Shown here one piece after another: positions 1 through 64,000 of a stretch of DNA of 64,000 bases. The stretch lies in assembly GCA_019326865.1 (NCBI GenBank), contig GCA_019326865.1_4101.1. The stretch is one strand, 5' to 3'. Each line of letters starts with the position of its first letter. Position 1 is the stretch's first letter. The stretch is from a phage. The notes below the pieces were generated by a model. The model ran no database searches. It was not told the DNA's origin and saw only the letters and a program-made list of their open reading frames with translations. The translations under genes and the position numbers were made by a program.

Positions 1-210
1 CGTTTAGACTGGGATATCCTTAACAGAAAAGATGAGCAATCATATGCAAACTGGAGTTCAGATAAAGTACGCAATGAACGCACTAAAGAAGATACTAAAC
101 AGTTTATGGCACTAAGCAAACGATTATCATCACTGAATAGTGAAATTACAGGTCTTCAGAAAGAAATCATTTCGATTCTTCAGGATGAGATTAAGTCACT
201 ATATGAATAA
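1..210 (+). CDS. hypothetical protein, C-terminal fragment (5' end outside window)
   Basis: Reading frame open from base 1 to TAA 208-210; no start inside window. Confidence 0.4.
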   Translation, partial: RLDWDILNRKDEQSYANWSSDKVRNERTKEDTKQFMALSKRLSSLNSEITGLQKEIISILQDEIKSLYE

Positions 211-499
211 ACATGAAGTGATTCATTTTGAAGATAAGATCTATGTACCAAATAGTGATAGTACTGAAACATATTACCTAATCAATAAGATCATGGCTGG
301 AACAAATACTTGTTGTCGCCAACAGCCAGGAAAATATGAGTTCAGTCAGACTATTGGTTTTTACCGATGTGATATGTTAGAATCATTTACTATTGATAAG
401 TCTAAAGTTATTGACATTCTTGTACAGAATGGATATAATGAAGAACGCGTAAATGATACAGATTTACCAGTTTCAAAAATTGTTCTTTCTAATAATTAA
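203..499 (+). CDS. hypothetical protein
   Basis: 98-aa ORF; ATG 203 overlaps upstream stop; track ORF 140..499 trimmed to this in-frame ATG. Confidence 0.45.
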   Translation: MNKHEVIHFEDKIYVPNSDSTETYYLINKIMAGTNTCCRQQPGKYEFSQTIGFYRCDMLESFTIDKSKVIDILVQNGYNEERVNDTDLPVSKIVLSNN

Positions 500-616
500 A
501 CATTGGACAAGAACAAATATTGTGATATAATGTTTGTTATCGGCAGATATTAAAATGCAAACCATTCCTCAATGATGAGGGTTTTTTCATAAAAAAGAAA
601 TAAAAAGGGTATTAAA

Positions 617-826
617 ATGGCTAAAGAAATTACCGCACAAGTACTAGATATCACCGACTTTGATCGCACTGTGAACTACATTCAATTCCAGATTCATCAA
701 GCAGAAGAAGCTCTAGCAGTATTCCACGGTACTGGTGCAAGGCCAATCCGTTTTGCTCACTTAATTGCATGGAAGAAAAGTCTTCAAGAAGAGCTATCTG
801 AACTGCGTAAAGCAAATCGTAAGTAA
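617..826 (+). CDS. hypothetical protein
   Basis: 69-aa ORF, co-oriented gene string; no motif recognised. Confidence 0.45.
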   Translation: MAKEITAQVLDITDFDRTVNYIQFQIHQAEEALAVFHGTGARPIRFAHLIAWKKSLQEELSELRKANRK

Positions 827-892
827 TTTATCTTATCGCCTCATCATTTTTTGATGGGGCATTTTAATCATATAAAGTAAGAGGATTTATAA

Positions 893-1399
893 ATGAGTGT
901 TGAATATTGGTTTTTGTTTGTGTGTATTGGTACACTTGTATTAATCACAATTGGATTGATTTTCAATACCATGATTAGTGGAAGTAAGTACTTTAAGACA
1001 TTTCAACTTTTAATGTCTGCCATGCCATATAGTTCTGATGCAGAAAAAACAATTTCTCTAATTTTAGATAAGTTCGATGCAAATCTTTTAGTTGCTAAAA
1101 TTTCAGCATGTGATACAAATATTTCATTCTACTCTGTAGACACTGAACTAGATGGAATTGATACACAATACAAAAATCCAGCAGTTGCTGAAATTTTCAT
1201 TGGTTCAAAATATTATGCTTATGGTTATGTAAGAAAATATTATTCAGAAGCAAAAGCTGAGTTGACGAAGAAGCGACCATCAATAAAAACGTTAAAACGC
1301 ATCATTGCGTTGGAAGAATCACTTCGTGGTCAAACAAGCGTTAATGAGCCACCATCAGTGATCAAATCCAAAAAAAGTAATGTTGTGGAGTTGGAGTAA
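893..1399 (+). CDS. hypothetical membrane-anchored protein
   Basis: 168 aa; SD AAGAGGA upstream; N-terminal hydrophobic segment. Confidence 0.55.
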   Translation: MSVEYWFLFVCIGTLVLITIGLIFNTMISGSKYFKTFQLLMSAMPYSSDAEKTISLILDKFDANLLVAKISACDTNISFYSVDTELDGIDTQYKNPAVAEIFIGSKYYAYGYVRKYYSEAKAELTKKRPSIKTLKRIIALEESLRGQTSVNEPPSVIKSKKSNVVELE

Positions 1400-1689
1400 T
1401 GGAACCAGAAAAGTCAAGAAAAATTCTTATTGATGTTCAAACTAAATTATTAGATATTATGGAAATTATCAATGAGCTACCACAGGGTTATAAGTACAAA
1501 GTTCGTGAGATGTTATCTTGTGCCGAAACCGTTGTTTCTATGTACGATGATATTCAACATGGTATTATCCCTGATATTCTCAAAGATGACGTAAATATTA
1601 ACACTGAGGTTAAAGAAACTAAATTAGAATCAGAAACAGTATCTAATAAAAAAATTCTTGACCTTAGTGGTATAAAAATTAATATCTAA
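1399..1689 (+). CDS. hypothetical protein
   Basis: 96 aa; start overlaps upstream stop (TAATG). Confidence 0.5.
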   Translation: MEPEKSRKILIDVQTKLLDIMEIINELPQGYKYKVREMLSCAETVVSMYDDIQHGIIPDILKDDVNINTEVKETKLESETVSNKKILDLSGIKINI

Positions 1690-1711
1690 AAAACATCCAA
1701 TAGGAGAAGTA

Positions 1712-1861
1712 ATGAATAATCAAAAAATCGACTTAGTAGTAAAACTTCAAGAGATTCAAGCACTGGCTAAAGAACTTGATAACACACGTGCATCAGTAGT
1801 TGATTCACTATGTGCAACAATCCTGACTGTTTTTACAGATTACGAAAAGAAATCTGATTAA
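1712..1861 (+). CDS. small hypothetical protein (49 aa)
   Basis: SD TAGGAGAAG upstream of ATG 1712; followed by hairpin terminator; below track size cutoff. Confidence 0.35.
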   Translation: MNNQKIDLVVKLQEIQALAKELDNTRASVVDSLCATILTVFTDYEKKSD

Positions 1862-1876
1862 ACGTTACTTTGTAAA

Positions 1877-1904
1877 TACCCAGTTCTTGACTGGGTATTT
1901 TTTT
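1877..1904 (+). terminator. rho-independent terminator
   Basis: Hairpin TACCCAG-N7-CTGGGTA followed by T7 run. Confidence 0.6.
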
Positions 1905-1915
1905 AAGGAAATAAA

Positions 1916-2308
1916 ATGACTGAATCTGAACTACATGAAATAATAGATTTCATTTATGAAATGGTACAAGATAAAAATAACATCAATACAATTGCATCAG
2001 GCCCAAGACAAATTGGTAACCAAATAACATATTCTTTGTCCTTATGGTTACACCCGTGCATCAAGGTTGATTGTTTGTATTTCCGTCCTGATATTAATGC
2101 ATATTATTTTGTAAATCATGATGCATTAATGAAACCACATAATCGTCCTGTTGATGATAACTTTGTGACGCACCCATTTTACCTGGCTGATTCTGAAGAA
2201 GATGAGTTTCAAAAGAACACAACGTTAAGCCCAGGTGAAATTTGCATCCCTTATGAACTAAAAGATAAAATGATTTACATCACAGAAGTTATGAAAACAT
2301 GCTGGTAA
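1916..2308 (+). CDS. hypothetical protein
   Basis: 130-aa ORF, co-oriented; no motif recognised. Confidence 0.5.
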   Translation: MTESELHEIIDFIYEMVQDKNNINTIASGPRQIGNQITYSLSLWLHPCIKVDCLYFRPDINAYYFVNHDALMKPHNRPVDDNFVTHPFYLADSEEDEFQKNTTLSPGEICIPYELKDKMIYITEVMKTCW

Positions 2309-2355
2309 GTGCAATGAAACTCTGATATAATACTATGACTTACTAAGGAGAACAT

Positions 2356-2925
2356 ATGAACTTTATTAAATTCAACTCATCTGAGTTAGAAGCATACTTT
2401 AATACAAATAATAAATTTAATATTATTCTTAAAGACGGAACGGTTGTTATCGGAGTATCATTGCTTTCATTTGATGGCGAAAAACTCAAAACTGTTTATA
2501 AATTCACCAATCTTGATGGTGATTACTGGGATACGTCAGATGTATCTAAAATTTGCACACATTATGTATTTGAATCTATTGAAGTTGGTGATGGCTGGGC
2601 ATTGACCTGTAATGGTAATAAAGTATTTTCTGGTAACATATTTGGGGTAATTTCCAGTAAAGAAATCGTAGACCATCATCTTCATGTTCTCAATAATAAC
2701 GCCAACACTTATACACCTGATAATATCAAAATTCACGATATTGTAACATATACTGATTATAATGGTTTCAGACATAAAGCAATTGTAACTGAAGTTAAAA
2801 AACCAAAAAATTATTTCGACCACGGTTTAATTGAAGTATATATGGTAGGTGGCGAAAAACAATACTTTGATCATTTCACTTATACTGGTTGGGATAGATT
2901 CCTAACCGTTGTTGAGGAATACTAA
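2356..2925 (+). CDS. hypothetical protein
   Basis: 189 aa; SD TAAGGAGAA upstream. Confidence 0.55.
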   Translation: MNFIKFNSSELEAYFNTNNKFNIILKDGTVVIGVSLLSFDGEKLKTVYKFTNLDGDYWDTSDVSKICTHYVFESIEVGDGWALTCNGNKVFSGNIFGVISSKEIVDHHLHVLNNNANTYTPDNIKIHDIVTYTDYNGFRHKAIVTEVKKPKNYFDHGLIEVYMVGGEKQYFDHFTYTGWDRFLTVVEEY

Positions 2926-2926
2926 C

Positions 2927-3415
2927 ATGCCGATTCGTGGTGTCCCAGAACAATTAAGAGACGTATTAAAGCATATTGAAATTGGGACAAGAGAAGTGAA
3001 TTTTCGCCGCCATAACATATATTATTTGAAAATTTCTGAAATGAGTTCTATACAAATTATCATTGGTACATCCATTAAGATCGTCCGAGTACTTGATGGT
3101 AGTACTGATTTTGTTGAATATAATGTACTTACTAACAAAGTAATACACACATATAAATGGAGTGGGTATAAAACTATTAAGTATGAGTTTGATGTTGCTA
3201 GAACTGAAGAAGAACGATTTATGTTAAGTACTATCAATCCAGCAAACTACCCTGAACTTGATACATTTTTGCTAATTTTAAAACTGTATAATGAAGCAAA
3301 TGGGAAAGCTAAGGAGTATGATAGAATTATGTATGAACGTAAAAAAGAACGTGCTAAGAAAAGTTATGATCTTTATGATAGCCCATATGTAAAATATAAT
3401 AAGGGGAGAAAATGA
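2927..3415 (+). CDS. hypothetical protein
   Basis: ATG 1 nt after upstream stop; track ORF 2909..3415 trimmed. Confidence 0.5.
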   Translation: MPIRGVPEQLRDVLKHIEIGTREVNFRRHNIYYLKISEMSSIQIIIGTSIKIVRVLDGSTDFVEYNVLTNKVIHTYKWSGYKTIKYEFDVARTEEERFMLSTINPANYPELDTFLLILKLYNEANGKAKEYDRIMYERKKERAKKSYDLYDSPYVKYNKGRK

Positions 3416-3816
3416 ATAACGAAGTTCAAATTATCATAACTCCACCTATACAAAGTCTTGATGTATCTATTAGTGATTTTTTAGAAAAATATTATGAATG
3501 GTTTAATAATGATTCTACCATTTATGAACATTCATTACCAGATGGTTACGTTGAGCTTATAGAATTAAATTCAAAAACACTATACTTCTGTGTTGAATAC
3601 AATGATTATATGACAGATGAAGCATATCGCTTTCGTTGTACATTGTATCCGAATTATTTTTCAATAGGTTATAAAGACTACCAGTACTGCACCACTAACT
3701 ATAGTGTAGAGGAAGAATTTCAGTACAATTTACTTTATCCAGATTTAGATTATACTATTGCAGTACTGTTATCTAAAATTATGGATTTTTATAAAGGTAA
3801 ATACAGTGCAGCCTAA
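3412..3816 (+). CDS. hypothetical protein
   Basis: 134 aa; SD AAGGGGAGAA; ATGA stop/start overlap. Confidence 0.5.
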   Translation: MNNEVQIIITPPIQSLDVSISDFLEKYYEWFNNDSTIYEHSLPDGYVELIELNSKTLYFCVEYNDYMTDEAYRFRCTLYPNYFSIGYKDYQYCTTNYSVEEEFQYNLLYPDLDYTIAVLLSKIMDFYKGKYSAA

Positions 3817-3987
3817 AACATTTGACGAATGGTATCAAATGCATTACAATATAAATGCAGGTGATGTATACTTCTTTAAGTTGGAGTTGTTTTTATTGTT
3901 AAATGAACCCGAATCGTACTATAACAATATCATTCACTGTGATGATTTTAGTACATATTTTAGTATAGCCGTTATGGATATTAAGAG

Positions 3988-4507
<520 letters not shown>

Positions 4508-4508
4508 A

Positions 4509-4688
4509 ATGACACACAAAGAATGGATGTCCAAACAACATAAAGAACATGATTTCTTTGGGAATGGTATTCGTCAGGTACACTATGACATCTTAAGAGA
4601 TGAAAATCTTTTCAGGTCATATGTTTTGGATACCAGAAAACCCTGGTTTATATGCGAACTGGCATTTAGAAAAACAATCAAACAATGA
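4509..4688 (+). CDS. small protein, MTHxEW family (59 aa)
   Basis: Begins MTHKEWM; ATG 1 nt after upstream stop. Confidence 0.4.
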   Translation: MTHKEWMSKQHKEHDFFGNGIRQVHYDILRDENLFRSYVLDTRKPWFICELAFRKTIKQ

Positions 4689-4782
4689 ATATAGAAAATT
4701 GCGTTAGTGTATCTAAAGCACTTGCATAAATGATTAATTCATTATATAATGATTATCATTGGTTCTAAATGAGGATAATATT

Positions 4783-5055
4783 ATGCATTTTGAAAAATTC
4801 AACACAAGTCGTGACACACGCATTGATGTTCTTTATGAAACACAAGACTCAATTAGTATTCGTACACGTAGTGGTGATGTATATCATGACTGCACTATTG
4901 GTTGGAAACAGGGAAGAACACGTAGTGCAGAATTCGATAATTATCGCTTCTTCCAAGATGACACCACAATCTGGCCTGAAGATGTAGAAGATATTGCAAT
5001 CGAAGATGAACATAAAGATGAATTTATCAAATTTAATCCCCAAACCGAATCATAA
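4783..5055 (+). CDS. hypothetical protein
   Basis: SD GAGGAT before ATG 4783; track ORF 4759..5055 trimmed. Confidence 0.45.
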   Translation: MHFEKFNTSRDTRIDVLYETQDSISIRTRSGDVYHDCTIGWKQGRTRSAEFDNYRFFQDDTTIWPEDVEDIAIEDEHKDEFIKFNPQTES

Positions 5056-5098
5056 ATAATGGGACAGCACAAAAAGATGTGATATAATTATTAGTACT

Positions 5099-5170
5099 GA
5101 GGGGCTAGTTTAACGGATAAAACAGATTCCTTCTAAGAATCCAATCGGAGTTCGATTCTCCGGCCCTTTA
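5099..5170 (+). tRNA. tRNA-Arg (anticodon TCT)
   Basis: Cloverleaf: D-stem GTTT/AAAC, anticodon stem GATTC/GAATC with loop CTTCTAA, T-arm CGGAG-TTCGATT-CTCCG; acceptor with two G-U pairs. Confidence 0.7.
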
Positions 5171-5184
5171 TAAAATATAATATT

Positions 5185-5727
<543 letters not shown>

Positions 5728-5761
5728 TACAATTATATTCCATTAATTAAAAGGGAAAACC

Positions 5762-5926
5762 ATGACCCATGAAGAATGGTTAAGTGAACTAAAGTTCAGA
5801 TACTCCGGCATAGGTAATTGGCGAAAATATCATTGGGAGATTATATCAGACCCAGCAGAATACGATAAACTTATAAATCATGAAGTGTATCCGTGGTTCT
5901 TTATTGAAATAATGGTACGAATATGA
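5762..5926 (+). CDS. small protein, MTHxEW family (54 aa)
   Basis: Begins MTHEEWLSELKFRY; SD AAAGGGAAAA upstream. Confidence 0.45.
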   Translation: MTHEEWLSELKFRYSGIGNWRKYHWEIISDPAEYDKLINHEVYPWFFIEIMVRI

Positions 5927-6083
5927 CGCATGAAGAATGGATGAATGATATTAATTTTAGATATGCAGGTATTGGTAAATGGCTAAAGTATCATTGGGAA
6001 TTCATTTCAAAGTTGCATCTGTATGATAAACTTATCAACGACCCAGAATATAAAAAGTACTTAATTGAACTAATGGTAAGAAT

Positions 6084-6087
<4 letters not shown>
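5923..6087 (+). CDS. small protein, MTHxEW family (54 aa)
   Basis: Begins MTHEEWMNDINFRY; ATGA overlap with upstream stop. Confidence 0.45.
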
Positions 6088-6248
<161 letters not shown>

Positions 6249-6261
6249 TTAAAAAAAAAGC

Positions 6262-6699
<438 letters not shown>

Positions 6700-6708
6700 G
6701 TATTCAAT

Positions 6709-6782
<74 letters not shown>

Positions 6783-6840
6783 AAATTTAATAGGAGATGA
6801 TATGTTTAACGATGAACATCCAGATTTCTAAAAAAAGTTC

Positions 6841-6869
6841 TTGACCAAATAATTCAGAACTGATATCAT
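6841..6869 (+). promoter_or_regulatory. sigma70-type promoter, family A (variant)
   Basis: TTGACC-N17-TATCAT, spacer AAATAATTCAGAACTGA. Confidence 0.45.
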
Positions 6870-6901
6870 GTTTGTATATCAACAACAGAGGGTATATCGA
6901 A

Positions 6902-7141
6902 ATGGGTAAATATTTTGTGAGTTATAGTTATAATGTATCACGAAAAATTCCACGTGGTGACGGAATGGGATGGTCTTATGATGCATATACTTTAAATGAG
7001 TCATGTATCATCGAATTAAAAGAAAAAGACCTTGACATTCTAAAAATCAAACAATATATTCTTGATGTTGAATTGGCACATCGTACTGATATCTATCCAG
7101 ATGTAAATAACATCAGCATCTTAGTACTAACCAAAGTATAA
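6902..7141 (+). CDS. hypothetical protein
   Basis: Track ORF 6872..7141 trimmed to ATG 6902 downstream of promoter. Confidence 0.4.
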   Translation: MGKYFVSYSYNVSRKIPRGDGMGWSYDAYTLNESCIIELKEKDLDILKIKQYILDVELAHRTDIYPDVNNISILVLTKV

Positions 7142-7153
7142 GATAAAAGCACT

Positions 7154-7443
<290 letters not shown>

Positions 7444-7444
7444 T

Positions 7445-7537
<93 letters not shown>

Positions 7538-7554
7538 TTCACATGATATAGGGA

Positions 7555-7816
<262 letters not shown>

Positions 7817-7824
7817 GAATTTAA

Positions 7825-8226
7825 ATGAAAAAGAATGACTTGATCAAAATGCTTCAAGAAATTGACGGCAATCCAGAGATTGTTATTTGGAATGGATACG
7901 TCGATGATTATATGAACATCGAAAAAGGCTTGACTAAAATCACTCTAGTCAAAGAAACCGAACAGTTTCTTCAGGGTGCATTAGAGCACGAATGGTGTGA
8001 ACGTAACAATACATTCGACATTCCAGAAGACCAACGAACCAAGATTGCAGAACGTGCTAAAGAACTGCATAAGAAACGCGAATACGATTTCCAGAACCCA
8101 TATGTCACTGAAGACGAATTCAATCGCTGGTACGGTAAAAAGAAATTGACAAAGTATGTCCTTTCACCTAAACTACGTGGTAAGACTTCACTTGGTGTAT
8201 TCAACGCCGCAGACTTAAACTACTAG
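7825..8226 (+). CDS. hypothetical protein
   Basis: 133-aa ORF, co-oriented. Confidence 0.5.
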   Translation: MKKNDLIKMLQEIDGNPEIVIWNGYVDDYMNIEKGLTKITLVKETEQFLQGALEHEWCERNNTFDIPEDQRTKIAERAKELHKKREYDFQNPYVTEDEFNRWYGKKKLTKYVLSPKLRGKTSLGVFNAADLNY

Positions 8227-8238
8227 CGGGTATTATAA

Positions 8239-8503
<265 letters not shown>

Positions 8504-8547
8504 GATTCCCGATTCAGTAGTTTTAAAGCTGACCCGTATGTGCCTAT

Positions 8548-8589
<42 letters not shown>

Positions 8590-8590
8590 G

Positions 8591-8647
<57 letters not shown>

Positions 8648-8649
8648 TT

Positions 8650-8730
<81 letters not shown>

Positions 8731-8731
8731 G

Positions 8732-8782
<51 letters not shown>

Positions 8783-8799
8783 TACAACCGACAATGACT

Positions 8800-8874
<75 letters not shown>

Positions 8875-8926
8875 TGCCAAACAGCTTGAAGTACTTTGTA
8901 GTGCTGCACCTATGCCGACACTTGGC

Positions 8927-9027
<101 letters not shown>

Positions 9028-9039
9028 TATCTTACTTCT

Positions 9040-9129
<90 letters not shown>

Positions 9130-9135
9130 TACACT

Positions 9136-9561
9136 ATGACATACAACATTGTTAAAATGGTGAACTATGTATTAAAAAACAACGCATGGTCACTGCATGA
9201 TGTACAATTAGAAGATATTGGTGAAGTTAGAGTATTTTGCTATGATCCAGATTTGAATCAAACCACAGATTTGAGTAAATGTTTTAATATTTTTCTTGGT
9301 TATGAATTCAATAATCATTTTTATTCATTTGATGTGTATTTTGAAAAAGTTATATTCAGAAGTTATAAATGTGATAATGAAGATTATGATTATGATGATG
9401 AATCAATTGAATTGAATGTTAACGATATTGATACTGAAGAAAAATTCTTCCAGTACTGCCTCCTTAACGACACATTAGGATTAACATTTGAGGACATTAA
9501 AGCTATACTTAAAGTTCAAACGTTGATTCCAGAAGAGGTTCTAAATCCATTAAATGACTAG
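9136..9561 (+). CDS. hypothetical protein, FFQ-motif paralog family
   Basis: 141 aa; C-terminal EEKFFQYCLLNDTLGLTFEDI resembles neighbours. Confidence 0.5.
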   Translation: MTYNIVKMVNYVLKNNAWSLHDVQLEDIGEVRVFCYDPDLNQTTDLSKCFNIFLGYEFNNHFYSFDVYFEKVIFRSYKCDNEDYDYDDESIELNVNDIDTEEKFFQYCLLNDTLGLTFEDIKAILKVQTLIPEEVLNPLND

Positions 9562-9919
9562 TCTAATAGTACGTATAATGCAAGATGTTTGTAATAACCT
9601 TTATACAGGCAATTTTGACGATCCGAACATAAAAATATTATGTTATGATGGTTTTACAATGGTACATCCATCCTATTCAAATAATATCTACGTAGCATAT
9701 ACAGGTGAAAATCTATTATATCAATTTGATATATATAGTACAATGACAAAGATAATTTTGGATGCATCTAAACCAGCAATCTTTATTGCTTCTCATGATT
9801 ACAATTACACTGAAGAATCACTATTTCAGTACTCAATGATTAATGACATTGGTGGGTTGACATTGGATGAGGTTAATGCTATACTAGCTGTCTCACGTTT
9901 GGTTAAAACCCACAATTAG
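9554..9919 (+). CDS. hypothetical protein, FFQ-motif paralog family
   Basis: 121 aa; C-terminal EESLFQYSMINDIGGLTLDEV. Confidence 0.5.
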   Translation: MTSLIVRIMQDVCNNLYTGNFDDPNIKILCYDGFTMVHPSYSNNIYVAYTGENLLYQFDIYSTMTKIILDASKPAIFIASHDYNYTEESLFQYSMINDIGGLTLDEVNAILAVSRLVKTHN

Positions 9920-9928
9920 GAGATTCAT

Positions 9929-10120
9929 ATGTTCTGGAATTTATTATGCTTGTTTGGTCGTACATTGGTTCTTGCTATTATTCATACACCTGGTATTCGT
10001 AATTATGTTTCTTATGAATTTAAGAAAAATTATCACAACAATACTGAAGTTCGTACAACTAAGATGTGCAAAGACTTCAATGTAGATGTTCCACCATTCA
10101 AGAAGTACGAGGATGAATAA
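9929..10120 (+). CDS. hypothetical membrane protein
   Basis: 63 aa with N-terminal hydrophobic stretch. Confidence 0.4.
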   Translation: MFWNLLCLFGRTLVLAIIHTPGIRNYVSYEFKKNYHNNTEVRTTKMCKDFNVDVPPFKKYEDE

Positions 10121-10404
10121 TGGAATTCATTGTTGCACCTGATGAACTAAAAACATTCACGTTCCGAGACAATAACAATTATCCTTATACAAATCATTCA
10201 TTGAGTTCATTACATGTTATTTCAATCATTGCATCTGAATACAGGGATAATCCATGTATTGATTTTAAAACCACTGATGGCGAATATACATGGGTGATCC
10301 CAAAAGATAAATATAGTTATCAAGGGGCAGTAGAAATTCGTGACTCGATTCTAAAACAAATCGAAGATGGAAATACTCATCCTAAACTAAACACTCAGTA
10401 CTGA
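10120..10404 (+). CDS. hypothetical protein
   Basis: 94 aa; start overlaps upstream stop. Confidence 0.45.
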   Translation: MEFIVAPDELKTFTFRDNNNYPYTNHSLSSLHVISIIASEYRDNPCIDFKTTDGEYTWVIPKDKYSYQGAVEIRDSILKQIEDGNTHPKLNTQY

Positions 10405-10589
10405 AAATTTACCCTCTGATAGCTTTCAATCAGTACTGATTTTCTCCTTATGTATAGAAGCTATCACAATTACAATGATATTATTATCAATTCATTATAT
10501 TCTTTACCCTCCTAATAGTATCTAATATAAATTTATATAGATACTGTGATTTAGAAGTTGCATTTTAACTTCTTTCCTGTTATACTTAA

Positions 10590-10617
10590 GGCTGATTCGA
10601 TGAATCGGCCTTTTTTT
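10590..10617 (+). terminator. rho-independent terminator
   Basis: Hairpin GGCTGATTC-GAT-GAATCGGCC followed by T7. Confidence 0.6.
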
Positions 10618-10635
10618 CTTATATAGGGGAATATA

Positions 10636-11052
10636 ATGAATGATTTGTTTACTTTAATGGATAAGTATGTTGACATTGTATACCATCAAGTTTGTAATAA
10701 TACGTTTGAAACAAAAAACTCAATCAGAGATGGTAATTTTGTTGTTATAGTTGGATCATTTTTGAATGGATACACCGAGACATTATACAATAGTAATAAT
10801 ATTTTTATTTCAGTTCAGTCCAGACATACATCAGACTATTCTGTTAGCATTGATATTTGGGAAAATAATATAGAAATAGATATAACTGAATCTACTAATA
10901 TTTGTGTTGATGATTCATTTAATCAATTAACGGAAGAAATGTATTTGCAGTTGAATTTTTTATATAATCTTACCAATATCAGTTATGATACGTTAAGGAA
11001 AATATGTTTTCTTAGTGGGATGATACGTAATAATATGAATAAGGATGATTAG
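10636..11052 (+). CDS. hypothetical protein, FFQ-motif paralog family
   Basis: 138 aa; LTEEMYLQLNFLYNLTNISYDTL C-terminal region. Confidence 0.5.
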   Translation: MNDLFTLMDKYVDIVYHQVCNNTFETKNSIRDGNFVVIVGSFLNGYTETLYNSNNIFISVQSRHTSDYSVSIDIWENNIEIDITESTNICVDDSFNQLTEEMYLQLNFLYNLTNISYDTLRKICFLSGMIRNNMNKDD

Positions 11053-11473
11053 AATAATGATAAACATTCCACCTACTTCGCTAACATATCTAATTGAATG
11101 TGGTATAAAATTTTCCGAAGGAGATATCTCATCTTATACATCGGTTGATGGTTCTTACAAATTTTTATACCAATCTTATAAAAATAATTCTAAAGTTTCT
11201 TGTAGAGAGGCTGACAACATATTAATAGATGTTTCGTTACATAATGTTCCGAAATTTTATATTGATATCTTTGGTGATTCTTTAACAATTCGAACATATG
11301 ATTATTTTATTAATAAAGACCTCTTGAATCTTTCAATCGATCATGATACAATAGATTCAGAACTTTTCTTTCAACTTTCAACGGTTTCTGATTTACAGGG
11401 TTTAACTGTTGAGCAATTGAATGGTCTGTTTAAGATTTCAAGAAACATACGAAGCAGGAATAAAAATGTCTAA
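11045..11473 (+). CDS. hypothetical protein, FFQ-motif paralog family
   Basis: 142 aa; SELFFQLSTVSDLQGLTVEQL. Confidence 0.5.
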   Translation: MIRIMINIPPTSLTYLIECGIKFSEGDISSYTSVDGSYKFLYQSYKNNSKVSCREADNILIDVSLHNVPKFYIDIFGDSLTIRTYDYFINKDLLNLSIDHDTIDSELFFQLSTVSDLQGLTVEQLNGLFKISRNIRSRNKNV

Positions 11474-11879
11474 TATTTTAAATGAAAAAACAGTTGATAT
11501 TGTCATTGATGTACTAGAGAACAGTAATACATTTGAGAAGAAATATAGAACAGTGTACTTTGGTGAATATTGCTGGATACACTATATTTCAGAAAATTTA
11601 TTTATAATTCGTGTTGAAACGGATGATATTGGATTAACTATAAATGCATCTAATAAAAGTGGTAAGAAAATAACTATTATTTCCGATAAATCAAGTACAT
11701 CTTCTTTCTATGATAGAATTGATGATTGTGATCACTTCACGTCATCATTTTATGAGACAGAAGAAGAACATTTTATGGCTAGTACTGTTAAAGAATTACC
11801 TATTCCATTCAAATTGATGAAAGCGACAAGGGATTTTATCTTAAAATATAAAAAATCAGGAGTTTATAATGACATTTAA
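11466..11879 (+). CDS. hypothetical protein with C-terminal EEEHFMASTV motif
   Basis: Track ORF 11421..11879 trimmed to ATG 11466. Confidence 0.45.
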   Translation: MSNILNEKTVDIVIDVLENSNTFEKKYRTVYFGEYCWIHYISENLFIIRVETDDIGLTINASNKSGKKITIISDKSSTSSFYDRIDDCDHFTSSFYETEEEHFMASTVKELPIPFKLMKATRDFILKYKKSGVYNDI

Positions 11880-12318
11880 TGGTAATGTTTCTAAAGTGGG
11901 TTTAGTTTTTGAAAACTGTGAATTTGTTGAGATTGATGTAAATAATGTTTTATGGATGCATATTGCTGATGAAAAGACTCTTTGTAGCCGTTTTTCAAAT
12001 GGACTGACAATTAGTACTGGTATCGGTGAGTTTGGCATTGCATTACGTAGCAATACACCATCTGATTTCTTGGACAACTCCACATTGTTAGAACGTTTGA
12101 AAATGCGTGACGTGACACACGTTTATCTATATGATACTAACGGTGTTATTCAACGTTATGTAGTTGAATGGGCTGATTACAACCTTAATTGTCAATATTC
12201 CATAAACCAGCGTGTACAACTGACACCTGGTGGTAATATTGTGTTTGTTAGTTCAACTGGTAAATTAATCAGTGTAGATGATAAAAATATTGATTTGTTC
12301 ACTTTATATAATCAATAA
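11869..12318 (+). CDS. hypothetical protein
   Basis: 149-aa ORF, overlapping start with upstream gene. Confidence 0.5.
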   Translation: MTFNGNVSKVGLVFENCEFVEIDVNNVLWMHIADEKTLCSRFSNGLTISTGIGEFGIALRSNTPSDFLDNSTLLERLKMRDVTHVYLYDTNGVIQRYVVEWADYNLNCQYSINQRVQLTPGGNIVFVSSTGKLISVDDKNIDLFTLYNQ

Positions 12319-12351
12319 GATGATATTCTACATTTAGGTTGAGGGTAAAAA

Positions 12352-12717
12352 ATGATGAGCTTTATAACATTTACAATTATTTGTTGTATCACTATTATAA
12401 TTTGTCGTCTAATTCATGTATACTCATATCACAAAGCGTTGAGAATTGAGCAAGAGATTTATATTGAAAATCAACCAAAGAAAAAACCACCATCGCCTTA
12501 TGGATTGAAGCGTGAGATGCACTCTAAAAGTAAAGAGTGGGGGTATGCAATCACAAAACATGGTTACATTTATACAGCGAGTAATGGTTATTTTCAAATT
12601 CACCACAATTTAGATGTAGCTGTTAAGATTTTGTGGGAGATGGAGGATATTGGTGGTTATGAGCGTACTGAGTTTGAATTCATATCAAATGATACAGGAA
12701 CTTCACCAGAAGCATGA
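12352..12717 (+). CDS. hypothetical membrane-anchored protein
   Basis: 121 aa; SD GAGGG; N-terminal hydrophobic helix. Confidence 0.5.
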   Translation: MMSFITFTIICCITIIICRLIHVYSYHKALRIEQEIYIENQPKKKPPSPYGLKREMHSKSKEWGYAITKHGYIYTASNGYFQIHHNLDVAVKILWEMEDIGGYERTEFEFISNDTGTSPEA

Positions 12718-12833
12718 TATAATTATTGAAGGAAGTATACCGTATGTTAGAAGACTTCCAATTAAAAGCATTTATAATGAAGTTCTGTACAGATGAACAT
12801 CTTACTGGACGAGTAATACGTAAGGAGTTGTAA

Positions 12834-22949: not shown

Positions 22950-23314
22950 GCCTTGATACAACCCGTGCAACAGATTTATTCACTCGTCTGAATGATGAAG
23001 AATATCTTGCTGAAATAAAGTACAAGCTTGAAAAACTGGCTCGAAGTGCTGAAGTAATTGAAGTTAAAGGTCATTTACCAATGGATCAATTCCATACGTT
23101 CAAAGAAGATATGGTTTATTATCCAAATGAAATTTGGATTGAGTGGGAACATTGGACTAACAAAACTCTACGCATTGAAGGTTATTGTGTGAATTATGAA
23201 TCTGAACCTGGTGATGTTACAAAAACTCTCTCCATTTGGTGTACAAAAACACATGAACTAGTTGAGGTGAATTTGAATTATATGAAAGGTTTCCGTTGGG
23301 GTGATATTCAATGA
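22946..23314 (+). CDS. hypothetical protein
   Basis: 122-aa ORF. Confidence 0.5.
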   Translation: MSLDTTRATDLFTRLNDEEYLAEIKYKLEKLARSAEVIEVKGHLPMDQFHTFKEDMVYYPNEIWIEWEHWTNKTLRIEGYCVNYESEPGDVTKTLSIWCTKTHELVEVNLNYMKGFRWGDIQ

Positions 23315-23586
23315 TTAAAAAACTATTGACAGTTGTCTTTGTATTCTGTACAATGTTTCTTACAGCATGTAATGATGACGGCAGGTTTAGTGCAAAAGAC
23401 TTAGTTCGTCAGGATTGTACATTCACAGGTAAGTCTTTTATTAACGAGTATGAGGTATGTACACAACCAGGCCGTATCTGTGGTGCTTGGGAAAAACGAC
23501 AGGAGCGATTGTATGTATATGAATGCCCTGGACATCTCAACAAAGTAATAAGTACTCACAAACTTGTTTATGATAAGGTTGAATAA
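23311..23586 (+). CDS. putative lipoprotein
   Basis: Signal peptide with lipobox LTAC (MIKKLLTVVFVFCTMFLTACNDD). Confidence 0.55.
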   Translation: MIKKLLTVVFVFCTMFLTACNDDGRFSAKDLVRQDCTFTGKSFINEYEVCTQPGRICGAWEKRQERLYVYECPGHLNKVISTHKLVYDKVE

Positions 23587-23801
23587 TGACTACAAATGAA
23601 ATGATGCAGGTTATTTGGGATAAAGGTTGTGATATTAAAATCACTAGTACTGATGTTCGTGTGTTCAAAACTGAATACCTAGAGTACTTGGACCTTGATA
23701 CTTATAATAATATTGTAGCAATTGAACACAAAGGTGCAGTACTTGAAACTATTGATGTAGTTCTGAAGAAAGCAACAGACCTATTAGGTTCGTCAGTGTG
23801 A
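23586..23801 (+). CDS. hypothetical protein
   Basis: 71-aa ORF. Confidence 0.45.
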   Translation: MTTNEMMQVIWDKGCDIKITSTDVRVFKTEYLEYLDLDTYNNIVAIEHKGAVLETIDVVLKKATDLLGSSV

Positions 23802-23949
23802 ATAATAAAGAGTGGGAAGAATACCGAAAAAAATGCCGAGAGTTTGATAAAGAACTCACAGGTACAGTGAACGCGGTAATGTGGGTATCTGCAATTATTG
23901 CAGTACTTGGTTTGGGTGCTATTATTAATAAATTATTCTAAGGACTAAT

Positions 23950-24150
23950 ATGTTTACTTTATATCTTGCAGTAGCACTAACTAATGGTGAAATCACTCGC
24001 ACCGTTGGTGAAGGTGTATATAATACACCTGAGCAGTGTTACTCTGCGACTCATTGGCCTAGTGATGCTGGTGATAACACTCGCACTGAATACAAATGTA
24101 TGAAGGTTAAAGGTGACTTTGTAAATCTAAAGATTATTGAGACTAAGTAA
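23950..24150 (+). CDS. hypothetical secreted small protein
   Basis: 66 aa, hydrophobic N-terminus. Confidence 0.4.
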   Translation: MFTLYLAVALTNGEITRTVGEGVYNTPEQCYSATHWPSDAGDNTRTEYKCMKVKGDFVNLKIIETK

Positions 24151-24668
24151 TGGATATTAATGAGTTGTTGAACTTATTGTTTAATCGTGAACTCCGCGAT
24201 ACAAGAACAATTGAATATCAAGATGTGATACGTATTGAAACTGATTTTTGTTATGGTAAAACAACTCATGATCTTTTGAATCCATCTGGAAAACGCTATG
24301 CTGATGTTTGTTTTTCTGAAAGAAGTGATGGTTCAGAAATAACAAGTACTGAAATTGTGTTTTATGATAGATCCTCGGCTGGTTCGTATGAAATAGAACT
24401 TATATATTGTCCTTGTTCAGAAACACACAATAAACGTCAGATATTATATGATGTTTATTCACCTCCAGGTATTGCTGAATATTTTGTTATTGATTACAGT
24501 ACTGAAGAAAGTGTGTTTCAACAGAGCTTGATTTATAACTTCCAGTTGAATGATCCATTAGTACCGAAGATTTTCAAACTACTTGACACAATCGATGTTG
24601 AATTTGAATTTGTTATGTGCATTAGAACTTCCTTATTCAATGAATTTGTGGAACTTTTTAATATATGA
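24150..24668 (+). CDS. hypothetical protein, FFQ-motif family member
   Basis: 172 aa; TEESVFQQSLIYNFQLND resembles 9.1-11.5 kb paralogs. Confidence 0.5.
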   Translation: MDINELLNLLFNRELRDTRTIEYQDVIRIETDFCYGKTTHDLLNPSGKRYADVCFSERSDGSEITSTEIVFYDRSSAGSYEIELIYCPCSETHNKRQILYDVYSPPGIAEYFVIDYSTEESVFQQSLIYNFQLNDPLVPKIFKLLDTIDVEFEFVMCIRTSLFNEFVELFNI

Positions 24669-24886
24669 ATAGATACTATGTTGTGTATGAACACGTTTCT
24701 GAATTTAATAACATACGAGGTTATTCCAGAGTTGTCACAAAGATGGATGTATTCATACGTGCTCTTAGTGAAGTAGAGGCACTGTTTAAATTGTTTGATG
24801 AAATTACAAAGTATAACACACTCAAAACACACCGCTATGTGGAAACTGTACATAGCATTATGCTAACTGAAAGTGAGGAGGAATGA
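24665..24886 (+). CDS. hypothetical protein
   Basis: 73-aa ORF. Confidence 0.45.
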   Translation: MNRYYVVYEHVSEFNNIRGYSRVVTKMDVFIRALSEVEALFKLFDEITKYNTLKTHRYVETVHSIMLTESEEE

Positions 24887-24889
24887 TAA

Positions 24890-25108
24890 ATGAATTTATA
24901 TCTTGTTGAAGGATTGGTACAAGTCTATAAACCTGAAGGTGAAGGGCAACGTTTTTTGTATGTAGAAGATTTTAAGTATGTTGTAAAGGCATCTTGTCAA
25001 AGCGATGTTGAAATTCAAGTTCGAGAATCATTTCGTAATAAGAATGCAATTGGAAAATTCAAATATCAGCACTTACAATTCAAAGTATGGCCTAGCTTAA
25101 ATGACTAA
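24890..25108 (+). CDS. hypothetical protein
   Basis: 72-aa ORF. Confidence 0.45.
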   Translation: MNLYLVEGLVQVYKPEGEGQRFLYVEDFKYVVKASCQSDVEIQVRESFRNKNAIGKFKYQHLQFKVWPSLND

Positions 25109-25316
25109 GATGTGGTGGTGTCATGGTGTCTATAACGTGTATGTAAATGGTCAATATAAAATGTCTAGTACCTATGCTAGACGTGTCCATGCGAACAATA
25201 AAGTTGATGCTGCATGTGAGATTATTGAGTGGTATGCTGAGTTCAATACATTTGATTATATGTACGAAATAGTTACAATAAATGTTGTACAAATTGACAC
25301 GTCTCTGATACAATAA
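25101..25316 (+). CDS. hypothetical protein
   Basis: 71-aa ORF overlapping upstream stop. Confidence 0.4.
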   Translation: MTKMWWCHGVYNVYVNGQYKMSSTYARRVHANNKVDAACEIIEWYAEFNTFDYMYEIVTINVVQIDTSLIQ

Positions 25317-25347
25317 CTACATCAAAAAAACTGCAACTGAGGATACT

Positions 25348-26010
25348 ATGTTAGTAAATCTTAATTTCATCACTTCTCCTGATTGGGCATTACGTGGTGT
25401 TTCTTTGAACTTTAAAGAAACTAATTTCGACTACATTGGGGATTGTACTTTAGTTAATGCTACATTTGATCCTCATCATCCTTTTTGGGCTAAGATTCAT
25501 GATCCTAATGTAAACAATAGTGTATCTGTTATGACTATTGTACAGACGAAATATCCTGGCATTCTCGCAGGTGACCATCCTAAAGTTGCAATTAATCATT
25601 TCACTGATTATGATGTAGTAGATGAGTATCCAATGATTCATGAAGATGGAAGTTTATACACATCTGAAGACGTTCGTGCTATCTTTAATAGTACTGATGA
25701 TATTCTACCAAGTGGACGAGCACGTCCTAAGTCTTATCTTATGCATTCATCTTATGGTGTAGCAGATACGCTTGAGCAGATTATGAAGAAGTACAAGAAC
25801 CTAATTGAAGGTCCAGAAGAAGTTGTCATGTGCTATCATCCAGTACTGAAGTCTGAGCAACCAAAGGATGGTGGTTGGCGTTGGCATAAGAATGGTGATT
25901 ATATCGGTACGAAACGAAGTAAAGAACGTTTTGAGTACTTGTATGATGAGCCAGATGTTGATGTGGTTTTGTGTTATAATTTTATTAAGGTGAAAAAGAA
26001 ATGTATCTAG
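25348..26010 (+). CDS. hypothetical protein
   Basis: 220-aa ORF. Confidence 0.55.
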   Translation: MLVNLNFITSPDWALRGVSLNFKETNFDYIGDCTLVNATFDPHHPFWAKIHDPNVNNSVSVMTIVQTKYPGILAGDHPKVAINHFTDYDVVDEYPMIHEDGSLYTSEDVRAIFNSTDDILPSGRARPKSYLMHSSYGVADTLEQIMKKYKNLIEGPEEVVMCYHPVLKSEQPKDGGWRWHKNGDYIGTKRSKERFEYLYDEPDVDVVLCYNFIKVKKKCI

Positions 26011-26243
26011 TACTAAGTTTTGTTGTTGCACTATTGTTTATGTTTTACCCTACACTGGTAGCACTAGCTACAAGACGAACAGTTGGCGATATCACAACAG
26101 TATTCTTGTTAAACGTGGTTCTGGCACTAGTGTCTATTATAATCCCAGTAAACCCCAATGTTATTGACATGGTAACAGTATTTCTCTTTGTATTCAGTTA
26201 TCTTATTCTTATCGATGAAAAACCTGTTGACAAACAATCTTAG
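26001..26243 (+). CDS. small integral membrane protein
   Basis: 80 aa, two hydrophobic helices. Confidence 0.45.
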   Translation: MYLVLSFVVALLFMFYPTLVALATRRTVGDITTVFLLNVVLALVSIIIPVNPNVIDMVTVFLFVFSYLILIDEKPVDKQS

Positions 26244-26295
26244 TGCTGTATAATAGTTCTTGAAATGTAAAAACTTAAATATGAGGGTATAAAAT

Positions 26296-26616
26296 ATGTT
26301 ATCAGTATTGTTTTCAATTCCATCTTTAATTCTAATTTGGATTATTGTGTATGAATGTTTTATTGTAGATGATACGGAGAAAAAAGAATTCAATGAGTTA
26401 TTCATGCTTGATACGCCAGTTGTCCGCATTTTCTATTCTGTAGTTATCGTTTCAGTACTTGCATGGATTGTAAGTTTTATCTTTCCAATGGGTATGATCA
26501 TTAATGTGTTGAATTTGGTTGAAAACACTATTGCTATTCTATGGCTAATTAAAGCGTGGTATTCAGGAAATGTTAATATTTGGATTGATATTATTAAATC
26601 TAAATTTACAAAATAA
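26296..26616 (+). CDS. small integral membrane protein
   Basis: 106 aa; SD GAGGGTATAAAAT-ATG. Confidence 0.5.
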   Translation: MLSVLFSIPSLILIWIIVYECFIVDDTEKKEFNELFMLDTPVVRIFYSVVIVSVLAWIVSFIFPMGMIINVLNLVENTIAILWLIKAWYSGNVNIWIDIIKSKFTK

Positions 26617-26708
26617 GATGTAACAAGTAATAGTGAAACAACCTAGTTATTATTAAATACTTCTGTACATACATATAGTACAGAAGTATTTCTTAGTAGA
26701 GGTTTGTT

Positions 26709-27068
26709 ATGAATACTTATATAAAATTAATAGCACTTACTTGCTTGTTATTGTCTTTTTTTAGTTACGGTTCGTCATCTGAAACACAATGTCGTAGTAC
26801 TAATGGAACGATGTATTCATTAACTAACGATCCCGGAAATGGTAAAAATATTGTTATCAATGGTGAAACTTATCGTTTTAAAGTGCAAAGCATTATTGGT
26901 AATAAAAAGATAACGACTTATATTAATGATTCTGGGACACTTGCAAATGTTATATTAATTGTTAATCCAAAAACAGGTAGTGGTGATATCTATATAGTAA
27001 TTTATTTAGATTCAGCACAACAACGAGAATTAGATATAGATGAATTAAATCTTCATTGCAAAATATAG
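26709..27068 (+). CDS. hypothetical secreted protein
   Basis: Signal-peptide-like MNTYIKLIALTCLLLSFFSYGSS. Confidence 0.5.
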   Translation: MNTYIKLIALTCLLLSFFSYGSSSETQCRSTNGTMYSLTNDPGNGKNIVINGETYRFKVQSIIGNKKITTYINDSGTLANVILIVNPKTGSGDIYIVIYLDSAQQRELDIDELNLHCKI

Positions 27069-27078
27069 GGTATAAAAT

Positions 27079-27456
27079 ATGATAGATTCTATGGTAATTG
27101 GGTTGATAAGTATTCCATTTATTTTGTCTTTTATAATTTCCATATGCATGATTGTGTATTTTATATTTGCTGGAATGTATTTTGTTTTAACAAACAAGTA
27201 TATTTTCATTTCTAAGCTTGATTCAATATTTGCATGTGAAACTTTAGCTTACAACTTATGGATAATCTGCTCTAGTATTATGGGATTGACTTACCTTTTA
27301 TATAAATTTGATTTTATTAATGCAAATATTGTATATATTAGTGCTGGATTAGCATTATATCCTGCTACATGGTACTTGATTTATGTTGTGGACATATGGT
27401 ATAGTACTTACAAAGAATACCAGTGTAAAAAATCATCAAAAGTTGAGGGGAAATGA
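27079..27456 (+). CDS. small integral membrane protein
   Basis: 125 aa; same AGGGTATAAAAT-ATG initiation region as 26296. Confidence 0.5.
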   Translation: MIDSMVIGLISIPFILSFIISICMIVYFIFAGMYFVLTNKYIFISKLDSIFACETLAYNLWIICSSIMGLTYLLYKFDFINANIVYISAGLALYPATWYLIYVVDIWYSTYKEYQCKKSSKVEGK

Positions 27457-27809
27457 TTATGAAAATTATCTTGTTTTTTGTATCTATGTTATTATGCGGA
27501 TTTGTATATGCTGAACCACTCGAAGGCTTAGTTTGCACTGACGGACAAATCAAACATATCTATCAAGGTGATAGTTATGATCATGATATTGTTTATATTG
27601 ATGGTCAACAATATAACTTTGTTAAAGAGCATACTATTGGCGACATTAGCTTCAATGAGTTTTCAAACGATGAAGACCCTAACGCATTGGCATTTATGGA
27701 AGTTGATTTGTATGAAGATAGTAATGGTACACAATATGCTAAACTTGTTATGATGCGTCGTGGTGCTAAAGAAACAAGTTTCGGTGGTTTATGTAAATAT
27801 AAGGATTAA
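27453..27809 (+). CDS. hypothetical secreted protein
   Basis: Signal-peptide-like MIMKIILFFVSMLLCGFVYAE. Confidence 0.5.
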   Translation: MIMKIILFFVSMLLCGFVYAEPLEGLVCTDGQIKHIYQGDSYDHDIVYIDGQQYNFVKEHTIGDISFNEFSNDEDPNALAFMEVDLYEDSNGTQYAKLVMMRRGAKETSFGGLCKYKD

Positions 27810-27814
27810 TTATT

Positions 27815-28006
27815 ATGCTGATTTATCAATGTGATAATATTCGTGTTCTACAACATCCTTATCTTCAAATCTTTCATGTTCAGATGTTTATGGAAGGTGA
27901 TAATCCGAGAACTTATGAACGCACATATGATTATTTCACGGTCAAAGAGTGCGACAACATCGATGAAGTACGACGATTAGTACATGAACTCCAAAACAAA
28001 GGTTGA
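27815..28006 (+). CDS. hypothetical protein
   Basis: 63-aa ORF ending at terminator. Confidence 0.45.
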   Translation: MLIYQCDNIRVLQHPYLQIFHVQMFMEGDNPRTYERTYDYFTVKECDNIDEVRRLVHELQNKG

Positions 28007-28032
28007 CTTCGGTCAGCCTTTTTTGTTATAAT
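28001..28032 (+). promoter_or_regulatory. terminator-promoter cassette (GGTTGACT hairpin + T-run + TATAAT)
   Basis: GGTTGACTTCGGTCAGCC + T6, TTGACT in stem acts as -35 for TTATAAT ~17 nt downstream. Confidence 0.55.
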
Positions 28033-28060
28033 TATTTTATATTCTAATGGAGTTTAAATT

Positions 28061-28501
28061 ATGTTAGTATATCGTTTTGAACTTAAATTTAGTTACATTG
28101 AACCTTATTTGAAACCAGCAACAAATGTTGGTCCATTTGCACGGTATTCTTCAAAATACAGTACTAAAAATGGTTTTGACCGTTTGTATATGTCTACGCC
28201 TACTCAGTTCCAACCTGAACCAACTGATGATGGAATCTATTCAATCAAATATGGATGGGCATTTGGCTGTCAAAGTTTGAATGATTTGTTTCGGTTCTTT
28301 ACTATGGACTTGGGTAAATTACATCGTGCTGGGTTTGCTATTTCCGTATATGACGTACCTGATAATCATGTGGATATTGGTCGTAATCAGGTTCAGTACT
28401 ATTGCGGTAGTGCAATATTGGTTCGTATCATGTCAGTTAAGGATGCAAAGGTGGAGTACCGTCAAAGTAAAAGAGTAATACATGAGGTTCTATATGGATA
28501 A
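28061..28501 (+). CDS. hypothetical protein
   Basis: 146-aa ORF. Confidence 0.5.
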   Translation: MLVYRFELKFSYIEPYLKPATNVGPFARYSSKYSTKNGFDRLYMSTPTQFQPEPTDDGIYSIKYGWAFGCQSLNDLFRFFTMDLGKLHRAGFAISVYDVPDNHVDIGRNQVQYYCGSAILVRIMSVKDAKVEYRQSKRVIHEVLYG

Positions 28502-28838
28502 GACACAAATAGAATTGAAAAAATTTGTATCATTCTATCTACCAAATGATCCACGTAATTCACAAAAAGATTTTGAATATTATAATATCCTAAGTAAACA
28601 GTTAATGAGAAAGTTTCAACAGTGTTTAAGTATATTCAATACCGATGGTAGACGTAGATACCGAATCATTTCAATGAATGATGAAAACGCAAACTACTTT
28701 GATTATGATGTTGTTTTTAGAGCATATAATGATGACCGAATTAAATTAAATTATGAACAAATAATATTTGATCTAAGTGCTATATCTGTTATAATTACTC
28801 ACATCGCCGAGATTAATGGTTTTAAAGAGTGGTATTGA
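28494..28838 (+). CDS. hypothetical protein
   Basis: Track ORF 28482..28838 trimmed to ATG 28494. Confidence 0.45.
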   Translation: MDKTQIELKKFVSFYLPNDPRNSQKDFEYYNILSKQLMRKFQQCLSIFNTDGRRRYRIISMNDENANYFDYDVVFRAYNDDRIKLNYEQIIFDLSAISVIITHIAEINGFKEWY

Positions 28839-28852
28839 ATAGAGGACAATAT

Positions 28853-29119
28853 ATGAAGCTTAAATTGCAATATAATGGATTTACTTTACGTAATGATACT
28901 GAGTTTGTCAATCGTTCACCTGGTGCTGAACTTTTTTTGCGAGAGATGAACATTCCTTTCATTATCACTACTGTAGGGGATCGTGAAGTTTTACAATACG
29001 CAGAGCATCCTATTATTGATGTTCCTTGGTACTCTGAACATATGTACATGGATATGGCACGTCGCTACAACTGTAAGTTCATAGTAGAAGGTGATAAAAT
29101 TACAGTACAATTTAAATGA
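28853..29119 (+). CDS. hypothetical protein
   Basis: SD AGAGGA before ATG 28853. Confidence 0.45.
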   Translation: MKLKLQYNGFTLRNDTEFVNRSPGAELFLREMNIPFIITTVGDREVLQYAEHPIIDVPWYSEHMYMDMARRYNCKFIVEGDKITVQFK

Positions 29120-29260
29120 TGTGAATTGAAATGAACATTTAATCATCATTGCAAATGTAGAAATGGTGTACATGAAGTATAATATAAAAAGGGAAATCAT
29201 ATATGGCTTCCCCTTTTTCTTATTACGTACAATTAAGTACATATATTAATTGAGGAAATT

Positions 29261-29833
29261 ATGAATCGTAAAGGTCGTTTTAAGGTATCAAAGAAGAATA
29301 AGAGTTCTAGGTTTAAACCTATAGTGTTAACAGTTAAAGCTAAAGAAAAATTAACTGCACTTAGTAAAAAGATCATTTCATCTAAGATCAAAATATCATA
29401 TATAAATTCAGTAAAATATCAAAATGTCAAACCACGAGATCAACTTATTTCACTTATATTTAAACGTAATGATTTTGAGATATCAGTAGATGATTATAGA
29501 GCCTATAATGCTAGTTTCATTAATGTTACTTGTACTACAGAACTAACTGAATTAGAACATTTGTCATGTATAGTAAATCTCGATAAAGGTGTAGTGAAAT
29601 ACCACTTTGTACATTTTACTAATATTAATGATGGAACGGGTGTACAATCCAGAACTATAGTACCTACATGCGATGTGACTAAATTATCAAAGCTCAATGA
29701 TGAAGAATACTTTCAAGAAAGCATCGTAACTGAACATTTAGATAATATAATAGCTACTTACAAAGAATGTATATGGGTTTTGAATGCTATCAAGCCTAAA
29801 TTGTGTTTAATGAATATTGTTCGTGATTTATGA
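29261..29833 (+). CDS. hypothetical protein, basic N-terminus, C-terminal EEYFQESIV motif
   Basis: 190 aa; MNRKGRFKVSKKNKSSRFK N-terminus. Confidence 0.5.
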   Translation: MNRKGRFKVSKKNKSSRFKPIVLTVKAKEKLTALSKKIISSKIKISYINSVKYQNVKPRDQLISLIFKRNDFEISVDDYRAYNASFINVTCTTELTELEHLSCIVNLDKGVVKYHFVHFTNINDGTGVQSRTIVPTCDVTKLSKLNDEEYFQESIVTEHLDNIIATYKECIWVLNAIKPKLCLMNIVRDL

Positions 29834-29846
29834 ATGGGGAATTAAA

Positions 29847-30290
29847 ATGGGTTGGGTAAATGTAAATGCTATTGAACTTAACGAACAAGATATTTTTGCA
29901 TTTGTGAATTTGACCAATAATACAGTACTGAAAGGGCGTTTGTTCAGTGCGAGTGATGGATATAAATGGATCTCGTTGATGGATGATTGTGGTGTGATTT
30001 ATAATGTAATGCAATTGCCACAATGGGTATATAGTAATACTTCTGACGATGTTCTTGCCGCTGTTATGCGTGAGTTTGAAAAACTACCAGGTGGTGATAT
30101 GAAAAACAAAATTTTTAATGCAGAACGTCATAATTATACAGCACAGCAATTGGAATCACTTGCCATTGCTGCATATCAAGCTGCTATTAAGAAGCCAGAG
30201 TGTGTTATTCTTAAGTACGTCCCAGACTTAAAACTCACGTTGGAAGATATGGACGCATTCATTTTTACATCTGAACTGGACCAGTACTGA
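29847..30290 (+). CDS. hypothetical protein
   Basis: Track ORF 29817..30290 trimmed to ATG 29847. Confidence 0.45.
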   Translation: MGWVNVNAIELNEQDIFAFVNLTNNTVLKGRLFSASDGYKWISLMDDCGVIYNVMQLPQWVYSNTSDDVLAAVMREFEKLPGGDMKNKIFNAERHNYTAQQLESLAIAAYQAAIKKPECVILKYVPDLKLTLEDMDAFIFTSELDQY

Positions 30291-30404
30291 TTTAACTTTG
30301 GGACAAACTTTTCTATAATGATATAATTTCCTTGTCAGATTATTTAAATGACATGTTGAAGTATAAATATTATTGTAACGTTATCTCTTATAGGAGTTAT
30401 AAAA

Positions 30405-30788
30405 ATGGTTGATAAATGGAATAAGAAAGATCCATCCCATGATGTTGATATTTCTGGTCTAGATGATGCACATAAGCATAAGTATCTAGATTCACTAGGT
30501 CTTCTCAAACCGGACCAAAGTCTTGCACACGAACGCCCATCACGTGAAAAAGCATTCAGTCTAGAATCACTTGGTCATGAGCTAAATCGTGTGTTTGAAG
30601 AACACCCAATTTATGTACGTGATATTATTGAGAAACTTAAAGTAACTCCTAAAGAGCACTTTAAAGCAACTGTACATTCTGCATTCCGTGCATTGCATGA
30701 TTCTCTCAAGAAAACTCATAATCTTCGTAAAATTCATGATGAAATTGTGAATGCAATCGAAAGTGAAAAGCATAAGTTTAAGAAGTAA
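30405..30788 (+). CDS. hypothetical Lys-rich protein (KYLDSLGLL motif)
   Basis: 127 aa; SD TAGGAG; shares HKYLDSLGLLK motif with 32096 ORF. Confidence 0.5.
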   Translation: MVDKWNKKDPSHDVDISGLDDAHKHKYLDSLGLLKPDQSLAHERPSREKAFSLESLGHELNRVFEEHPIYVRDIIEKLKVTPKEHFKATVHSAFRALHDSLKKTHNLRKIHDEIVNAIESEKHKFKK

Positions 30789-30795
30789 TAGAAAT

Positions 30796-30822
30796 GGGGT
30801 TGACTTCGGTCGGCCTTTTTTT
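30796..30822 (+). terminator. rho-independent terminator (GGTTGACT-hairpin family)
   Basis: GGGGTTGACTTCGGTCGGCC + T7. Confidence 0.65.
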
Positions 30823-30867
30823 ATATAGTAAATATATGAAATAACAAAGATTCAGGGATTATATTTC

Positions 30868-32052
30868 ATGGCTAGTGGGATACGATTAACACAAGAAGAA
30901 GCTGAAAAATTAGTAGCGAATAGATGTTTAGAACAAAATTATACATATAAACCTTTCACTTATATTAACACTAAAACAATATTAGAACTTAAATGTGATA
31001 ACTTTGAACATGAAGAATGGAAATGTAAATTTAGTAAATTCATTTACAAAAGAACTGGGTGTCCAGAATGTAAAGGAAGAAATTCTTTAAAAGAAAAAAC
31101 AGCAAGAACTAAAGTTCATGAAATATGTGAATTAAAAGGATATACTTATGAACCATTTGATTTTAACGGTGCTATAGGAACAAAAATAATAATTCATTGT
31201 GGAGTTGACTCCCATAAACCACATGAAACTAATTATAATTCTTTAGTTAATAAGAAAAATGGATGTATTGAGTGTGGTGGAAAGTTAAAATTAACCCAAC
31301 AACAAGCAGAATTAAATGTAATTAACATATGTAATACTACTGGATATACTTATAAACCTTTTGAATATAAAAATAATAGAACTAAAATTACATTAAAATG
31401 TTGCAATCCAGACCATGATGAATTTAGTTTAAGTTATGATAAATTTGTATATCAAGGTAATGGGTGTGTAAAATGTGGAAATCAATCCACAGCTAGAAAA
31501 CTTTGTCTTTCACAAGATGAATCAATTAAAAGGCTTAATGAAATTTGTACATCTAAAGGATATACTTATAAACCATTTATATATAAAAATGTACATACAT
31601 TAATTACATTAAAATGTTCAGAATGTGAACATCCTGAATGGACAACTCGATATCAAAATATTGTTCAAAAGCAAAGAGGTTGTCCAAGTTGTAGTCGAGG
31701 TGGATATGACCCAAGTAAACCTGGTTATTTTTATATACATCGAGTTCTAGGTAATGGTAGGATATATTATAAATTTGGTATAACAAACAATTATATATAC
31801 AGATTTGAACAATATAATAAGAACTTATTTAGAACTGAAAAATATAAAACATATTACAGTACTGATGGTATTTTAATCAAAGAACTTGAATATTTTATTA
31901 AACATATGAGTGGCATAAAAAGAAAAGTTATTGATAAAATAAATTATTTGGACGGGTATACTGAAACAATCAATGAATCAGAATATGAAAAATTAATAAA
32001 AATAATTGAATCATATAATGTACAAGAACTTGATGTGAACAGTATTAAGTAG
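30868..32052 (+). CDS. GIY-YIG/T5orf172-like nuclease with four N-terminal Cys-containing repeats
   Basis: Four ~60-aa repeats each with YTYKPF and GCPEC/GCIECG/GCVKCG/GCPSC; C-terminal PGYFYIHRV...IYYKFGITNN...RFEQY. Confidence 0.5.
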   Translation: MASGIRLTQEEAEKLVANRCLEQNYTYKPFTYINTKTILELKCDNFEHEEWKCKFSKFIYKRTGCPECKGRNSLKEKTARTKVHEICELKGYTYEPFDFNGAIGTKIIIHCGVDSHKPHETNYNSLVNKKNGCIECGGKLKLTQQQAELNVINICNTTGYTYKPFEYKNNRTKITLKCCNPDHDEFSLSYDKFVYQGNGCVKCGNQSTARKLCLSQDESIKRLNEICTSKGYTYKPFIYKNVHTLITLKCSECEHPEWTTRYQNIVQKQRGCPSCSRGGYDPSKPGYFYIHRVLGNGRIYYKFGITNNYIYRFEQYNKNLFRTEKYKTYYSTDGILIKELEYFIKHMSGIKRKVIDKINYLDGYTETINESEYEKLIKIIESYNVQELDVNSIK

Positions 32053-32095
32053 TATAATAAATAATAATATATTATATGTTAAAGGAGGGCACACG

Positions 32096-33337
32096 ATGCC
32101 TAGTGATTATAATAATGGTGATATGAAGCACAGAAATGGTGCAATTGTTCAACATTCAAAACGCAAGTCGGAGTACCGCCCTGCTGGAAACTATCATAGT
32201 GGTAGAAAAATGAGTCGTAACCAAAGCACTGGTGCACAAGGTGTAGAAAATGCAAAGCCAGGTGAAGTAACAGATACTTCCAAAATGAATCAACATGAAA
32301 AATTAAAATACATGAATGCTTTGGGATTACTTAATGCTCATCAAAAAGAGCAACTAGCTGCAATGGATAAAGCACAAGAACGACCAGAAGCAGCAGAAGC
32401 CCCCGCACAATCAAAAGCGACTAACCCTGTCAAAGAACTGTCTGATAAGTTAGGTAAGATCTTTGCAAATAAACCCCAACTTATTCAAGGTATTGTCAAA
32501 GAATTGCAATCTGTACCTAAAGAAGAATTAAAAGTCAAAGCACAAGCTGTTCTGGATGCAATGAAAGGAAATACCAGTACTGAACCAACCGAAGTATTCA
32601 GTACTATTATGCGTGCACTGGAAGGTAAACAACAAGGTGAAGAACGTGGTGATGAAGTAAGTCTTGAACGTGTTCTTAAAACATTTGATAGTATTGGGAA
32701 AGAAGACCGTGTTAATGCACAACAGGTTAAAAATGTACTAGCAAAATTGGAAAACCGTCTAGAAGGTAAAGATGATAAGATTAAATTGGTATCCGATGCA
32801 GTTGAAAATGCACTTAAATCTTATGTACAAGGTGAAAAGAGTCGTTTTGTAACTGCTATGGATGCTGCATTCAATACTATGAAAAAGTACGAAGCGGATC
32901 ATGGAGAGAAGGTAACACGAGATGGTTATTTGATGCGTGATGATGAAGAAGGTGCAGTGGAACAGAATGATGTTCATTCTGACGAAGATATTGATGACAT
33001 GGAAGCAGAACTGTCACAGGACCGCCAAATGACTGAAAAATCTCACAATGAACTAAAGAAATTAATGCAGTGGGTTGCAGACGTAGGTGAAAAGGCGGGT
33101 GCTGACAAGAAGAGTATCAACCGAAACCTAAGTTGGATTAAAGATAAGGTTGGTAATAACGCTCGTAAACTACAAAAAGCATGGACTGATGTAGTGAATG
33201 GTGCAGTAGATATTGACGTTGAATCTGGTGAAGCATATGATTATGCATTGATTACACTTGATGATTCTTTTCGTGACTACGAAAAAGGAAACGTGACTCC
33301 TTGGGAAAAAGACATAATGAGCAAATACGGTAAATGA
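32096..33337 (+). CDS. hypothetical hydrophilic Lys/Glu-rich protein
   Basis: 413 aa; SD AAGGAGGG; EKLKYMNALGLLN motif shared with 30405 ORF; visibly higher GC than neighbours. Confidence 0.55.
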   Translation: MPSDYNNGDMKHRNGAIVQHSKRKSEYRPAGNYHSGRKMSRNQSTGAQGVENAKPGEVTDTSKMNQHEKLKYMNALGLLNAHQKEQLAAMDKAQERPEAAEAPAQSKATNPVKELSDKLGKIFANKPQLIQGIVKELQSVPKEELKVKAQAVLDAMKGNTSTEPTEVFSTIMRALEGKQQGEERGDEVSLERVLKTFDSIGKEDRVNAQQVKNVLAKLENRLEGKDDKIKLVSDAVENALKSYVQGEKSRFVTAMDAAFNTMKKYEADHGEKVTRDGYLMRDDEEGAVEQNDVHSDEDIDDMEAELSQDRQMTEKSHNELKKLMQWVADVGEKAGADKKSINRNLSWIKDKVGNNARKLQKAWTDVVNGAVDIDVESGEAYDYALITLDDSFRDYEKGNVTPWEKDIMSKYGK

Positions 33338-33346
33338 TAACAAAAA

Positions 33347-33370
33347 GGTTGACCTCGGTCAGCCTTTTTT
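33347..33370 (+). terminator. rho-independent terminator (GGTTGAC-hairpin family)
   Basis: GGTTGACCTCGGTCAGCC + T6. Confidence 0.65.
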
Positions 33371-33406
33371 GTTATCATAGCTTTCCTAACTACAAAGGAT
33401 GACGTG

Positions 33407-34048
33407 ATGACTAAGCAAGAAATATTCAAAACATTAATTGACATTTTACGTTCATCTAAAACTCGTTGTGCAATGGAGTTTGATATTCCTTACGCTGAAC
33501 GAGTCATCTTTCCACAAGTAAAAGAGGCAGGGCTTACTTTACTTGGTATGGGGATGTACTCTGTAGTAGTTGAACATAAAAACTATCCAGGTCGTGCATT
33601 TAAAGTAACCACGTCACGATGGGATGGTTTTCGTGCTTATGCAAAGTACTGTATTGATAACACAGGAACTAAGTTTCTTCCTGTAATATACAGTGCAAAC
33701 GAGCAAGGAAACTTTGGATGGTATGAGATGGATAAGTACTACCCTATCATTAAACAAAAAAACAATTATGATGACTTTGTTAGCACTAAAATTGGAGATT
33801 TGTATTCGTATGCACATGCTGGTCAGCACGTAACTTCAGTGAATGAACTGCGTGGAAATTCAGAAGAGATTGCAATTGCAACTGTTGTAGCTAACATAAT
33901 GAAAGAGTTTCATGGTCGTTTTGTACCAGACATTCATTCCAGTAATGTAATGATGGATAAAGATGGAAATTTATTCATCACTGACCCTATTTCGTGTGAT
34001 GTACGTCGAGAAATACCAATCACTGAAGAAGACCCAATTTTTTATTGA
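33407..34048 (+). CDS. putative atypical protein kinase-like protein
   Basis: Gly-rich loop LGMGMYSVVV, AFKV lysine strand, catalytic-loop-like DIHSSNVMMDKDG, ITDPI (DFG-like). Confidence 0.4.
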   Translation: MTKQEIFKTLIDILRSSKTRCAMEFDIPYAERVIFPQVKEAGLTLLGMGMYSVVVEHKNYPGRAFKVTTSRWDGFRAYAKYCIDNTGTKFLPVIYSANEQGNFGWYEMDKYYPIIKQKNNYDDFVSTKIGDLYSYAHAGQHVTSVNELRGNSEEIAIATVVANIMKEFHGRFVPDIHSSNVMMDKDGNLFITDPISCDVRREIPITEEDPIFY

Positions 34049-34111
34049 CAGAACTTGTGTTCTGGTGTATATTAAGTGAATTATAAACAAATTGTGACAC
34101 AGGATTAAATC

Positions 34112-34393
34112 ATGCGTTCATTTGAAAACTTAATAGGTAAACTTCTTTTATCTGAAATTAGTGAAGACGTTAAGGAATTATGCAAATCAAAAAGTTACAT
34201 TCATTTGGATGAACTGTTTGTTAAGTACGGAGAGATTAGTTTTAAATCATTATTTGTTTTTACTATGAAAGTACATAGTTTAAAGTACTTCGATTTAAGT
34301 TATAAAAATGGTCAACCAAATCTTTATCATATGTATTATCTCAAGAATATAGAAGAAGCTCATATCTTATTTTCTGAATATCTGAAGGTATAA
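34112..34393 (+). CDS. hypothetical protein
   Basis: 93-aa ORF. Confidence 0.45.
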   Translation: MRSFENLIGKLLLSEISEDVKELCKSKSYIHLDELFVKYGEISFKSLFVFTMKVHSLKYFDLSYKNGQPNLYHMYYLKNIEEAHILFSEYLKV

Positions 34394-34394
34394 A

Positions 34395-34733
34395 ATGGAA
34401 CAATATTTTGAATTAGTTAATAAAGTGTCATTCTATGTAGTGTCATTGATTTGGGTTTATTTCATGTTTTGCTACATTATTGCATTCTTCCGATATACTA
34501 CTTTATATGAACGTATCTATTATGATGCACCAATTTCATTCTTGGTGTTCTGTGCATGTACCTTGGGAATATTAGAAGTACTGATATGTGGATATAGTAC
34601 TGATGGATTAAATCTGGTATCGGTATTGACTGGGTTATCACTTGGTGTTATGATATCTTTCTTTCCAGTATGGTTGTTCTTTGAACTGATCCATCGCATT
34701 GATGTATGGCGTTCTAATATCCCTGAAAAATAA
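34395..34733 (+). CDS. small 3-TM membrane protein, family member
   Basis: Three hydrophobic helices, basic C-terminal tail ...RSNIPEK. Confidence 0.55.
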   Translation: MEQYFELVNKVSFYVVSLIWVYFMFCYIIAFFRYTTLYERIYYDAPISFLVFCACTLGILEVLICGYSTDGLNLVSVLTGLSLGVMISFFPVWLFFELIHRIDVWRSNIPEK

Positions 34734-34736
34734 GGA

Positions 34737-35084
34737 TTGATAATGATTTATTACACTAACGTGTTTGCCTATGCTGTTGCTTGCATTTACATTGTTTACT
34801 TCTTATTTGGTGGAGTGCTTTGCTTCTTTAAGTACAAAACACTGTTTAATAGGATGTATCCAAATCATCCTATTGTAGTTGTACTTTTGATTCTTTCTCT
34901 TTCCCAAATAATCGTTGAAACTACATTGGGTATCAGTAGTGTACATTATAGTTTTGGCACTATAGTAATTATTACTATGCTTATTGCATACATTTTAGTA
35001 CTTGGATATGGTATATTTGGTAATGTTGGAATGAAAATGTATCATCGAATTAAAACCTTACGTGATAATCTACCGGAGCGTTAA
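34737..35084 (+). CDS. small 3-TM membrane protein, family member
   Basis: Paralog; C-terminus ...LRDNLPER. Confidence 0.55.
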   Translation: MIMIYYTNVFAYAVACIYIVYFLFGGVLCFFKYKTLFNRMYPNHPIVVVLLILSLSQIIVETTLGISSVHYSFGTIVIITMLIAYILVLGYGIFGNVGMKMYHRIKTLRDNLPER

Positions 35085-35085
35085 G

Positions 35086-35430
35086 ATGTATAATTTAAAC
35101 CTAATCTCATATATTATAACAACCCTGTTTACATTTTATGTCTATGTTGGTATAATCCTACTGTACTTTAAATTTTATAAAGTGTTTAACCGTTTCTATC
35201 CTTCAATGGAGAATGAGTTCTTCTTTGTGTTGTACGTCTGCTACACGCTAATGGCTACTTGTTTCACTGTAGTTGATGGTATCATTGGTATTAAAGCAGA
35301 TGGACCAAATGGTAGTACGCTGGTTGCATTTATTCTTACCGGATTCTTGGCAACTTATATTACCTTCATTTCAACATGGTCAGTGGTTGAATTTCTCTTA
35401 CGACTACGAAAGAATATGCCGAATCGATAG
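35086..35430 (+). CDS. small 3-TM membrane protein, family member
   Basis: Paralog; C-terminus ...LRKNMPNR; ATG 35086 after SD GGAGCG. Confidence 0.55.
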   Translation: MYNLNLISYIITTLFTFYVYVGIILLYFKFYKVFNRFYPSMENEFFFVLYVCYTLMATCFTVVDGIIGIKADGPNGSTLVAFILTGFLATYITFISTWSVVEFLLRLRKNMPNR

Positions 35431-35439
35431 GAGACATAT

Positions 35440-35697
35440 ATGTTTGCATTGCGTAACAAAAACACTAAAGAATTATTATGTATTGATACAGTATGGGATT
35501 GTGCGGGTTCAACTACTGTTCTTGAAGAAGGTACTGGATATTGCGTGTTTGTTGTTCATGATAGGAATGAACTCGAATCATTGCTTGCTGAGTTTAATGC
35601 TGGTGGTAATCCTAACAGTACTAAATTCCCTGTGATTGTTAATCCTGCACCACCTGGTTCTTATGAAATTCTAACACTATGTGAGATGGATAAGTAA
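35440..35697 (+). CDS. hypothetical protein
   Basis: 85-aa ORF. Confidence 0.45.
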   Translation: MFALRNKNTKELLCIDTVWDCAGSTTVLEEGTGYCVFVVHDRNELESLLAEFNAGGNPNSTKFPVIVNPAPPGSYEILTLCEMDK

Positions 35698-36077
35698 TGC
35701 GTCAAATGTACAAAGTGACCGAGCTAAACAAGCGTCTAGTTAAACAATCAATGTTCGAGGATAAAGAGTCTTATTATAACTTTAAACGTGCTGTAGAGGC
35801 TGCTATCCACATTCAGAAGCTTAAAGAACGTGGTTGTATTATTTTGGAAAATGGATCGGAAGTTGTATCGGATGACTTTAGTGTAGCGTTTGATGTTTCA
35901 CCTGATGGGACGCTATCAATGCCCCGCTTAGGAACTGGAAACATGACTGTTTGGGTTGGCTTCACTATGGGTAATGTACCAGGCACAGTGTATGTAGATG
36001 ATATGGAGTTGAAAGAAAGCTTCAAAAACTTATCTTATCTTGAACCACAATACGCACATGAAATGAATTTATTTTGA
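35697..36077 (+). CDS. hypothetical protein
   Basis: 126 aa; TAATG overlap. Confidence 0.5.
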   Translation: MRQMYKVTELNKRLVKQSMFEDKESYYNFKRAVEAAIHIQKLKERGCIILENGSEVVSDDFSVAFDVSPDGTLSMPRLGTGNMTVWVGFTMGNVPGTVYVDDMELKESFKNLSYLEPQYAHEMNLF

Positions 36078-36078
36078 G

Positions 36079-36106
36079 TTGACAAACACATTCAGTACTG
36101 TATAAT
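36079..36106 (+). promoter_or_regulatory. sigma70-type promoter, family A, followed by stem-loop
   Basis: TTGACA-N16-TGTATAAT with TTCAGTACTG spacer; downstream hairpin GGGGATGA/TCATCCC. Confidence 0.6.
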
Positions 36107-36153
36107 GCTTATCAAGGGGATGAACTTCTCATCCCTACAATCGAGGAACGACC

Positions 36154-36708
36154 ATGATTACTTTTAAGAAAACTGCTAACCACATCCATGAAATCTACAT
36201 TAACGGTCACAAAGCTGGCCTTCTTCGTTTACTCAGCCATCATCCTGATGTTATTGTATCTGATAATGAACCCAAAGATTGGCGTGTCTTTTTCTTTGGG
36301 AAGTACAGTGATTTTCAAGTATCAAATCTGAAGAACATTCGTTCAGTATGCACGTTAACTGAAATTAAAGAAAAGTTAGTAAAAGCATTGAAAACTAATC
36401 CAGATGCAGTTCTTCCACCAGATAACTTTGTAGAGAAAGGTTATGCCTTAGCTCATTTCAAAGATGGCACTATTCAATCTATCAGCACTGCATATGAATA
36501 TCAATGGACTGAGTACTTCACTTATGGCTCCCGTGAAACTTTGATGGCTTCACGTAGTAAATTGGAAGAAGTAATAACTATTATAAATGAACGTGAACGT
36601 CATTTATATGATAAACCTGAAATGTGGAGTTCAAATTACATTGACCGTATTGACTATGTTATTATGACTCCAATCTTTGACACTGCTTACTATGATTCTT
36701 TGAAATAA
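36154..36708 (+). CDS. hypothetical protein
   Basis: 184 aa; SD GAGGAA. Confidence 0.55.
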   Translation: MITFKKTANHIHEIYINGHKAGLLRLLSHHPDVIVSDNEPKDWRVFFFGKYSDFQVSNLKNIRSVCTLTEIKEKLVKALKTNPDAVLPPDNFVEKGYALAHFKDGTIQSISTAYEYQWTEYFTYGSRETLMASRSKLEEVITIINERERHLYDKPEMWSSNYIDRIDYVIMTPIFDTAYYDSLK

Positions 36709-36719
36709 GGATAACTTAT

Positions 36720-36896
36720 ATGAAACTACGTACTCGTAATCGTTTGATGGATGCACTGTACCACGAACAATGTACAATGAATGATGTAAAGCGTCAGTTA
36801 ATGTATACATATCAGTTACCAGCCCGTGCTGCGAAACAACGTTCCAAAGAATTACTGAAAGAAGCTATCGAGTACTGGGAATCTGATTCGTACTAA
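36720..36896 (+). CDS. small hypothetical protein (58 aa)
   Basis: SD AAGGAT before ATG 36720; below track cutoff. Confidence 0.35.
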   Translation: MKLRTRNRLMDALYHEQCTMNDVKRQLMYTYQLPARAAKQRSKELLKEAIEYWESDSY

Positions 36897-36935
36897 TATT
36901 ACGTGATATGTCACGTTAATTAAGTGAGACTATAA

Positions 36936-37196
36936 ATGAAAATTTTATTAGTTCTAATACTACTAATACTACTAATTGTTTTACCATTTACTTTAGTATC
37001 TCCTGAACTTGCATGGAATGTGTTTGTGTACTTAGTATGTACTATTGCGGTAAATGGTATCTTGTTCTTAGTTCTATTCATAAATGGAATAGGACACGGG
37101 GGTGGGTGGACCAGTACTGCTGATATTGTACATAAAACCACTATGTCTTTATTTGTAGTGTGGAATTTATTCTGGACTTGGTTTGTGTTCTTCTAA
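36936..37196 (+). CDS. small integral membrane protein
   Basis: 86 aa, almost entirely hydrophobic. Confidence 0.45.
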   Translation: MKILLVLILLILLIVLPFTLVSPELAWNVFVYLVCTIAVNGILFLVLFINGIGHGGGWTSTADIVHKTTMSLFVVWNLFWTWFVFF

Positions 37197-37209
37197 ATGA
37201 AAAAAAAAT

Positions 37210-37581
37210 ATGAATATAGATTTGAAAGGTGCAACCAGAACTGTTATCCTCATTGGTGAATACGCTATCAAGATTCCAACCTTCAAAAGCTGGAAGTTAT
37301 TCTTAACGGGAATGATAGCTAACCTAAATGAACGTTCGTGGATGCAGTACTCCAATCGTAGTGACAGTAGTATCTGTCCTACGTTGTGGTCATCATGTAC
37401 TGGACTAATAACTGTACAGAAACGTTGTAAGCCAGTACAACATAGGGGTTTATTTTGGGTGGAGTTGTGTGCTTTAGCATTGAATTCTGAGTTAAGTATT
37501 GACTTCTTCTATTCAGATGCGAAGCCAGAAAACTTTGGGTATCTGGGTGGTAAGTTAGTTAAACTTGATTATGGAGATTAA
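37210..37581 (+). CDS. hypothetical protein
   Basis: 123-aa ORF. Confidence 0.45.
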   Translation: MNIDLKGATRTVILIGEYAIKIPTFKSWKLFLTGMIANLNERSWMQYSNRSDSSICPTLWSSCTGLITVQKRCKPVQHRGLFWVELCALALNSELSIDFFYSDAKPENFGYLGGKLVKLDYGD

Positions 37582-37582
37582 T

Positions 37583-37852
37583 ATGTACGCATTGTATAAT
37601 AAAGAAAAGAAACAATTTGCTAAGGTTGAAATTTCGATTGATACATTTGATATGTTGGAGTACTGTATTGTAACGGACCCATGTGCTAACTTGTATTACG
37701 TTCATGATGACGTATCAGTACTGCAACGATTGCTTGAGAGTTCAAAAAGTCAATGTCAGGGAATCCATGATGGTTCATCCTATGAAACTCCTGAGTGTTC
37801 ATATGGCTGTCTGGATGGATATGAGATTGTTAAGTTAGGGATCGTTGAATAA
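37583..37852 (+). CDS. hypothetical protein
   Basis: SD GGAG before ATG 37583; track start 37565 rejected. Confidence 0.45.
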   Translation: MYALYNKEKKQFAKVEISIDTFDMLEYCIVTDPCANLYYVHDDVSVLQRLLESSKSQCQGIHDGSSYETPECSYGCLDGYEIVKLGIVE

Positions 37853-37868
37853 AGAAAAGGGTTGACTT

Positions 37869-37901
37869 TAGTCAGCCCTTTTTTCTATAATCATTTCATC
37901 G
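37869..37901 (+). promoter_or_regulatory. terminator-promoter cassette (PeSL-like)
   Basis: GGGTTGACTTTAGTCAGCCC + T6 + CTATAAT, then conserved CATTTCATC leader and GGAAGGAT SD. Confidence 0.6.
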
Positions 37902-37919
37902 GAACGGAAGGATGTTGAA

Positions 37920-38402
37920 ATGAACTATTTAGATTTAATTAATACGTATGTCATCAGCCCATATCTTAACGATGAAAGTATCAAATGTGTAGTATCTGTT
38001 GATAATCATCCAAATGGTGCATTAGAACTATTCGGTGCAGGACAGATTAACAATCGTTGTGGGTATACTTTTGAGTACTTACCAGAAAGAGATGTATTTG
38101 GTTGTTATGACCACAAAATCAAAAAAGGTGCTATATGGGGTAATCACAAAGATATTGCACAATCTTCACTTTTCGAAGATCATAATGGATATATGTGGCG
38201 TTCTCTTGGTGCAGTCCTACTTGATATCGCCCGTAGATATAAAAAGCGTATAACTCTTACTTATACACATACAGTTGAATATAAAAATGAAGTACAAGTA
38301 GAAGATGAAGAATTTTTTAAAAGTATCCCGTACATTGAATTCAACTTCCAAAACGGGTATGCTATATATCCTGATGATTTTATTGGTGAAAAATATTTTT
38401 AA
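37920..38402 (+). CDS. hypothetical protein
   Basis: 160-aa ORF downstream of cassette. Confidence 0.55.
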   Translation: MNYLDLINTYVISPYLNDESIKCVVSVDNHPNGALELFGAGQINNRCGYTFEYLPERDVFGCYDHKIKKGAIWGNHKDIAQSSLFEDHNGYMWRSLGAVLLDIARRYKKRITLTYTHTVEYKNEVQVEDEEFFKSIPYIEFNFQNGYAIYPDDFIGEKYF

Positions 38403-38493
38403 AAAATATTTGAAAAGAAAAGAATAAGTGCTATAATTATTACATCAAGACAACAAACACTAACATGTAAACGCTACTAATTAGGAGACACAC

Positions 38494-38904
38494 ATGATTA
38501 ACAAACATTTCGCAGTTTCTAAAACAGTAACCATCGATAACGAATGGGAAATTACTATTCTTAATGATCCTGCTCGTGGGTTGCTTGCAGAGAATCTTGT
38601 ACAGAAATACATCGACTGTAAGTCTGAATTGATTATTCACGACCGTACCAAATTTCTTCTCATCAATGGCAAGAAGTGTAAAGTATTAGTATTCACGGAT
38701 AAAATGAGCCGTGCAGACATTATCACCAAATTGGTAAGTTCTTCACGTCACCGCCCAGGAGTTAACAAATCTATCGAAGAAGTTAAAGATATGAAGCCTG
38801 GTGATTTATTCATTATTGCGGGTTTTGATTCTAAAACAAGAGAAATGTACATTTCAGAAATGTACACTAATGCTGAAATGCGTAACAAATTCTTCTCTAA
38901 CTAA
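38494..38904 (+). CDS. hypothetical protein
   Basis: 136-aa ORF. Confidence 0.5.
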   Translation: MINKHFAVSKTVTIDNEWEITILNDPARGLLAENLVQKYIDCKSELIIHDRTKFLLINGKKCKVLVFTDKMSRADIITKLVSSSRHRPGVNKSIEEVKDMKPGDLFIIAGFDSKTREMYISEMYTNAEMRNKFFSN

Positions 38905-38935
38905 TCAACCTAATTATGTATTATACAAATCTATA

Positions 38936-40153
38936 ATGGATAAAAATATGATCTTCGAAACAGAAAAAACTTTACTTGAAACTTATACTTTAGAAAATCT
39001 TGTACAACTTAATCTGGCCCGTCCTGATATTCAACGAAACTGGCAATGGAAAAGTAATAATCAAAATAATCTTATAATTTCTATTCTAAAGAATTCACCA
39101 ATTGGACAATTTTTGGTATGGAATGAAACTTCTTCAAATACAATGTACATTACTGATGGACGCCATCGTTATACTGTAATTTCAAACTTCATTAATAATA
39201 AGTTCCCAGTAACAGTTAAAACCGAAAGTGGAACCAAAGATTATTATTATGGTTCTGACGATCCAATCGAAGAAGAAAACATTTCACTAAAACTTGGTGG
39301 TAAAAGTAAGACTTGGAATTTCTTATCAAAAGAAGAGCGTAATGCTTTTCGCAATAAAGAAGTATCAGTAACATTTGTTCATACAGATGATGCTGAGAAG
39401 ATTTCTGAAATGTTTATGGCTATCAACACTGCTTCATCTAATTTGTGTAAAGTAGACTTGCTGGTATGCAAGCACCACAAAAATGCATACATGAAACGTA
39501 TTGATAAACTATTTTCAATTGAGATTGAAAAAGATGACCAAATGGCAGTTCTAGTTAGCGATTTCTATCGTGCAATCGGACACTGTAATGTCAACGGTAA
39601 TTACGAGAAACATTTAGCTAAACTTAAAGCTAACCCAAAAGTTCAGAAGCGTGAATTTTTTGAGATGTATTTTATGGTACGAGCCTTCACCAAATTGTGT
39701 CGTGATGCTTTAAACGATACATTGAATTCATATCGTATGCCTAAGATGAATAAACAAATTGAAGATGCTATTATTAGTACTGAATCACTGAGTGAACAGC
39801 AAGCTAACGCCGATTTTGTTCAGTTCGTGAATGCAGTTCGTGAGATGAACCTTGTATCTCCAATAAAAGATTTACAAAAGTTTCAATTCATCCACGAAGA
39901 TATGAAGAATACCTTTAACAAGCGTCTTTTTTGTATCTTAATGGGATTATATTATGCTTACGGTACACGTTTACCATTGCATTTTCGTGATGTTTGGTGT
40001 GCCATTTATAATGAAATGTCAGAAAAAAGTACTGAACTACCAACAAACGGGACTGATAGTTCTTCTGCTATTGTAGCTGGTATCCAATTGATTGAACCGT
40101 ACTTTAGTTCAGCCTTTAATAATATTTCATTGAGTGCTCGCGTGGGAAAGTGA
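38936..40153 (+). CDS. DUF262 (ParB/Srx-like) domain protein
   Basis: N-terminal ...PDIQRNWQWK...LIISILKNSPIGQFLVW...YITDGRHRYTVI matches the DUF262 pattern (DGxxR); track start 38801 trimmed to ATG 38936. Confidence 0.55.
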   Translation: MDKNMIFETEKTLLETYTLENLVQLNLARPDIQRNWQWKSNNQNNLIISILKNSPIGQFLVWNETSSNTMYITDGRHRYTVISNFINNKFPVTVKTESGTKDYYYGSDDPIEEENISLKLGGKSKTWNFLSKEERNAFRNKEVSVTFVHTDDAEKISEMFMAINTASSNLCKVDLLVCKHHKNAYMKRIDKLFSIEIEKDDQMAVLVSDFYRAIGHCNVNGNYEKHLAKLKANPKVQKREFFEMYFMVRAFTKLCRDALNDTLNSYRMPKMNKQIEDAIISTESLSEQQANADFVQFVNAVREMNLVSPIKDLQKFQFIHEDMKNTFNKRLFCILMGLYYAYGTRLPLHFRDVWCAIYNEMSEKSTELPTNGTDSSSAIVAGIQLIEPYFSSAFNNISLSARVGK

Positions 40154-40362
40154 AAAATCGTGGAATACTAAATATTTCACAAAAACAATATATTTTGAAA
40201 AAATATCCCGTTTGTTATCTTTGTAAACAATTTATATTAGATACAGATAAACCACACTTTGATCATGTACAGTCATTGAAAAATGGTGGTAGTAATGACC
40301 TAGAAAATATTAGACCAACGCACCCCATTTGTAATTTACGCAAAGGTGCTAAAAGTATGTAG
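40150..40362 (+). CDS. HNH endonuclease (small, overlapping upstream gene)
   Basis: CYLCKQ...HFDHVQSLKNGGSNDLENIRPTHPICNLRKG; GTG start overlaps upstream stop. Confidence 0.65.
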   Translation: MKNRGILNISQKQYILKKYPVCYLCKQFILDTDKPHFDHVQSLKNGGSNDLENIRPTHPICNLRKGAKSM

Positions 40363-40411
40363 AATAAAGACTCCCATTGACTGGGAGTCTTGTTATATTA
40401 AAAGGATTTAT

Positions 40412-41248
40412 ATGAGTATTAAAAATAAATTAGATCAGTATTATACAAAACCAGAGTATGCTGTAGATTGTTATACTAAATCATTAGAATTAATTTCTGA
40501 ACGTATGGATATTAGTTCATCGTATTTTATGGAACCATGTGTCGGTACTGGTTCATTTTATCTACAATTTCCTGAAGAACGTCGTTTTGGTTGTGATATC
40601 GAACCAGTACATCTTGATGAAAATGTTATACATTCTGATTTTTTGCTTGAGTTCGGGATTAATGCAAGAAGTAAAGGTGAGCCAATAATTGTTATAAGTA
40701 ATCCACCATTTGGTAAGATTTCTTCTTTGGCTATCAAATTCTTTAATAAATGTGCATCTATGCCTGAAGTGAAATATATTTGTTTTATTGTACCTAAGAC
40801 ATTCCGTAAAGTTGCAACACAGAATAAACTAAACGAGATGTTCCATCTTGTTCTTGATGAAGATTCACCACATGATGCTTTTATTCTGCATGGCGAACCG
40901 CATCATGTACCATGTGTATTTCAGATATGGGAGCGTAGAGATGAAGTTCGTGAACAACACGAAATTAAAAATAAATCAAACTACTTCCAGTTTTGTACTA
41001 AGGATGAAGCGGATATTTACATTAAGCGTGTAGGAACTAAAGCTGGTGAGTATGCTGCACCTGGTAAAGAACACAAAGATGCAAGTATGTACTACATTAA
41101 AACTGATTATGTTGATGAAATTATTAGAATTTTGCAAAGTGAAGACTACATTGACGAGATTAAACGTATACGCAAAACCACCGCTGGTGTATTCTGTGTA
41201 TCTAAATCTGAACTTGTACTGAACATTGAAAAACGTTTGAATTTTTAA
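40412..41248 (+). CDS. gamma-class amino (N6-adenine or N4-cytosine) DNA methyltransferase
   Basis: Motif order X-I-IV: DQYYTKPE, EPCVGTGSF, ISNPPFG; track start 40346 trimmed to ATG 40412 after hairpin. Confidence 0.7.
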   Translation: MSIKNKLDQYYTKPEYAVDCYTKSLELISERMDISSSYFMEPCVGTGSFYLQFPEERRFGCDIEPVHLDENVIHSDFLLEFGINARSKGEPIIVISNPPFGKISSLAIKFFNKCASMPEVKYICFIVPKTFRKVATQNKLNEMFHLVLDEDSPHDAFILHGEPHHVPCVFQIWERRDEVREQHEIKNKSNYFQFCTKDEADIYIKRVGTKAGEYAAPGKEHKDASMYYIKTDYVDEIIRILQSEDYIDEIKRIRKTTAGVFCVSKSELVLNIEKRLNF

Positions 41249-41254
41249 AATACA

Positions 41255-41287
41255 GGGTTGACTTAGGTCAGCCCTTTTTGCTAAAAT
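41255..41287 (+). promoter_or_regulatory. terminator-promoter cassette (PeSL-like)
   Basis: GGGTTGACTTAGGTCAGCCC + T5 + TAAAAT, leader TCTTTCATC, SD GTGAGGAT. Confidence 0.6.
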
Positions 41288-41315
41288 TCTTTCATCGAAA
41301 CGTGAGGATGAATAC

Positions 41316-41831
41316 ATGACACGCATTAACTTAGTACACGTTAAAGAACTTGCAGACCAACATCTGATGGCTGAATATCGTGAACTACCACGTGTATTTG
41401 GTGCTGTACAAAAACACGTTCAAGCACGTAAGCGTGTACGTGATTTCAAAATTAACAGTACTTATCTGTTAGGTTCAGGTCATGTGACATTCTTTTACGA
41501 CAAGTTGCTGTACTTACAGAAGCGTCATATCGATATTGTCAACGAATGTTTGCGTCGTGGTATGAAGATTCAAAATACTGAAGTAAACGACATTAGCAGC
41601 TTCCCTGCTGAGTTTTGTAATGACTATGTACCATCGGAGTCAGAGATTGAAATGTCTCGTAAGCGTTTGATTGAGAAGCTTCAGATGAAGCCTACGTGGT
41701 ATAAGTTTACTGATGTTGAATGTCCACAGTACGTTACAGATATGCTGAACGTAAGTAGTAAGTTCGAATATAGTACGGCTATGTTAGACGAAATTGAAGA
41801 ACAAATCAAAGATGAAATGAATAATTATTAA
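41316..41831 (+). CDS. denV: pyrimidine-dimer DNA glycosylase (T4 endonuclease V homolog)
   Basis: [35 protein letters not shown]...RVRDFKI...[10 protein letters not shown] closely matches T4 DenV as recalled; ~35-aa C-terminal extension. Confidence 0.9.
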
Positions 41832-41869
41832 AGGAAAGGATTGACTTCGGTCACATAAAGGAACATAAC

Positions 41870-42064
41870 ATGTTATTAGTATATTCAAAGCGTTTCTGGA
41901 TTTCTTTTATTGTACTATCGCTAATCGGCTTCGGTGTGAGTATACTCTTTTCGTGGGATGAATTGGGCACATGGTATTATGAAGTCCCGTGGTACATGAA
42001 GATAGCTCCTTGTTACGCGGCATTGTTCGTATCATTCCTTATTGTTGTCTTCAGCGAGGATTAG
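41870..42064 (+). CDS. small membrane protein
   Basis: 64 aa, two hydrophobic helices. Confidence 0.45.
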   Translation: MLLVYSKRFWISFIVLSLIGFGVSILFSWDELGTWYYEVPWYMKIAPCYAALFVSFLIVVFSED

Positions 42065-42171
42065 TTGATGTAGTATGTTCTACATCAAAAGTATTTGGAT
42101 ATTTGAGATATAAACATTGACACATGTTCTATCTTTCTGTATTATGTACATCACCAAATGAGGAATACAAC

Positions 42172-42531
42172 ATGGCATCTTTAAGTGAAATCGCGGAATA
42201 CAATCCACTAACAATCTCAACAATTCAACGTACAAAAACTTTTTATTTCCGTCCTGTTGATGGATGGAAACGTGGAATGAATAGTGACTATCGAGTACTG
42301 GAAGATTCACTCATCGAGCGTATCAACTCTGAACTACAGAAGTATGAAGGTGTTAAAGTTGTACGTTCAACTTCTCGTTATTTTGAGTACTATATTGAGT
42401 CTTTAACAGTAAATGAAAACTCATCATCATCTGTGGATAACACTGATATTCTTCGTAATGCAGTTGGTCTGTTATGCAACATTGCAGAAGAAATGGGATT
42501 AACTATCACAACAATGAGTGAAATAGAATAA
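42172..42531 (+). CDS. hypothetical protein
   Basis: SD GAGGAA before ATG 42172; track start 42124 rejected. Confidence 0.5.
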   Translation: MASLSEIAEYNPLTISTIQRTKTFYFRPVDGWKRGMNSDYRVLEDSLIERINSELQKYEGVKVVRSTSRYFEYYIESLTVNENSSSSVDNTDILRNAVGLLCNIAEEMGLTITTMSEIE

Positions 42532-42538
42532 CAAAAAA

Positions 42539-42571
42539 GGGTTGACTTTAGTCAGCCCTTTTTGCTATAAT
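42539..42571 (+). promoter_or_regulatory. terminator-promoter cassette (PeSL-like)
   Basis: GGGTTGACTTTAGTCAGCCC + T5 + CTATAAT + CATTTCATC leader + GAGGAT SD. Confidence 0.6.
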
Positions 42572-42599
42572 CATTTCATCAACTGATGAGGATAACGAA

Positions 42600-43373
42600 A
42601 TGAACCGTACAGAGAAAGCACTCCAAATTGAAAAGAACTTCAACTCCATGATGGCAGCACTGGAATGTCTTCTTGATACACAAACTAACTCGATCAACTC
42701 GCTGATCGTTTCTGGTAAAGGTGGTGTTGGTAAAACTTACAATGTTGACCAACGGTTACAGAAAGCTGATGACAACTTTGAAATCGACTACAAGAAAATC
42801 AGTGGTAAAGTAACTACTGTAGGTCTGTACGAAGCACTGTATCGTTCACGTCATGCTGCTTCAGTACTGTTACTTGACGACGTTGATATCTTCTCTGATG
42901 AAACGAATATTGATTTGCTTAAAGCTGTATTGGATACTTCTGAGAAGCGTGTAGTGTCTTATGCTACATCTGCGAAGTACCTGGAACAGCAGGGTATCCC
43001 TAAACAGTTTGAATTCCGTGGTAAAGTAATCTTTCTGACTAACAAAAATCTGTCACAGATTGCTAAAGGTAAAAGCAGTTTAGCACCACACATTGATGCA
43101 CTGATTACTCGTAGTATCTTTGTTGACCTGCAACTGTTCACCAACGAAGAAGTTATGATTCACATTGAGAATATCATGAACAAAACTAACATCCTTGAGA
43201 ACAATGGTGTTAACAAAAATGGTTGTAAAGCAATTTTGAACTGGATGTTGAGTAATGAAGATCGTCTGCGTTCACCTTCACTGCGTATGCCAGTACTGAT
43301 CGCTGGACTGTATAATAAATTCCCATATGATTGGGAGTCAATGGCAGAGAATATGTTCCTTGAGAAAAATTGA
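42600..43373 (+). CDS. P-loop NTPase with deviant Walker A (ParA/MinD-like?)
   Basis: SGKGGVGKT Walker A and hhhhDDVD Walker-B-like LLLDDVDI. Confidence 0.4.
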   Translation: MNRTEKALQIEKNFNSMMAALECLLDTQTNSINSLIVSGKGGVGKTYNVDQRLQKADDNFEIDYKKISGKVTTVGLYEALYRSRHAASVLLLDDVDIFSDETNIDLLKAVLDTSEKRVVSYATSAKYLEQQGIPKQFEFRGKVIFLTNKNLSQIAKGKSSLAPHIDALITRSIFVDLQLFTNEEVMIHIENIMNKTNILENNGVNKNGCKAILNWMLSNEDRLRSPSLRMPVLIAGLYNKFPYDWESMAENMFLEKN

Positions 43374-43429
43374 TCACGAGCATTAACCGAACTAACAATG
43401 TGTAGTATTTAATTTACTGGAGACACCCA

Positions 43430-43771
43430 ATGTGTGAGTTTTTTGAATCTAATATAATGCTTGGTATTACATTGATATACATGTATGTATTCTTGTTTTA
43501 TCATTCAATTGTAATTAGTCTTTGGTATTTTAAAAGGAAAATGGTTTTTAAATTATATTCATATGATAATGTATTCTTAGTTATATATAGTATCATACAA
43601 GGTGGGTTTGTTCTATTTGGTATTATGACGTATGTGATTTATAGATTACAAATTGATAACACACCATACATTACACAATATGTTGTGTTTTCAGGACTAA
43701 TCGTATGGTTATTGGTGTGTATAATTTATTTTATAATTAAAGCTCGTGATAAAATTAAAGGGGATTTCTAA
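43430..43771 (+). CDS. small 3-TM membrane protein, family member
   Basis: 113 aa; three hydrophobic helices; C-terminus ...KIKGDF. Confidence 0.55.
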   Translation: MCEFFESNIMLGITLIYMYVFLFYHSIVISLWYFKRKMVFKLYSYDNVFLVIYSIIQGGFVLFGIMTYVIYRLQIDNTPYITQYVVFSGLIVWLLVCIIYFIIKARDKIKGDF

Positions 43772-44109
43772 TGTTAGAATTTTTTAAATCAGATGTGATG
43801 CTTAGTATTACATTGATTTATATGTTTGGTTTTTTATTTTATCATCTACTAGTTGTAGTTCTATGGTATTTTAAAAAGAAAATAGTTTTCAAACTGTATC
43901 CACCTAGTAACATTTTATTGTTTCTTTACACACTTATTCAAGGTATGTTTGTTATTATTGGTGTTATCACACACTTAATCTATTGTTATAATCCACATTT
44001 AAAATCAATAACACAATATATTGTTTTCTTTGGGTTGTTCATTTGGTTAATTATATACTTAATTGAACTCATTATTCATAGTAGAGAAAAAATTCGTGGA
44101 GACTTCTAA
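43771..44109 (+). CDS. small 3-TM membrane protein, family member
   Basis: Close paralog of 43430 ORF (MLEFFKSDVMLSITLIYMFGFLFYH...). Confidence 0.55.
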   Translation: MLEFFKSDVMLSITLIYMFGFLFYHLLVVVLWYFKKKIVFKLYPPSNILLFLYTLIQGMFVIIGVITHLIYCYNPHLKSITQYIVFFGLFIWLIIYLIELIIHSREKIRGDF

Positions 44110-44456
44110 TGTTTGAAGCTTATCTTGATTTTTTAAGAAATAGTCCAGTTGCACATTCACTTGCAGGAATTATACTAACAACTTATATCACATTTTGGGG
44201 AGTTATGTTTCTAGGATGGTATTTTAAACGACAATTCTATAAACGTAATGGCGAACATTTTATGAATTCTGTCATTAATCAATCGTTGTTTGCATCAACA
44301 TTTATAGCATCTATTTTAGCCATACTCACAGGAAAGGTTCTGCCAGCGTATTCAGTAACTTACGGAACACTTTGGATGATATGTTTAACTTTTATATTGA
44401 CCATTAAAATTTGTTGTGTTATGATTGAACTTCGAAATAAGATACCGGAGGAATGA
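44109..44456 (+). CDS. small 3-TM membrane protein, family member
   Basis: C-terminus ...ELRNKIPEE; TAATG overlap. Confidence 0.5.
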   Translation: MFEAYLDFLRNSPVAHSLAGIILTTYITFWGVMFLGWYFKRQFYKRNGEHFMNSVINQSLFASTFIASILAILTGKVLPAYSVTYGTLWMICLTFILTIKICCVMIELRNKIPEE

Positions 44457-44791
44457 TGGAGTATTTTATTGATTTACTGCCGTGGTATATGAAAGTGAGT
44501 ATTTTATACTATATTATTAGTACTGGATTCTACTTCCTGATGTGGTTTTTTAAACGACCAATTTCAGTGTACATTGCTAATAACATGCTGCAATTAAAAT
44601 TACACGCATGGTTTTTTATGGCGATGTTTATGCCTATTATTCACTACTCAATGATTAGTATAGGTTTACGTTCTAATGGTGAACCAATTGTATTAGTATT
44701 CTATTGGGGTTCAACTATAGTATATTTCGGTTTGCTATTGTTCCCCATCATTCATAAATTACGTGCTAAAGTTCCTGATGCGAGGTATTAA
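44453..44791 (+). CDS. small 3-TM membrane protein, family member
   Basis: C-terminus ...KLRAKVPDARY; ATGA overlap. Confidence 0.5.
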   Translation: MMEYFIDLLPWYMKVSILYYIISTGFYFLMWFFKRPISVYIANNMLQLKLHAWFFMAMFMPIIHYSMISIGLRSNGEPIVLVFYWGSTIVYFGLLLFPIIHKLRAKVPDARY

Positions 44792-45105
44792 TGGATATCG
44801 TAACATTGATCTACACGTTGTATTCATTCTATTTCATTATGTGTTGGGTTGGATTTTTATTTGTACTCAAGATGTTTGATTATGTTGAAAAACAGATAAA
44901 AGATTTTTGTATTCCTTTTATCGGTTCAACCATTATTAGTGTTTCTTGTGTTTATTTTTTAGTGTTTGATCCACCAGATAACACTGCGATGATTGACTTC
45001 ATGTTACTACCAACCACTGTAATTTTTTTATGTAGTCTGATGCCACCTATTAGTCGTGGATTAACTGAATTTAGACGCAAACAAAAGCGTAAAAGAGGGA
45101 TGTAA
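44791..45105 (+). CDS. small 3-TM membrane protein, family member
   Basis: C-terminus ...RRKQKRKRGM. Confidence 0.5.
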   Translation: MDIVTLIYTLYSFYFIMCWVGFLFVLKMFDYVEKQIKDFCIPFIGSTIISVSCVYFLVFDPPDNTAMIDFMLLPTTVIFLCSLMPPISRGLTEFRRKQKRKRGM

Positions 45106-45473
45106 TGGAAATTGCTCTTATTATCTTAACTGCTATGCTGTTTATTAGTACATTGGTTATAATTGGCAAATTCTTTTGTGTATCATTTTTAGAAACGGTA
45201 TACGATGAAATTGCTGATGATTATGAATTACACGCCGGATTTTTCATTACGTATTGGCTTAGTTTATTTTGTCTAGTCATTGTTTGGATTTTACATATCT
45301 TTAAATGGGGTATGGTGGACGGTGATCCTATCATGGCAATTATTGTTCTAGTGTTTGGTATCCTAGGTGGTGCAGTACATAATATGATGGTTATTTGGCA
45401 AACTGTTCAATGTGTATTGGTTCCTTATTTCGAAAAAATGCACAGTACAATTAAAAAACGTAAACGAGGTTAG
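45105..45473 (+). CDS. small 3-TM membrane protein, family member
   Basis: C-terminus ...KKRKRG. Confidence 0.5.
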   Translation: MEIALIILTAMLFISTLVIIGKFFCVSFLETVYDEIADDYELHAGFFITYWLSLFCLVIVWILHIFKWGMVDGDPIMAIIVLVFGILGGAVHNMMVIWQTVQCVLVPYFEKMHSTIKKRKRG

Positions 45474-45474
45474 T

Positions 45475-45837
45475 ATGAACGGGATTGAATTATCTTTCAT
45501 TGGTCAAATACTAGTAATGGTGAATACTTTCTTTTTCTCACTTATTGCATTAATGTGCATTGGAAAGTATTTTCATAAACAACCATTCTCAAATTTATAT
45601 GATGTAATAAAAAAGAAATATAGTCCTGCACATAGTGTACTTATTTGCAGTTTCAATTTTGGTTTTGTTGTATTAATAATTGGATTGTTAACATCAACGT
45701 CAAATGTAATGATCTTCGGTCTTATGATCTGTTCATTGGTATTAGCAGTAATTGTATGTTGTTTAGTACTGCACCTTGTAGTACTATTATATATAAAGCT
45801 CGTTGAAATCCATCAACGTTTAGGTATGAGGAAATAA
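45475..45837 (+). CDS. small 3-TM membrane protein, family member
   Basis: ATG 45475 1 nt after upstream stop; track start 45412 rejected. Confidence 0.5.
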   Translation: MNGIELSFIGQILVMVNTFFFSLIALMCIGKYFHKQPFSNLYDVIKKKYSPAHSVLICSFNFGFVVLIIGLLTSTSNVMIFGLMICSLVLAVIVCCLVLHLVVLLYIKLVEIHQRLGMRK

Positions 45838-45838
45838 T

Positions 45839-46210
45839 ATGAGTTACCGTGAGATATTTTCCATTATTTCAATTATTATGTTCAGTGCTGGGACATTGGT
45901 GTGGGTATTATATTTTTTCTGTGTATCACCAGTGTATAATATGTTATGTAATATTAAATCAAGTTCTGGATATATGACTTTTATGATCTTTATGGGATAT
46001 TATTGTCTAAGCATTTTAGGTGTTGTTTTGGTTGTTATATTTGATGTAGGGCCAAATAAGGATGGTCTGAAAATGTATGAGTTAATAACTATGTTTGGGT
46101 GTATGATACCAACTGCACTAATGTTTGTAGCTATTGGTGCTGGATGTATAAAGTTATACAATTATTTAAAATCCATTCATCATTCCATTCATAATAAACG
46201 TATGTCATAA
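45839..46210 (+). CDS. small 3-TM membrane protein, family member
   Basis: C-terminus ...IHNKRMS. Confidence 0.5.
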   Translation: MSYREIFSIISIIMFSAGTLVWVLYFFCVSPVYNMLCNIKSSSGYMTFMIFMGYYCLSILGVVLVVIFDVGPNKDGLKMYELITMFGCMIPTALMFVAIGAGCIKLYNYLKSIHHSIHNKRMS

Positions 46211-46251
46211 TAAAAATCCAGTACTGAATAGTACTGGACTAATAAGGAGTT

Positions 46252-46902
46252 ATGATGAAATCAAAATTAGGTTTGTTTTATGGAAACTACTTCATTAAAC
46301 AGCGTAAATTCATAAAAAAATACTTCTCCACAGAGAAATCTAGTCCTATAATTTTTAAAAGACCAAAATATAATTTTTACTTAGCAGGTGCTAAACAGTC
46401 TAAGAAATTCATTACATTTTTAAATAAAAACAAAATTAAAGCTTCTTATGTTGAAACTAGAAAGAACTCATCGATAATTCCTGGTGATTTCATTGAATAC
46501 GGATGTTTCAATATTAAGTACAATGATAGCACATACTGTATGGATATTGATTGCAATACATCAAATCTTTTTAACATTGTAATAAATCCATCGAAACAAT
46601 ATAATGTTTATGGTGATTCAATTATCAAATTAATAAAAAACAAAGATTGGTTTGATTTTGAAATAAATGTTTTAGATGAAAATTATGATGAAGTTCCAGT
46701 TAACCCTGAAATATGTGATATATTAAACAGTTTAAAAGGTAGTAGCTACAATATACCATCTGATTTAATGTTTCAGTACTCTTTAATACATAAAGATATT
46801 GAACATTATATTGTGTGTGCTAAAATCTTGAATTATCTGTATGATGAATTTAAAATGAGTTCTAAAATAACAGCATATACTCTTTATAATATTTCTATAT
46901 AA
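46252..46902 (+). CDS. hypothetical protein
   Basis: 216-aa ORF, convergent with RCC1-like array. Confidence 0.5.
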   Translation: MMKSKLGLFYGNYFIKQRKFIKKYFSTEKSSPIIFKRPKYNFYLAGAKQSKKFITFLNKNKIKASYVETRKNSSIIPGDFIEYGCFNIKYNDSTYCMDIDCNTSNLFNIVINPSKQYNVYGDSIIKLIKNKDWFDFEINVLDENYDEVPVNPEICDILNSLKGSSYNIPSDLMFQYSLIHKDIEHYIVCAKILNYLYDEFKMSSKITAYTLYNISI

Positions 46903-46916
46903 TTTAAAATATTAAA

Positions 46917-46952
46917 GCCAGTACGAGAGCACTGGCTTTAATATTATTTTTT
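46917..46952. terminator. bidirectional terminator between convergent genes
   Basis: Hairpin GCCAGT-ACGAGAGC-ACTGGC flanked by A-run and T-run. Confidence 0.55.
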
Positions 46953-48089
46953 CCAAGGAAGTAACGAAGTTGGAATCTTGATAGGTATATTTGATGCAAC
47001 AACATCAGGAAAATTTGCATCTCCACAAACATACAAATTATCGATTTCGTCTATCAATAATGTATAGTTGTAACTTCTACAAAAACCACTTAAGACTCTT
47101 CCCTCTAATGCAGATAAATTCATTTCAGTGAATTGAGTGATATATGTTTCATTTGAACCAACACCACATTGACCATTAGCATTTATACCACAAGTAAGCA
47201 ATTTATTATTGTTTTGAATTACACATGATGGTCCAGCAAGGTTCGTACCTAGTTCACCTACAACATTAACTTCACCTTTTAATGATAAATTTGGGATCAC
47301 TGTACTCATTGGGACTCGAGATGTATTTCCGACACCTGCTTGCCCTGAGCCATTAGTGGATGCTACTTTAACAGTACCGTCATTAAGAAAAATATAAGAT
47401 GTTTCGATTGTATTAACTGCTTGAGTAGCTGATGTTATTGACGTATCCTGTTTGAATTTAAGTACATTTGTCGTTGTTGAACCAGAGATAAATGTAGCAC
47501 CTGCGTACCAATATGTTCCATCCTGGAGTACTAAACCAGTACTTCTAATTGAACACCCAGCACTTCGAACATTTTCTATATGACTATATGTAAAGGTTGA
47601 TACGATTGAAGATTCACCATTACCGAACACCCCACCAGTACCTGCACCACAGAAAAACCATTTACCGTTTTTCAAAAATACACGCATACAAGCAGAAATA
47701 ACCACACTATCAATATCACTTGCAGTTACACCAAAATCGGTAAATAAATGAGTTATATCAATCCAATTACCACCAGTATTTGATGGGAGATGTGGAATTA
47801 CAACTCTAGTCCCTGTGTACCAGATTGTATCATCATCTTTAATAACAAGCGTACCTTGAACACCACCCCAATACCTGGTTACATTAGTATTAACAAGTGT
47901 CCACTCATTAGATGATTCCGTTGAGCCATTACCACCTTGACCATATGATGATGAACCGCACCAGTATAAATTGCCATTTTTATTTAAATAAAATTTTGCA
48001 TCAGCCGAGCATTGTAATCTGTATTTGAATACGGTTTTTGGTGCTGGTGCAATATTTGCATACTTAATCATTCTTCCAAAAGGTAACAT
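46944..48089 (-). CDS. RCC1-like beta-propeller repeat protein, paralog 1
   Basis: N-terminus MLPFGRMIKYAN; blade-like motifs LYWCGSSSYGQGGNG, LLTCGINANGQCGVGSNE. Confidence 0.6.
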   Translation of the reverse strand: MLPFGRMIKYANIAPAPKTVFKYRLQCSADAKFYLNKNGNLYWCGSSSYGQGGNGSTESSNEWTLVNTNVTRYWGGVQGTLVIKDDDTIWYTGTRVVIPHLPSNTGGNWIDITHLFTDFGVTASDIDSVVISACMRVFLKNGKWFFCGAGTGGVFGNGESSIVSTFTYSHIENVRSAGCSIRSTGLVLQDGTYWYAGATFISGSTTTNVLKFKQDTSITSATQAVNTIETSYIFLNDGTVKVASTNGSGQAGVGNTSRVPMSTVIPNLSLKGEVNVVGELGTNLAGPSCVIQNNNKLLTCGINANGQCGVGSNETYITQFTEMNLSALEGRVLSGFCRSYNYTLLIDEIDNLYVCGDANFPDVVASNIPIKIPTSLLPWKK

Positions 48090-48162
48090 AATTTCTCTCC
48101 TTCATTCATTATACTGTATTTAACCCAATTAAGAAAAGCCAGTATCAAGTACTGGTATTTTA

Positions 48163-49512
48163 TTATTGTAATGGAATTTCAGTGAGTGTTTTATATGTAC
48201 TTCCGTTATACACCCCTCTCCAATATACTTTACCATCAGTACTAACCACTAATAATCCATATGTTGTAAACCCAAGAGTACCACCAACATACATAGCATC
48301 TTTGATTCTAATACCAATGTCTTCATATGTAAATGACGCGACTGCACCCGCTTGCCATGAAGGACTAGCGTAGTAATCACTATAAACACCATGTGCTTTA
48401 TATATTGATGTTGTTCCTGGTTCAAAAATTACAGTTCCACAGTAGTTCATTCGTATTTTAGTACTGGATGAAGTTGGTACATTTATACCTACGTCATCTT
48501 TTATCCCTGTGGTTAGGACGTTAAAACCACCCGCCACACGGTTGACGTCATTCGCACCGATTAAATACATACCAACGTTGTAGCCCATATAAAACACACT
48601 AGAGCTTCCATTCCAGAAAGAAAAACCACCACCATTCCCACAGCGATATAGTTGTGAATTTGAGCAGTACATCATACCTTCGTTTGTCGCATCAAATTCA
48701 TCTGCTTTTCCTATTGTAGCTACTGTAGTCCAAGTTTTAATTACTTGGTTTGTACTAGCTGGTGTTTGTATACCATATCGTATATTATACCCTTTACCGA
48801 CTATTGTACCATCTTCTAATTTGGCATAAAGTACAGGTCTATTACCAACAAAATACATATTATTGTGTGACATGTCTATTGTGCATCTTAATGAAACTAC
48901 TTTTTGTTTCAATTGATTATCTTTAGTAAAAGAAGTAAAGTAGTAATCTGATGTTGAGTTGTTTATTAAACCTTGTATTGACAACCCCATATACCAGATT
49001 TCTCCATTACTGTTCAATGCTGCCAAAATACAACTATATTTTGAAGTATATGCTGGGGTTACTGATGTTGCTGGTCCTTTATCATATCCACCACAGAATA
49101 CCATCTCCACAACTTCACCCACGTTAGCAAAATAAGAAGATACATTGATAAAACCATTTGTTATAAAAGGTGCTGTATTTATACTTGAATGTGTGAATAT
49201 CCCATTTGCATATACACCACAAAAATGATATGAACCATCATTATCTTGGACTATTATTCCATTTGATAGTAACCAAAAATTGTTTACATTTTTTCTTACT
49301 AATTCGATTCCTGCCCCATTAGTTGGCGTTATACCAAAAGAAACATATTTTGTTTGACCAATTCCATATAAATTTCCATTTGATGCTAATATTGCACCAA
49401 ACCAATTACCACCACCATTCTTGTTATGACCCATACCTATAGAATCAAATTTCTTAACAGTAGGAGCTTGTACTTTGTTCCCATAATTCACCATTCTTCC
49501 AAAAGGTAACAT
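48163..49512 (-). CDS. RCC1-like beta-propeller repeat protein, paralog 2
   Basis: N-terminus MLPFGRMVNYGN; G/S/T/N-rich repeats. Confidence 0.55.
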   Translation of the reverse strand: MLPFGRMVNYGNKVQAPTVKKFDSIGMGHNKNGGGNWFGAILASNGNLYGIGQTKYVSFGITPTNGAGIELVRKNVNNFWLLSNGIIVQDNDGSYHFCGVYANGIFTHSSINTAPFITNGFINVSSYFANVGEVVEMVFCGGYDKGPATSVTPAYTSKYSCILAALNSNGEIWYMGLSIQGLINNSTSDYYFTSFTKDNQLKQKVVSLRCTIDMSHNNMYFVGNRPVLYAKLEDGTIVGKGYNIRYGIQTPASTNQVIKTWTTVATIGKADEFDATNEGMMYCSNSQLYRCGNGGGFSFWNGSSSVFYMGYNVGMYLIGANDVNRVAGGFNVLTTGIKDDVGINVPTSSSTKIRMNYCGTVIFEPGTTSIYKAHGVYSDYYASPSWQAGAVASFTYEDIGIRIKDAMYVGGTLGFTTYGLLVVSTDGKVYWRGVYNGSTYKTLTEIPLQ

Positions 49513-49584
49513 ATTTCCCTCCTTTATTCATTATACTATATTTAATACTAAAAGAAAAAGCCAGTATCAAGTACTGGCATTATG

Positions 49585-50694
49585 TCATTTTGGTAAATTA
49601 ATTTTAGTAAAGGCTGCAACATCCTCGATTGCACCAGGAATTGCGTAATACGATCCAGTACTATATACATCTCCGTCTTTGGTTAATATTGATGTTAAAC
49701 CATCACTAAAAAGAACATCCCTAATCTCACTAACTTCAACGGGTAATTGTAAATTAGTAGCACTATATATTGCACCAGTTTGAGAATTGTTTAATCCCAA
49801 ACCACGGTTCGCCCCAACACCCTTCTGATATGTACTAGTAATTACCATTTGTGTAGCAGTATTTAAGGCAGGTGAATTCGTCATAAACAACGGTGAACTA
49901 TTAGGCAAAGTACTTGCAGGAACTGCACGAAATGTAGTTGTATCTGAACTAAGAAAGTTTGGCGTTTGACCACATACGAAATATGATGTACCATTATAGT
50001 AATTAAATGCATTACCACCAATGACTGCATCGATTACACCAGAGCTACGTAATCCCCACGTGTTAATTTGTGTTCGGTTCCCCGTGCCATGCTGACCCCT
50101 GTCATTCCACCCAGAACTATATAACTTATTATCTAATGTAATATACATACTGTCATTTGCATTCGTCATTACTTTACGCACATTAGTAGCACATTGAGTT
50201 AATGTGTAAATTGATGATGAACCAATACCTAAAGCACCACGATATCCATTAGCTCCTGCACCATAGAGTACTGAACTAGTGCTAAGTACAAATATTAAAC
50301 CATACGAACATACAATATTAGCAATTTCACTCACTGGTATAGCACTGGTAAACCAATTAGTTCTTTCAACTAATACTGTGCTGTAAGAAGTAGTTGTAGA
50401 CGATGTGAACCAATATGTTTCCCCTGATGTCCATATAGTATTATCATTTTTAATAATAACAAGTGCACGATCACCTACGAAAAAATTAGAAACATCTGCA
50501 CTTACTAATATCCATGAAGATACCGTGTTTTTATTACCATTTCCAGATTCACCACCTTGATTTCTACCTATGTAATATAAATCATGTGAATCAGTTAATA
50601 AGAATTGACCCTGTGTAGATGCACCAACTTTAATTATATTTTTAGGACCAGGTACAATATTCCCATAATCAAACATTCTTACAAAAGGTAACAT
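49585..50694 (-). CDS. RCC1-like beta-propeller repeat protein, paralog 3
   Basis: Start set to MLPFVRMFDYGN after SD GGAG; motifs YYIGRNQGGESGNG, YSSGWNDRGQHGTGN. Confidence 0.6.
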   Translation of the reverse strand: MLPFVRMFDYGNIVPGPKNIIKVGASTQGQFLLTDSHDLYYIGRNQGGESGNGNKNTVSSWILVSADVSNFFVGDRALVIIKNDNTIWTSGETYWFTSSTTTSYSTVLVERTNWFTSAIPVSEIANIVCSYGLIFVLSTSSVLYGAGANGYRGALGIGSSSIYTLTQCATNVRKVMTNANDSMYITLDNKLYSSGWNDRGQHGTGNRTQINTWGLRSSGVIDAVIGGNAFNYYNGTSYFVCGQTPNFLSSDTTTFRAVPASTLPNSSPLFMTNSPALNTATQMVITSTYQKGVGANRGLGLNNSQTGAIYSATNLQLPVEVSEIRDVLFSDGLTSILTKDGDVYSTGSYYAIPGAIEDVAAFTKINLPK

Positions 50695-50768
50695 AACTAA
50701 AATCTCCATATAATAATTATAATGTATTTACAAAAAAATACCAGTACGTATTTCAGTACTGGTATCAT

Positions 50769-51950
50769 TTATGGTAAAATGATAGATTGTAACGAACTCA
50801 TACCCAATGCTGGAACACTAGCCTGTGGTGCTGGAGAATTCAATTTTGGTGATGAAACCGCATATGACATTCCTGAACCCAAATCTGGATCAAAAACTAC
50901 AGCACAATAATTCCCACTATATATAAGTCCATTCTTGTATCCTTGTGCACTTTGAATGCATTTCGTGAACGTACCAATATCTGTCGTGGCATTTATTAAG
51001 TTCCTCCCACGATAACCGCAGGTGTATATGAAATTATCATCGCCTATGTACATACTAGAATCCCCAGAAGAACTACATAGATACGACATATAAGCACGCA
51101 TGTTTTTAGGAGCAACTGACAATGTACCTGCATAGAATTTATTATTCGAACCCGTAATATCACCATCACCCAATGCACCAAAACTTCCCCAGCCAGTACC
51201 GTAATATCTCTTATCACTCAAAAATATAATACAGTTGTTATTACACATCTTGATTTGATATATCAATGAAGGATCAACCCCAGGGAATGATTCAGTGAAT
51301 GTTAGAACAGCCGGATCAGTACTAGCATTACATTGATGATATGTATTAGTACCAGCGGACAAGATTGTTCCATTAGCTAACAGAATTCTCGCAGTACCAG
51401 TACCAGCAGTACAAGCAACTGCACTTCCTGCACTTCCGGTGTATATTTGTCTGAAAGTAAAGAAACCAACAGTTTTACTTCCCTGCCCACTCCAACCAGT
51501 ATTATCAACTCCACACGCCCATACTGAACCATCTTGCATGATCATCATTACACCAAAGCGTTCTATTGAAATATAAACAATCTTCGTTGTATCAACTGCA
51601 CTAAATCTAGAAGTTATATCAGTCCATACCTTAACACTTACCGCCGTCGCACTGGAAGTAGGATCTTCACCAGCTATCATTATCCTCCCATTGTTAGTAA
51701 GATACATTGTCTGACTATAACCAGTACTACAAAACTTAACACTATCAGTCTCTGGAACTTTTAACCACTCGTTGTAACGTGTTACGTTAGTGTTATTACC
51801 TAACTGATAATAGTTATTCATCCCAGATACATATAACACACCATCCTTTATTAAACTATAAGTCGCACTATAGTCACTACAGGTATAACGTGTACCCACA
51901 GGTCGCTCAACGACGTTCCCGTACTTAACCATTCTCCCAAAAGGTAACAT
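50769..51950 (-). CDS. RCC1-like beta-propeller repeat protein, paralog 4
   Basis: N-terminus MLPFGRMVKYGN; YVSGMNNYYQLGNNTN. Confidence 0.6.
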   Translation of the reverse strand: MLPFGRMVKYGNVVERPVGTRYTCSDYSATYSLIKDGVLYVSGMNNYYQLGNNTNVTRYNEWLKVPETDSVKFCSTGYSQTMYLTNNGRIMIAGEDPTSSATAVSVKVWTDITSRFSAVDTTKIVYISIERFGVMMIMQDGSVWACGVDNTGWSGQGSKTVGFFTFRQIYTGSAGSAVACTAGTGTARILLANGTILSAGTNTYHQCNASTDPAVLTFTESFPGVDPSLIYQIKMCNNNCIIFLSDKRYYGTGWGSFGALGDGDITGSNNKFYAGTLSVAPKNMRAYMSYLCSSSGDSSMYIGDDNFIYTCGYRGRNLINATTDIGTFTKCIQSAQGYKNGLIYSGNYCAVVFDPDLGSGMSYAVSSPKLNSPAPQASVPALGMSSLQSIILP

Positions 51951-52023
51951 ATTTTCCTCCTTTATTCATTATACTATATTTAATACAAAAAGAAATGCCA
52001 GTATCAAGTACTGGCATATTAAT

Positions 52024-53172
52024 TCATTGTATAAATGACATATCTACTTCTGTATAATTAAGAACGTTCTGTCCAGAAATACCACCCATTACTACTATTG
52101 CAAGGCCACAATAATATAATTTTCCAGTATCCGTAAGTATAAGTGATCCAGATGGACTGCGTACCAAATCACACGAACTATTAAAAGAAGTATAAGAAGG
52201 AGTATAGGAGTACTGATTATTATTATTACCAACACCTAATTGCCCAAACCCATTCGATCCAGAAGCATATAGAACTTCATCTGCTTTGACAATATGTGAT
52301 GCCATGTTACCAACACAAGTATATAGAGTATAAACTCCTGAACTCAATAATGTCGGAGTTTTATATTGTATATCTGTAGATGTAGAAGTACCACCTGTAC
52401 CAAATTCGTTCCCATATTGTGCACCGAACTGTTTACCACAAGCGTACAAATTATTATCCGATTTGATAAAAAATGTACTCTGATAACTTACATTAAAATC
52501 TATAACATCCGAAGAAATCATCGTCACCCCAGTAATAGAAGTTTGATTACCCGTGCCCAACTGGTAGTAATAGTTAAAACCACAACCCCATAAAGTATTA
52601 TCTTCTCGCAAATAAATGTTACCAACTGCCTTTTTAACCGAAGTTATAGTATCTACTCTTTTGAATGTGTTAAAAGAATTAATGTTTGTACCATCACCAA
52701 ATGATGATATGTTCGATATATTGTTAACTCCACAACAATACAATGTACCATCTTTTGTTATCAAATTCACCTTCATATCATAAAAACTACTCATGTATTT
52801 TATATCAGAAACATTAACACCACTTGATGTTATCCACGTAGTACAGTCCGTCCACAAAGTTTTTCTATCAGTTACACCAGTGAATGCCTTCGTGTTACCA
52901 GTGATAAAAACTTTTCCAGTACCTTTCTCTTCATACAATTGACAATCACTACTGTTATCTTCCAATAGAACTCGTTTAACATTCTCCGCACAAAGAATAA
53001 ATTTACTCGATGCTACACCTGTACCAGTACCCCAATTCGTCGCAGAAGATGCATACAACTTATCAGTATAAGTATCATGAAGATACATAGAATCACTGGA
53101 ATATATTTTAAAACGCCCTTCTTTCTCAGGTATAATATTCCCGTACTTAACCATTCTCCCAAAAGGTAACAT
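52024..53172 (-). CDS. RCC1-like beta-propeller repeat protein, paralog 5
   Basis: N-terminus MLPFGRMVKYGN; LWGCGFNYYYQLGTGNQTS, YASGSNGFGQLGVGNN. Confidence 0.65.
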   Translation of the reverse strand: MLPFGRMVKYGNIIPEKEGRFKIYSSDSMYLHDTYTDKLYASSATNWGTGTGVASSKFILCAENVKRVLLEDNSSDCQLYEEKGTGKVFITGNTKAFTGVTDRKTLWTDCTTWITSSGVNVSDIKYMSSFYDMKVNLITKDGTLYCCGVNNISNISSFGDGTNINSFNTFKRVDTITSVKKAVGNIYLREDNTLWGCGFNYYYQLGTGNQTSITGVTMISSDVIDFNVSYQSTFFIKSDNNLYACGKQFGAQYGNEFGTGGTSTSTDIQYKTPTLLSSGVYTLYTCVGNMASHIVKADEVLYASGSNGFGQLGVGNNNNQYSYTPSYTSFNSSCDLVRSPSGSLILTDTGKLYYCGLAIVVMGGISGQNVLNYTEVDMSFIQ

Positions 53173-53214
53173 ATCCCCTCCTTATTCATTATATCATATT
53201 TACCCAAAAAACAC

Positions 53215-53243
53215 TTGACACCCTTTCAGTACTGTTGTACGAT
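53215..53243 (+). promoter_or_regulatory. sigma70-type promoter for small-ORF array (diverges from RCC1 array)
   Basis: TTGACA-N17-TACGAT, spacer CCCTTTCAGTACTGTTG. Confidence 0.5.
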
Positions 53244-53268
53244 AGAAGGAATATTAGGAGAACTACAC

Positions 53269-53496
53269 ATGACAAATACCCTTAAGTACTACCTCAATAC
53301 TCTGCCCGACCTAGAGTACGGGAAGTTTCTCGCAGATAGTTCGTGGCTGATTGAGCTAAAAACACATAACAGCCCTGGATGCACCCTTATGATGAACAAT
53401 GCAATTGATACCCTTATAGTGAGTATTTTACATAGCAATATCTACGAGGATAACAATAAACAATTAACAAAAATCTTAGTACTGCTATCTCTATGA
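53269..53496 (+). CDS. micro-protein array member (75 aa)
   Basis: SD AGGAG before ATG 53269; KYYLNTLPD ... LVLLSL. Confidence 0.5.
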   Translation: MTNTLKYYLNTLPDLEYGKFLADSSWLIELKTHNSPGCTLMMNNAIDTLIVSILHSNIYEDNNKQLTKILVLLSL

Positions 53497-53705
53497 ACAC
53501 TATGAGCACTGAACAGTTCTACATCAATGCACTACCAACTAAAAGTCTTCAAGAAAGCTTACTGTATACACAAAAGAATTTTAAAAACTTCAAACGTTGC
53601 CCTAAACTACTGAACTCGTACAGGAATAATATTATAAGAAATGTTTTACAAGGAGAAGAAAGTATGCAATACTATCACATCCTTATCCTTATATTGGAGT
53701 ACTAA
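53493..53705 (+). CDS. micro-protein array member (70 aa)
   Basis: EQFYINALP ... ILILILEY; ATGA overlap. Confidence 0.5.
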   Translation: MNTMSTEQFYINALPTKSLQESLLYTQKNFKNFKRCPKLLNSYRNNIIRNVLQGEESMQYYHILILILEY

Positions 53706-53706
53706 T

Positions 53707-53916
53707 ATGAATACTGAACATAAAGAATTCTACACCAAATACCTCAGTAACGAAGAACAATTGTTTCTAAGAAGTGTATCACCTGTAAGTACCAATACTC
53801 AATTCGGTAGAGATTGCTTTAATAATTGTATACGTAGTACCCTAGAAGCTATCGAATACAATAACAAAAATATTATGTACTCAGGTTTAATAGGACTAAT
53901 ATTCTTCTATGAATAA
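53707..53916 (+). CDS. micro-protein array member (69 aa)
   Basis: MNTEHKEFYTKYL; TAAtATG junction. Confidence 0.55.
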   Translation: MNTEHKEFYTKYLSNEEQLFLRSVSPVSTNTQFGRDCFNNCIRSTLEAIEYNNKNIMYSGLIGLIFFYE

Positions 53917-54103
53917 TCATAAAGATTTCTATGGTAGTAAACTACACAAACATGAACAGCTATCATTCTCTTTAGCACCACCTATGAGAAAGGATAATCT
54001 ATATTATAATTACGATTTCAGGATGGCGACACGTTATGCAATAGAACATCAGTTCCCTGAAACTAAGTACCGCTCTATCCTGAACCTCATCTTTAAGTTC
54101 TAA
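53909..54103 (+). CDS. micro-protein array member (64 aa)
   Basis: MNNHKDFYGSKL ... LNLIFKF. Confidence 0.55.
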   Translation: MNNHKDFYGSKLHKHEQLSFSLAPPMRKDNLYYNYDFRMATRYAIEHQFPETKYRSILNLIFKF

Positions 54104-54150
54104 AAACCGCACCAGGGTCCGAGTACTTTAACATAGTAAGGCTAATTACA

Positions 54151-54336
54151 ATGAATCACATAAGCTACTACTACCAACAACTATCCGACAGAGACAAGTA
54201 CAGCCACAATTCCCATGTATGGTACTACAAACGCGGCAGTATAAGAGACAAACAACATTACTTCTGTATTTCTATTAAAGAAGCACTAACAACTAAGTAC
54301 ACGTACAGAGCAGTACTTAAACTAATCTCTATCTAA
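54151..54336 (+). CDS. micro-protein array member (61 aa)
   Basis: MNHISYYYQQL ... LKLISI. Confidence 0.5.
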   Translation: MNHISYYYQQLSDRDKYSHNSHVWYYKRGSIRDKQHYFCISIKEALTTKYTYRAVLKLISI

Positions 54337-54344
54337 GGAATACT

Positions 54345-54524
54345 ATGCAAGAATTCTATATAGAACATATAACCATAAAAGACCGTTTCATGTACGACAC
54401 CTTCGTGAAATACTACAAACTGGGAACAAAAAGTACTAAAAATATTAATCTCAATAGCTGCATACACCAAGCACTAACAAAAGATAATCCCTTCAGGGAA
54501 ATCCTCGCTCTCGCATCTGTATAA
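54345..54524 (+). CDS. micro-protein array member (59 aa)
   Basis: MQEFYIEHI ... ILALASV; below track cutoff. Confidence 0.45.
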   Translation: MQEFYIEHITIKDRFMYDTFVKYYKLGTKSTKNINLNSCIHQALTKDNPFREILALASV

Positions 54525-54534
54525 AGGAAACCAA

Positions 54535-55194
54535 ATGAAACTTAATCAACACAGCAAACAATACCTTAAACACTTTAAGTACCTCAACAGTATTCAAGCA
54601 GAATCTTTTACACCAGCATATACGTATCACCCAAATGTACTAAAGAAACGAAATAAAAAGAAAAAATCCAGAAATGTTCTCGTATCTAAGAACCTCAAAT
54701 CGTACTTGAAGAAAAATAATATAGCTCTTGCTTTTATTAATATCTATAATACTGATTTAAAAGTATTGAGTACTAATACCAGCACAAAAGCACTAAAGAA
54801 TGCATCTATCTATATACACATGGATAATATCCCGTGCACTATAATTCTATCTTCCGGGAATGTATACTTCTTCGGGAATTGTAATAGCACCCATGATATC
54901 AGTACTGCACAATTCCAAATCGGAGATATGTACTGCATGGGTTCAGAAAAAATACACGATAACATGCACTTCTTCCAAAAGCAACGTACTAACGAAACTG
55001 ATACAGTACTGCAATTCCTCAAAGAATTACAAAACAAAGAATTATCCGAGGAAGAAGAATTCATGTACAGTACTGTAATCGATAATCCAGGACTCTATAA
55101 AAACGCGTACAAACTAACAAAACATGTACAGGAACTTATCAGTACTGATAAGAAATTCCATCACCTCATTACGTATATTTCAAACTATGTATAA
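54535..55194 (+). CDS. hypothetical protein inside micro-protein array, C-terminal EEEFMYSTV motif
   Basis: 219 aa; basic N-terminal region. Confidence 0.5.
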   Translation: MKLNQHSKQYLKHFKYLNSIQAESFTPAYTYHPNVLKKRNKKKKSRNVLVSKNLKSYLKKNNIALAFINIYNTDLKVLSTNTSTKALKNASIYIHMDNIPCTIILSSGNVYFFGNCNSTHDISTAQFQIGDMYCMGSEKIHDNMHFFQKQRTNETDTVLQFLKELQNKELSEEEEFMYSTVIDNPGLYKNAYKLTKHVQELISTDKKFHHLITYISNYV

Positions 55195-55369
55195 AGAATT
55201 CTACAAAGATAAAATCCCAATGCATCTACAACACCATATACCAAACGTTGCATTGGGCATAAAAGATCACGCAAAGATAATGTTCCAACAATGTACTAAG
55301 TACACGCTCATATACGATGATAATCCATATATGCTGTACTACGTAGTAATGCTAACATTCAGGTACTAA
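55187..55369 (+). CDS. micro-protein array member (60 aa)
   Basis: MYKEFYKDKIP ... VMLTFRY; track start 55124 trimmed. Confidence 0.55.
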   Translation: MYKEFYKDKIPMHLQHHIPNVALGIKDHAKIMFQQCTKYTLIYDDNPYMLYYVVMLTFRY

Positions 55370-55370
55370 T

Positions 55371-55550
55371 ATGCACAAATATAAAGAATTCTACCTCTCG
55401 TACCTTAATTCCGATATAGTAACATCCAATACCTTCAGTACTAAAATTATCTATAATGAAGTAATGAAAGAATGTATTAAAGGTGCTATTAACCCTAAAG
55501 ATACGTATGACTTGTACTATGCAGTACTAACCCTTGTTTTCACGAAATAA
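55371..55550 (+). CDS. micro-protein array member (59 aa)
   Basis: MHKYKEFYLSYL ... LTLVFTK; TAAtATG junction. Confidence 0.5.
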   Translation: MHKYKEFYLSYLNSDIVTSNTFSTKIIYNEVMKECIKGAINPKDTYDLYYAVLTLVFTK

Positions 55551-55558
55551 CACATAAT

Positions 55559-55747
55559 ATGAATAACCACAAAGAATACTACATACAATTTCTCCCCAGT
55601 ATTTTTGAACACTACGCCAGATATAAAGTCCCCCTGGATAACGATTTGGCAGTACTGGGATTCAATCACTGCATAGAACGAAGTATAGAAAATAGTAATA
55701 GCTATGAACAATTATATAACACTATCCTACTTATATTCAGGTACTAA
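55559..55747 (+). CDS. micro-protein array member (62 aa)
   Basis: MNNHKEYYIQFLP ... LLIFRY. Confidence 0.55.
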   Translation: MNNHKEYYIQFLPSIFEHYARYKVPLDNDLAVLGFNHCIERSIENSNSYEQLYNTILLIFRY

Positions 55748-55748
55748 T

Positions 55749-55937
55749 ATGCACAAAGAATACTACGCAAAATATTTCCCAATGTATCTCAGAACTAATC
55801 TATTAGATAAACCTCGCGATATCAATGCACAAAACGATAAAGTGTACTTTATTATGTGCACTAAAGCATGTATACTAGATCATGACAGCTACCATCGAGT
55901 ACTGTATCATACACTGTACCTAGCTTTCGTATTCTAA
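55749..55937 (+). CDS. micro-protein array member (62 aa)
   Basis: MHKEYYAKYFP ... LYLAFVF; TAAtATG junction. Confidence 0.55.
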   Translation: MHKEYYAKYFPMYLRTNLLDKPRDINAQNDKVYFIMCTKACILDHDSYHRVLYHTLYLAFVF

Positions 55938-55946
55938 GAGAACAAT

Positions 55947-56132
55947 ATGCATAAAGAATTCTACTTAAGCCATCTGGATCTAAACTCCCAAATGCTTATA
56001 CCACTAATCCCAATAGATATCAAGGATAAGAAAAATACCGAACAATTCATTTACCATACACAGTGTGCGATCACCCCAAATTACATTCCATATGAATTGT
56101 ACTACATTCTCGCCCTAATATATAGGTACTAA
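55947..56132 (+). CDS. micro-protein array member (61 aa)
   Basis: MHKEFYLSHL ... LALIYRY. Confidence 0.55.
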   Translation: MHKEFYLSHLDLNSQMLIPLIPIDIKDKKNTEQFIYHTQCAITPNYIPYELYYILALIYRY

Positions 56133-56133
56133 T

Positions 56134-56319
56134 ATGCATAGAGAATACTACACACAATTTGTTAAAGGGAACTACAAACATGCCGTACCCAGAACCCCTT
56201 TAAATTCTCATGACCCAAGTACTATATTCCTGTTTAATGACGCAATACGTACAGTACTCAATACTAAAGATGAACAAGTGCAGTACGTATTCTTACTTTT
56301 ACTTATATACAGACACTAA
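56134..56319 (+). CDS. micro-protein array member (61 aa)
   Basis: MHREYYTQFV ... LLLLIYRH; TAAtATG junction. Confidence 0.55.
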   Translation: MHREYYTQFVKGNYKHAVPRTPLNSHDPSTIFLFNDAIRTVLNTKDEQVQYVFLLLLIYRH

Positions 56320-56342
56320 CTAATATACAGACACTAACTAAT

Positions 56343-56525
56343 ATGAATAAAGAACATAAAGACTTCTACATAAGAAAACTAACATTCGTCCCCGTAAGAA
56401 TATACAAAGAATGCGACCCAAGATTATACCTATGGCACTTCAATGAGTGCATAAAAGATTCTATATACCCTAAGAACTATAAAGAACAATTGTGCTCAGT
56501 ACTAACACTAGTACTATCATATTAA
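56343..56525 (+). CDS. micro-protein array member (60 aa)
   Basis: MNKEHKDFYIRKL ... LTLVLSY; preceded by 18-bp tandem duplication. Confidence 0.55.
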   Translation: MNKEHKDFYIRKLTFVPVRIYKECDPRLYLWHFNECIKDSIYPKNYKEQLCSVLTLVLSY

Positions 56526-56538
56526 TAGAGATAATACT

Positions 56539-56730
56539 ATGTATAAAGAGTACTATATAAGTAAACTCAAAGAGAATGAACAAGCATGGATTAAATCTAT
56601 AATAGCACTTGCATTTAATAGATATGCATTTAACAGATGCACAGAGATTGCTATAGAACCTTGTCCTATTAAAGAGAAGGCACAGTACAATCAGTACTAC
56701 TATATGTTAATGCTTATATATAGAAAGTAA
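56539..56730 (+). CDS. micro-protein array member (63 aa)
   Basis: MYKEYYISKL ... MLMLIYRK. Confidence 0.55.
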   Translation: MYKEYYISKLKENEQAWIKSIIALAFNRYAFNRCTEIAIEPCPIKEKAQYNQYYYMLMLIYRK

Positions 56731-57124
56731 TTCAACATAGAGACAGGGGAAGCTCCGCAGGGTAAGCATTGGACAGGCTTTAACATATGTTATATATGTT
56801 AAAATTCAGCCTGGACAAATGCGATCACTAGGATTCTCCCCAGGCTAAACCCCGTAATCATATATAAACATTTAAGTAATCATTTATAATCATTGTGGTG
56901 ATCAGTAGTGATTAGTATTGAGTACTAGAGTGTAATAGAGTACAGGAATGTGCACGTTTAATCAAGAACGTAGCAGTACTGATATGCCACTAAGTAGGCA
57001 GAGGAAGTCTGCCGTACTTTGTAGTTTCCAAGCTCCTTTTCCATTTTGCAAATTACATCAAATGTAATCAAAAGTAATCACGTAATGATTAGTACTGAAA
57101 TATTAGTTTCATCTTTTTTCAAAT

Positions 57125-57200
57125 ACCTTTTTACCCTTCGGGATAAATGTATTTTTATCCATTTACCTTTGGGGTAAAATCCCATTACCCCTTGAGGCTC
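57125..57200. repeat. three degenerate ~15-bp direct repeats
   Basis: TACCCTTCGGGATA / TACCTTTGGGGTAA / TACCCCTTGAGGCT in ORF-free DNA. Confidence 0.5.
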
Positions 57201-57386
57201 CAGCAAAAAGTTGGAAAGTACTCCATCGTAAATATGGATCGTAAAAATTTTGGAGTACCTATGAAATAAAAGTTGGATCTTCGAAAGTTGAAATTTACGT
57301 TGGGACATTGATGTTTTTTGGGATATAATGAGTTTTGTAGTGATGAAGTTTGTACGATTACAGTACTGAATAATGAAAGAAAGCTA

Positions 57387-57414
57387 TTGACATTATGATT
57401 CAGTACTGTATAAT
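57387..57414 (+). promoter_or_regulatory. sigma70-type promoter, family A, with no ORF downstream
   Basis: TTGACA-N16-TGTATAAT with TTCAGTACTG spacer; nearest downstream ORF of 60 aa or more is 1.3 kb away. Confidence 0.5.
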
Positions 57415-57785
57415 GTTCTACATAGAGAGATGAGTTGCCGCAAACAATTCATTCACTCTACCTCCTGTCGTGAGACAGTACAGAAAAGATAGTTCCTCCT
57501 ATGCGTGGTACATCTTTTTATAACCTCTTTTTTCGTAATATAAACAGTACTGGTATTAACAGAATGGTATCAGTACTGACTTTAATCTAATACATTATGC
57601 CACCAGCACAAGCTGGTGGATTCCCTCTAACAGTATTCAGTACTACATGATAGTCTTCATCCTCCTAGGGTAACATAGTGAGGGCTATTGTGGGAGTACT
57701 GAATACTCCTTTCAAAAGATAGAATAATGGTATAGTACCGACGGATTTTGGGCGTAGTTACCCTGGGTGGATTTTGGACGTAGAT

Positions 57786-57932
57786 ATGTCTAGCCCTCCA
57801 GAAGTCTGGAAGTAAAGATGGCTATCCATCTAGACGGCTAAACGGATAGATTTCTAGATGGCTGTATGGCTAGACGTTTGGATGGCTAAACGGCTAGATG
57901 GTTACACGTCTGGAAGTATAGACGGCTAAATC
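57786..57932. repeat. iteron-like cluster of short direct repeats
   Basis: GGCTAAACGG x2, GTCTGGAAGTA x2, GATGGCT x3, TAGACGG x2, TAGATGG x2 within ~150 bp. Confidence 0.55.
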
Positions 57933-58619
57933 AAAATTTTTATTTTGTTTTTCCAATAGTTCCCCTACCGCGTGAGGATATTTTTCCCCGCAGTATCTGG
58001 AGTTAGATTTTTCTGAATCTGGAATCATTATCTAATAAACTGGGGGCAATGTCAACCGCCTGGATGAATATTTTTAAAAATAATCTAGTACTGAATTTTG
58101 GGCGTAACTATGCACCCGGTGGGCTTGAGTCTTTCTCGACTTGATGAAACTATTATACAGTACTAGAAAAATAAAGCAATACCCTAAACGCAAAAAATTT
58201 AATTAATTTGCTTGCTATCCTGGGCCGTACTATGGTACTATTAGTTCAGTACTGAGAAAGTGCTTTAACCTGCTAGGGTGCGGGAGTGTATCCTTTTTAA
58301 ATTATATGAATTTTGGACGCAATCCCGCACCCTGTGGGTTAGTGCCTTGTGTCCGGCTTATGTAGTAATTATACGCTTTTTCAGTACTGAGTCAATAGCT
58401 AAAAACAAAAATAATTGAAAATAATTTAACGCGTTTAAACGGCCCGTAAAGCCCTGGAGTGATTGGAATGGTACAAATGTATAGCTTAGGTGTATTAATG
58501 CGTTAGAATGCGTCTGAGGCCGTTTTACGGGGTGTAGTGGTGATTTGGTTGATTCAGTACTGAATGATAGTATTCCTATATAGAAAGAAAACTATTTTAA
58601 AAGTACATGTAGAAAGTAC

Positions 58620-58647
58620 TTGCAAAGTATTGGGAAAGGTGTAGAAT
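58620..58647 (+). promoter_or_regulatory. promoter, family B (TTGCAA-N16-TAGAAT) + 5' hairpin
   Basis: Followed by TTTTACATCGAG and hairpin AGCGGGAA-CAC-TTCCCGCT (58661-58679). Confidence 0.55.
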
Positions 58648-58702
58648 GTTTTACATCGAGAGCGGGAACACTTCCCGCTGCACATAAAGAGAGATTAAAA
58701 CG

Positions 58703-59065
58703 ATGGCTACTCAAATCAATAAAATTATTGCTAACCTGGTTAACTTCCGCGACGAGATGAAAGGTCTTCCGGCTGAAACGGTAAAAATTCACATTTCAGC
58801 TTATCGGGAACTTATTGCAATGTTACCGCTTAAGCGTGAACAATACGCCGCTACCGTGATGCTTGATGCGATGATCCATGAGATGATCGCCAGTGATTTA
58901 ACGATGGTTTATCAGTACATGGGCGAAAATTTCGCGGTGTCTGGTAAGCCAGTACCAGGGATGGCAACTACTGAGGAATTGCACGGTTTAAATTTAAAAC
59001 AAGATGCATGGGATAATATGCCTCGTTTCCTGGTATGGGCTGACAGTGGCAAAATTTACAAATAA
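58703..59065 (+). CDS. hypothetical protein
   Basis: 120 aa; higher-GC codon usage typical of the 58.6-64 kb block. Confidence 0.55.
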   Translation: MATQINKIIANLVNFRDEMKGLPAETVKIHISAYRELIAMLPLKREQYAATVMLDAMIHEMIASDLTMVYQYMGENFAVSGKPVPGMATTEELHGLNLKQDAWDNMPRFLVWADSGKIYK

Positions 59066-59079
59066 GTTTAATAAAGTAC

Positions 59080-59107
59080 TTGCATACTAAGTTAAAACAA
59101 GTATAAT
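59080..59107 (+). promoter_or_regulatory. promoter, family B (TTGCAT-N16-TATAAT) + 5' hairpins
   Basis: Followed by hairpins GGGAAGTTT/AAACTTCCC and AGGGGAA-TAG-TTCCCC. Confidence 0.55.
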
Positions 59108-59186
59108 ACTTTCTATCAGGTGCAACGGGAAGTTTTTAAACTTCCCTATAGGGGAATAGTTCCCCACTATATAAGAGGATTAAAAA

Positions 59187-59426
59187 ATGGCTAAATCAAA
59201 AATGTTCTTAGGTCACAAAAACAAAACTCATTGGAATGTAAGCCTTTGGATTAATAACGATGAGTCATTGTACCGGTTGGCCCAGGACTTTATTGCCGCC
59301 AACACTAATCGCAATGATGCGGCCCGTCATATGATGTTATTTTTAGAACAGACTGGACAAGATAAAACACCGGACGGATTCAAATATAGCACTACTGCGA
59401 TCCGTGCGGCGATGGTTGGAATGTAA
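59187..59426 (+). CDS. hypothetical protein, 79-aa paralog A
   Basis: SD AGAGGAT; KNKTHWNVSLWINNDESLYR ... PDGFKYSTTAIRAAMVGM; paralog of 61223 ORF. Confidence 0.6.
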   Translation: MAKSKMFLGHKNKTHWNVSLWINNDESLYRLAQDFIAANTNRNDAARHMMLFLEQTGQDKTPDGFKYSTTAIRAAMVGM

Positions 59427-59511
59427 TAGAATTTATTTAAAGTACTATCGCAAAAAATGATAGTACTTTATAATAGTGTTTTATTCATACACCAACGATA
59501 AGGGCAACAGC

Positions 59512-59778
59512 ATGAATATTAAGTATTTTGCGACGCGTGAACAAGCTCGGAAGGCGGCGAAAGTGGAAGGTGCAACGTTTAAAGATATGGGCATACAATC
59601 GGAACGTGGTAAACGTTGGGCCATTGTAAAGCGTAGTACAGCCAGATCATTACAGTACTGGTTATCAGCTTTAAAAAGTCCTGATAGTGTATCGCGTCGA
59701 GTGGTAGAAATAAAGCTCGACCGTAAGGGGAATCGTGTTACCGTGTACCGTACTAAAAAGATTGCAGTACTTGAATAA
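59512..59778 (+). CDS. hypothetical basic protein
   Basis: Track ORF 59476..59778 trimmed to ATG 59512. Confidence 0.45.
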   Translation: MNIKYFATREQARKAAKVEGATFKDMGIQSERGKRWAIVKRSTARSLQYWLSALKSPDSVSRRVVEIKLDRKGNRVTVYRTKKIAVLE

Positions 59779-59784
59779 AAGTAC

Positions 59785-59812
59785 TTGCAAAGTAAGTTAA
59801 AAGGCGTATAAT
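59785..59812 (+). promoter_or_regulatory. promoter, family B (TTGCAA-N16-TATAAT) + 5' hairpin
   Basis: Hairpin GTGGGGAA-TAC-TTCCCCAC at 59825-59843. Confidence 0.55.
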
Positions 59813-59862
59813 ACTTTCTATCAGGTGGGGAATACTTCCCCACTACATAAGAGGATTTAAAA

Positions 59863-60093
59863 ATGGCTACCATGTACATGACCGAAGTTAAAACCGTAAA
59901 AGATACTACCACAAATAAAACTACTTACTTACAGCGGATCTGTGGTGTATGGCAACGTATTAGTAAAGTAAAGTACTTTAAATTAACATCATATGCCAAT
60001 CGTTCGGATTCATTCAGTACTGAAATAAAAGGTAATAAAGTACACCAATACGGCACTTATTATTATTATAGCCTGGACGCGATTGCAGTATAA
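59863..60093 (+). CDS. hypothetical protein
   Basis: 76 aa; SD GAGGAT. Confidence 0.5.
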   Translation: MATMYMTEVKTVKDTTTNKTTYLQRICGVWQRISKVKYFKLTSYANRSDSFSTEIKGNKVHQYGTYYYYSLDAIAV

Positions 60094-60340
60094 GCAGTTT
60101 ACAAATCTTTACAATTGCCGGTATTGACTTAAAATGTCAGTACTGGCATAATGTATCTATTGAAACGAACAATTTGGCCCACGGGGTGCGGGAGTGTATC
60201 TATAGAAAAAGTAGTTTAGTACAGTTACAATTGTGCACCCGGTGGGTTAGCTGTTGTCATGGGGTATATTATGCCAGTACTTGATAATGCTGTCAATACC
60301 TTTTTACTATTCAGTACTGAAAACTATTTGATAAAAAGTA

Positions 60341-60368
60341 CTTGCAAACTATGTTTAAAGGCGTATAA
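60341..60368 (+). promoter_or_regulatory. promoter, family B (TTGCAA-N16-TATAAT) + 5' hairpin
   Basis: Followed by TTTTACATCAGG and imperfect hairpin ACGGGGAAC...CTTCCCGT; no ORF before next promoter. Confidence 0.5.
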
Positions 60369-60458
60369 TGTTTTACATCAGGACGGGGAACGAAATAAGT
60401 AACTTCCCGTTAAGTAGCCCAGGAGTAAGGCATACGAAAAACTCCCCTGATAAAATAG

Positions 60459-60487
60459 TTTGACAATTGTTTTTAAAAGCGTATAAT
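60459..60487 (+). promoter_or_regulatory. sigma70-type promoter (TTGACA-N17-TATAAT)
   Basis: Upstream of ORF 60520. Confidence 0.5.
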
Positions 60488-60519
60488 ACTTACATCAACT
60501 ACTTAATGAGGGTTACAAA

Positions 60520-61131
60520 ATGAAAACTATCACTACTACTACTTATGTTATGGATTTTTCTGAATTAAACGCAGAACAAAAAACGTCAGCTATCGAACTG
60601 GTTCGGGAACGTGAAAAAAACTTAAACGACGATTATTTTTCTGAAAGTGAAATTGAATACTATAAAGAAACAGTACTACCGGAATATGGCATTAATGAAG
60701 CTGAAATACAATTCAGTGGTTTTTGGTCGCAGGGTGACGGTGCATCAATTAGTACTGACCACGTTGACGCAGTGAAGTTTTTACGTAAGGTAAGAGCATT
60801 AACTAAGTATCGCTCAATCCGTCACCTGCTGAATGAAGATGATTTGGCGATGAGTGTAAAGCGTTCTCACTCCCGCTACTCACATGAGAACACTGTAAGC
60901 GGGTACATTGAATCGGCTTACACTGATTTAACCGCAAAACAAGAAACGTTAGTTAATGGGCTTGAGGAACTGCTCACTGATACTATTCGTGAATTGTCAC
61001 GCAAGTTATACCGTGATTTAGAGAATGCATATGAGGATCAATTCACTACTGAAAACATCGTATCACTGATTGAGGGTAACGAATATCAATTCAATGTTAT
61101 TGATGGCGTAGTAGAATCAATTGCATATTAA
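60520..61131 (+). CDS. hypothetical protein
   Basis: 203 aa; SD GAGGGT. Confidence 0.55.
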   Translation: MKTITTTTYVMDFSELNAEQKTSAIELVREREKNLNDDYFSESEIEYYKETVLPEYGINEAEIQFSGFWSQGDGASISTDHVDAVKFLRKVRALTKYRSIRHLLNEDDLAMSVKRSHSRYSHENTVSGYIESAYTDLTAKQETLVNGLEELLTDTIRELSRKLYRDLENAYEDQFTTENIVSLIEGNEYQFNVIDGVVESIAY

Positions 61132-61138
61132 AAAGTAC

Positions 61139-61166
61139 TTGCAAACTAAGTTTAAAAGCGTATAAT
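61139..61166 (+). promoter_or_regulatory. promoter, family B (TTGCAA-N16-TATAAT) + 5' hairpin
   Basis: Hairpin GCGGGGGAA-TGG-TTCCCCTGC at 61180-61200. Confidence 0.55.
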
Positions 61167-61222
61167 ACTTTATATCGAGGCGGGGGAATGGTTCCCCTGC
61201 TCAAACAAACGAGGATTTAAAA

Positions 61223-61462
61223 ATGGCTAGTACTAAAACTTACAACGGACACAAAAACAAAACTCATTGGAATGTTTCATTGTGGATTAATAACGATGAA
61301 TCATTATACCGGATTGCTCAAAATTGCATCGCTCAAAGTAAAACGAAAGATATTGCAGCGGAATTTATGTACCGCAGATTAAAAGCCAACGGTACTACTA
61401 CAACGCCGGACGGATTCAAGTATAGCACTACGGCGATCCGTGCTGCAATGGTTGGAATGTAA
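61223..61462 (+). CDS. hypothetical protein, 79-aa paralog B
   Basis: SD GAGGAT; same KNKTHWNVSLWINNDESLYR and PDGFKYSTTAIRAAMVGM blocks as 59187 ORF. Confidence 0.6.
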   Translation: MASTKTYNGHKNKTHWNVSLWINNDESLYRIAQNCIAQSKTKDIAAEFMYRRLKANGTTTTPDGFKYSTTAIRAAMVGM

Positions 61463-61518
61463 CATTCAGTACTGAATCAATGGCGGGTGTGGTTCCCGCC
61501 TTTACTGAGGATTATCTA

Positions 61519-61800
61519 ATGAGTAAAGTAATTAACTATACAGTACTAAGCAAGTCATTATCTATTAGCCAGTGCACCGATGGTTTTTGGCTGTACGATG
61601 AAACGCGTGGCATGAATTTAGCTATGCAGGAGAAAACTGCTGATGCGGCATATCTTAAAGCACTGGAATACTACCAGAAGCGTTTAACGGAAGTAGAAAA
61701 CGATTATAATAACCTTAAAGCGAAAGTGGATAATTTCGTTGGTCAATTCGTTGACGATGACGAGGGGCACTACTGCGACCGTTGTGGATCTTACAGTTAA
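61519..61800 (+). CDS. hypothetical protein
   Basis: SD GAGGAT before ATG 61519; track start 61480 rejected. Confidence 0.45.
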   Translation: MSKVINYTVLSKSLSISQCTDGFWLYDETRGMNLAMQEKTADAAYLKALEYYQKRLTEVENDYNNLKAKVDNFVGQFVDDDEGHYCDRCGSYS

Positions 61801-61817
61801 GTACTAAGGATTATATA

Positions 61818-62021
61818 ATGAGTGATTTAATTGAACGTATCAAAGAGCTTGAAGAAAAAGAATTGCAGTTGATCGGTTTACAGAATAAAATCTATCATGA
61901 TTTGGGGAGTTTTATCAATGCGTGGGATAATGGCGATCCTGATGCGTTACCTGCTAACCGCCAGGCAATGATCAATGATGTGCGTGGTGTCTTTGAGTAT
62001 GTTTTAAAGCAATTAAATTAA
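61818..62021 (+). CDS. hypothetical protein
   Basis: SD AAGGAT before ATG 61818. Confidence 0.45.
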   Translation: MSDLIERIKELEEKELQLIGLQNKIYHDLGSFINAWDNGDPDALPANRQAMINDVRGVFEYVLKQLN

Positions 62022-62031
62022 AAAAAAGTAC

Positions 62032-62059
62032 TTGCAATTAGTTTTTAGTACTGTATAAT
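62032..62059 (+). promoter_or_regulatory. promoter, family B (TTGCAA-N16-TGTATAAT) + 5' hairpin
   Basis: Hairpin AGGGGAGAA-ATG-GTTCTCCCT at 62070-62090. Confidence 0.55.
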
Positions 62060-62109
62060 GTTTTACATAGAGGGGAGAAATGGTTCTCCCTGGTAATGAG
62101 GAAAATACA

Positions 62110-62331
62110 ATGGCTAATATCACTACTCTTTCTCAACTGGAAGCACTGGTTAAATCTATGCGGGAACATGCCGACAAAATCGGCGTAAAAGATCCAGCCG
62201 TTTGCTTCTGCGACGAAATGAATGATGATACATTGGTAATAGCAGAAGTTCAGGACGTTTCTAACTATTCATCGCGTTACACTGGCGGCGTAGCAAATAA
62301 AGGTGACTTCTGTTTATACCTTACCAAATAA
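62110..62331 (+). CDS. hypothetical protein
   Basis: SD GAGGAAAA before ATG 62110; first ATG lies inside 5' hairpin and was rejected. Confidence 0.5.
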   Translation: MANITTLSQLEALVKSMREHADKIGVKDPAVCFCDEMNDDTLVIAEVQDVSNYSSRYTGGVANKGDFCLYLTK

Positions 62332-62336
62332 CAACG

Positions 62337-62366
62337 CGGGGAGATAATAACTCCCCGTTACTTTTT
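62337..62366 (+). terminator. rho-independent terminator
   Basis: CGGGGAG-ATAATAA-CTCCCCG followed by T-run. Confidence 0.55.
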
Positions 62367-62499
62367 CAGTACTGAATAATTTAATAGACGGATCTATGCA
62401 CCCAGTGGGTTAGTGACTGTTTCGTCTTTATGTAGTAATTATGCCAGTACTGGATGCACTTGTCAACAACTATTTTTCAAATACTTTTTATTAAAATAC

Positions 62500-62527
62500 T
62501 TGCAATTAGTTTTTAAACGCGTATAAT
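62500..62527 (+). promoter_or_regulatory. promoter, family B (TTGCAA-N16-TATAAT) + 5' hairpin
   Basis: Hairpin GGGGGAGCGGTTCCCC at 62538-62553. Confidence 0.55.
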
Positions 62528-62574
62528 GTTTTGCATAGGGGGAGCGGTTCCCCTGGTAACTAAGGAATAAGAAA

Positions 62575-62811
62575 ATGGTCGAACAAATCAAATCAACGTC
62601 TTCGAATGTAACGGGAACGGTAGCACACTTTACTTGTGATGAATCGCGGGGCGTTCCCTATTGTGCTGTACATGTAAACACTGAGGGTAACTACTGGTTT
62701 ACGGTTTACGGATCATATTCATTTGGACGGCCAGGGCATCAAAAAATTCTGGATAAAGTACAACCAACGGGTAAAAATATCACTGCCGAAATGTTTTATA
62801 AAAACAAATAA
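62575..62811 (+). CDS. hypothetical protein
   Basis: 78-aa ORF. Confidence 0.5.
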   Translation: MVEQIKSTSSNVTGTVAHFTCDESRGVPYCAVHVNTEGNYWFTVYGSYSFGRPGHQKILDKVQPTGKNITAEMFYKNK

Positions 62812-62828
62812 AAGTACTTGATAATAGT

Positions 62829-62856
62829 TTGACTATGTATTACAGTACTGTATAAT
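62829..62856 (+). promoter_or_regulatory. promoter (TTGACT-N16-TGTATAAT) + 5' hairpin
   Basis: Spacer contains TACAGTACTG; hairpin AGGGGCGAA-TAG-TTTGCCCCT. Confidence 0.5.
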
Positions 62857-62905
62857 AGATACATAAGGGGCGAATAGTTTGCCCCTAGTACAAAGGGGAA
62901 ACATT

Positions 62906-63136
62906 ATGCCAGGCCGAATAGTTTTACTTAACGCTGGAAGTACTACACAACTCCTTAACGCCGTGTATTATGATATTGAAACGAGCGTCAATCTTATCAG
63001 TACTGTAGTATTGTTGGACACTGGAAAGGTCGCAAATGATAAAGCGATTGCAGGTATACTAACGGATCTTAAACCAGGTTGCAGTACTCCAATAACTTTA
63101 AATGATAAAGTGTTTAATATTTTACTAACTGATTAA
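62906..63136 (+). CDS. hypothetical protein
   Basis: SD AAGGGGAAA before ATG 62906. Confidence 0.5.
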   Translation: MPGRIVLLNAGSTTQLLNAVYYDIETSVNLISTVVLLDTGKVANDKAIAGILTDLKPGCSTPITLNDKVFNILLTD

Positions 63137-63142
63137 GTACAT

Positions 63143-63170
63143 AGCCCACCTGGTGGGCTTTTTTGTTTTT
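63143..63170 (+). terminator. rho-independent terminator
   Basis: AGCCCACC/GGTGGGCT hairpin + T-run. Confidence 0.7.
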
Positions 63171-63208
63171 GTAGTACTGCATACTTTGAAAATAGTTTTA
63201 AAAAAGTA

Positions 63209-63237
63209 GTTGACATTACCGCAAAAAGGCGTAGAAT
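63209..63237 (+). promoter_or_regulatory. sigma70-type promoter (TTGACA-N17-TAGAAT)
   Basis: Followed by TTACATCAAG leader. Confidence 0.5.
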
Positions 63238-63360
63238 GTATTACATCAAGACGGGGAGCACTAAGTAGACCGCCAGTAAGTCGAACGAAAAACTGGACAC
63301 GTCGAGAAAACTTTGATACACTAACTAACATAAACTAAACTTTAATTGAGGATTTATAAA

Positions 63361-63843
63361 ATGGCTAATGTAAAATCATTTCTGAAAGCACTGATTTCTA
63401 ACGATACTGCTATTGCTGCTGAATTGCTGGCGGATCTGGATAGCGATACCATGAAAGCGGTACGCAACAATTTTAACATTGCGTACAGTGAAGCTAAAGA
63501 ACTGCAAGCCAAAAAGATAGCAGAACTGGAAGAACAGAAAAAAGCCCGTGAAGAAGAATTACAAGCAACAATTGAAAGTATTCAGGCGGCGGTTGCAGGG
63601 TTGGATCTGGAAGTAGTTATTGAAATGGCACATAAAGCCCTGGCAGTTAAGTACGGTGAAGATAAGCCAGTATCTAAACCTAAAAAATGGATTCAGGAAC
63701 GCGTAACGGTTGTTCTTGATAATGGCGAGGAACATTTAATTCCCGTGCGTGGTAACTGCATTGCGGTAGTTCTGGATGCTATCAAAGAAAGCGGATTGAC
63801 TCGCGAGGAATGGATCGAAGCTCACCGCAAGATTGAAGCATAA
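63361..63843 (+). CDS. hypothetical protein
   Basis: SD GAGGAT before ATG 63361. Confidence 0.55.
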   Translation: MANVKSFLKALISNDTAIAAELLADLDSDTMKAVRNNFNIAYSEAKELQAKKIAELEEQKKAREEELQATIESIQAAVAGLDLEVVIEMAHKALAVKYGEDKPVSKPKKWIQERVTVVLDNGEEHLIPVRGNCIAVVLDAIKESGLTREEWIEAHRKIEA

Positions 63844-63864
63844 CAATTAAAGTACTGAATCACT

Positions 63865-63892
63865 AGCCCACTTCTTATAGTGGGCTTTTTTG
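63865..63892 (+). terminator. rho-independent terminator
   Basis: AGCCCACT-TCTTAT-AGTGGGCT + T6. Confidence 0.7.
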
Positions 63893-64000
63893 TGTTTATC
63901 GTTTACCAGTCCACTAGCACCGCCTAGAATCGATTCTAACGCATTAAACTGGTCGCCCTAGCTGGTGGCATTAATGCCGTTAGAACGCGATTGAGGACGT

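Follow-up and report, generated by a model that had tools for sequence, protein, structure and literature searches.

TF1 of phage SPO1 and p6 of phage phi29 cover the entire genome of their phage and, in addition, regulate its early promoters. In cyanobacteria, the palindrome HIP1 is hyperabundant and conserved and has been linked to orphan methyltransferases (PMC4390886, PMC5861425). Here, we describe the palindrome AGTACT in a 64-kb stretch of phage DNA (the window; 64,000 nucleotides) and in related phages. We found no published description of hyperabundant AGTACT in these phages in the literature.

RESULTS

The original prediction singled out CAGTACTG as strikingly frequent, and we found 48 exact copies, more than for any other 8-mer in the window, compared to 0.78 expected and a maximum of 4 in 100 dinucleotide shuffles; the expectation of a maximal-order Markov model (42) is high only because that model absorbs the signal of the core. 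The 12-bp palindrome TTCAGTACTGAA is present in 7 copies where 0 are expected. The hexamer AGTACT occurs 184 times, or once per 348 bp, compared to 21.8 copies expected from composition and 18-36 from order-1/2 Markov models. While the exact word reaches 8.5x expectation, its one-mismatch variants in the window lie at 0.5-3.5x, most of them at 1-2x. Given the 184 cores, CAGTACTG is itself about 9-fold above the flank-composition expectation (48 vs ~5). It is the hexamer that is enriched and conserved; selection does not act on the 8- or 12-bp form.

Base composition and the codons of recurring protein motifs had been named as possible sources of this excess. Synonymous-codon shuffling, the proper control for both codons and protein motifs, left both words in excess, with 138 AGTACT in the coding sequences of the window compared to 44.9 ± 5.6 after shuffling, and 27 CAGTACTG compared to 3.6 ± 1.6. 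In the related phage PBECO4 (348-kb genome), the coding sequences hold 760 AGTACT compared to 211.5 ± 10.6, and the overall coding excess is 3-3.6x. Three quarters of the copies in the window are intragenic (137/184), and these occupy all three codon frames (56/36/45); the source of the signal is the DNA sequence itself, not the encoded protein. Noncoding DNA has double the coding density (4.9 vs 2.5 per kb), longer palindromes are concentrated there (10-mer, 1.04 vs 0.07 per kb), and density peaks in the first 25 nt past stop codons (5.3 vs ~2.6 per kb). Spacing between copies is near-random, yet there is a genome-wide excess at 20-23 bp (24 vs 10.8).

PBECO4 carries 891 AGTACT compared to 118 expected, and each of its 10-kb bins is enriched at least 3.5x, including those with structural and replication genes. 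RaK2 (Alcyoneusvirus) is enriched 14.9x, the Mimasvirus phages GAP32 and CBB 7.4x and 10.3x, fENko-Kae01 7.5-19x, and the metagenomic contig L021 21x, such that the enrichment is common to Asteriusvirus, Alcyoneusvirus, Mimasvirus, fENko-Kae01, and a metagenomic relative, at 7-20x chance overall. All enriched genomes sampled infect Enterobacterales (E. coli, Klebsiella, Cronobacter, and Pectobacterium). No enrichment was found in PA5oct (0.08x), one T4-like phage (0.65x), one rV5-like phage (0.24x), or a single 50-kb sample of E. coli (3 vs 11.6 expected), relative to which AGTACT is ~45 times denser in the phage. The contrast originally drawn with the depletion of palindromes in phages is a real one: these jumbo phages of enterobacteria have lost most restriction-type palindromes, with 23 6-bp palindromes and GCGC at zero copies in PBECO4.

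Aligned AGTACT sites are conserved in 142 of 166 cases (86%) compared to 57% of all hexamers (p = 7e-15), and copies in coding DNA are conserved at 84% vs 57%. In an independent pair, TH47 and PBECO4, 92/119 sites in the middle genes are conserved (77% vs 42.5%, p = 2e-14). Since per-base identity at aligned sites is 0.94-0.98 in the core and ~0.89 in the flanks, purifying selection acts on exactly six bases, with the flanks unconserved; together with the weak enrichment of one-mismatch variants, a signal this sharp would be more usual for restriction-modification-type enzymes than for transcription factors. Together, shuffles and conservation bear out the earlier view that selection rather than chance underlies the frequency of the word. 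The statistically preferred form is symmetric, T-N-C-AGTACT-G-N-A, with C at -1 favored 2.6-3.6x and G at -1 avoided (0.1-0.5x) in coding and noncoding sites alike, and GAGTACTC makes up only 4 of 891 AGTACT sites. This symmetry is as expected for a dyad-symmetric reader. The preference differs by genus, being CAGTACTG in Asteriusvirus and RaK2 but weak and A-biased in GAP32, and is thus a better fit to a co-evolving phage reader than to a conserved host protein.

In sigma-70-type early promoters, the first base of AGTACT falls at -7/-8 or at -27 relative to the -10 hexamer, two registers 20 bp apart of which one is fused to the -35 hexamer and the other abuts the -10 (Table 1). The positional bias that had been proposed as a check is evident in PBECO4, where starts pile up at -7 (19) and -27 (21) from TATAAT compared to ~2 per other position, and where no register was seen at TATAAATA or TGAAACG-type motifs. 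RaK2 combines both sites in one promoter, always 20 bp apart, with a spacer of 16 or 17 bp. Near-consensus sigma-70 promoters carry AGTACT in 21/35 cases in RaK2, 21/117 in PBECO4, and 8/35 in the window (in the spacer), and the claim that most family-A promoters contain the palindrome was therefore too broad. That its TG creates an extended -10 (TGnTATAAT) holds for the minority with a 17-bp spacer (6671 and 60124 on the plus strand; 60296 and 62466 on the minus strand) but not for the commoner CTGTATAAT form, where the TG falls outside that register. The promoter sites at 6685, 22283, 36093, 57401, and 62843 agree with the predicted positions within 2 nt, while the one placed at 6280 reads GAGTACTG (6276-6283) and thus contains the 6-mer core without being a copy of the 8-mer. 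These registers are consistent with an operator bound by a dimeric protein. An operator would account for the fixed promoter positions but not for the whole, as ~90% of sites lie outside promoters (promoter copies being ~10%, ~22/184), most are intragenic, and every PBECO4 10-kb bin is enriched. Since promoter copies sit in repeated cassettes, shared ancestry may explain some of their uniformity.

Table 1. Positions of AGTACT-containing features in the window
Feature	Coordinates	Strand	Description
AGTACT sites	1-64000		184 copies: 48 CAGTACTG, 18 AAGTACTT; 137 in ORFs, 47 noncoding
Family-A promoter	6262-6289	+	TTGACT-N9-GAGTACTG-TATAAT; 6-mer core only
Family-A promoter	6671-6699	+	TTGACT-N8-CAGTACTG-a-TATAAT; 17-bp spacer; upstream of tRNA-Gly
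12-bp palindrome	8475-8486		Perfect TTCAGTACTGAA; intergenic gap, tRNA region
12-bp palindrome	8595-8606		Perfect TTCAGTACTGAA; 120 bp from copy at 8475-8486
Family-A promoter	22269-22296	+	TTGACA-N8-CAGTACTG-TATAAT
Family-A promoter	36079-36106	+	TTGACA-N8-CAGTACTG-TATAAT
Hairpin	46218-46237	+	CCAGTACT-gaat-AGTACTGG, from two palindrome copies
RCC1-like gene terminator	48138-48156	-	ACCAGTACTTGATACTGGC, then T-run on minus strand
RCC1-like gene terminator	49560-49578	-	Same design as 48138-48156
RCC1-like gene terminator	50738-50765	-	ATACCAGTAC-loop-GTACTGGTAT, then T-run on minus strand
RCC1-like gene terminator	51996-52017	-	Same design as 50738-50765
High-density zone	54000-64000		52 AGTACT and 17 CAGTACTG in 56-64 kb
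Family-A promoter	57387-57414	+	TTGACA-N8-CAGTACTG-TATAAT; 12/12 consensus; extra CAGTACTG at 57361, 40 bp upstream
Hairpin	57545-57578	+	14 pairs; CAGTACTG in each arm
12-bp palindrome	58553-58564		Perfect; ~60 bp upstream of family-B promoter at 58615
Family-B promoter	58615-58647	+	AGTACT-TGCAA-N16-TAGAAT; AGTACT fused to -35
Family-B promoter	59780-59812	+	AGTACT-TGCAA-N16-TATAAT
12-bp palindrome	60013-60024		Perfect
Family-A promoter	60124-60152	+	TTGACT-N8-CAGTACTG-G-CATAAT; TG in extended -10 register
Family-A promoter, leftward	60268-60296	-	TTGACA-N8-AAGTACTGG-CATAAT
Family-B promoter	60337-60369	+	AGTACT-TGCAA-N16-TATAAT; perfect 12-mer at 60310-60321, 27 bp upstream
Family-B promoter	61134-61166	+	AGTACT-TGCAA-N16-TATAAT
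12-bp palindrome	61465-61476		Perfect; 3 nt past stop of ORF 61223-61462, immediately 5' of GC-rich hairpin
Dual-site promoter	62027-62059	+	AGTACT-TGCAA-N9-AGTACTG-TATAAT; palindromes 20 bp apart; RaK2-type architecture
12-bp palindrome	62365-62376		Perfect; directly after terminator hairpin 62336-62358
Family-A promoter, leftward	62438-62466	-	TTGACA-N8-CCAGTACTGG-CATAAT
Family-A promoter	62829-62856	+	TTGACT-N8-CAGTACTG-TATAAT

The CCAGTACTGG-type hairpins originally noted at RCC1-like genes are real and are minus-strand intrinsic terminators (GCCAGTAcTTGATACTGGC followed by a T-run), repeated between tandem paralogues. The isolated 12-mers lie at 8475, 8595, 58553, 61465, and 62365, the last of which had been placed 13 nt away (62378), and two more lie at 60013 and 60310. 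AGTACT reaches its highest density in the terminal-repeat, immediate-early region. In the high-density zone of the window, the ORFs are small and each has its own promoter and terminator; this zone corresponds to PBECO4 130-160 kb, where AGTACT is enriched 14-20x. Parts of it align to the direct terminal repeat annotated in fENko-Kae01. In that phage, the edge of the 19.7-kb repeat coincides exactly with a jump in AGTACT density from 1.4-3.2 to 5-8 per kb. The suggested search for a helix-turn-helix dimer able to bind the palindrome found no recognisable HTH, RHH, TetR-type, or other DNA-binding domain among the 131 window ORFs scanned, and no sequence-specific regulator is listed in the RefSeq annotation of PBECO4.

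DISCUSSION

From these patterns, we infer a protein that reads AGTACT, its encoding by the phage, and its putative role as a repressor. Our tentative reading, to which we give slightly less than an even chance, is that AGTACT is a genome-wide landing site for a putative DNA-binding dimer, probably encoded by the phage, that would also gate early promoters. The reader of this double-stranded DNA would most likely be a sequence-specific homodimer, phage-encoded or virion-delivered, for which AGTACT would serve as a mark of phage DNA. Since the word is so much denser there than in the E. coli sample, the protein would bind phage DNA nearly exclusively, about once every 350-400 bp. At early promoters, where the sites overlap the -35 and -10 hexamers at their upstream edges, two helical turns apart, we would expect the bound protein to keep RNA polymerase out and thereby to turn off, or in some other way gate, early transcription.

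A strict 6-bp palindrome under selection, with unconserved flanks and barely enriched single-mismatch variants, is also the recognition style of restriction-modification systems, and AGTACT may be the target of a phage-encoded orphan methyltransferase or nickase with type-II-like specificity, its sites being retained to mark phage DNA epigenetically or structurally, an idea already put forward for HIP1 and its orphan methyltransferases. We consider this unlikely, though worth weighing given the HIP1 precedent, the Dam-family N6-adenine and C5-cytosine methyltransferases encoded by the clade, and an extra methyltransferase-like ORF in the window (40346-41248). Other phages are also poor in AGTACT (0.08-0.65x), as would suit a word that is a target of restriction there, in which case a genome full of it would need protection. 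However, that ORF lies in a segment absent from PBECO4 and most relatives, and the only methylation reported in RaK2 is CpG and Dam/Dcm-type (PMC3622015), while AGTACT contains neither CpG nor GATC. The deamination neighbors lack VSP-repair-like depletion (AGTATT, 61 vs 44-58 expected; AATACT, 52 vs 42-46), the symmetric -1/+1 preference is unexpected for a pure 6-bp enzyme site, and a mark alone explains neither the enrichment nor the fixed promoter registers, such that a reader would still be needed. It is improbable that the word instead recruits or titrates an Enterobacterales DNA-binding protein, such as a nucleoid-occlusion or nucleoid-associated factor, with the phage hijacking a host function. 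The restriction of enriched genomes to Enterobacterales phages, with the related Pseudomonas phage PA5oct lacking the word, would fit, and the SlmA-binding site of E. coli, GTGAGTACTCAC, shares the AGTACT centre (PMC3020112). SlmA requires position 1 to be G and position 3 to be a purine (PMC3020112), while the phage sites favor T and C at these positions and disfavor G. These flank requirements argue against SlmA as the reader, as does the scarcity of GTNAGNNCTNAC (0 copies in the window, 2 in PBECO4) and of GT.AGTACT.AC (0 and 1). Host proteins are conserved, yet the preferred flanks change from one phage genus to another. We know of no other host factor with AGTACT specificity.

A non-adaptive origin through biased mutation, repair, or gene conversion of near-cognates into AGTACT during intense recombination-dependent replication, with promoter copies as passengers, would yield all-frame enrichment and apparent conservation of existing sites, and density is highest in noncoding DNA, where constraint is lowest. 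We doubt this strongly, since no single-mismatch neighbor is symmetrically depleted as directed conversion would require, and a sequence-blind drive does not predict the -7/-27 registers, the 20-bp pairing, or the density step at the terminal repeat. The known VSP-repair bias of E. coli is also far smaller than a 7-20x effect. The narrow form of the earlier view, that the palindrome is a mere cis element of duplicated cassettes (a spacer or extended -10 feature, or a hairpin block) with no separate reader, draws on the similar flanks of the repeated family-A, family-B, and RCC1 terminator cassettes and on the TG register of the 17-bp-spacer variants. As a complete explanation it is already contradicted by the coding-region data, and we regard it as very improbable: ~90% of copies lie outside promoters and terminators, 75% are intragenic and conserved above background, and enrichment extends to structural and replication genes and to Mimasvirus regions nearly without such promoters. 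We give equally scant weight to an action in RNA, whereby self-complementary CAGUACUG copies in one transcript would pair into processing or termination structures. Copy pairs do form the two hairpins and the RCC1 terminators in Table 1, and density peaks just past stop codons, but a bare 6-mer, as most copies are, is too short to pair stably in RNA, the spacing of copies is near-random, and promoter-spacer and -35 copies lie upstream of start sites and are untranscribed from those promoters.

A dimeric, probably phage-encoded reader of AGTACT would follow a logic similar to that of SPO1 TF1 and phi29 p6, combining genome-wide coating with early-promoter control, with the difference that its specificity would lie in a sequence word and not in a modified base. 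As a word, the closest analogue of AGTACT is cyanobacterial HIP1.

Over-representation of AGTACT in the window

The original prediction, that an 8-bp palindrome is strikingly frequent in the window, holds, and the effect extends far more widely than first thought. CAGTACTG is the commonest 8-mer of all in the window, with 48 copies compared to 0.78 expected from dinucleotide shuffles, and the 12-mer form TTCAGTACTGAA is present in 7 copies versus 0 expected. The signal is nested, as the 6-bp core AGTACT occurs 184 times against 21.8 expected from composition (order 0) and 18-36 from first- and second-order Markov models, and 48 of these 184 copies extend to CAGTACTG versus ~5 expected from flank composition; the 8-mer is simply the most frequent extension of the core. 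Since single-mismatch variants of AGTACT are barely enriched in the window (0.5-3.5-fold, most 1-2-fold), only the exact hexamer shows the strong enrichment. The coordinates first assigned to the palindrome were right to within a few bases, except that the site at 6280 is GAGTACTG and the one at 62378 should be 62365. Spacing between AGTACT sites is near-exponential genome-wide, apart from an excess at 20-23 bp (24 versus 10.8).

AGTACT is denser in noncoding DNA than in ORFs of the window (4.9 versus 2.5 per kb), and so are CAGTACTG (2.18 versus 0.50 per kb) and the 10-mer form (1.04 versus 0.07 per kb); density is also raised in the first 25 nt past stop codons (5.3 versus ~2.6 per kb). Nevertheless, 137 of the 184 sites (75%) lie within ORFs, where they are distributed 56/36/45 over the three frames. 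When codons were shuffled synonymously gene by gene, with proteins and codon usage held constant, window coding sequences retained 44.9 +/- 5.6 copies of AGTACT compared to 138 observed and 3.6 +/- 1.6 copies of CAGTACTG compared to 27 observed, while those of PBECO4, the related 348-kb Asteriusvirus genome used as our whole-genome reference, retained 211.5 +/- 10.6 copies of AGTACT compared to 760 observed. Base composition and the codons of recurring protein motifs (QYS/STV) had been named beforehand as the effects to correct for, and the enrichment survives correction for both; a protein-motif origin is ruled out by the use of all frames and by counts 3-3.6 times above the synonymous shuffles. 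A repeat-family artefact is likewise ruled out, as contexts vary and the 137 genic copies sit in unrelated genes. Since the enrichment persists beyond composition and protein codons, AGTACT is imposed at the DNA level, and its retention implies a codon-choice cost borne by the phage throughout its genes. Read in frame, the palindrome encodes Ser-Thr (AGT-ACT), as it does in 56 of the 137 coding copies, and the window carries, at 7192-7283, an unusual tRNA-Ser whose ACT anticodon reads AGT.

Extent across the clade and avoidance of other palindromes

The window is ~90% identical to Asteriusvirus jumbo coliphages (PBECO4, 121Q, G17, and phAPEC6) and represents the early region of their genomes, rich in small ORFs, with a G+C content of 31-39% and seven tRNA genes; an Rfam search of the window returned tRNAs only. 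The full 348 kb of PBECO4 contain 891 copies of AGTACT versus 118 expected (7.6-fold), and every 10-kb bin is enriched at least 3.5-fold, including those with tail, head, replication, and nucleotide-metabolism genes. A peak of 14-20-fold at 130-160 kb is the counterpart of the last 10 kb of the window. In five further clade genomes, AGTACT is 7-21 times enriched (see table), and its density in phage DNA is ~45 times that measured in a single 50-kb stretch of host (E. coli) DNA.

Genomic features of the window and occurrence of AGTACT in related and unrelated genomes
Feature or genome	Location	AGTACT (observed vs expected, or fold)
Dual-site promoter, both palindrome registers	62027-62059	
RpoD-like sigma factor	18921-19874	
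Five RCC1-like genes, one block	minus strand	
Noncoding-rich stretch	54-64 kb of window	
RaK2, Alcyoneusvirus, Klebsiella (50 kb)		250 vs 16.8; 94 CAGTACTG
GAP32, Mimasvirus		7.4-fold
CBB, Mimasvirus		10.3-fold
fENko-Kae01, Klebsiella aerogenes phage		7.5-19-fold
L021, divergent metagenomic contig		86 vs 4.1
PA5oct, Pseudomonas jumbo phage		1 vs 13.3
T4-like phage		0.65-fold
rV5-like coliphage		0.24-fold
E. coli K-12 chromosome (50 kb)		3 vs 11.6

Other short palindromes behave in the opposite manner. PBECO4 has 0 copies of 23 GC-containing 6-bp palindromes and of the 4-mer GCGC; other restriction-type palindromes are thus swept from this genome, and AGTACT is the sole exception. GCGC is absent from the window, PBECO4 (~290 expected), CBB, fENko-Kae01, and the metagenomic relative, compared to 342 copies (~7 per kb) in the 50-kb E. 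coli sample. Avoidance of this extent is far from ordinary, and a phage nuclease directed against host DNA might lie behind it in addition to anti-restriction. A restriction-modification site would be expected to be avoided in genomes exposed to the enzyme, yet AGTACT is enriched across the clade, and its depletion is seen in PA5oct, the T4-like and rV5-like phages, and the E. coli sample. Together, AGTACT hyperabundance and GCGC absence form a simple alignment-free signature of the clade, which singled out the divergent contig L021.

Positions 38801-41248 hold the gene of a GmrSD-type protein (type IV restriction-like, DUF262) and, after it, a methyltransferase-like ORF; PBECO4 and most relatives lack this segment, which may therefore represent a variable defence/counter-defence island. 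A ~250-nt stretch at 59153-59430 shares 82-91% identity with a hypothetical gene of rV5-like, Phapecoctavirus, and Justusliebigvirus coliphages, with >100 matching records, all from coliphages unrelated to the window phage; judging from these matches, the small gene looks like a case of recent horizontal exchange between phage families. The ORF at 59187-59426 has a paralogue at 61223-61462.

Conservation and flank preference

To compare AGTACT sites between genomes, we aligned 166 of them between the window and PBECO4 at 89% identity and found that 142 (86%) are fully conserved, versus 57% of all hexamers (p = 7e-15). Coding and noncoding sites are both better conserved than their backgrounds (84% versus 57% and 89% versus 61%, respectively), and middle genes of TH47 and PBECO4, at 83.5% identity, gave a similar picture, with 77% of AGTACT sites conserved versus 42.5% (p = 2e-14). 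Per-base identity is 0.94-0.98 over the six core bases and falls to ~0.89, the background level, just outside; the outer C and G that extend the core to the 8-mer show no more conservation than background.

The flanks are nonetheless not random. At the -1 position, C is 2.6-3.6-fold over-represented and G is held to 0.1-0.5-fold, symmetrically and in coding and noncoding sites alike, and the GAGTACTC form accounts for only 4 of the 891 PBECO4 sites. The preference is weak and A-shifted in GAP32. Conservation of six core bases alone is what a strict short palindrome of the restriction-modification type would show, yet the symmetric -1/+1 preference is added to it.

Promoter registers and terminators

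The original prediction placed the palindrome in the spacer of most family-A promoters. Of 35 near-consensus sigma-70 promoters of the window, 8 have the start of AGTACT 7 or 8 bp ahead of the -10 element (family A, as in TTGACA-N8-CAGTACTG-TATAAT), and two more carry AGTGCT instead at this position. In family B, a repeated arrangement at 58.6-63.3 kb (AGTACT-TGCAA-N16-TATAAT), the word is fused to the -35 hexamer. The same design recurs in RaK2, where AGTACT abuts the -10 element in 21 of 35 strong promoters and many promoters carry both copies, whose starts are always 20 bp apart, with 16-bp and 17-bp spacers alike. Anchoring on TATAAT in PBECO4 revealed AGTACT starts at -7 (19 sites) and -27 (21 sites) versus ~2 per position elsewhere, so that the -7/-8 and -27 registers stand ~10 times above neighbouring positions; no AGTACT register was found at TATAAATA or TGAAACG-type motifs of PBECO4. 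When 2.9 million viral contigs were searched for exact matches to the composite promoter, RaK2, 121Q, and a single metagenomic contig were the only hits, and a single-protein scan of viral contigs for sigma-factor relatives returned 121Q alone.

These registers bear on two readings proposed at the outset. The TG of the palindrome was said to give an extended -10, which fits the 17-bp-spacer variants at 6671, 60124, 60296 (minus strand), and 62466 (minus strand) but not the five CTGTATAAT promoters, in which TG directly abuts the -10 hexamer and is off the TGnTATAAT register. The suggestion of an operator is borne out in part: sites have dyad symmetry and a fixed place relative to the -35 and -10 elements, but they are not mainly regulatory, since most lie in genes and only ~10% in promoters.

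AGTACT sites also occur directly 5' of, or inside, terminator hairpins. The hairpins between the RCC1-like genes and the one at 62336-62358 have the GC-containing stem-loop and subsequent T-run of intrinsic terminators; such hairpins account for <10 of the 184 sites.

The densest zone and the terminal repeat

The fENko-Kae01 genome has an annotated direct terminal repeat of 19.7 kb, within which AGTACT occurs at 5-8 per kb, compared to 1.4-3.2 per kb past its boundary, and window positions 60.6-62.1 kb align to this repeat. In CBB, RpoD-like early promoters have been placed on the terminal repeat (PMC5259590). Together, the density step, the alignment, and the promoter placement in CBB suggest that the zone densest in AGTACT is most likely terminal and immediate-early.

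Several elements of this zone were observed in their own right. A stretch of ~2 kb at 56730-58700 has no convincing ORF and no Rfam match. It contains several strong promoters of either orientation, many copies of the palindrome, and, at 57818-57929, an array of 8/16/24-bp periodicity with units like ATGGCTAA and ACGGCTAG; an origin, an iteron array, and a noncoding-RNA locus are all conceivable here. A repeated 42-nt element, with minus-strand units at 58092-58133, 58307-58348, and 62378-62419, is found downstream of leftward promoters (62466 and 58395), opposing plus-strand ORFs, and its copy at 62378 ends at the terminator at 62336-62358, which is bidirectional. These elements may be small antisense RNAs.

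Search for a protein that reads the word

A Pfam scan of 131 window ORFs returned no HTH, RHH, TetR, or other classical DNA-binding regulator, and ten promoter-proximal or sigma-adjacent ORFs matched only PHROGs families of unknown function; for the rest of the ~350-kb genome the search covered RefSeq product names, among which PBECO4 has no sequence-specific regulator. The sole nucleic-acid-type module in the scanned ORFs is a set of three CapR/treble-clef zinc-finger repeats in the protein encoded at 30868-32052, in the early region beside a protein kinase. Its annotation is that of a virion structural protein; it shows 65% identity in RaK2 and has no PDB match. The RaK2 annotation names a T4-like (RB49) homologue for it, so the protein is not clade-specific, and we rejected it as a candidate. 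PBECO4 gp055 (36985-37425) is annotated as a "starvation-inducible transcriptional regulator" but is DUF5856/ferritin-like, and therefore Dps-like rather than a sequence-specific regulator.

Host proteins fared no better. The LexA, TrpR, MetR, and Cra boxes have a half-site orientation or spacing unlike that of the palindrome. SlmA requires G1, T2, purine3, A4, and G5 in each half-site (PMC3020112), and its sites are ruled out by flank rules and counts: the phage sites prefer T/T/C flanks and disfavour G at both -1 and -3, and the SlmA-type GTNAGNNCTNAC has no copy in the window and two in PBECO4. Our literature search found no published description of AGTACT abundance, which is not mentioned in the CBB (PMC5259590) and RaK2 (PMC3622015) genome papers, and a comparative jumbo-phage paper has nothing on DNA-binding proteins of this clade.

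Interpretation

The combined features are best explained by a sequence-specific, dyad-symmetric reader of duplex DNA that would work along the entire phage genome and, in addition, regulate early promoters. We propose such a reader because the palindrome is exact, has a symmetric flank preference, and is kept in ~900 conserved copies per genome; because it is confined to one clade, with a flank preference that drifts between genera, and is near-absent from the host sample; and because it peaks in density at the terminal repeat and occupies two promoter registers two helical turns apart. Since both registers overlap the -35/-10 elements contacted by sigma-70, we infer that the reader would repress early promoters (early shut-off).

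The main rival is that AGTACT is the site of a modification or nicking enzyme, to which the sharp 6-bp specificity would be well suited, but the enrichment would still need a reader of the mark. The clade does encode Dam-family and C5 methyltransferases, and RaK2 DNA methylation has been reported as CpG and Dam-type (PMC3622015); neither target lies within AGTACT. A repair or conversion drive of the VSP type is argued against by the window, where no one-step neighbour of AGTACT is symmetrically depleted.

Beyond a genome-wide reader, it is conceivable, though we consider it rather unlikely, that these phages tell self from host by vocabulary rather than by base modification, combining AGTACT and its phage reader as a positive word, most frequent in the terminal repeat that enters first, with negative words like GCGC. 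A new phage protein would then load solely on phage DNA and gate the immediate-early promoters, while the absent words would leave only host DNA exposed to nucleases. If true, this would establish a self-recognition principle new to phage genomes, together with a new family of sequence-specific DNA-binding proteins.

More generally, ~900 conserved copies of one 6-bp word per genome, seen in several phage genera, imply an undescribed reader, and its identity would explain immediate-early promoter control in jumbo phages of the RaK2/121Q type, which are without T4 base modifications and are therapy candidates against E. coli and Klebsiella. The search could yield a new, highly specific DNA-binding or DNA-modifying protein.

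Comparison with known systems

Classical repressor operators are few per genome, 14-20 bp long, and degenerate. They share with AGTACT dyad symmetry, a fixed register with promoter hexamers, and pairs two helical turns apart, whereas AGTACT has ~900 copies per genome, mostly genic, and is under selection at six exact bases. Chi, DNA uptake sequences, and KOPS are asymmetric and orientation-dependent words, found about once per 1-5 kb, for which the reading machines are known. Like AGTACT, they are short and dense in "self" DNA but scarce elsewhere; unlike them, AGTACT is palindromic, ~3-10 times denser, and without a known reader in place of their dedicated protein machines.

SPO1 TF1 and phi29 p6 are phage proteins that bind the whole phage genome in preference to host DNA and repress early promoters overlapped by their preferred sites, with discrimination via hydroxymethyluracil for TF1 and via DNA shape for p6. 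Their logic is the one proposed for the AGTACT reader, a likeness that is functional only; neither uses a 6-bp word. The SlmA site of E. coli, GTGAGTACTCAC, is a 12-bp palindrome scattered over the genome and bound by a dimeric TetR-family protein (PMC3020112). It shares its AGTACT centre with the phage word but has G/T/purine at positions 1-3 where the phage has T/T/C, and only 0-2 sites per phage genome fit SlmA.

HIP1 (GCGATCGC), the highly iterated palindrome, is hyperabundant in cyanobacteria and tied to orphan methyltransferases (PMC4390886; PMC5861425). HIP1 and AGTACT are both short, exact, lineage-specific palindromes, many-fold over-represented in coding and noncoding DNA and more conserved between related genomes than their surroundings, and function is unsettled for both; AGTACT thus shares with HIP-type words over-representation, presence in all coding frames, and conservation above background. 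On the other hand, HIP1 is an 8-mer of cellular genomes that embeds targets of two orphan methyltransferases and is spaced quasi-periodically, whereas AGTACT is a 6-mer core in a virus, without an evident cognate methyltransferase and with near-random spacing save for the 20-23-bp excess. Fixed promoter registers, a terminal-repeat peak, and the extreme avoidance of other palindromes alongside also set AGTACT apart from HIP1. Since phage genomes can be quickly recoded and assayed, AGTACT phages offer a tractable model for the HIP1 problem. Altogether, HIP1 is the closest known phenomenon, and AGTACT is HIP-like, but viral and wired into promoters.

Follow-up and report, generated by a model that had tools for sequence, protein, structure and literature searches.

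A probable homing endonuclease gene with four zinc-finger repeats and a divergent T5orf172 domain between two virion genes of an Asteriusvirus-like jumbo coliphage

Results

The gene and the protein it encodes

We analyzed a stretch of 64,000 nucleotides of phage DNA (GenBank assembly GCA_019326865.1, contig GCA_019326865.1_4101.1; hereafter designated as the window), which stems from a jumbo coliphage resembling Asteriusvirus, within the 121Q/PBECO4 group. The gene studied here occupies positions 30868..32052 on the plus strand, between the gene for a small virion protein and that for a larger virion structural protein (32096..33337, +). The open reading frame had been delimited exactly in the initial annotation; it opens with ATG and encodes 394 amino acid residues followed by a stop codon. 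The full protein matched phrog_681, the PHROG family labeled as "endonuclease" (2.5e-66), and we regard the gene as a probable free-standing homing endonuclease gene. A scan of the protein against NCBIfam gave nothing useful. In NCBI, the identical protein bears the name "hypothetical protein [Escherichia coli]" and is encoded on a 348,506-bp contig. The G + C content of positions 31001-32000 (26%) is the minimum of the window, which has ~33% overall. No paralogue of the gene was found elsewhere in the 64-kb window. Separately, further nuclease genes in the window differ from relative to relative, among them those encoding an HNH endonuclease and a GmrSD_N protein.

The gene is under purifying selection, with a dN/dS of 0.25 against the orthologue of Klebsiella phage RaK2 and 0.17 against that of phage TH47. 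The selection is stronger on the nuclease domain (dN/dS of 0.09-0.18) than on the N-terminal repeats; in the comparison with RaK2, the values were 0.18 for the nuclease domain and 0.29 for the repeats. All of the motifs quoted in the initial annotation, namely GCPEC, GCIECG, GCVKCG, GCPSC, PGYFYIHRV, IYYKFGITNN, and RFEQY, were found in the translation. The proposal that a nuclease-like protein with Cys-containing repeats ahead of a GIY-YIG/T5orf172-like domain is encoded here was borne out, as the protein comprises CapR/DUF4379-type fingers and a divergent T5orf172 domain (see below for the details). A single-sequence AlphaFold model of the full-length protein, including the zinc-finger array, was of low confidence (pLDDT of 39).

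Four tandem zinc-finger repeats

With the borders set at a recurring "L(T/S)Q.." helix, the N-terminal 277-278 residues were divided into four tandem repeats of 66-72 residues each (residues 1-72, 73-140, 141-212, and 213-277/278). The repeats share 27-46% identity with each other, and the E values of the pairwise blastp comparisons (2e-9 to 1e-19) were far beyond chance. In the alignment of the repeats, each of them carries an invariant C-x4-H-x16-C-x2-C, i.e., a complete four-ligand site of the C/H/C/C type (C43-x4-H48...C65-x2-C68 in repeat 1). The other invariant columns comprise a Cys ~20 residues into the repeat, Y-T-Y-x-P-F, a Thr, and the Gly preceding C-x2-C. Four Cys-containing repeats of ~60 residues, each closed by a CxxC pair and sharing YTYKPF, had been noticed from the sequence beforehand. 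The alignment and blastp comparisons agree on the number of the repeats and on the closing pairs, but the repeats are longer than had been thought, YTYKPF occurs in three of them (repeat 2 has YTYEPF), and the other ligand pair of the metal site, the invariant Cys-x4-His, had been overlooked.

In Pfam, the whole protein matched the CapR homology domain (PF21817; 1.3e-15, 57.7 bits against a cut-off of 24.2) in three stretches, as well as DUF4379, described as "probable treble clef zinc finger" (PF14311; 8.3e-10, 39.2 bits against a cut-off of 24.5). When the repeats were searched in isolation, repeat 1 (residues 1-72; 30868..31083, +) matched DUF4379 with an E value of 0.0019, and both repeat 2 (residues 73-140; 31084..31287, +), the most divergent of the four, and repeat 3 (residues 141-212; 31288..31503, +) matched CapR with E values of 7.7e-5 and 3.3e-7, respectively. 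Repeat 4 (residues 213-277; 31504..31698, +) matched both CapR (E = 1.8e-7) and DUF4379 (E = 3.7e-5). We regard the repeats as zinc fingers of the CapR/DUF4379 type, which are predicted from the sequence to bind zinc and DNA. CapR has been demonstrated by EMSA to bind DNA in a sequence-specific manner (PMC8096241). Note that the spacing of the metal site differs between the two, being C-x4-H...C-x2-C in the protein studied here and CxxC...CxC as reported for CapR (PMC8096241).

A divergent T5orf172 domain at the C-terminus

The remaining portion of the protein (residues 278-394; 31699..32049, +) had been likened to GIY-YIG and T5orf172 domains in the initial annotation. The direct test against Pfam, which the initial annotation had named as the refuting one, went literally against this resemblance: none of T5orf172 (PF10544), MUG113 (PF13455), and GIY-YIG (PF01541) was matched at E ≤ 1 by the whole protein or at E ≤ 10 by residues 277-394 or 278-394, and no Pfam family at all was matched by the C-terminal 117-118 residues alone at E ≤ 10. 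Support for it came from the relatives of the domain, a profile made for the purpose, the fold of the model, and the catalytic residues. We prepared two alignments of the domain, comprising 17 homologues (A1) and 63 homologues (A2), and scanned their members singly against Pfam. T5orf172 was matched by 10 of the 17 and 32 of the 63 relatives' domains, MUG113 by 7 of the 17 and 31 of the 63, and GIY-YIG by a few. The RaK2-type relative P0002, which is 65% identical, matched positions 1-97 of the 101 in the T5orf172 profile with an E value of 0.003. Two other relatives, P0007 (36% identical over the whole protein) and P0015, exceeded the curated Pfam cut-offs, and the domain in the window matched them with E values of 2.9e-13 and 3e-6, respectively (Z set to 1e6). 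Furthermore, a T5orf172 profile built from six references (four Pfam-positive proteins, ICP1 Odn, and ICP1 ORF121) matched the domain over more than 100 residues with 51 bits and an E value of 6e-12.

The AlphaFold2 model of the domain, generated with A2, displayed a beta-beta-alpha-beta-alpha topology with a pLDDT of 95.3 and a pTM of 0.88. Foldseek retrieved nothing significant for this model from PDB (best E value of 0.8); among the predicted viral structures in BFVD, it found 76 matches at E ≤ 1e-3, of which the names include "CapR homology domain-containing protein," "Homing endonuclease," and "GIY-YIG domain-containing protein." A profile search of the PDB sequences brought up only Sin1/MAPKAP1, with weak and apparently spurious hits.

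The conserved residues of the domain are Y289, K302-F-G304-I305, R312, E341, and G363-x-T-E366. G304, I305, R312, E341, and E366 are invariant in A1 and A2, and Y289, K302, G334, and G363 are nearly so, Y289 being conserved in ≥90% of the 63 sequences. Y289 in strand 1 is at the position of the first motif Tyr and R312 in helix 1 at that of the catalytic Arg. Two points tell against the homing endonuclease reading: where the canonical GIY-YIG motif has its second Tyr, the domain has Lys (K302), a residue conserved among the family members, and no His or Tyr was identified in helix 1. In the A2 profile alignment, E180 of ICP1 Odn aligned with E341, the invariant Glu in the helix after strand 3. 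The E180A replacement abolishes the cleavage by Odn, which is then inactive both in vivo and in vitro (PMC8263062). We had considered E366 (in GYTE) as the catalytic Glu and dropped this assignment, as the alignment with Odn puts the proven catalytic residue at E341. Altogether, the Pfam matches of the relatives, the purpose-built profile, the predicted fold, and the conserved catalytic residues lead us to assign the domain, on sequence and model grounds, to T5orf172 of the GIY-YIG superfamily as a divergent member, and DNA cleavage is its predicted activity.

Spread of the architecture

A profile of the nuclease domain was searched against 1.84 billion cluster representatives, and 5119 of them matched at E ≤ 1e-3; a word-indexed search with the C-terminal alignment had added 5 proteins, in comparison with the 5119 found by the exhaustive search of the representatives. 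At most 25 residues follow the domain in 165 of the 167 retrieved proteins, and 0-6 G-x-C-x-x-C knuckles precede it. By tblastn, relatives were detected in 669 phage records, mostly of Vibrio, Escherichia, Klebsiella, Aeromonas, and Salmonella phages. Six places in the TH47 genome matched, and residues 141-384 matched the genes of ICP1 termed as "putative homing endonuclease" (E = 1e-10). The relatives differ in the number of repeats, having two, three, or four of them (the three-repeat versions being database homologues).

In ICP1, the T5orf172 genes encode CapR-like zinc fingers at the N-terminus (PMC8096241). Of 229 T5orf172 endonuclease genes surveyed, 87% were found to possess fingers of the CapR, DUF723, or DUF4379/4397 types, often in tandem as "beads on a string," with the number of repeats shifting by recombination (PMC10448857). 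The initial annotation had remarked that the domain order is reversed relative to Seg and I-TevI. The reversal is real but not unusual: the C-terminal position of the domain in 165 of the 167 relatives, together with the published class (PMC10448857, PMC8096241), indicates that DNA-binding repeats first and nuclease last is the norm among T5orf172 proteins. Thus, the gene belongs to the known homing endonuclease class with zinc-finger repeats and a T5orf172 domain. The paper that defined this class (Barth 2023; PMC10448857) makes no mention of jumbo, RaK2, or 121Q phages.

The locus in related phages

Thirty-eight phage records matched the locus, and the four-repeat gene was found only in TH47 (98% identity) and RaK2 (~75%), the latter being counted from two records of one phage. 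At the same site, phage UB possesses a two-repeat member of the family, of which the protein (257 residues) is 39-50% identical and the 5' leader near-identical. This leader (30828..30867, +) is near-identical in TH47, RaK2, and UB and absent from the relatives without the endonuclease gene. The gene is absent from the same intergenic site in UE-S1, JP4, 121Q, and Turkey5. In JP4, 121Q, and Turkey5, the site harbors unrelated tiny ORFs between two hairpins. The genome of UE-S1 is colinear with the window and ~95-97% identical over tens of kilobases. Around the locus, the identity is 95-100% in most 100-bp bins on both sides and 84-92% in a few, and there are 160 bp at the site in UE-S1 versus 1381 bp in the window.

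Upstream of the leader and 3' of the upstream gene lies a terminator-like hairpin, GGGGTTGAC-TTCG-GTCGGCC followed by a T-run (30796..30827, +). This motif occurs seven times in the window, where none is expected, and two copies of the same hairpin flank a 3.3-kb insert elsewhere in the window. TH47 is 96-100% identical to the window from ~30800 to ~32400 and about 65-90% identical in the flanks. We conducted a three-way scan of the sites at which UE-S1 and TH47 differ from one another. Up to position 30791, the informative sites were of the UE-S1 type (only 2 of 61 being of the TH47 type). From 30796 to 32421, they were of the TH47 type (128 of the 132 in the part of the downstream gene and all 10 in the leader), and those from 32440 onwards were again of the UE-S1 type with two exceptions. 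The three-way scan and the binned identities thus bounded a recombinant tract of the donor type, 30796..32421, in which nearly all informative sites are of the TH47 type and of which the flanks are of the UE-S1 type. The left switch falls between 30791 and 30796, at the terminator hairpin, and the right one between 32421 and 32440, where a conserved block (NPVKELSD...IQGIVK) begins after about 108 codons of the structural gene. Since the right crossover is inside the structural gene, the downstream virion protein is a chimera: both the protein alignment and the informative sites identified its 5' part of about 108 codons (32096..32421, +) as being of the TH47/RaK2 type and the rest as being of the UE-S1 type.

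RaK2 is 92% identical to the window in 32100-32200, and its other flanks are about 40-50% identical. As the same N-terminal coding sequence is found beside the gene in RaK2 and Asteriusvirus, the endonuclease gene has travelled across genera jointly with the beginning of the structural gene. The alleles of UE-S1, JP4, 121Q, and Turkey5, which are free of the endonuclease gene, have a conserved segment composed of the hairpin, TATACTATAAATATAG, and the RBS, as well as a distinct N-terminal coding sequence. When a late-promoter motif of the T4 type was looked for, CTATAAATA was found ahead of the structural gene in relatives lacking the endonuclease gene and nowhere in the window, and we assign no promoter on these grounds. 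The candidate region in which the target site would most obviously lie comprises the segment of hairpin, TATACTATAAATATAG, and RBS, together with the N-terminal coding sequence of the endonuclease-free alleles. The flanks, which it had been recommended to check for a homing site, thus gave strong evidence for mobility, namely the presence or absence of the gene, the UE-S1 backbone, and the TH47-type tract. We interpret the tract of ~30796-32421 as a co-conversion footprint, which a nuclease-made break would have initiated.

Discussion

Proposed homing mechanism

The gene between the two virion genes is most probably a free-standing homing endonuclease gene of the class with zinc-finger repeats and a T5orf172 domain. 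We propose that the four CapR/DUF4379-type fingers, arranged as beads on a string, would jointly recognize an extended DNA site in the allele that is free of the endonuclease gene, and that the C-terminal T5orf172 domain tethered to them would cut nearby with Y289, R312, E341, and one metal ion. In a co-infection, the enzyme may cut the allele of a relative without the gene. We place the likely target in the terminator, the promoter, or the first ~300 bp of the structural gene, since this is the segment replaced in the genomes carrying the endonuclease gene. When the break is then repaired from the carrier genome, both the gene and about 330 bp of the adjoining structural gene would be copied. 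The carrier itself may be shielded from its own enzyme by the converted sequence or by the insertion itself.

Alternative explanations

Some of the above features may be explained by processes other than homing. Ordinary homologous recombination between phages infecting the same cell could have exchanged the 1.6-kb tract, with the hairpin and the NPVKELSD...IQGIVK block serving as the left and right sites of exchange, respectively, and the nuclease gene being a passenger. Such nuclease-free recombination could be promoted by the hairpin, as the left crossover is inside a motif with seven copies in the window, the 3.3-kb insert lies between two copies of it, and the tiny ORFs in JP4, 121Q, and Turkey5 are likewise placed between two hairpins. 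Nevertheless, the tract holds an intact nuclease gene under selection, and the family recurs at the boundaries of exchanged DNA (PMC10448857). The gene has moved between RaK2 and Asteriusvirus along with the same 5' portion of the structural gene, and a two-repeat member with the same leader occupies the same site in UB; both points also argue against a mere passenger, and we consider this explanation quite improbable. The enzyme may instead be kept for destroying a competitor, be it another jumbo phage in the same cell, a satellite, or the DNA of the host; its spread would then be due to an advantage for the phage and not to selfish homing. Odn sets a precedent for such a use of a T5orf172 protein (PMC8263062), and the other variable nuclease genes in the window (GmrSD_N and HNH) fit in with it; mechanistically, marker exclusion and homing are one act. 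However, the single intergenic site, the endonuclease-free allele in most relatives, and the co-converted neighbor constitute the footprint of homing, and the protein bears a standard CapR/DUF4379 array rather than a module like RepA_N of Odn for binding satellite or foreign DNA. We thus regard a role in competition or defence as unlikely.

It is also conceivable that the protein is a domesticated DNA-binding regulator, for instance of the adjacent virion gene, in which the T5orf172 domain is dead or vestigial. CapR, which has the same type of DNA-binding domain, was co-opted by PLE as a repressor of the capsid operon of ICP1 (PMC8096241). The gene studied here is directly upstream of a virion structural gene, of which the upstream region is replaced when the gene is carried, and its nuclease domain is too divergent to be matched directly by Pfam. 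Nevertheless, CapR lacks a nuclease domain, whereas the domain here is complete with all the family-invariant residues, including the equivalent of the catalytic Glu of Odn, and is more constrained than the repeats (dN/dS against RaK2; see above). A regulator would not be expected to show recent horizontal transfer with a co-converted flank either, and we deem this explanation very improbable.

Comparison with known systems

The genes of ICP1, such as gp165, gp174, and ORF121, resemble the putative homing endonuclease gene in several respects (PMC10448857, PMC8096241). They likewise encode N-terminal tandem zinc fingers followed by a C-terminal T5orf172 domain, sit beside structural or essential genes and at the edge of an exchanged tract, and vary in the number of repeats, as observed here (two, three, and four). 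On the other hand, the lineage of the phages carrying the gene is that of the jumbo coliphages Asteriusvirus/Alcyoneusvirus, and the nuclease domain escapes the T5orf172 and MUG113 models of Pfam. Another close counterpart is ORF274 of RaK2 (YP_007007429; H6X481), an orthologue with four repeats that shares 65% amino acid and ~75% nucleotide identity. Its position is likewise immediately 5' of the homologous virion structural gene, which begins with the same N-terminal coding sequence. The phage genus is a different one, however, and the upstream flank is unrelated. ORF274 has been labeled as "endonuclease" since the publication of the genome and is termed as "CapR homology domain-containing protein" in UniProt.

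Odn (Gp88) of ICP1 is the one T5orf172 protein with demonstrated cleavage. In the alignment, E341 takes the place of its catalytic Glu (E180), R312 that of its Arg, and Y289 that of its first Tyr. Unlike the protein encoded in the window, Odn possesses a RepA_N DNA-binding domain, targets the replication origin of a satellite, and is no homing element (PMC8263062). I-TevI and SegA-G of T4 have the opposite order of domains, with an N-terminal GIY-YIG domain and C-terminal NUMOD/helix-turn-helix modules, and the protein in the window had no match to PF01541, NUMOD, or helix-turn-helix modules. The assignment to the Seg/I-TevI type was dropped on the grounds of the domain order and the missing profile matches; the protein would act in the manner of these enzymes while belonging to a different family.

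Implications

The protein deposited as "hypothetical" can now be annotated, and the current T5orf172 and MUG113 models of Pfam miss a sizeable subfamily. The jumbo coliphages (Asteriusvirus and Alcyoneusvirus) join the lineages in which genes with zinc fingers and T5orf172 domains mark the edges of exchanged DNA. The footprint described here is unusually clean, as the crossovers were resolved to within about 5 and 20 bp and the neighboring virion gene is chimeric. According to the paper that defined the class, experimental verification of homing is still awaited for every T5orf172 endonuclease gene (PMC10448857), and the locus offers a tractable E. coli system for asking whether they home. The window combines a UE-S1-like backbone with a TH47-like tract of 1.6 kb, and both two-repeat (UB) and four-repeat versions are found at the site. 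We tentatively raise the idea, doubtful as it is at present, that the locus constitutes a natural, near-isogenic pair of donor and recipient and, with two-, three-, and four-finger versions, an allelic series with a modular, recombinable code. If this is true and each finger reads a short sub-site, homing by a T5orf172 enzyme could be proven experimentally for the first time, and the specificity of the enzymes may become readable and re-programmable.

Occupants of the Endonuclease Site

The intergenic site that spans 30838-32095 in the window was found to be occupied differently in the relatives of this phage. In phage UB, the equivalent site (2368-3141 of the UB locus) carries a 257-aa member of the zinc-finger/T5orf172 endonuclease family with two repeats, of which the 5' leader is near-identical but the protein identity is just 39-50%. 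The gene downstream of this two-repeat member in UB carries a third N-terminal variant. In JP4 (2290-2562 of its locus), 121Q (4290-4562), and Turkey5 (1926-2296), the site contains one or two tiny ORFs encoding hydrophobic, membrane-like products of about 37 aa, flanked on both sides by hairpin copies. Thus, we regard this intergenic site as a general hot spot for insertions.

The virion structural protein encoded downstream (32096-33337), for which the Pfam search yielded no match, differs strongly in size among the relatives: the window, UE-S1, and JP4 encode versions of 413-417 aa, and the homologues in 121Q, Turkey5, TH47, UB, and RaK2 are 495-565 aa. This difference in length corresponds to a large acidic internal segment.

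Database Records of the Endonuclease

The product of 30868-32052 was matched exactly by EHU8781046.1 and EJR1979126.1, both of which are filed under Escherichia coli assemblies. The exact match is encoded on a contig of 348,506 bp, and near-identical copies were detected on eight further contigs of 342-352 kb. Therefore, jumbo-phage genomes are ending up inside assemblies of bacterial isolates, where they are labelled as bacterial.

The tRNA Cluster and the Minus-Strand Block

A second endonuclease gene (5203-5727), bearing NUMOD4 and HNH_3 domains, belongs to a family different from that of the 30868-32052 endonuclease and has seven tRNA genes as its neighbours. The tRNA cluster enclosing it (4194-9119) is rearranged and shorter than the corresponding region in UE-S1. 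One of the ARAGORN calls in the cluster is a tRNA-Ser (7192-7283) whose anticodon, ACT, is not usual in either bacteria or phages.

Five successive ORFs of 374-449 aa are encoded on the minus strand at 46944-53172, where the GC-skew shows a marked reversal. Their counterparts in UE-S1 are annotated as RCC1-like ('regulator of chromosome condensation').

Repeated Hairpin and the 3331-bp Insert

Seven copies of a conserved hairpin, GGTTGAC-TTCG-GTCAGCC with a T-run behind it, lie in intergenic positions of the window (19883, 28001, 30798, 33347, 37860, 41256, and 42540), all on the plus strand, while no copy is expected in shuffled sequence. The hairpin looks like a phage-specific terminator.

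Compared with UE-S1, the window possesses an additional 3331 bp (37915-41245), both ends of which are marked by copies of a segment of ~65 bp with the hairpin inside; UE-S1 has this segment in a single copy. The insert encodes four ORFs. One of them (38801..40153) specifies a 450-aa protein that matches the N-terminal domain of GmrSD_N (DUF262) restriction endonucleases with E = 1.4e-17. The next gene after the insert (41316..41831) encodes a DenV-like pyrimidine dimer glycosylase.

Hairpin positions coincide with recombination boundaries, and the hairpin could thus act as a portable recombination cassette.

Follow-up and report, generated by a model that had tools for sequence, protein, structure and literature searches.

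The window, by which we mean the whole 64,000-nucleotide stretch of phage DNA analyzed here, belongs to an Asteriusvirus jumbo coliphage with a genome of about 350 kb. A megablast search with positions 33,000–34,400 matched 27 phage records, all from jumbo (310–380 kb) Escherichia or Salmonella phages, with Escherichia phage UE-S1 as the best match (97.4% nucleotide identity over 100% of the query). The records of UE-S1, G17 and Sharanji assign these phages to the genus Asteriusvirus. The first-pass annotation of this DNA had been written with T4 in mind, a premise that is wrong in view of the match to UE-S1. The gene under study, a kinase gene at 33407–34048 on the plus strand, sits in a long run of small, early-type plus-strand genes with tRNA genes. 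Seven of the latter are clustered at 4194–9119 (Gly-TCC twice, Arg-TCT, Met-CAT, Asn-GTT, Thr-TGT and a ‘tRNA-Ser’ with an ACT anticodon). This 92-nt ‘tRNA-Ser’ is an unusual call that would read AGT only; UE-S1 has a tRNA-Ser at the matching place. The region directly upstream of the kinase gene holds a virion structural protein gene (32096–33337; PHROG 20398, E = 1e-149), preceded by an ORF of 394 amino acids (30868–32052) that matches PHROG 681 (E = 2.5e-66) and the HNH endonuclease family PHROG 559. The latter ORF contains three to four CapR-homology/treble-clef zinc-finger repeats (G-Y-T-Y-K-P-F ... C-x-x-C) and a C-terminal endonuclease-type domain, and is probably a homing-endonuclease-like gene. 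In the UE-S1 record, a sigma-70-family sigma factor and an HNH endonuclease are annotated in the upstream region. Directly downstream of the kinase gene lie three tandem paralogues of 112–122 amino acids (34395–34733, 34737–35084 and 35083–35430), which belong to PHROG 19285 (unknown function). All three are hydrophobic, seem to be membrane proteins with several transmembrane passes and end in ...R..N(I/L/M)P(E/N)(K/R).

The kinase ORF runs from an ATG at 33407 to a TGA stop codon at 34046–34048 and encodes a single-domain protein kinase of the T7 gp0.7 family (213 amino acids, 24.5 kDa, pI 5.8). An in-frame GTG at 33404, upstream of this ATG, is GTA in phages G17 and Sharanji, and therefore the ATG at 33407 is the conserved start. 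The Shine-Dalgarno sequence AAGGA can be read 7 nt 5′ of the ATG (33395–33399, plus strand), and a ribosome-binding site (RBS) is annotated at the equivalent site of UE-S1. Between the gene and its G17 and Sharanji orthologues, 42 codon differences are synonymous and 13 non-synonymous, the latter being mostly conservative and none of them affecting a family-invariant residue, which indicates that the gene is under purifying selection.

The kinase gene is preceded by a compact regulatory cassette. The hairpin GGTTGACCTCGGTCAGCC, followed by a T-run (33347–33369, plus strand), is the intrinsic terminator of the upstream virion structural protein gene; a terminator is annotated here in UE-S1 and G17, and the motif is kept in four phages. 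In the 5′ arm of the hairpin, a −35-like TTGACC opens a sigma70-type promoter-like site (TTGACC-18 nt-TG-n-TATCAT; 33349–33378, plus strand) that scores 10/12 in a promoter scan, has an extended −10 TG and would serve as the early promoter for the kinase. Seven copies of the terminator hairpin occur on the plus strand of the window, versus zero expected. They start at 19883, 28001, 30798, 33347, 37860, 41256 and 42540, are about 23 nt long with a further 15 nt or so downstream, and follow the consensus GGTTGACTT(C/A)GGTCAGCC(C), then a T-run. In all seven, a TATAAT-like box lies at constant spacing, about 18 nt after TTGAC, followed by an RBS and an ATG. As far as their sequence goes, these cassettes look like a combined intrinsic terminator and sigma70 promoter, recalling the promoter-early stem-loops (PeSLs) of T4-type phages. 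Promoter-like sites overall show no enrichment in the region (30 found versus 30.4 in shuffled sequences). The cassette before the kinase gene is kept in UE-S1, G17 and Sharanji, although G17 and Sharanji, like 121Q, have three additional small genes inserted between the structural protein gene and the cassette. Such variation among relatives in the gene content between cassettes suggests that boundaries of modules or of recombination lie at the cassettes. Because a match to the sigma70 consensus is embedded in a conserved terminator cassette, the arrangement suggests that the kinase gene is transcribed early by the host RNA polymerase, as would parallel gene 0.7 of phage T7, which is transcribed from early host promoters. 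Another promoter-like site (TTGACA-17 nt-TATATT; 34045–34073, plus strand; scan score 11/12) overlaps the kinase stop codon and has in its spacer a 6-bp hairpin (34049–34064) without a T-run. Judged by this match, it probably serves the downstream gene cluster.

The ORF had been proposed to encode a candidate atypical protein kinase. This proposal, drawn from motifs alone, proves correct: profile matches, BLASTP, motif alignment and predicted fold all support a real, intact protein kinase of the T7 gp0.7 family (T7K; PHROG 2828/PHA00451), and the membership is a matter of direct observation. Over its full length the ORF matches phrog_15752 (protein kinase; E = 4.5e-88), and it further matches phrog_2828 (serine-threonine kinase, T7K family; E = 2.7e-17), the profile that contains T7 gp0.7 and served as the search model in Bartolec et al. 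(PMC13645617). BLASTP aligns it to T7 gp0.7 with 27% identity over 162 residues (E = 9e-11) and to T3 gp0.7 with an E-value of 9e-16. In a tblastn search against 50,697 phage records, 733 records were matched, 23 with at least 80% identity (Asteriusvirus) and 710 with less than 60%. The latter group includes more jumbo phages, for example Klebsiella phage fENko-Kae01 (58.5%), along with hundreds of Autographiviridae genes labelled serine-threonine kinase (E = 1e-7 to 1e-15). When 1.84 billion representatives were searched exhaustively with a profile, there were 14 clusters at E ≤ 1e-30, which make up the jumbophage-type clade, 436 at E ≤ 1e-10 and 2433 at E ≤ 1e-3. A Pfam-A scan of the ORF gave no match even at E ≤ 10, PF00069 (Pkinase) included, a null result that is uninformative since T7 gp0.7 itself is likewise unmatched in the same Pfam copy. 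The precomputed Pfam label carried by all homologues, PF27024.1, is absent from the Pfam-A copy scanned. The NCBIfam scan of the ORF yielded noise only (SurA, E = 0.0097, far below the cut-off) and the PADLOC scan of the ORF yielded nothing.

The ORF at 33407–34048 and all four motifs quoted from it in the first-pass annotation are indeed present where that annotation had placed them (L46-GMGMY-S52VVV, R63-AFK66-V, D175-IHSSN180-VMMDKDG and I191-TD193PI), and such a motif set at the expected places is far beyond chance. All four lie on the plus strand. The glycine-rich loop that binds the ATP phosphates, L46-G47-M-G49-M-Y51, is encoded at 33542–33559, and the β3 (VAIK-type) lysine, K66, at 33602–33604. 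Both hold up as originally read: G47 and G49 align with T7K G74 and G76, K66 aligns with the T7K β3 lysine, the residues are invariant, and they fall on the expected strands of the predicted structure. In T7K, G76F is a catalytic-dead mutant (PMC13645617). The catalytic loop, D175-I-H177-S-S-N180 (33929–33946), corresponds in the alignment to D195-M-H197-S-G-N200 of T7K and is at the expected place in the model. The reading of ITDPI as standing in the DFG position is confirmed as well, since D193-P-I aligns with the DPV that occupies this position in T7K (residues 213–215, followed by Ser216; PMC13645617) and lies just after a model strand. The resulting DPV-like, DFG-equivalent Mg-binding motif D193-P194-I195-S196 (33983–33994) includes the equivalent of Ser216. 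Across 28 jumbophage-type homologues and T7/T3 gp0.7, G47, G49, K66, D175, H177, N180, T192, D193 and P194 are invariant; the full set of invariant columns between the window protein, its jumbophage-type relatives and T7/T3 gp0.7 comprises G42, G47, G49, H57, K66, D73, Y78, C82, P92, D175, H177, N180, M182, I191, T192, D193 and P194. The canonical HRD, DFG and APE motifs are absent from the window kinase, which has P-D-I-H for HRD and D-P-I for DFG.

The D-x-H-x-x-N loop had been likened to that of lipid kinases. The catalytic loop of PI3K and PI4K reads D-R-H-x-x-N, which D-I-H-S-S-N resembles, and a lipid kinase of the PI3K/PI4K type would account for this likeness. We nevertheless reject this reading, to which we give next to no credence: no such lipid kinase is found among the top PDB fold matches, there is no corresponding Pfam match, and the D-x-H-x-x-N spacing is the only thing in common. 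The assignment as a catalytic loop stands, but the loop is that of the T7K family rather than of the lipid-kinase type. It is also highly improbable that the protein, as a pseudokinase or ATP-binding scaffold, is no longer catalytic and works through binding to a host protein. Its very small size and lack of an activation segment, and the pseudokinases among its fold matches, are in keeping with that idea. Pseudokinases, however, typically lack at least one of the catalytic residues, whereas here the glycines of the G-loop, the β3 lysine, the catalytic aspartate and the Mg-binding asparagine and aspartate are all invariant in the clade.

S196, aligned with T7K S216, deserves separate mention. 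Ser216 is the reported inhibitory autophosphorylation site of T7K and is described as conserved in all variants, while the third residue of DPV is said to be less conserved among jumbophage homologues (Bartolec et al., PMC13645617). In our alignment of 22 homologues, the Asteriusvirus sequences and one more retain a serine behind D-P-x, and most of the other jumbophage-type homologues have a glycine or alanine at this position, including protein P0010 from a Salmonella-associated 350-kb contig. On these aligned sequences, a serine at position 196 is not a family-wide feature.

Structure prediction against kinase folds, the check set in advance, yielded a kinase-like fold with motif positions compatible with a bilobal kinase. 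The AlphaFold2 model, built from a 28-sequence alignment, has a mean pLDDT of 93.0 and a pTM of 0.88, and it is bilobal. Three N-terminal helices precede strands 44–48, 52–56 and 63–68 and a helix in the αC position (75–84), after which strands 94–100 and 103–109, a small hairpin, helices 127–139 and 152–168 and four short C-terminal strands (172–174, 181–183, 189–191 and 195–198) follow. The G-loop lies between strands 44–48 and 52–56, K66 within strand 63–68, the catalytic loop between strands 172–174 and 181–183, and D193 directly after strand 189–191; in this model, all four are placed as in a protein kinase. No helix occurs in the model after residue 168 and the chain stops 20 residues past D193, so that the activation segment and the αF–αI subdomains are missing, as they are in T7K. 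Foldseek returned 164 PDB matches at E ≤ 1e-3, mostly protein kinases (DMPK, MEK1, ROCK, CHK1, aPKC) with TMq values of 0.35–0.43. Among the predicted viral structures of BFVD, the top match is a 60%-identical, 213-amino-acid orthologue (TM 0.90), and ranks 2–11 are mostly Autographiviridae models annotated ‘protein kinase’ (E = 3e-14 to 1e-11; TMq up to 0.76). Sequence searches of the PDB, whether run with the protein alone or with a profile including T7/T3, retrieved no significant relative; hence, there is no solved structure for the T7K family.

The fold matches further include, with similar or lower scores, aminoglycoside phosphotransferases (APHs) and Ark1, a minimal RNA kinase from archaea. 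They would be the models for a small-molecule kinase of the APH/choline-kinase type, acting for example on antibiotics, nucleotide precursors or sugars of the cell envelope, and for a nucleic-acid (RNA) kinase, respectively. We regard the former as very unlikely: the T7-type kinases are closer in both sequence and structure (TM 0.69–0.76 versus about 0.38), and the Brenner-type motif H-x-D-x-x-x-x-N is absent, with V-P-D-I-H-S-S-N in its place. Moreover, the T7-type relatives are experimentally established protein kinases with an equally truncated C-lobe (PMC13645617). An Ark1-like activity on RNA appears extremely unlikely.

Relative to its T7 counterpart, the window kinase is shortened at both ends. 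Its N-terminus has about 27 residues fewer than that of T7K, and it stops 17 residues after S196, where T7 and T3 gp0.7 run on for more than 120 residues. In T7K, residues 1–242 form the kinase domain and residues 243–359 the shut-off (SO) domain, a DNA-binding part that steers the enzyme toward nucleic-acid-binding substrates (PMC13645617). The alignment with T7/T3 gp0.7 reveals that this C-terminal SO/DNA-binding domain is absent from the window kinase. Bartolec et al. (PMC13645617) report both that T7K can do without the SO domain for its kinase activity and that this domain has been lost in jumbophage variants. Since the domain is dispensable in this sense, its absence represents a variant of the domain architecture and is compatible with membership in the kinase family. 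A conserved acidic tail, D-[VL]-R-R-E-I-P-[VI]-T-E-E-D-P, is specific to the jumbophage proteins. The missing domain does bear on annotation. The RefSeq product name in 121Q and PBECO4, ‘protein kinase; inhibitor of host transcription; positively regulates RNaseIII; negatively on RNaseE’, is wording transferred from T7 gp0.7 and is an over-annotation. In particular, ‘inhibitor of host transcription’ is unsupported for the window kinase, as this is a function of the SO domain in T7. For the same reason, the lack of the DNA-binding SO domain by which T7K is guided to nucleic-acid-binding substrates and DNA-related defence systems, an anti-defence role cannot simply be transferred from T7K.

What we infer for enzymatic activity, expression timing, substrates and anti-defence role is that the protein is very probably a minimal (213 amino acids), catalytically intact kinase of the T7K family that would be constitutively active, weakly selective and expressed early, and that would phosphorylate host and phage proteins. 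By homology, ATP-Mg would be held between a five-stranded N-lobe and the truncated C-lobe, with ATP-Mg2+ under the G47–Y51 loop and its phosphates contacted by K66 of β3. The invariant D73, where the αC-like helix begins, is a possible partner of K66. D175 would act as the catalytic base, and N180 and D193 would bind Mg2+. By analogy with T7K, P194 in the place of the DFG phenylalanine may hold the enzyme in an always-on, ‘DFG-in’ state. For T7K, a DFG-in-like active lock that is turned off by autophosphorylation of Ser216 was proposed from an AlphaFold3 model (Bartolec et al., PMC13645617), and S196 could act as a similar inhibitory switch. Because the protein lacks an activation segment, a substrate-docking lobe and the SO domain, it is expected to be a Ser/Thr(/Tyr) kinase with constitutive activity, weak selectivity and no tether to DNA. 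Expressed early by the host RNA polymerase, it would phosphorylate host proteins, and phage proteins as well, and the phosphorylation of host proteins may reprogram the cell, blunt its defence systems or both. Among its relatives, T7K counters Retron-Eco9 and DarTG1, and the T7K-like kinase JSS1_004 reportedly counters the Dnd system. We entertain more tentatively, as a possible but rather doubtful alternative, that the kinase has no hyperpromiscuous, DNA-focused role in the style of T7K and instead acts on distinct, narrower or differently localized substrates, such as the translation or RNA-processing machinery or phage early proteins, with the Ser196 switch kept in the Asteriusvirus branch only. 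The absence of the DNA-tethering SO domain together with the clade-specific acidic tail brings a distinct substrate set into consideration, and the glycine or alanine of most other jumbophage-type homologues is the reason to limit the switch to this branch.

The kinase call itself is already known from GenBank annotation and two publications, and the novelty implied by the first-pass annotation is not borne out, as orthologues have been both annotated and published as T7K homologues. G17_00108, 94% identical to the window kinase, is annotated as ‘putative protein kinase’ with the conserved domain PHA00451, and UE-S1_179, 121Q gp205 and several other syntenic genes carry a ‘protein kinase’ annotation. 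The Sharanji genome paper (2025, PMC11895373) describes WNN14432.1, which is the syntenic orthologue of the window kinase, as homologous to the T7 kinase and potentially able to compromise host immunity. Jumbophage homologues of T7K are also described in Bartolec et al. (Nature 2026, PMC13645617), with the homologues given in Supplementary Table 8; the ‘Escherichia phage G17’ homologue is tied to G17_00108 via the GenBank annotation of G17. Recent work has shown that T7K-family phage kinases phosphorylate nearly all of the host proteome and disable defence systems linked to DNA, and a depletion of Ser, Thr and Tyr in early proteins is a signature of promiscuous T7K in Autographiviridae. Against this background, the jumbophage kinase is a natural ‘kinase-domain-only’ variant of T7K. 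Its substrates would test the share of the DNA-binding domain in the anti-defence activity of T7K, and would show whether giant phages use a broad phosphorylation strategy too.

Among known systems, the window kinase is set apart from the eukaryotic-type Ser/Thr kinases (e.g., PknB, 1MRU; DRAK1, 7QUE; MEK1), which have a domain of more than 250 amino acids versus about 213 here, and which possess the H-R-D motif, the DFG phenylalanine, the activation loop/APE and αF–αI that the window kinase lacks. A second, unrelated-looking mini-kinase of Asteriusvirus, Sharanji gp063 (WNN14351.1; similar to RaK2 H6X4G3), has about 194 amino acids and only distant similarity (BLASTP E = 5e-4 over the catalytic loop). 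Its motifs are more like those of eukaryotic-type kinases (I-G-A-G-S-S, V-I-K-V, R-D-I-R-K-Q-N and D-Y-G) and it has a weak match to Pfam Pkinase (E = 0.0024). In Sharanji, its gene (L007:27-611, minus strand) lies about 46 kb from the kinase gene, and a search of the window for a counterpart found it absent. A RaK2 protein of the same length as Sharanji gp063 appears at rank 40 of the BFVD fold matches. T7K-like mini-kinase domains are also encountered in tandem: the metagenomic proteins P0035 (1021 amino acids) and P0038 (1343 amino acids) contain at least five per polypeptide, each with its own G-loop, lysine, D-x-H/x-x-x-N loop and [ITS]-D-P motif, and with a conserved linker between domains. 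Five further proteins of 776–849 amino acids match in three to five stretches. The available text of the T7K paper (PMC13645617) makes no mention of such ‘poly-kinase’ architectures.

Within the T7K family, JSS1_004 of Salmonella phage JSS1 and the Bas68 kinase, both reported to be non-specific and to have anti-defence activity (against Dnd), are Autographiviridae proteins that are much nearer to T7K than the window kinase is. T7K (UniProt P00513) and T3 gp0.7 are seryl/threonyl protein kinases whose kinase domain is homologous to the window protein. They have the motifs G-x-G-x-[FY]-S, [IF]-K-V, D-x-H-S-x-N and T-D-P-[VI]-S in common with it, as well as the truncated C-lobe, and the window gene may, like theirs, be an early gene read from promoters of the host RNA polymerase, yet the identity is only 25–27%. 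The whole SO/DNA-binding domain of T7K, about 117 amino acids, has no part in the window kinase, and the two are encoded in very different settings, a 40-kb podovirus genome for T7K versus a 350-kb myovirus-type genome here. The closest known counterparts are the Asteriusvirus orthologues 121Q gp205, the PBECO4 protein, G17_00108 (QBO61604.1), Sharanji gp144 (WNN14432.1) and UE-S1_179 (UTS53547.1), which are syntenic, share the upstream cassette and have 94–98% protein identity to the window kinase, differing from it by a few conservative substitutions.

Follow-up and report, generated by a model that had tools for sequence, protein, structure and literature searches.

Repeated early-promoter/stem-loop cassettes (PeSLs) were described by Arbiol, Comeau & Krisch (2010) in the T4-like phages phi1 and RB49, where their promoter and terminator activity, their association with indels and the formation of mini-circles were demonstrated (PMC2839356). 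The phi1 PeSLs fall into five positional subclasses, in one of which the stem-loop overlaps the -35 element (PMC2839356). A later paper (Comeau, Arbiol & Krisch 2014, PMC4122927) extends PeSLs to PST/T4 and to Vibrio nt-1/KVP40. A further point of comparison is provided by the morons of lambdoid phages, which are autonomous transcription units lodged between resident genes; their flanks are not repeats of a conserved sequence and are not considered a means of mobility (PMC2839356).

The window analysed here, that is, the whole 64-kb stretch of phage DNA, belongs to Asteriusvirus and contains a repeated cassette that resembles the phi1/RB49 PeSLs in several respects. An intergenic near-consensus sigma-70 promoter is combined with a G/C-clamped stem-loop, with a Shine-Dalgarno (SD) sequence and a start codon at the 3' end, and many direct copies occupy regions of small non-essential ORFs and the boundaries of insertions, deletions and replacements among close relatives. 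However, the phi1/RB49 elements come from T4-like Straboviridae and had their activity and mini-circles established experimentally, whereas the present ones come from Asteriusvirus genomes of approximately 350 kb and their activities are predictions from sequence. They also follow a single architecture, with the -35 always in the 5' arm of the stem, usually a UUCG loop, the T-run as spacer and TGn, while the stem-loop of the five phi1 subclasses mostly occupies the interval from -35 to -10 or covers the -10. The stem consensus of the nt-1 elements, A3-4G3-loop-C3T3-4, fits the Asteriusvirus cassette, and the paper reports the same indel association; its -35 consensus for nt-1/KVP40, on the other hand, is TTGYVH, and according to the legend of figure 3, to which figure 4 refers back, the stem-loops lie immediately 5' of the promoter (PMC4122927). 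Like morons, cassette-flanked blocks would be autonomous transcription units between resident genes, yet their flanks are one repeated sequence and their joins run from cassette to cassette.

The very same sequence elements can be found in two earlier annotations, namely among the ARNOLD features of the G17 record and as Torf39, 515, 518 and 520 in Table S8 of phage CBB (PMC5259590 supplement). Both sources annotate terminators only; the overlapping promoter, the repeat family and the link to indels are absent there. In the searchable literature on Asteriusvirus and Rak2-like phages we found only such terminator lists and no account of a dual element, a recombination linker or transcript mapping, and in a full-text search no paper contained the core sequence. 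The reading that we favour, with a probability of roughly 0.7, is that the cassettes would be PeSL-type terminator/promoter units of an early small-gene region that double as recombination homology.

Cassette copies in the small-gene region

Nucleotide matches make the window a new member of Asteriusvirus, the 121Q/PBECO4/G17 group of Rak2-like jumbo coliphages with genomes of roughly 350 kb. Its best matches are UE-S1 (96-97% identity, 58-80% of the region covered) and ph0011 (86-88% identity, about 90% covered). Between 15 and 47 kb the window holds ~70 small, densely packed ORFs, all on the + strand and chiefly hypothetical, with a protein kinase and an endonuclease V among the members named by Pfam or by the annotation of relatives; the start of this array lies near the gene of a phage RpoD-like sigma factor (18921-19874). 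A comparable gene region was proposed to be early by the authors of the CBB genome (PMC5259590).

A pattern search with a 20-mer, allowing up to 3 mismatches, gave 10 matches counting reverse-strand readings and 0 in 100 dinucleotide-preserving shuffles (chance expectation 0), which rules out a chance or low-complexity artefact. The + strand matches fall at 19882, 28000, 30797, 37859, 41255 and 42539 (positions within ~1 nt), a slightly looser pattern adds a seventh copy at about 33346-33347, and the minus-strand 'matches' are the near-palindrome read backwards, not separate copies. The + strand of the window thus carries, between 19.9 and 42.6 kb, seven full copies of (A)nGGGTTGACTTnnGTCAGCCC followed by a T-run and one truncated copy at 41838; no copies were found in the remainder of the 64 kb. 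Clustering of this kind, with seven copies in direct orientation within 23 kb of 64 kb and in a small-ORF region, is also a property of PeSLs. Every copy runs in the direction of the genes, with a stop codon 6-10 nt before its start; the intergenic spacers that hold the cassettes measure 54-79 bp, four of them 66-68 bp. A MITE or transposon was considered and rejected: there is no transposase, there are no target-site duplications, and the element is always gene-co-oriented, with a stop codon on its 5' side and the next SD on its 3' side. At the gathering threshold, Rfam returned for the whole window only six tRNAs at 5-9 kb and matched no cassette; around copy 1 an Rfam search at E<=1 gave sub-threshold chance matches only, and the 662-nt spacer 3' of that copy contains no convincing repeats and no RNA family.

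The architecture of the element and its non-randomness are plain observations. In six of the seven copies it takes the PeSL form of a sigma-70-like promoter with a stem-loop, ending in an SD and a start codon (TTGACy-N18-TAnnnT, then SD, ATG or GTG). Copy 1 (19875..19912, 3' of the phage sigma-factor gene; hairpin 19882-19901 with a T7 run; -16.0 kcal/mol, z -5.1) is the only one in the window with no -10-like hexamer at a spacing of 17/18 bp and is predicted to be a terminator only. Copy 2 (27998..28060) has its hairpin at 28000-28019, the -35 TTGACT at 28003-28008, TGn with TATAAT at 28027-32 and ATG at 28061 (promoter match 11/12, spacer 18; -13.9 kcal/mol, z -5.4); the stop TGA (28004-28006) of the upstream ORF 27815..28006 sits within the -35. 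In copy 3 (30789..30867), the left edge of a replaced segment, the hairpin at 30797-30816 has the 3' arm GTCGGCC and is accompanied by a -35 at 30800-05, the -10 TATAGT at 30824-29 and ATG at 30868 (-12.9 kcal/mol); relatives have a late-promoter-like TATAAATA 3' of this cassette. Copy 4 (33338..33403) consists of a hairpin at about 33346-33365, the -35 TTGACC at 33349-54, TGn with TATCAT at 33373-78 and GTG at 33404 (-16.4 kcal/mol), the next gene being a protein kinase according to the annotation of relatives.

Copy 5, the one flagged in the original prediction, fills the 67-bp spacer 37853-37919, from the stop codon at 37850-37852 to ATG at 37920, with the sequence TAAAGAAAAGGGTTGACTTTAGTCAGCCCTTTTTTCTATAATCATTTCATCGGAACGGAAGGATGTTGAAATG. 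Its hairpin GGGTTGACTTTAGTCAGCCC (37859-37878, loop TTTA; -18.1 kcal/mol, z -6.0) contains the -35 at 37862-67 and is followed by TATAAT at 37886-91, the leader CATTTCATC and AAGGAT; alignment to relatives makes it the left edge of a 3.4-kb insert. The right edge of this insert is copy 6 (41249..41315; hairpin 41255-41274, -35 at 41258-63, TGn with TAAAAT at 41282-87; -15.1 kcal/mol), which precedes the ATG at 41316 of a pyrimidine-dimer glycosylase, endoV. Copy 7 (42532..42599; hairpin 42539-42558, -35 at 42542-47, TGn with TATAAT at 42566-71, ATG at 42600; -18.1 kcal/mol) marks a slot that is multi-allelic among relatives. In copies 5, 6 and 7 the hairpin is followed by CTATAAT/GCTAAAAT/GCTATAAT, then by (C/T)(A/C)TTTCATC, GAGGAT or AAGGAT, and ATG. 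The hairpins of copies 5 and 7 are identical and have a TTTA loop, which is rare (present in 2 of the 50 unique copies). The truncated cassette (41832..41869, + strand) reads GGATTGACTTCGGTCA and passes into unrelated sequence, an SD and ATG at 41870; its remnant of the hairpin, GGATTGACTTCGGTCAC, is cut short in the 3' arm, has neither T-run nor -10, and is no more stable when folded than shuffled sequence (-3.2 kcal/mol, z -0.6).

The repeat family of the original prediction was confirmed in its seven copies and their positions, except that the start given for the flagged copy, 37869, is 10 nt off, the hairpin starting at 37859; the interval named there, 37869-37919, still lies within the cassette. 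The degenerate copy that it placed at 41838 exists, in truncated form. It had further described a -10, a leader and an SD after three copies, and these are present (SD GAGGAT or AAGGAT), but the pattern was under-reported: the copies at 28001 (TATAAT), 30798 (TATAGT) and 33347 (TATCAT) also have a -10, at the same 18 bp.

Cassettes and the boundaries of gene exchange

Homologous regions were compared in five close relatives (G17, UE-S1, ph0011, 121Q and CRJP21; about 86-97% nucleotide identity) and three distant ones (CMSTMSU, JNE01 and A4), and gene-level synteny was scored at 69 junctions, 8 of them with cassettes (Fisher test). Among the close relatives, event boundaries coincide with 6 of the 8 cassette junctions and with 3 of the 61 others (p=1.8e-5), and both ends lie in cassettes in 5 of 8 events. 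With all eight relatives the corresponding counts are 6/8 and 24/61 (p=0.063), and both ends lie in cassettes in 5 of 25 events. Cassettes are thus found at indel and replacement boundaries among close relatives, as PeSLs are, and more weakly so with distant relatives; this coincidence is itself an observation. The cassettes are hot spots of recent events, not the sole path of gene turnover, and most of the longer-term turnover needs no cassettes because 24 of the 61 ordinary junctions are also boundaries when all eight relatives are considered. In 121Q, 6 of 7 exact-core copies are located in the region homologous to the cluster of the window.

Mapping of breakpoints in related genomes, proposed with the original prediction as a check, places the alignment breaks at the cassettes: 30826-30837, 33324-33370, 37845-37914 with 41246-41255, 41853 with 42537, and 42529-42604. 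It is the cassette that neighbouring alignment blocks have in common, over 47-76 bp at three joins and over 18 bp at the join in ph0011. In base-level alignments, empty alleles consist of the left flank, one cassette and the right flank, and filled alleles are bracketed by two cassettes, the crossover lying within the cassette. At the site of copy 4, for instance, G17, 121Q and CRJP21 have three extra genes between two cassettes (query overlap 33324-33370). At the truncated copy, ph0011 has one intact cassette and lacks 41870-42531, and the sequence shared at this join stops within the hairpin, after ...GTCA.

The block between cassettes 5 and 6 is a five-ORF module (37920..41248, + strand) that encodes proteins of 160 aa, 136 aa, 450 aa with a GmrSD_N domain, 70 aa (HNH) and 300 aa (domains from Pfam), the last being a putative N6-adenine methyltransferase according to the ph0011 annotation. 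The module is absent in G17, UE-S1, 121Q and CRJP21, each of which has a single cassette there, and its genes are also missing from CMSTMSU, JNE01 and A4. A search of 50,697 phage records for the 450-aa GmrSD_N protein yielded ph0011 and, at 22% identity, GAP32 and no others, a restricted occurrence that gives no evidence either way on inter-family transfer. Neither the window nor UE-S1 has cargo in the slot at 42540; the slot is filled between two cassettes in G17 (+1.4 kb), 121Q (+2.2 kb), CRJP21 (+2.0 kb), JNE01 and A4, in all five cases with a conserved gene of 77-79 aa and a gene of 372-565 aa, of which the N-terminus alone is common between phages. In ph0011 a single cassette is found at this slot directly 3' of endoV, which it adjoins because the two-gene module is also absent.

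Of the three events among close relatives that do not involve cassettes, the one at 22290-22317, an indel, has a 28-bp repeat of another early-promoter unit at its boundaries and fits the same principle.

A first alternative accepts the cassettes as genuine terminator/promoter units and denies them any role in recombination: they would be boundary markers, blocks would move by illegitimate recombination or by events driven by homing endonucleases, and insertions at the edges would be those that survive selection, as in moron-like accretion. We consider it unlikely, though by no means negligible. Coincidence with boundaries is no proof of causation, as insertions may survive best at the edges of transcription units, and genes for HNH and other endonucleases do lie within the region. 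Illegitimate joins would nevertheless be expected to leave variable scars, whereas 50-76 bp are shared at the joins, and 5 of the 8 events among close relatives run exactly from cassette to cassette, with one intact cassette in the empty state and two in the filled one. When all eight relatives are counted, the markers-only account gains from the 16 of 25 events with neither end in a cassette, and it gains again from the one breakpoint within the hairpin, which left a truncated copy instead of a clean exchange. It is less easily reconciled with the indel at 22290-22317, where a non-cassette event is likewise bounded by a repeat of another promoter, and with the identical rare-loop hairpin of copies 5 and 7, which hints at exchange between copies.

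The favoured reading, with the cassettes as recombination homology, would work as follows. Because the same 50-65 bp recurs directly every few kilobases, the cassette copies would constitute portable homology. Recombination between two copies would lead to loss of the intervening block, recombination with a cassette-bearing donor would insert or swap a block, and every product would retain a working terminator and promoter. We infer that the cassettes cause rearrangements rather than merely mark them. The PeSL-like shuffling role put forward in the original prediction is supported in silico by the excess of indels at cassette junctions (6/8 versus 3/61) and with the precise one-versus-two-cassette joins, both among close relatives.

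Predicted terminator and promoter in the same bases

A GC-rich stem followed by a U-run is the textbook form of an intrinsic terminator. In the seven full copies a stem of 9-13 bp closes a 4-nt loop and runs into 5-7 U/T (-12.9 to -18.1 kcal/mol, z -3.6 to -6.0); these hairpins are predicted to be effective transcription terminators. The ARNOLD terminator calls of the G17 record and of CBB coincide with the cassettes independently. Moreover, when the + strand of the window and its eight relatives was scanned for any hairpin of cassette geometry (7-bp stem, 4-nt loop, GC-rich, T-run), a scan free of retrieval bias, 66/66 hairpins belonged to the cassette family.

As for the promoter half, TTGACy is found in six of the seven window copies exactly 18 bp 5' of a -10-like hexamer (TATAAT, TATAGT, TATCAT or TAAAAT); these candidate promoters score 10-11 of 12 against the consensus, and four have an extended TGn. 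Two features count against a promoter reading: the 18-bp spacer, which is one above the optimum, and the weaker -10 boxes TATAGT and TATCAT of copies 3 and 4. The analysis was extended to a pool of 152 unique sequences from the window, eight Asteriusvirus relatives and IMG/VR loci, the latter retrieved by exact match to the hairpin core, which inflates the statistics of the core and leaves the -10 and start-site columns unaffected. The better-matching strand was chosen (34 'CTGAC' reverse readings were removed) and a T-run was required, a filter that discarded IMG/VR matches with neither T-run nor -10 (GGTTGACTTCAGTCAGCCacacgaac..., ...GCCagcagat...), which look like unrelated coding sequence. 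A -10 of 5/6 or better at a spacer of 17/18 is present in 119/152 sequences (78%), with orthologous copies that are not independent inflating the counts for the core; other offsets from 10 to 29 account for 4% or less each, and 95 of the 119 copies carry TGn. When sequences are aligned on the -10, an A occupies +7 in 124/139 and a pyrimidine +6 in 131/139, a set whose counts are inflated for the core in the same way. Both the pyrimidine-A signature and its distance of ~7 nt from the -10 are canonical for a start site. This signature is evidence from outside the selection criterion. The cassette promoters are probably active early, via a sigma-70-type RNA polymerase.

The two arms of the hairpin are conserved in different ways, and this pattern, too, is observed directly. 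In 50 unique copies from the window and its eight relatives, positions T3, T4, G5 and C7 of the 5' arm are invariant, while the 3' arm has 13 pair-preserving changes via wobble, eleven of them G16 to A and two A15 to G. At pair 3-16 most copies have T.G and the others T-A, and the stronger C-G is never seen. The only change in the 5' arm, A6 to G with the compensating T13 to C, is limited to the site of copy 1, which has no -10: at the orthologue in G17, 121Q and CRJP21 the sequence is GGTTGGCTTATGCCAACC, with the stem kept by compensation and TTGACT lost. The loop has 13 variants among the 50 unique copies. Such asymmetry of the arms would follow from a double reading of the 5' arm, as RNA stem and as DNA -35, and a single reading of the 3' arm, as stem. 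The retained T.G wobble presumably breaks the symmetry of the DNA, giving CTGAC on the opposite strand and thereby avoiding an antisense -35, and the use of TTGACT rather than TTGACA can be rationalised by the C(UUCG)G tetraloop. Together with the fixed -10 spacing (119/152) and the Y-A signature, the frozen 5' arm provides in silico support for the predicted double use of the stem's TTGACT as a -35.

It could still be argued that the cassettes are nothing but duplicated terminators in which TTGAC was simply inherited, the -10 boxes being -35-independent extended promoters or AT-rich noise. Extended TGn -10 promoters of the sigma-70 type can work without a good -35. This fact, the terminator-only calls of the G17 and CBB annotators, the omission of the cassettes from the MEME promoter table of CBB and the example of copy 1, a predicted terminator that would function with no -10 at all, fit the argument, which nevertheless seems to us very improbable. 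It does not account for a -10 that in 78% of unique copies keeps a fixed distance of 17/18 bp to TTGAC and hardly ever occurs at other offsets, nor for the wobble kept in mid-stem, where the T-to-C change that would strengthen the stem is never seen. The sole change that destroys the -35 occurs, compensated, at the sole site with no -10, and a Y-A start site follows at the canonical distance. A still weaker proposal, that the near-palindrome TTGAC-N4-GTCAG is the operator of a dimeric phage regulator or an RNA processing or stability hairpin, appeals to an element that is palindromic, conserved in sequence as well as structure and present at every regulated junction, and it is barely tenable given a loop free to vary, a stem and U-run of textbook terminator form, arms conserved unequally as an operator palindrome would not predict, occurrence in phages with widely differing hosts, for which a common regulator is improbable, and the lack of any Rfam family match.

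In the favoured terminator/promoter unit, (A)nGGGUUGAC-UUCG/UUAG/UUUA-GUCAGCCC-U5-7 would fold as an intrinsic terminator when transcribed as part of the upstream gene's RNA. In the duplex DNA, the 5' arm of the same stem would provide the -35 hexamer TTGACT, the 3' arm and T-run the 17-18-bp spacer, and the end of the T-run the TG of TGnTATAAT. The polymerase would carry host sigma-70 or possibly the phage RpoD-like factor, and transcription would start at the conserved A 7 nt past the -10; the new mRNA would be free of the hairpin because the start site falls 3' of it. Each downstream gene or block would in this way be shielded from upstream read-through and freshly transcribed. Real termination, real initiation and early timing are what this architecture suggests.

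Occurrence in other phages and significance

The consensus 47-mer was found at 545 places in 165 deposited phage records from several families. Asteriusvirus genomes have 5-9 places each, and KVP40-type genomes have 1-4 copies of the exact core. Among Rak2-like jumbo phages it is carried by RaK2, K64-1, Muenster, CBB, Serratia BF and Yersinia fHe-Yen9-04 and by jumbo phages of Erwinia, Xanthomonas and Stenotrophomonas; a 358,663-bp IMG/VR contig also has copies. T4-like carriers are Vibrio KVP40 (AAAAAGGGTTGACTACGGTCAGCCCTTTCTTGTATTAT at 85,851), VH7D (exact core) and ValKK3, as well as Aeromonas 65 and AS-zj. A near-identical cassette is present in ~150-kb phages of Cronobacter, Pectobacterium and Enterobacter, in a Desulfovibrio phage and in Brochothrix phage A9, which has a Gram-positive host. 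A 161,858-bp contig (L041/L034) with three cassette copies had no megablast match among deposited phages. The part that would be transcribed as the leader (ATCGAAAC...) is common to several of the carrier groups.

This distribution raises the question of whether the cassette is a pan-phage linker, exchanged horizontally and serving as shared homology that moves insulated modules between unrelated families, an idea that we regard as tentative and rather doubtful. It would apply to the 35-45-bp unit of terminator, -35, TGn and -10, and the hosts of the Rak2-like carriers belong to eight or more genera. A plausible alternative to spread is that one near-optimal design of overlapping terminator and promoter was reached repeatedly by convergence, because nearly every base of the core has a functional rationale; the parts that can be rationalised are the A-tract, the GGG clamp, TTGAC, C(UUCG)G, the complementary arm, the T-run, TGn and TATAAT. 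The common leader would somewhat favour common descent or horizontal exchange.

Asteriusvirus falls outside the T4-type Straboviridae, the original range of PeSLs. Occurrence in Straboviridae only is, however, a taxonomic limit of the first description and no mechanistic criterion, and a -35 within the stem is already inside the published definition. The original prediction had called the cassettes a variant of PeSLs; the assignment to the PeSL type stands, and they are better regarded as members than as a variant, because the subclass with an overlapped -35 has already been published and KVP40, a Straboviridae phage covered by the PeSL work, has the same core.

These results extend the PeSL idea, that of regulatory repeats doubling as recombination linkers, from T4-like phages to the ~350-kb Rak2/121Q group, in which ORFans with no annotation make up most of the genes and the cassettes appear in published annotations as terminators only. 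The overlap of terminator and promoter, base by base and with asymmetric conservation, offers an example of natural dual coding, for which the in silico evidence is unusually clean, and a compact part for synthetic biology. Its recurrence across families poses a testable question of convergence versus horizontal spread. For this region the cassettes supply ready predictions of transcription-unit boundaries, and on comparative evidence they appear to bound recently exchanged gene modules. They flag slots for accessory cargo, such as the 37920-41248 block and the multi-allelic site at 42540, and may be used in annotation, in the engineering of jumbo phages at safe insertion sites and in finding candidate defence and counter-defence genes.

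Sequence around cassette copies 1 and 3

Cassette copy 3 (30789-30867) is followed in the relatives' regions L001 (16761-16800) and L004 (16763-16800) by TATACTATAAATATAG, which includes the T4-type late-promoter motif TATAAATA; the counterpart in the window (30817-30867) reads ATAGTAAATATATG. In 121Q the genes downstream of this copy carry structural-protein annotations, so that it may pair a terminator with a late promoter. Just 3' of it lies an ORF of 394 aa (30868-32052) with CapR-homology and treble-clef zinc-finger (DUF4379) domains, which is missing from the relatives UE-S1 and ph0011, where the cassette stands directly 5' of the homologue of 32096-33337.

Between the sigma-factor gene with cassette copy 1 and the next gene, 662 nt (19875-20536) are free of ORFs and are kept in relatives, and the UE-S1 annotation places a repeat_region within the counterpart of this stretch. 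Searches of these 662 nt for repeats and for RNA families gave nothing significant; their 3' end is formed by a promoter, TTGACA-N17-TAGAAT. Elsewhere in the window, a cluster of six tRNA genes occupies 5099-9118 on the plus strand.

Other promoter and hairpin repeats

A PeSL-like arrangement of a different subclass is found at 34045-34073, where the hairpin CAGAAC-TTGT-GTTCTG is situated between a -35 TTGACA, which contains the TGA stop codon of the upstream gene, and a -10 TATATT. A different early-promoter repeat, TTGACA-N16/17-(CAGTACTG)TATAATG(T/C)TTAT(AT)CAA(A/G)GGG, has no upstream terminator and is present at 22268-22320 and 36080-36130. In the relative G17 an extra gene, a homologue of 121Q_173, lies between two copies of this repeat. 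Alignments at 22290-22317 overlap by 28 bp within it, and the non-hairpin promoter repeat therefore also borders an indel.

On the minus strand, a second unit of hairpin and T-run, (AT)GCCAGTACTTGATACTGGC(AT), followed by ...ATTAAATATAGTATAATGAATAAAGGAGG...ATG, was seen at 48139-48156, 49560-49578 and 51995-52017. It stands 5' of an apparent tandem array of paralogous genes on the minus strand, every one of which has ATGTTACCTTTT at its start.

The third repeat family consists of a strong sigma-70-like promoter, TATTGACa/t ... CAGTACTGGCATAAT, and, 25-30 nt further on, the conserved CTAACCCAC[A/C/T]GGGTGC. Four copies are on the minus strand (58113-58123, 58328-58338, 60236-60246 and 62399-62409) and one on the plus strand (60178-60188), so that the motif has five matches in the window, against 0.55 expected. 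The CCCAYAGGGTG motif of this family also occurs 3' of GGGTTGACTTCGGTCAGCCC cassettes in 121Q and other jumbo-phage contigs. A search of Rfam returned no match for the family; its members may be short non-coding RNAs, or they may form a leader element.

The hairpin core in other contigs and the cargo of cassettes 5 and 6

Three copies of the exact cassette hairpin core are carried by the IMG/VR contigs L041/L034 (161,858 bp) and L009/L024 (118,833 bp); the -10 region of these copies differs (GGCATTAT/GCATTATG), and their leaders are rich in purines. Megablast of these contigs against deposited phages gave no match, and they are therefore assigned to an uncharacterised lineage with the same hairpin.

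The cargo flanked by cassettes 5 and 6 (37920-41248) encodes a 450-aa GmrSD_N-domain protein together with a 70-aa HNH protein that is separate from it; a further product of 300 aa is an N6-adenine methyltransferase in the ph0011 annotation. Among 50,697 records, the GmrSD_N protein was found in only two other phage genomes, those of ph0011 and the jumbo phage GAP32 (22% identity in the latter). This cargo may be a phage-borne module of the restriction or exclusion type.

What the first reader, a model, noticed from the sequence alone, without database searches (positions are those of the whole stretch)
38936..41248. DUF262 protein, small HNH nuclease and gamma-class DNA methyltransferase module beside denV
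A DUF262/ParB-like ORF (YITDGRHRYTVI) is followed in an overlapping frame by a 70-aa HNH ORF (HFDHV...GG...N...H..CN). This is the domain pair found fused in GmrSD-type modification-dependent nucleases, here split. Immediately downstream is an amino-methyltransferase with motifs DQYYTKPE, EPCVGTGSF and NPPF. A phage-borne nuclease plus methyltransferase set next to a DNA-repair gene could be a restriction-like or anti-restriction module, possibly tied to DNA modification; the split may also be a frameshift or decay.
Basis: partly seen in the sequence, partly recalled or inferred. Interest (0 to 1): 0.7.

Follow-up and report, generated by a model that had tools for sequence, protein, structure and literature searches.

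The report
Frameshift-joined phage nuclease gene plus methyltransferase
In this giant E. coli phage, the apparently separate DUF262 and HNH genes are most likely one gene whose nuclease tail is made only when the ribosome slips back one base at a conserved slippery site, so a GmrSD-like DNA-cutting enzyme is produced in small, fixed amounts beside a DNA methyltransferase.

Summary
A DUF262 ORF (38936-40153), a 70-codon HNH ORF in the -1 frame (40150-40362), an amino-methyltransferase (40412-41248) and denV (41316-41831) are all present.

The DUF262/HNH split is neither decay nor two ordinary genes. The DUF262 ORF ends in G_GGA_AAG-stop. This is the lambda G/GT slippery heptamer, one of the three best -1 motifs in E. 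coli.

- The heptamer is invariant in nine lineages, down to 22% protein identity.
- HNH always lies in the -1 frame.
- Several relatives have no start codon before the HNH zinc-binding CxxC motif.
- Single-ORF DUF262-HNH proteins exist and align collinearly with the conceptual fusion.

I conclude, from comparative evidence only, that a programmed -1 frameshift yields a 405-aa nuclease-less protein and a minor 475-aa GmrSD-like nuclease.

The genes lie in a 3.4-kb accessory island flanked by promoter/hairpin repeats. The island is absent from 121Q and most relatives. A small partner gene, orfB, travels with the nuclease.

The methyltransferase is adjacent in 7 of 10 nuclease lineages, but elsewhere it is mostly an orphan phage or prophage enzyme. 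A true restriction-modification pairing is therefore unproven.

I found no published link between frameshifting and DUF262/GmrSD/HNH genes. Biological role is inferred.

The parts
37850..37923 (+). Left copy of a 74-nt hairpin + promoter + RBS element (PeSL-like) bounding the island
   Evidence: It is a direct repeat of 41246-41319, 78% identical, spaced 3396 nt apart. 121Q has a single copy between gp216 and denV. Promoter-like TTGACT-18-TATAAT lies at 37862-37891. The hairpin core occurs 7 times in the window against 0 expected.
37920..38402 (+). orfA, 160 aa, unknown function; first gene of the island
   Evidence: ORF listed. It has no Pfam, PHROG, PADLOC or NCBIfam match. It is also present in ph0011.
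38410..38437 (+). Promoter-like site ahead of orfB
   Evidence: TTGAAA-16-TG-TATAAT, 11 of 12 matches. This is a consensus match only.
38494..38904 (+). orfB, 136 aa; conserved small partner gene immediately upstream of the DUF262 gene
   Evidence: A homolog sits upstream of the nuclease gene in ph0011, L003, L005, L008 (BLASTP E 4e-14), L010/L013 and GAP32. L009 has a different small ORF there. No family match was found. The AF2 model is weak (pLDDT 65) and fold hits are not significant.
38936..40153 (+). Zero-frame ORF: ParB-like DUF262 NTPase domain plus helical DNA-binding (ParBDB-like) region, 405 aa. The start is either 38936 or the ATG at 38948, which relatives use.
   Evidence: Pfam GmrSD_N 1.1e-17. 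PADLOC NsnA 1.3e-12 over residues 29-337. AF2 pLDDT 80, pTM 0.75. Foldseek top hit is BrxU 7p9k at E 2e-4, probability 1.0. QR and DGxxR motif residues Q33, R34, D74 and R78 are invariant.
40144..40150 (+). Slippery heptamer G_GGA_AAG, the proposed -1 frameshift site
   Evidence: It is in the zero-frame register. It is invariant in 9 lineages with 22-87% protein identity, and it is the only GGGAAAG in each gene. The codon-choice null gives a joint p of about 1e-15 over 7 lineages. It is a known high-efficiency E. coli motif and the lambda G/GT site (PMC4066793, PMC5009743, PMC3296357).
40151..40153 (+). Zero-frame stop (TGA) directly after the heptamer
   Evidence: The stop lies 0 codons after the heptamer in 7 of 9 lineages (TGA, TAA or TAG), and 1 and 6 codons after it in L005 and L003.
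40160..40180 (+). Possible weak stimulatory hairpin, 8 bp, 9 nt 3' of the heptamer
   Evidence: It is predicted in the window and in ph0011. Pairing is 87.5% across 4 lineages against 56% or less when the partners are slid, and 2 pairs show changes on both sides. With only 4 sequences this is not significant. L009 and L012 have stronger hairpins at spacers of 7 and 4 nt. L011 and L014 have none.
40150..40362 (+). -1-frame segment encoding the HNH nuclease domain (70 codons), read as a C-terminal extension to give a 475-aa fusion
   Evidence: Pfam HNH 2.3e-10. C427, C430, D443, H444, N458, H463, C466 and N467 of the fusion are invariant. dN/dS is 0.14-0.30 in this frame. The fusion aligns collinearly with single-ORF DUF262-HNH proteins. 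Profile hits in the PDB include the HNH endonuclease 4h9d and the Cas9 HNH domain.
40367..40391 (+). Hairpin between the HNH stop and the methyltransferase start (terminator-like, weak T tail)
   Evidence: It is kept in the four window-group lineages, with sequence changes. It is absent in L011/L013 (12-nt gap) and in GAP32 (overlap).
40412..41248 (+). Gamma-order amino-methyltransferase (motif X-like DQYYT, motif I EPCVGTGSF, motif IV NPPF), 278 aa
   Evidence: phrog_5172 3e-88, phrog_799 4e-11. PADLOC MTase_II 1e-34. Precomputed Pfam Mtase_EDM2 on homologs. Invariant motif residues are shown.
41246..41319 (+). Right copy of the hairpin + promoter element, now driving denV
41316..41831 (+). 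denV (pyrimidine-dimer glycosylase); a conserved backbone gene, not part of the island
   Evidence: Pfam Pyr_excise 1e-14 and phrog_1183 6e-59. It is conserved at 92-96% in 38 relatives that lack the island.

Best explanation
The DUF262 ORF and the HNH ORF are one recoded gene.

**Mechanism (inferred from comparative evidence).** Most ribosomes terminate at the TGA at 40151. This gives a 405-aa protein made of a ParB-like DUF262 NTPase domain and a helical DNA-binding region, with no nuclease. A minority slip back one base on G_GGA_AAG (40144-40150) and continue into the HNH frame. This gives a 475-aa DUF262-HNH protein with the domain logic of GmrSD/BrxU type IV restriction enzymes. The minority is probably of the order of a percent to a few percent, by analogy with lambda G/GT and reporter data. 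Frameshifting thus fixes a low ratio of nuclease-bearing to nuclease-less chains. This plausibly limits toxicity and allows mixed oligomers.

**Setting (shown).** The gene sits with a small co-evolving partner (orfB) and usually an NPPF amino-methyltransferase. All lie in a 3.4-kb early-promoter-flanked accessory island, gained by recombination between dispersed promoter/hairpin elements upstream of denV.

**Function (inferred).** I think it most likely a phage-borne restriction-type nuclease that discriminates DNA by modification state and is used against rival phages, or against host DNA.
- About 0.35: it is modification-dependent like its GmrSD relatives, and the methyltransferase is a linked but independent anti-restriction enzyme.
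- About 0.3: the methyltransferase marks the phage's own DNA against it (see rivals).
For: **Recoding**
1. The heptamer is in register at the very end of the ORF in the window, ph0011, L003/4, L005-7, L008, L009, L010/11/13, L012 and GAP32 (L014). The preceding codon varies (GTG, TCG, GAG), and protein identity falls to 22%.
2. Even granting a conserved Gly-Lys, the codon choice has a joint p of about 1e-15.
3. HNH is always in the -1 frame, and that frame opens only 1-9 codons upstream of the heptamer.
4. A GTG start exists only in the window and ph0011. L003/L005 have GCC and the others GTA. L009, L012 and the more distant L100 have no ATG, GTG or TTG before the CxxC zinc ligands.
5. Synonymous changes (GGA/GGT/GGG, CAA/CAG, TAT/TAC) begin immediately 3' of the heptamer. 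dN/dS of the HNH segment is 0.14-0.30.
6. All five 50%-identity clusters of this family found among 1.84 billion representatives show the signal.
7. Of 79 more distant DUF262 proteins, 9 carry HNH in the same chain at the C-terminus. The conceptual fusion aligns with them through the junction.
8. L100 has A_AAG-TAA, the best E. coli tetramer motif, with HNH again in the -1 frame.
9. G_GG.A_AA.G is among the three most efficient E. coli motifs (PMC4066793) and is lambda's G/GT site (PMC3296357).

**GmrSD-like nature:**

**Island:**

**orfB linkage:**
Against: - No trans-frame protein has been observed. All evidence is comparative.
- No RNA stimulator is conserved across all lineages. Local hairpins exist in only some. 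Without stimulators this motif gave only about 0.3% in reporters (PMC4066793).
- In the window itself, a GTG overlapping the stop (GTGA) could allow termination-reinitiation, so both routes may operate here.
- L003, L005, L008, L011 and L014 have an in-frame start 3-12 codons before CxxC. That start could give a truncated free HNH.
- On function: the substrate and modification dependence of the nuclease are untested. The methyltransferase's target (DNA or RNA, and which sequence) is unknown, and its best PDB sequence-profile hits are weak METTL5-like RNA m6A enzymes.
Confidence: 0.72

Rival explanations
1. These are two ordinary genes joined by translational coupling. HNH is made as a free 70-aa protein from the GTG at 40150, which overlaps the DUF262 stop (GTGA). 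It then acts in trans with the DUF262 protein, like the separate GmrS and GmrD subunits.
For: The window and ph0011 have GTG in the GTGA overlap. GmrSD is known both as two proteins and as one (PMC4619093 abstract). L099 has a separate 157-aa HNH gene beside a distant DUF262 gene.
Against: The GTG is replaced by GCC or GTA in seven other lineages. Three lineages (L009, L012, L100) have no canonical start before the zinc-binding CxxC. This model gives no reason for nucleotide-level conservation of G_GGA_AAG. There is no Shine-Dalgarno sequence at a workable distance.
Confidence: 0.12
2. The module is a phage-borne restriction-modification-like system. The methyltransferase marks phage DNA as self. 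The DUF262-HNH enzyme cuts unmarked DNA (host chromosome or co-infecting phages), or, like SspE, uses the mark to tell self from non-self.
For: The methyltransferase is adjacent in 7 of 10 nuclease lineages and in two gene orders (L009 has it upstream). The HNH stop and the methyltransferase start are 12 nt apart in L011/L013 and overlap in GAP32, so they share an operon. The Menshen paper raises the idea that ParB-DUF262 proteins paired with solitary methylases may target non-modified genomes (PMC12065111). That chlorella viruses use virus-encoded R-M to degrade host DNA is from my own knowledge; PMC4619093 states only that such viruses carry restriction systems.
Against: L008, L012 and L100 show no methyltransferase in the flanks available. 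Of the 80 best viral methyltransferase loci, 78 lack the nuclease, and so do the closest prophage homologs. The methyltransferase is 71% identical between the window and L011 while the nuclease is only 22% identical. All characterised single-chain DUF262 nucleases cut modified DNA, not unmodified DNA.
Confidence: 0.3
3. The island is a selfish homing cassette. DUF262-HNH cuts the empty gp216|denV site of related phages, and the island is copied in by repair.
For: The island is present in the window and ph0011 but absent from 121Q and 37 other relatives. The same slot holds a 137-aa HNH gene in JP4 and others. GAP32 has further HNH genes on both sides. The nuclease module is found in differing gene neighbourhoods.
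Against: The island carries five genes, far more than a homing endonuclease needs. The flanking 74-nt repeats of a dispersed promoter/hairpin element already explain gain and loss by homologous recombination (PMC2839356). An NTPase sensor domain plus frameshift-limited nuclease dosage fits a regulated restriction enzyme better. No known homing endonuclease has a DUF262 domain (from my own knowledge).
Confidence: 0.1
4. The split is a frameshift mutation or sequencing error in a once-fused gene, and the HNH part is decaying.
For: Fused single-ORF relatives exist.
Against: The same -1 offset occurs at the same heptamer in ten independent assemblies, including two finished GenBank genomes. HNH is under purifying selection, with all catalytic residues invariant.
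Confidence: 0.02

Closest known systems
GmrSD / BrxU / Eco94GmrSD type IV restriction enzymes
   Same: Both have an N-terminal ParB/Srx-fold DUF262 NTPase domain with QR and DGxxR motifs, a helical middle region and a C-terminal His-Me-finger nuclease. BrxU is the best structural and PDB-sequence match. GmrSD is also known in split and fused forms (PMC4619093).
   Different: The nuclease here is canonical HNH (PF01844), not DUF1524. It is attached through a -1 frameshift. The gene is carried by a lytic jumbo phage, not a bacterial defence island. Modification dependence is untested.
Lambda G/GT tail-chaperone frameshift (also dnaX tau/gamma and IS3 OrfA/OrfAB)
   Same: Both use the identical slippery heptamer G_GGA_AAG and a -1 shift near the end of the upstream ORF. 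This produces a fixed low ratio of a long C-terminally extended product to a short one (PMC3296357, PMC5009743).
   Different: The protein family and role are entirely different (nuclease, not assembly chaperone, clamp loader or transposase). Here the zero-frame stop directly abuts the heptamer in most lineages, and no universal RNA stimulator was found.
Single-ORF DUF262-HNH proteins (e.g. P0033, P0011, P0040, P0099; phrog_29172)
   Same: They share the domain order and a C-terminal HNH, and they are collinear with the conceptual fusion.
   Different: They are encoded in one frame, they are only about 20-23% identical, and they have no frameshift site.
Menshen NsnA, SspE and PD-T4-2 (ParB-DUF262 + ParBDB sensors)
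   Same: The window protein matches the PADLOC NsnA model over residues 29-337, and also HEC-05 and PD-T4-2_A. This is the architecture described as ParB-DUF262 + ParBDB in PMC12065111.
   Different: No NsnB ATPase, NsnC effector or Ssp modification genes are present. The effector here is an HNH tail on the same chain.
Orphan phage/prophage N6-adenine methyltransferases (rV5-type; Pfam Mtase_EDM2-like)
   Same: The window methyltransferase is 61-64% identical to prophage enzymes that have no nuclease partner. GAP32_519 is annotated as similar to the rV5 methyltransferase.
   Different: In this jumbo-phage clade it is fixed next to the recoded nuclease gene.

Membership tests
GmrSD-family type IV restriction enzyme | N-terminal DUF262 (ParB/Srx fold) with QR and DGQ(Q/H)R NTP-binding motifs | tested here: met
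   PF03235 at 1.1e-17, above its cutoff. Q33, R34, D74 and R78 are invariant. BrxU is the top fold hit.
GmrSD-family type IV restriction enzyme | C-terminal DUF1524 (PF07510) nuclease domain in the same protein or an adjacent GmrD subunit | tested here: not met
   No DUF1524 hit at E<=1. The nuclease is PF01844 HNH. This is the same His-Me-finger superfamily (PMC4619093) but a different family.
GmrSD-family type IV restriction enzyme | Cleaves only modified (hmC, glc-hmC or 5mC) DNA, stimulated by NTP | not testable with these tools
   This requires enzymology.
GmrSD-family type IV restriction enzyme | Encoded by the host as an anti-phage defence | tested here: not met
   It is located in Asteriusvirus-like and Mimasvirus jumbo phage genomes.
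Programmed -1 ribosomal frameshift | X_XXY_YYZ heptamer in the zero-frame register | tested here: met
   GTG GGA AAG TGA gives G_GGA_AAG at 40144-40150.
Programmed -1 ribosomal frameshift | Site conserved at the nucleotide level among divergent homologs | tested here: met
   It is invariant in 9 lineages, with joint codon-choice p of about 1e-15. A tenth lineage (L100) keeps A_AAG-stop.
Programmed -1 ribosomal frameshift | Downstream -1 ORF encodes a conserved domain and lacks its own initiation signal | tested here: met
   L009, L012 and L100 have no canonical start before CxxC. Caveat: the window and ph0011 do have a GTG.
Programmed -1 ribosomal frameshift | Stimulatory element (upstream SD-like sequence or 3' structure) | tested here: inconclusive
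   No structure is conserved across all lineages. Lineage-specific hairpins lie 4-9 nt downstream in the window/ph0011, L009 and L012 but not in L011 or L014. The stop codon is adjacent in 7 of 9 lineages.
Programmed -1 ribosomal frameshift | Trans-frame protein detected | not testable with these tools
   This requires a western blot, mass spectrometry or ribosome profiling.
Gamma-class N6-adenine DNA methyltransferase | Motif order X - I (FxGxG-like) - IV ((N/D)PP(Y/F)), with the target-recognition region C-terminal | tested here: met
   DQYYT at residues 8-12, EPCVGTGSF at 41-49 and NPPF at 97-100. All are invariant in 15 homologs.
Gamma-class N6-adenine DNA methyltransferase | Substrate is DNA adenine | not testable with these tools
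   PADLOC MTase_II 1e-34 and phrog_799 support DNA. The weak PDB profile hits are METTL5/Ta1320-like.
Type II-like restriction-modification pair | Nuclease and methyltransferase obligatorily linked | tested here: not met
   The methyltransferase is adjacent in 7 of 10 nuclease lineages. Only 2 of 80 methyltransferase loci carry the nuclease. Prophage homologs occur alone.
Free-standing HNH homing endonuclease | Presence/absence polymorphism at a fixed intergenic site between close relatives | tested here: met
   Recombination between the flanking repeats explains this equally well.
Free-standing HNH homing endonuclease | Cuts the cognate empty site and is over-transmitted in crosses | not testable with these tools
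   This requires phage crosses.

The most novel reading that the evidence does not exclude
A conserved programmed -1 frameshift sets the dose of the nuclease domain of a phage-encoded GmrSD-like enzyme. To my knowledge this would be the first recoding event in a restriction-type nuclease. The two isoforms, together with orfB and the methyltransferase, would form a phage-carried self/non-self DNA discrimination system used in conflict between phages. Frameshift efficiency depends on tRNA-Lys modification state for this same heptamer in lambda (PMC3296357), so it could act as a physiological throttle on nuclease activity.
Probability: 0.3. Interest if true: 0.8.

Novelty: new variant of a known kind. 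Interest (0 to 1): 0.62.

Why it matters
- **New frameshift case.** Well-supported -1 frameshifts in bacteria and their phages are few, mainly tail chaperones, dnaX and IS transposases. This would add one in an unrelated, enzymatic gene family. It is supported by unusually clean comparative evidence and uses the very heptamer that lambda uses.
- **Annotation.** Published genomes (ph0011, GAP32) left the HNH region unannotated. It is in fact the catalytic tail of the upstream 'hypothetical' DUF262 protein.
- **Biology.** Jumbo phages carry restriction-type nucleases of the kind bacteria use against phages, apparently with built-in dosage control. This suggests a testable model of phage-versus-phage, or phage-versus-host, DNA warfare.
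- **Experimental handle.** The nuclease-less to nuclease-bearing ratio can be changed by silent mutations.

Tried and rejected
- A scan of viral contigs with the DUF262 family alignment failed because no stretch was conserved enough. I used exact-protein contig look-ups and a methyltransferase-based scan instead.
- A shared 3' RNA stimulator across lineages was not found.
- Transcriptional slippage is rejected: the site has no homopolymer run of 8 or more, only 3 G and 3 A.
- Sequencing error and pseudogene are rejected.
- The orfB AF2 model is weak (pLDDT 65). Foldseek hits are scattered nuclease-like folds at E>=0.006, and the apparent PD...DxK pattern is not conserved in the alignment, so I make no call.
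- The small ORF upstream of the nuclease in L009 is not an orfB homolog (hhalign probability 0.1).
- The methyltransferase has no direct PDB sequence homolog.
- Rfam shows nothing above threshold in 37500-42000.
- Neighbouring genes of the nuclease loci that lack the methyltransferase (L008, L012, L100) have no Pfam methyltransferase.
- Literature searches linking DUF262, GmrSD or HNH with frameshifting returned nothing relevant.
Full report
**What is there.** The window comes from an Asteriusvirus-like jumbo coliphage of the 121Q/PBECO4 group. In the reported interval I find the following, all on the + strand:
- a 405-aa DUF262 ORF at 38936-40153 (Pfam GmrSD_N 1.1e-17);
- a 70-codon HNH ORF at 40150-40362 (Pfam HNH 2.3e-10), overlapping the DUF262 stop as GTGA in the -1 frame;
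- a hairpin at 40367-40391;
- a 278-aa amino-methyltransferase at 40412-41248, with DQYYT, EPCVGTGSF and NPPF (phrog_5172 3e-88; PADLOC MTase_II 1e-34);
- denV at 41316-41831.

**The island.** Only Escherichia phage ph0011 shares the whole stretch (84% nucleotide identity). The other 38 matching records align only to denV. In 121Q, gp216 is followed directly by denV. In the window, a 3396-bp segment is bounded by 74-nt direct repeats at 37850-37923 and 41246-41319 (78% identical). Each repeat consists of a GC-rich hairpin, a TTGACT-18-TATAAT promoter, an RBS and a start codon. 121Q has one copy. The hairpin core occurs seven times on the + strand of the window, against none expected. These resemble the promoter/stem-loop cassettes (PeSLs) that mediate modular shuffling in T4-type phages (PMC2839356, PMC4122927). 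The same slot holds a 137-aa HNH gene in JP4 and others. Proximity to denV therefore reflects an insertion hot spot, not a functional tie to repair.

**The split is a conserved -1 frameshift site.** The DUF262 ORF ends GTG GGA AAG TGA, that is G_GGA_AAG followed by a stop. A -1 slip gives GGG AAA and then GTG AAA AAT..., which is exactly the HNH frame.

I recovered every relative I could:
- close ones (P0002-P0004; loci L001 and L003-L007);
- all four other 50%-identity clusters found in an exhaustive HMMER search of 1.84 billion representatives (P0005-P0008; loci L008-L012);
- two jumbo-phage contigs found through the methyltransferase (L013, and L014, which is Cronobacter phage GAP32).

The findings across these nine lineages, whose DUF262 proteins are 87% to 22% identical, are:
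- The gene ends in G_GGA_AAG. The codon before it varies (GTG, TCG, GAG), but always supplies the leading G.
- The C-terminal Gly-Lys are two of only 26 invariant residues.
- The zero-frame stop follows immediately in seven lineages (TGA, TAA or TAG), and after 1 and 6 codons in the other two.
- The -1 frame opens only 1-9 codons upstream and encodes HNH.
- Given each gene's own codon usage, the chance of NNG-GGA-AAG in seven lineages is about 1e-15, even if Gly-Lys is taken as fixed. Shared ancestry makes this approximate, but synonymous sites are saturated at these distances.

**HNH cannot generally be a separate gene.** The GTG start is present only in the window and ph0011. It is GCC in L003/L005 and GTA in the others. 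In L009 and L012 there is no ATG, GTG or TTG anywhere between the upstream -1-frame stop and the first zinc-binding cysteine. In the remaining lineages the first start lies 3-12 codons before CxxC, downstream of a conserved basic stretch.

Synonymous substitutions in the HNH frame begin directly after the heptamer. The HNH segment has dN/dS 0.14-0.30 in its own frame, against 0.56-3.1 in the other two frames. Its Cys, Asp-His, Asn and His-x-x-Cys-Asn residues are invariant.

A more distant DUF262 gene (L100; E 8.5e-7 to the window protein) ends GCA AAG TAA. HNH is again in the -1 frame, and again without a start codon. It keeps the A_AAG tetramer plus stop.

Single-ORF proteins with DUF262 at the N-terminus and HNH at the extreme C-terminus are common among more distant relatives: 9 of 79 by Pfam, and also phrog_29172. 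The conceptual 475-aa fusion aligns collinearly with them through the junction.

G_GG.A_AA.G is one of the three most efficient -1 motifs in E. coli. It gives about 0.3% without stimulators and up to a few percent in a good 3' context (PMC4066793; PMC5009743). It is also the lambda G/GT site (PMC3296357).

I found no RNA structure conserved across all lineages. Local hairpins do start 4-9 nt after the heptamer in:
- the window and ph0011 (40160-40180, two compensatory pairs, not significant with four sequences);
- L009 (z = -4.8);
- L012 (z = -2.9).

L011 and GAP32 have none. Frameshift efficiency is therefore unknown and may differ between lineages. In the window, reinitiation at the overlapping GTG could add to it.

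**What the protein is.** AlphaFold2 on the family alignment gives pLDDT 80 and pTM 0.75. The model has an N-terminal alpha/beta domain followed by a long helical region. The best PDB fold match is BrxU, a GmrSD-family type IV restriction enzyme (E 2e-4, probability 1.0), followed by ParB-N/Noc domains. A profile of the fusions hits BrxU in its N-terminal part, and HNH endonucleases and the Cas9 HNH domain in its C-terminal part. PADLOC matches NsnA (Menshen) over residues 29-337, and also HEC-05 and PD-T4-2_A. This is the ParB-DUF262 + ParBDB sensor architecture shared by GmrSD, SspE and Menshen (PMC12065111). The long isoform thus works like a GmrSD-type enzyme. It fails the family's defining DUF1524 test, because it carries PF01844 HNH, and it is phage-encoded.

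**Partners.** A 136-155-aa protein, orfB (38494-38904), lies directly upstream of the nuclease gene in the window group, L008 (E 4e-14), L010/L013 and GAP32. L009 has an unrelated small ORF there. orfB diverges as fast as the nuclease, and its function is unknown.

The methyltransferase is adjacent in 7 of 10 nuclease lineages. It lies downstream in most and upstream in L009, and it is separated from HNH by 12 nt or overlaps it in L011/L013/GAP32. Several facts count against an obligatory pairing:
- It is 71% identical between the window and L011, while the nuclease is only 22% identical.
- Its family has at least 354 viral relatives, and only 2 of the best 80 carry the nuclease.
- Its closest bacterial homologs are lone prophage genes.
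- L008, L012 and L100 show no methyltransferase in the flanks available.

**Most likely mechanism.**
- Shown: the domain identities, the island structure, and the conserved slippery site with the HNH frame relationship.
- Inferred: ribosomes shift -1 at G_GGA_AAG in a minority of passes. The phage therefore makes mostly a nuclease-less DUF262 protein and a little DUF262-HNH. The low, fixed ratio limits self-damage and may allow mixed oligomers.
- More weakly inferred: the enzyme discriminates DNA by modification. Given what its characterised relatives do, the fast divergence of nuclease plus orfB next to a stable methyltransferase, and its occurrence without a methyltransferase, I lean slightly (about 0.35) to a type IV-like weapon against rival modified-DNA phages, with a linked anti-restriction methyltransferase. 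A true methyltransferase-protected restriction system comes next (about 0.3), then a homing cassette (about 0.1).

**Novelty.** I found no paper linking DUF262, GmrSD or HNH genes with ribosomal frameshifting. The GenBank records for ph0011 and GAP32 leave the HNH segment unannotated. The components and the recoding mechanism are each known, but their combination is new. I rate it a new variant of a known kind.

Noticed in passing
window 19881, 27999, 30796, 33345, 37858, 41254, 42538 (+ strand): A dispersed 22-nt hairpin, AGGGTTGACTTNGGTCAGCCCT, overlaps a TTGACT promoter -35 box. It occurs 7 times against 0 expected. It looks like a PeSL-type promoter/terminator cassette that could drive modular gene shuffling in this jumbo phage.
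   Followed up: partly
window 37853-41315; L002 (121Q) 3996-4062; L102 (JP4) 3100-3513; L001 (ph0011) 2034-2447: The slot between the gp216 homolog and denV is an insertion hot spot. It is empty in 121Q. It holds a 137-aa HNH gene in JP4 and several others, that HNH gene plus the island in ph0011, and the island alone in this window.
   Followed up: partly
window 4194-9119: A tRNA cluster of 7 genes includes two tRNA-Gly(UCC). This tRNA reads GGA, the P-site codon of the slippery heptamer, and can wobble-pair with GGG after the slip. No tRNA-Lys lies in the window.
   Followed up: no
L101 (GAP32, JN882285) 1078-1857 and 4778-5692: In Cronobacter phage GAP32 the recoded nuclease/methyltransferase module is itself flanked by two further HNH-domain genes, GAP32_516 and GAP32_520. 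This suggests a nuclease-rich variable region.
   Followed up: no
L099 1384-1857 (- strand): A distant DUF262 gene (P0010) is followed by a convergent, separately encoded 157-aa HNH gene. This is a third way (separate gene) of pairing the two domains, besides fusion and frameshift.
   Followed up: no
window 40412-41248: A profile of the methyltransferase family gives its best, though weak, PDB sequence hits to METTL5/Ta1320-type NPPF rRNA m6A methyltransferases. Relatives also occur in giant-virus contigs (GVMAG). The DNA-versus-RNA target is not settled by sequence.
   Followed up: partly
window ~47000-56500: GC skew turns negative over about 10 kb, indicating a block of genes on the opposite strand.
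   Followed up: no
window 42600-43373: A conserved AAA-like ATPase (phrog_1250 at 6e-100; annotated as an ATPase-AAA-core protein in ph0011) lies just downstream of denV, after another copy of the hairpin/promoter element at 42538.
   Followed up: no
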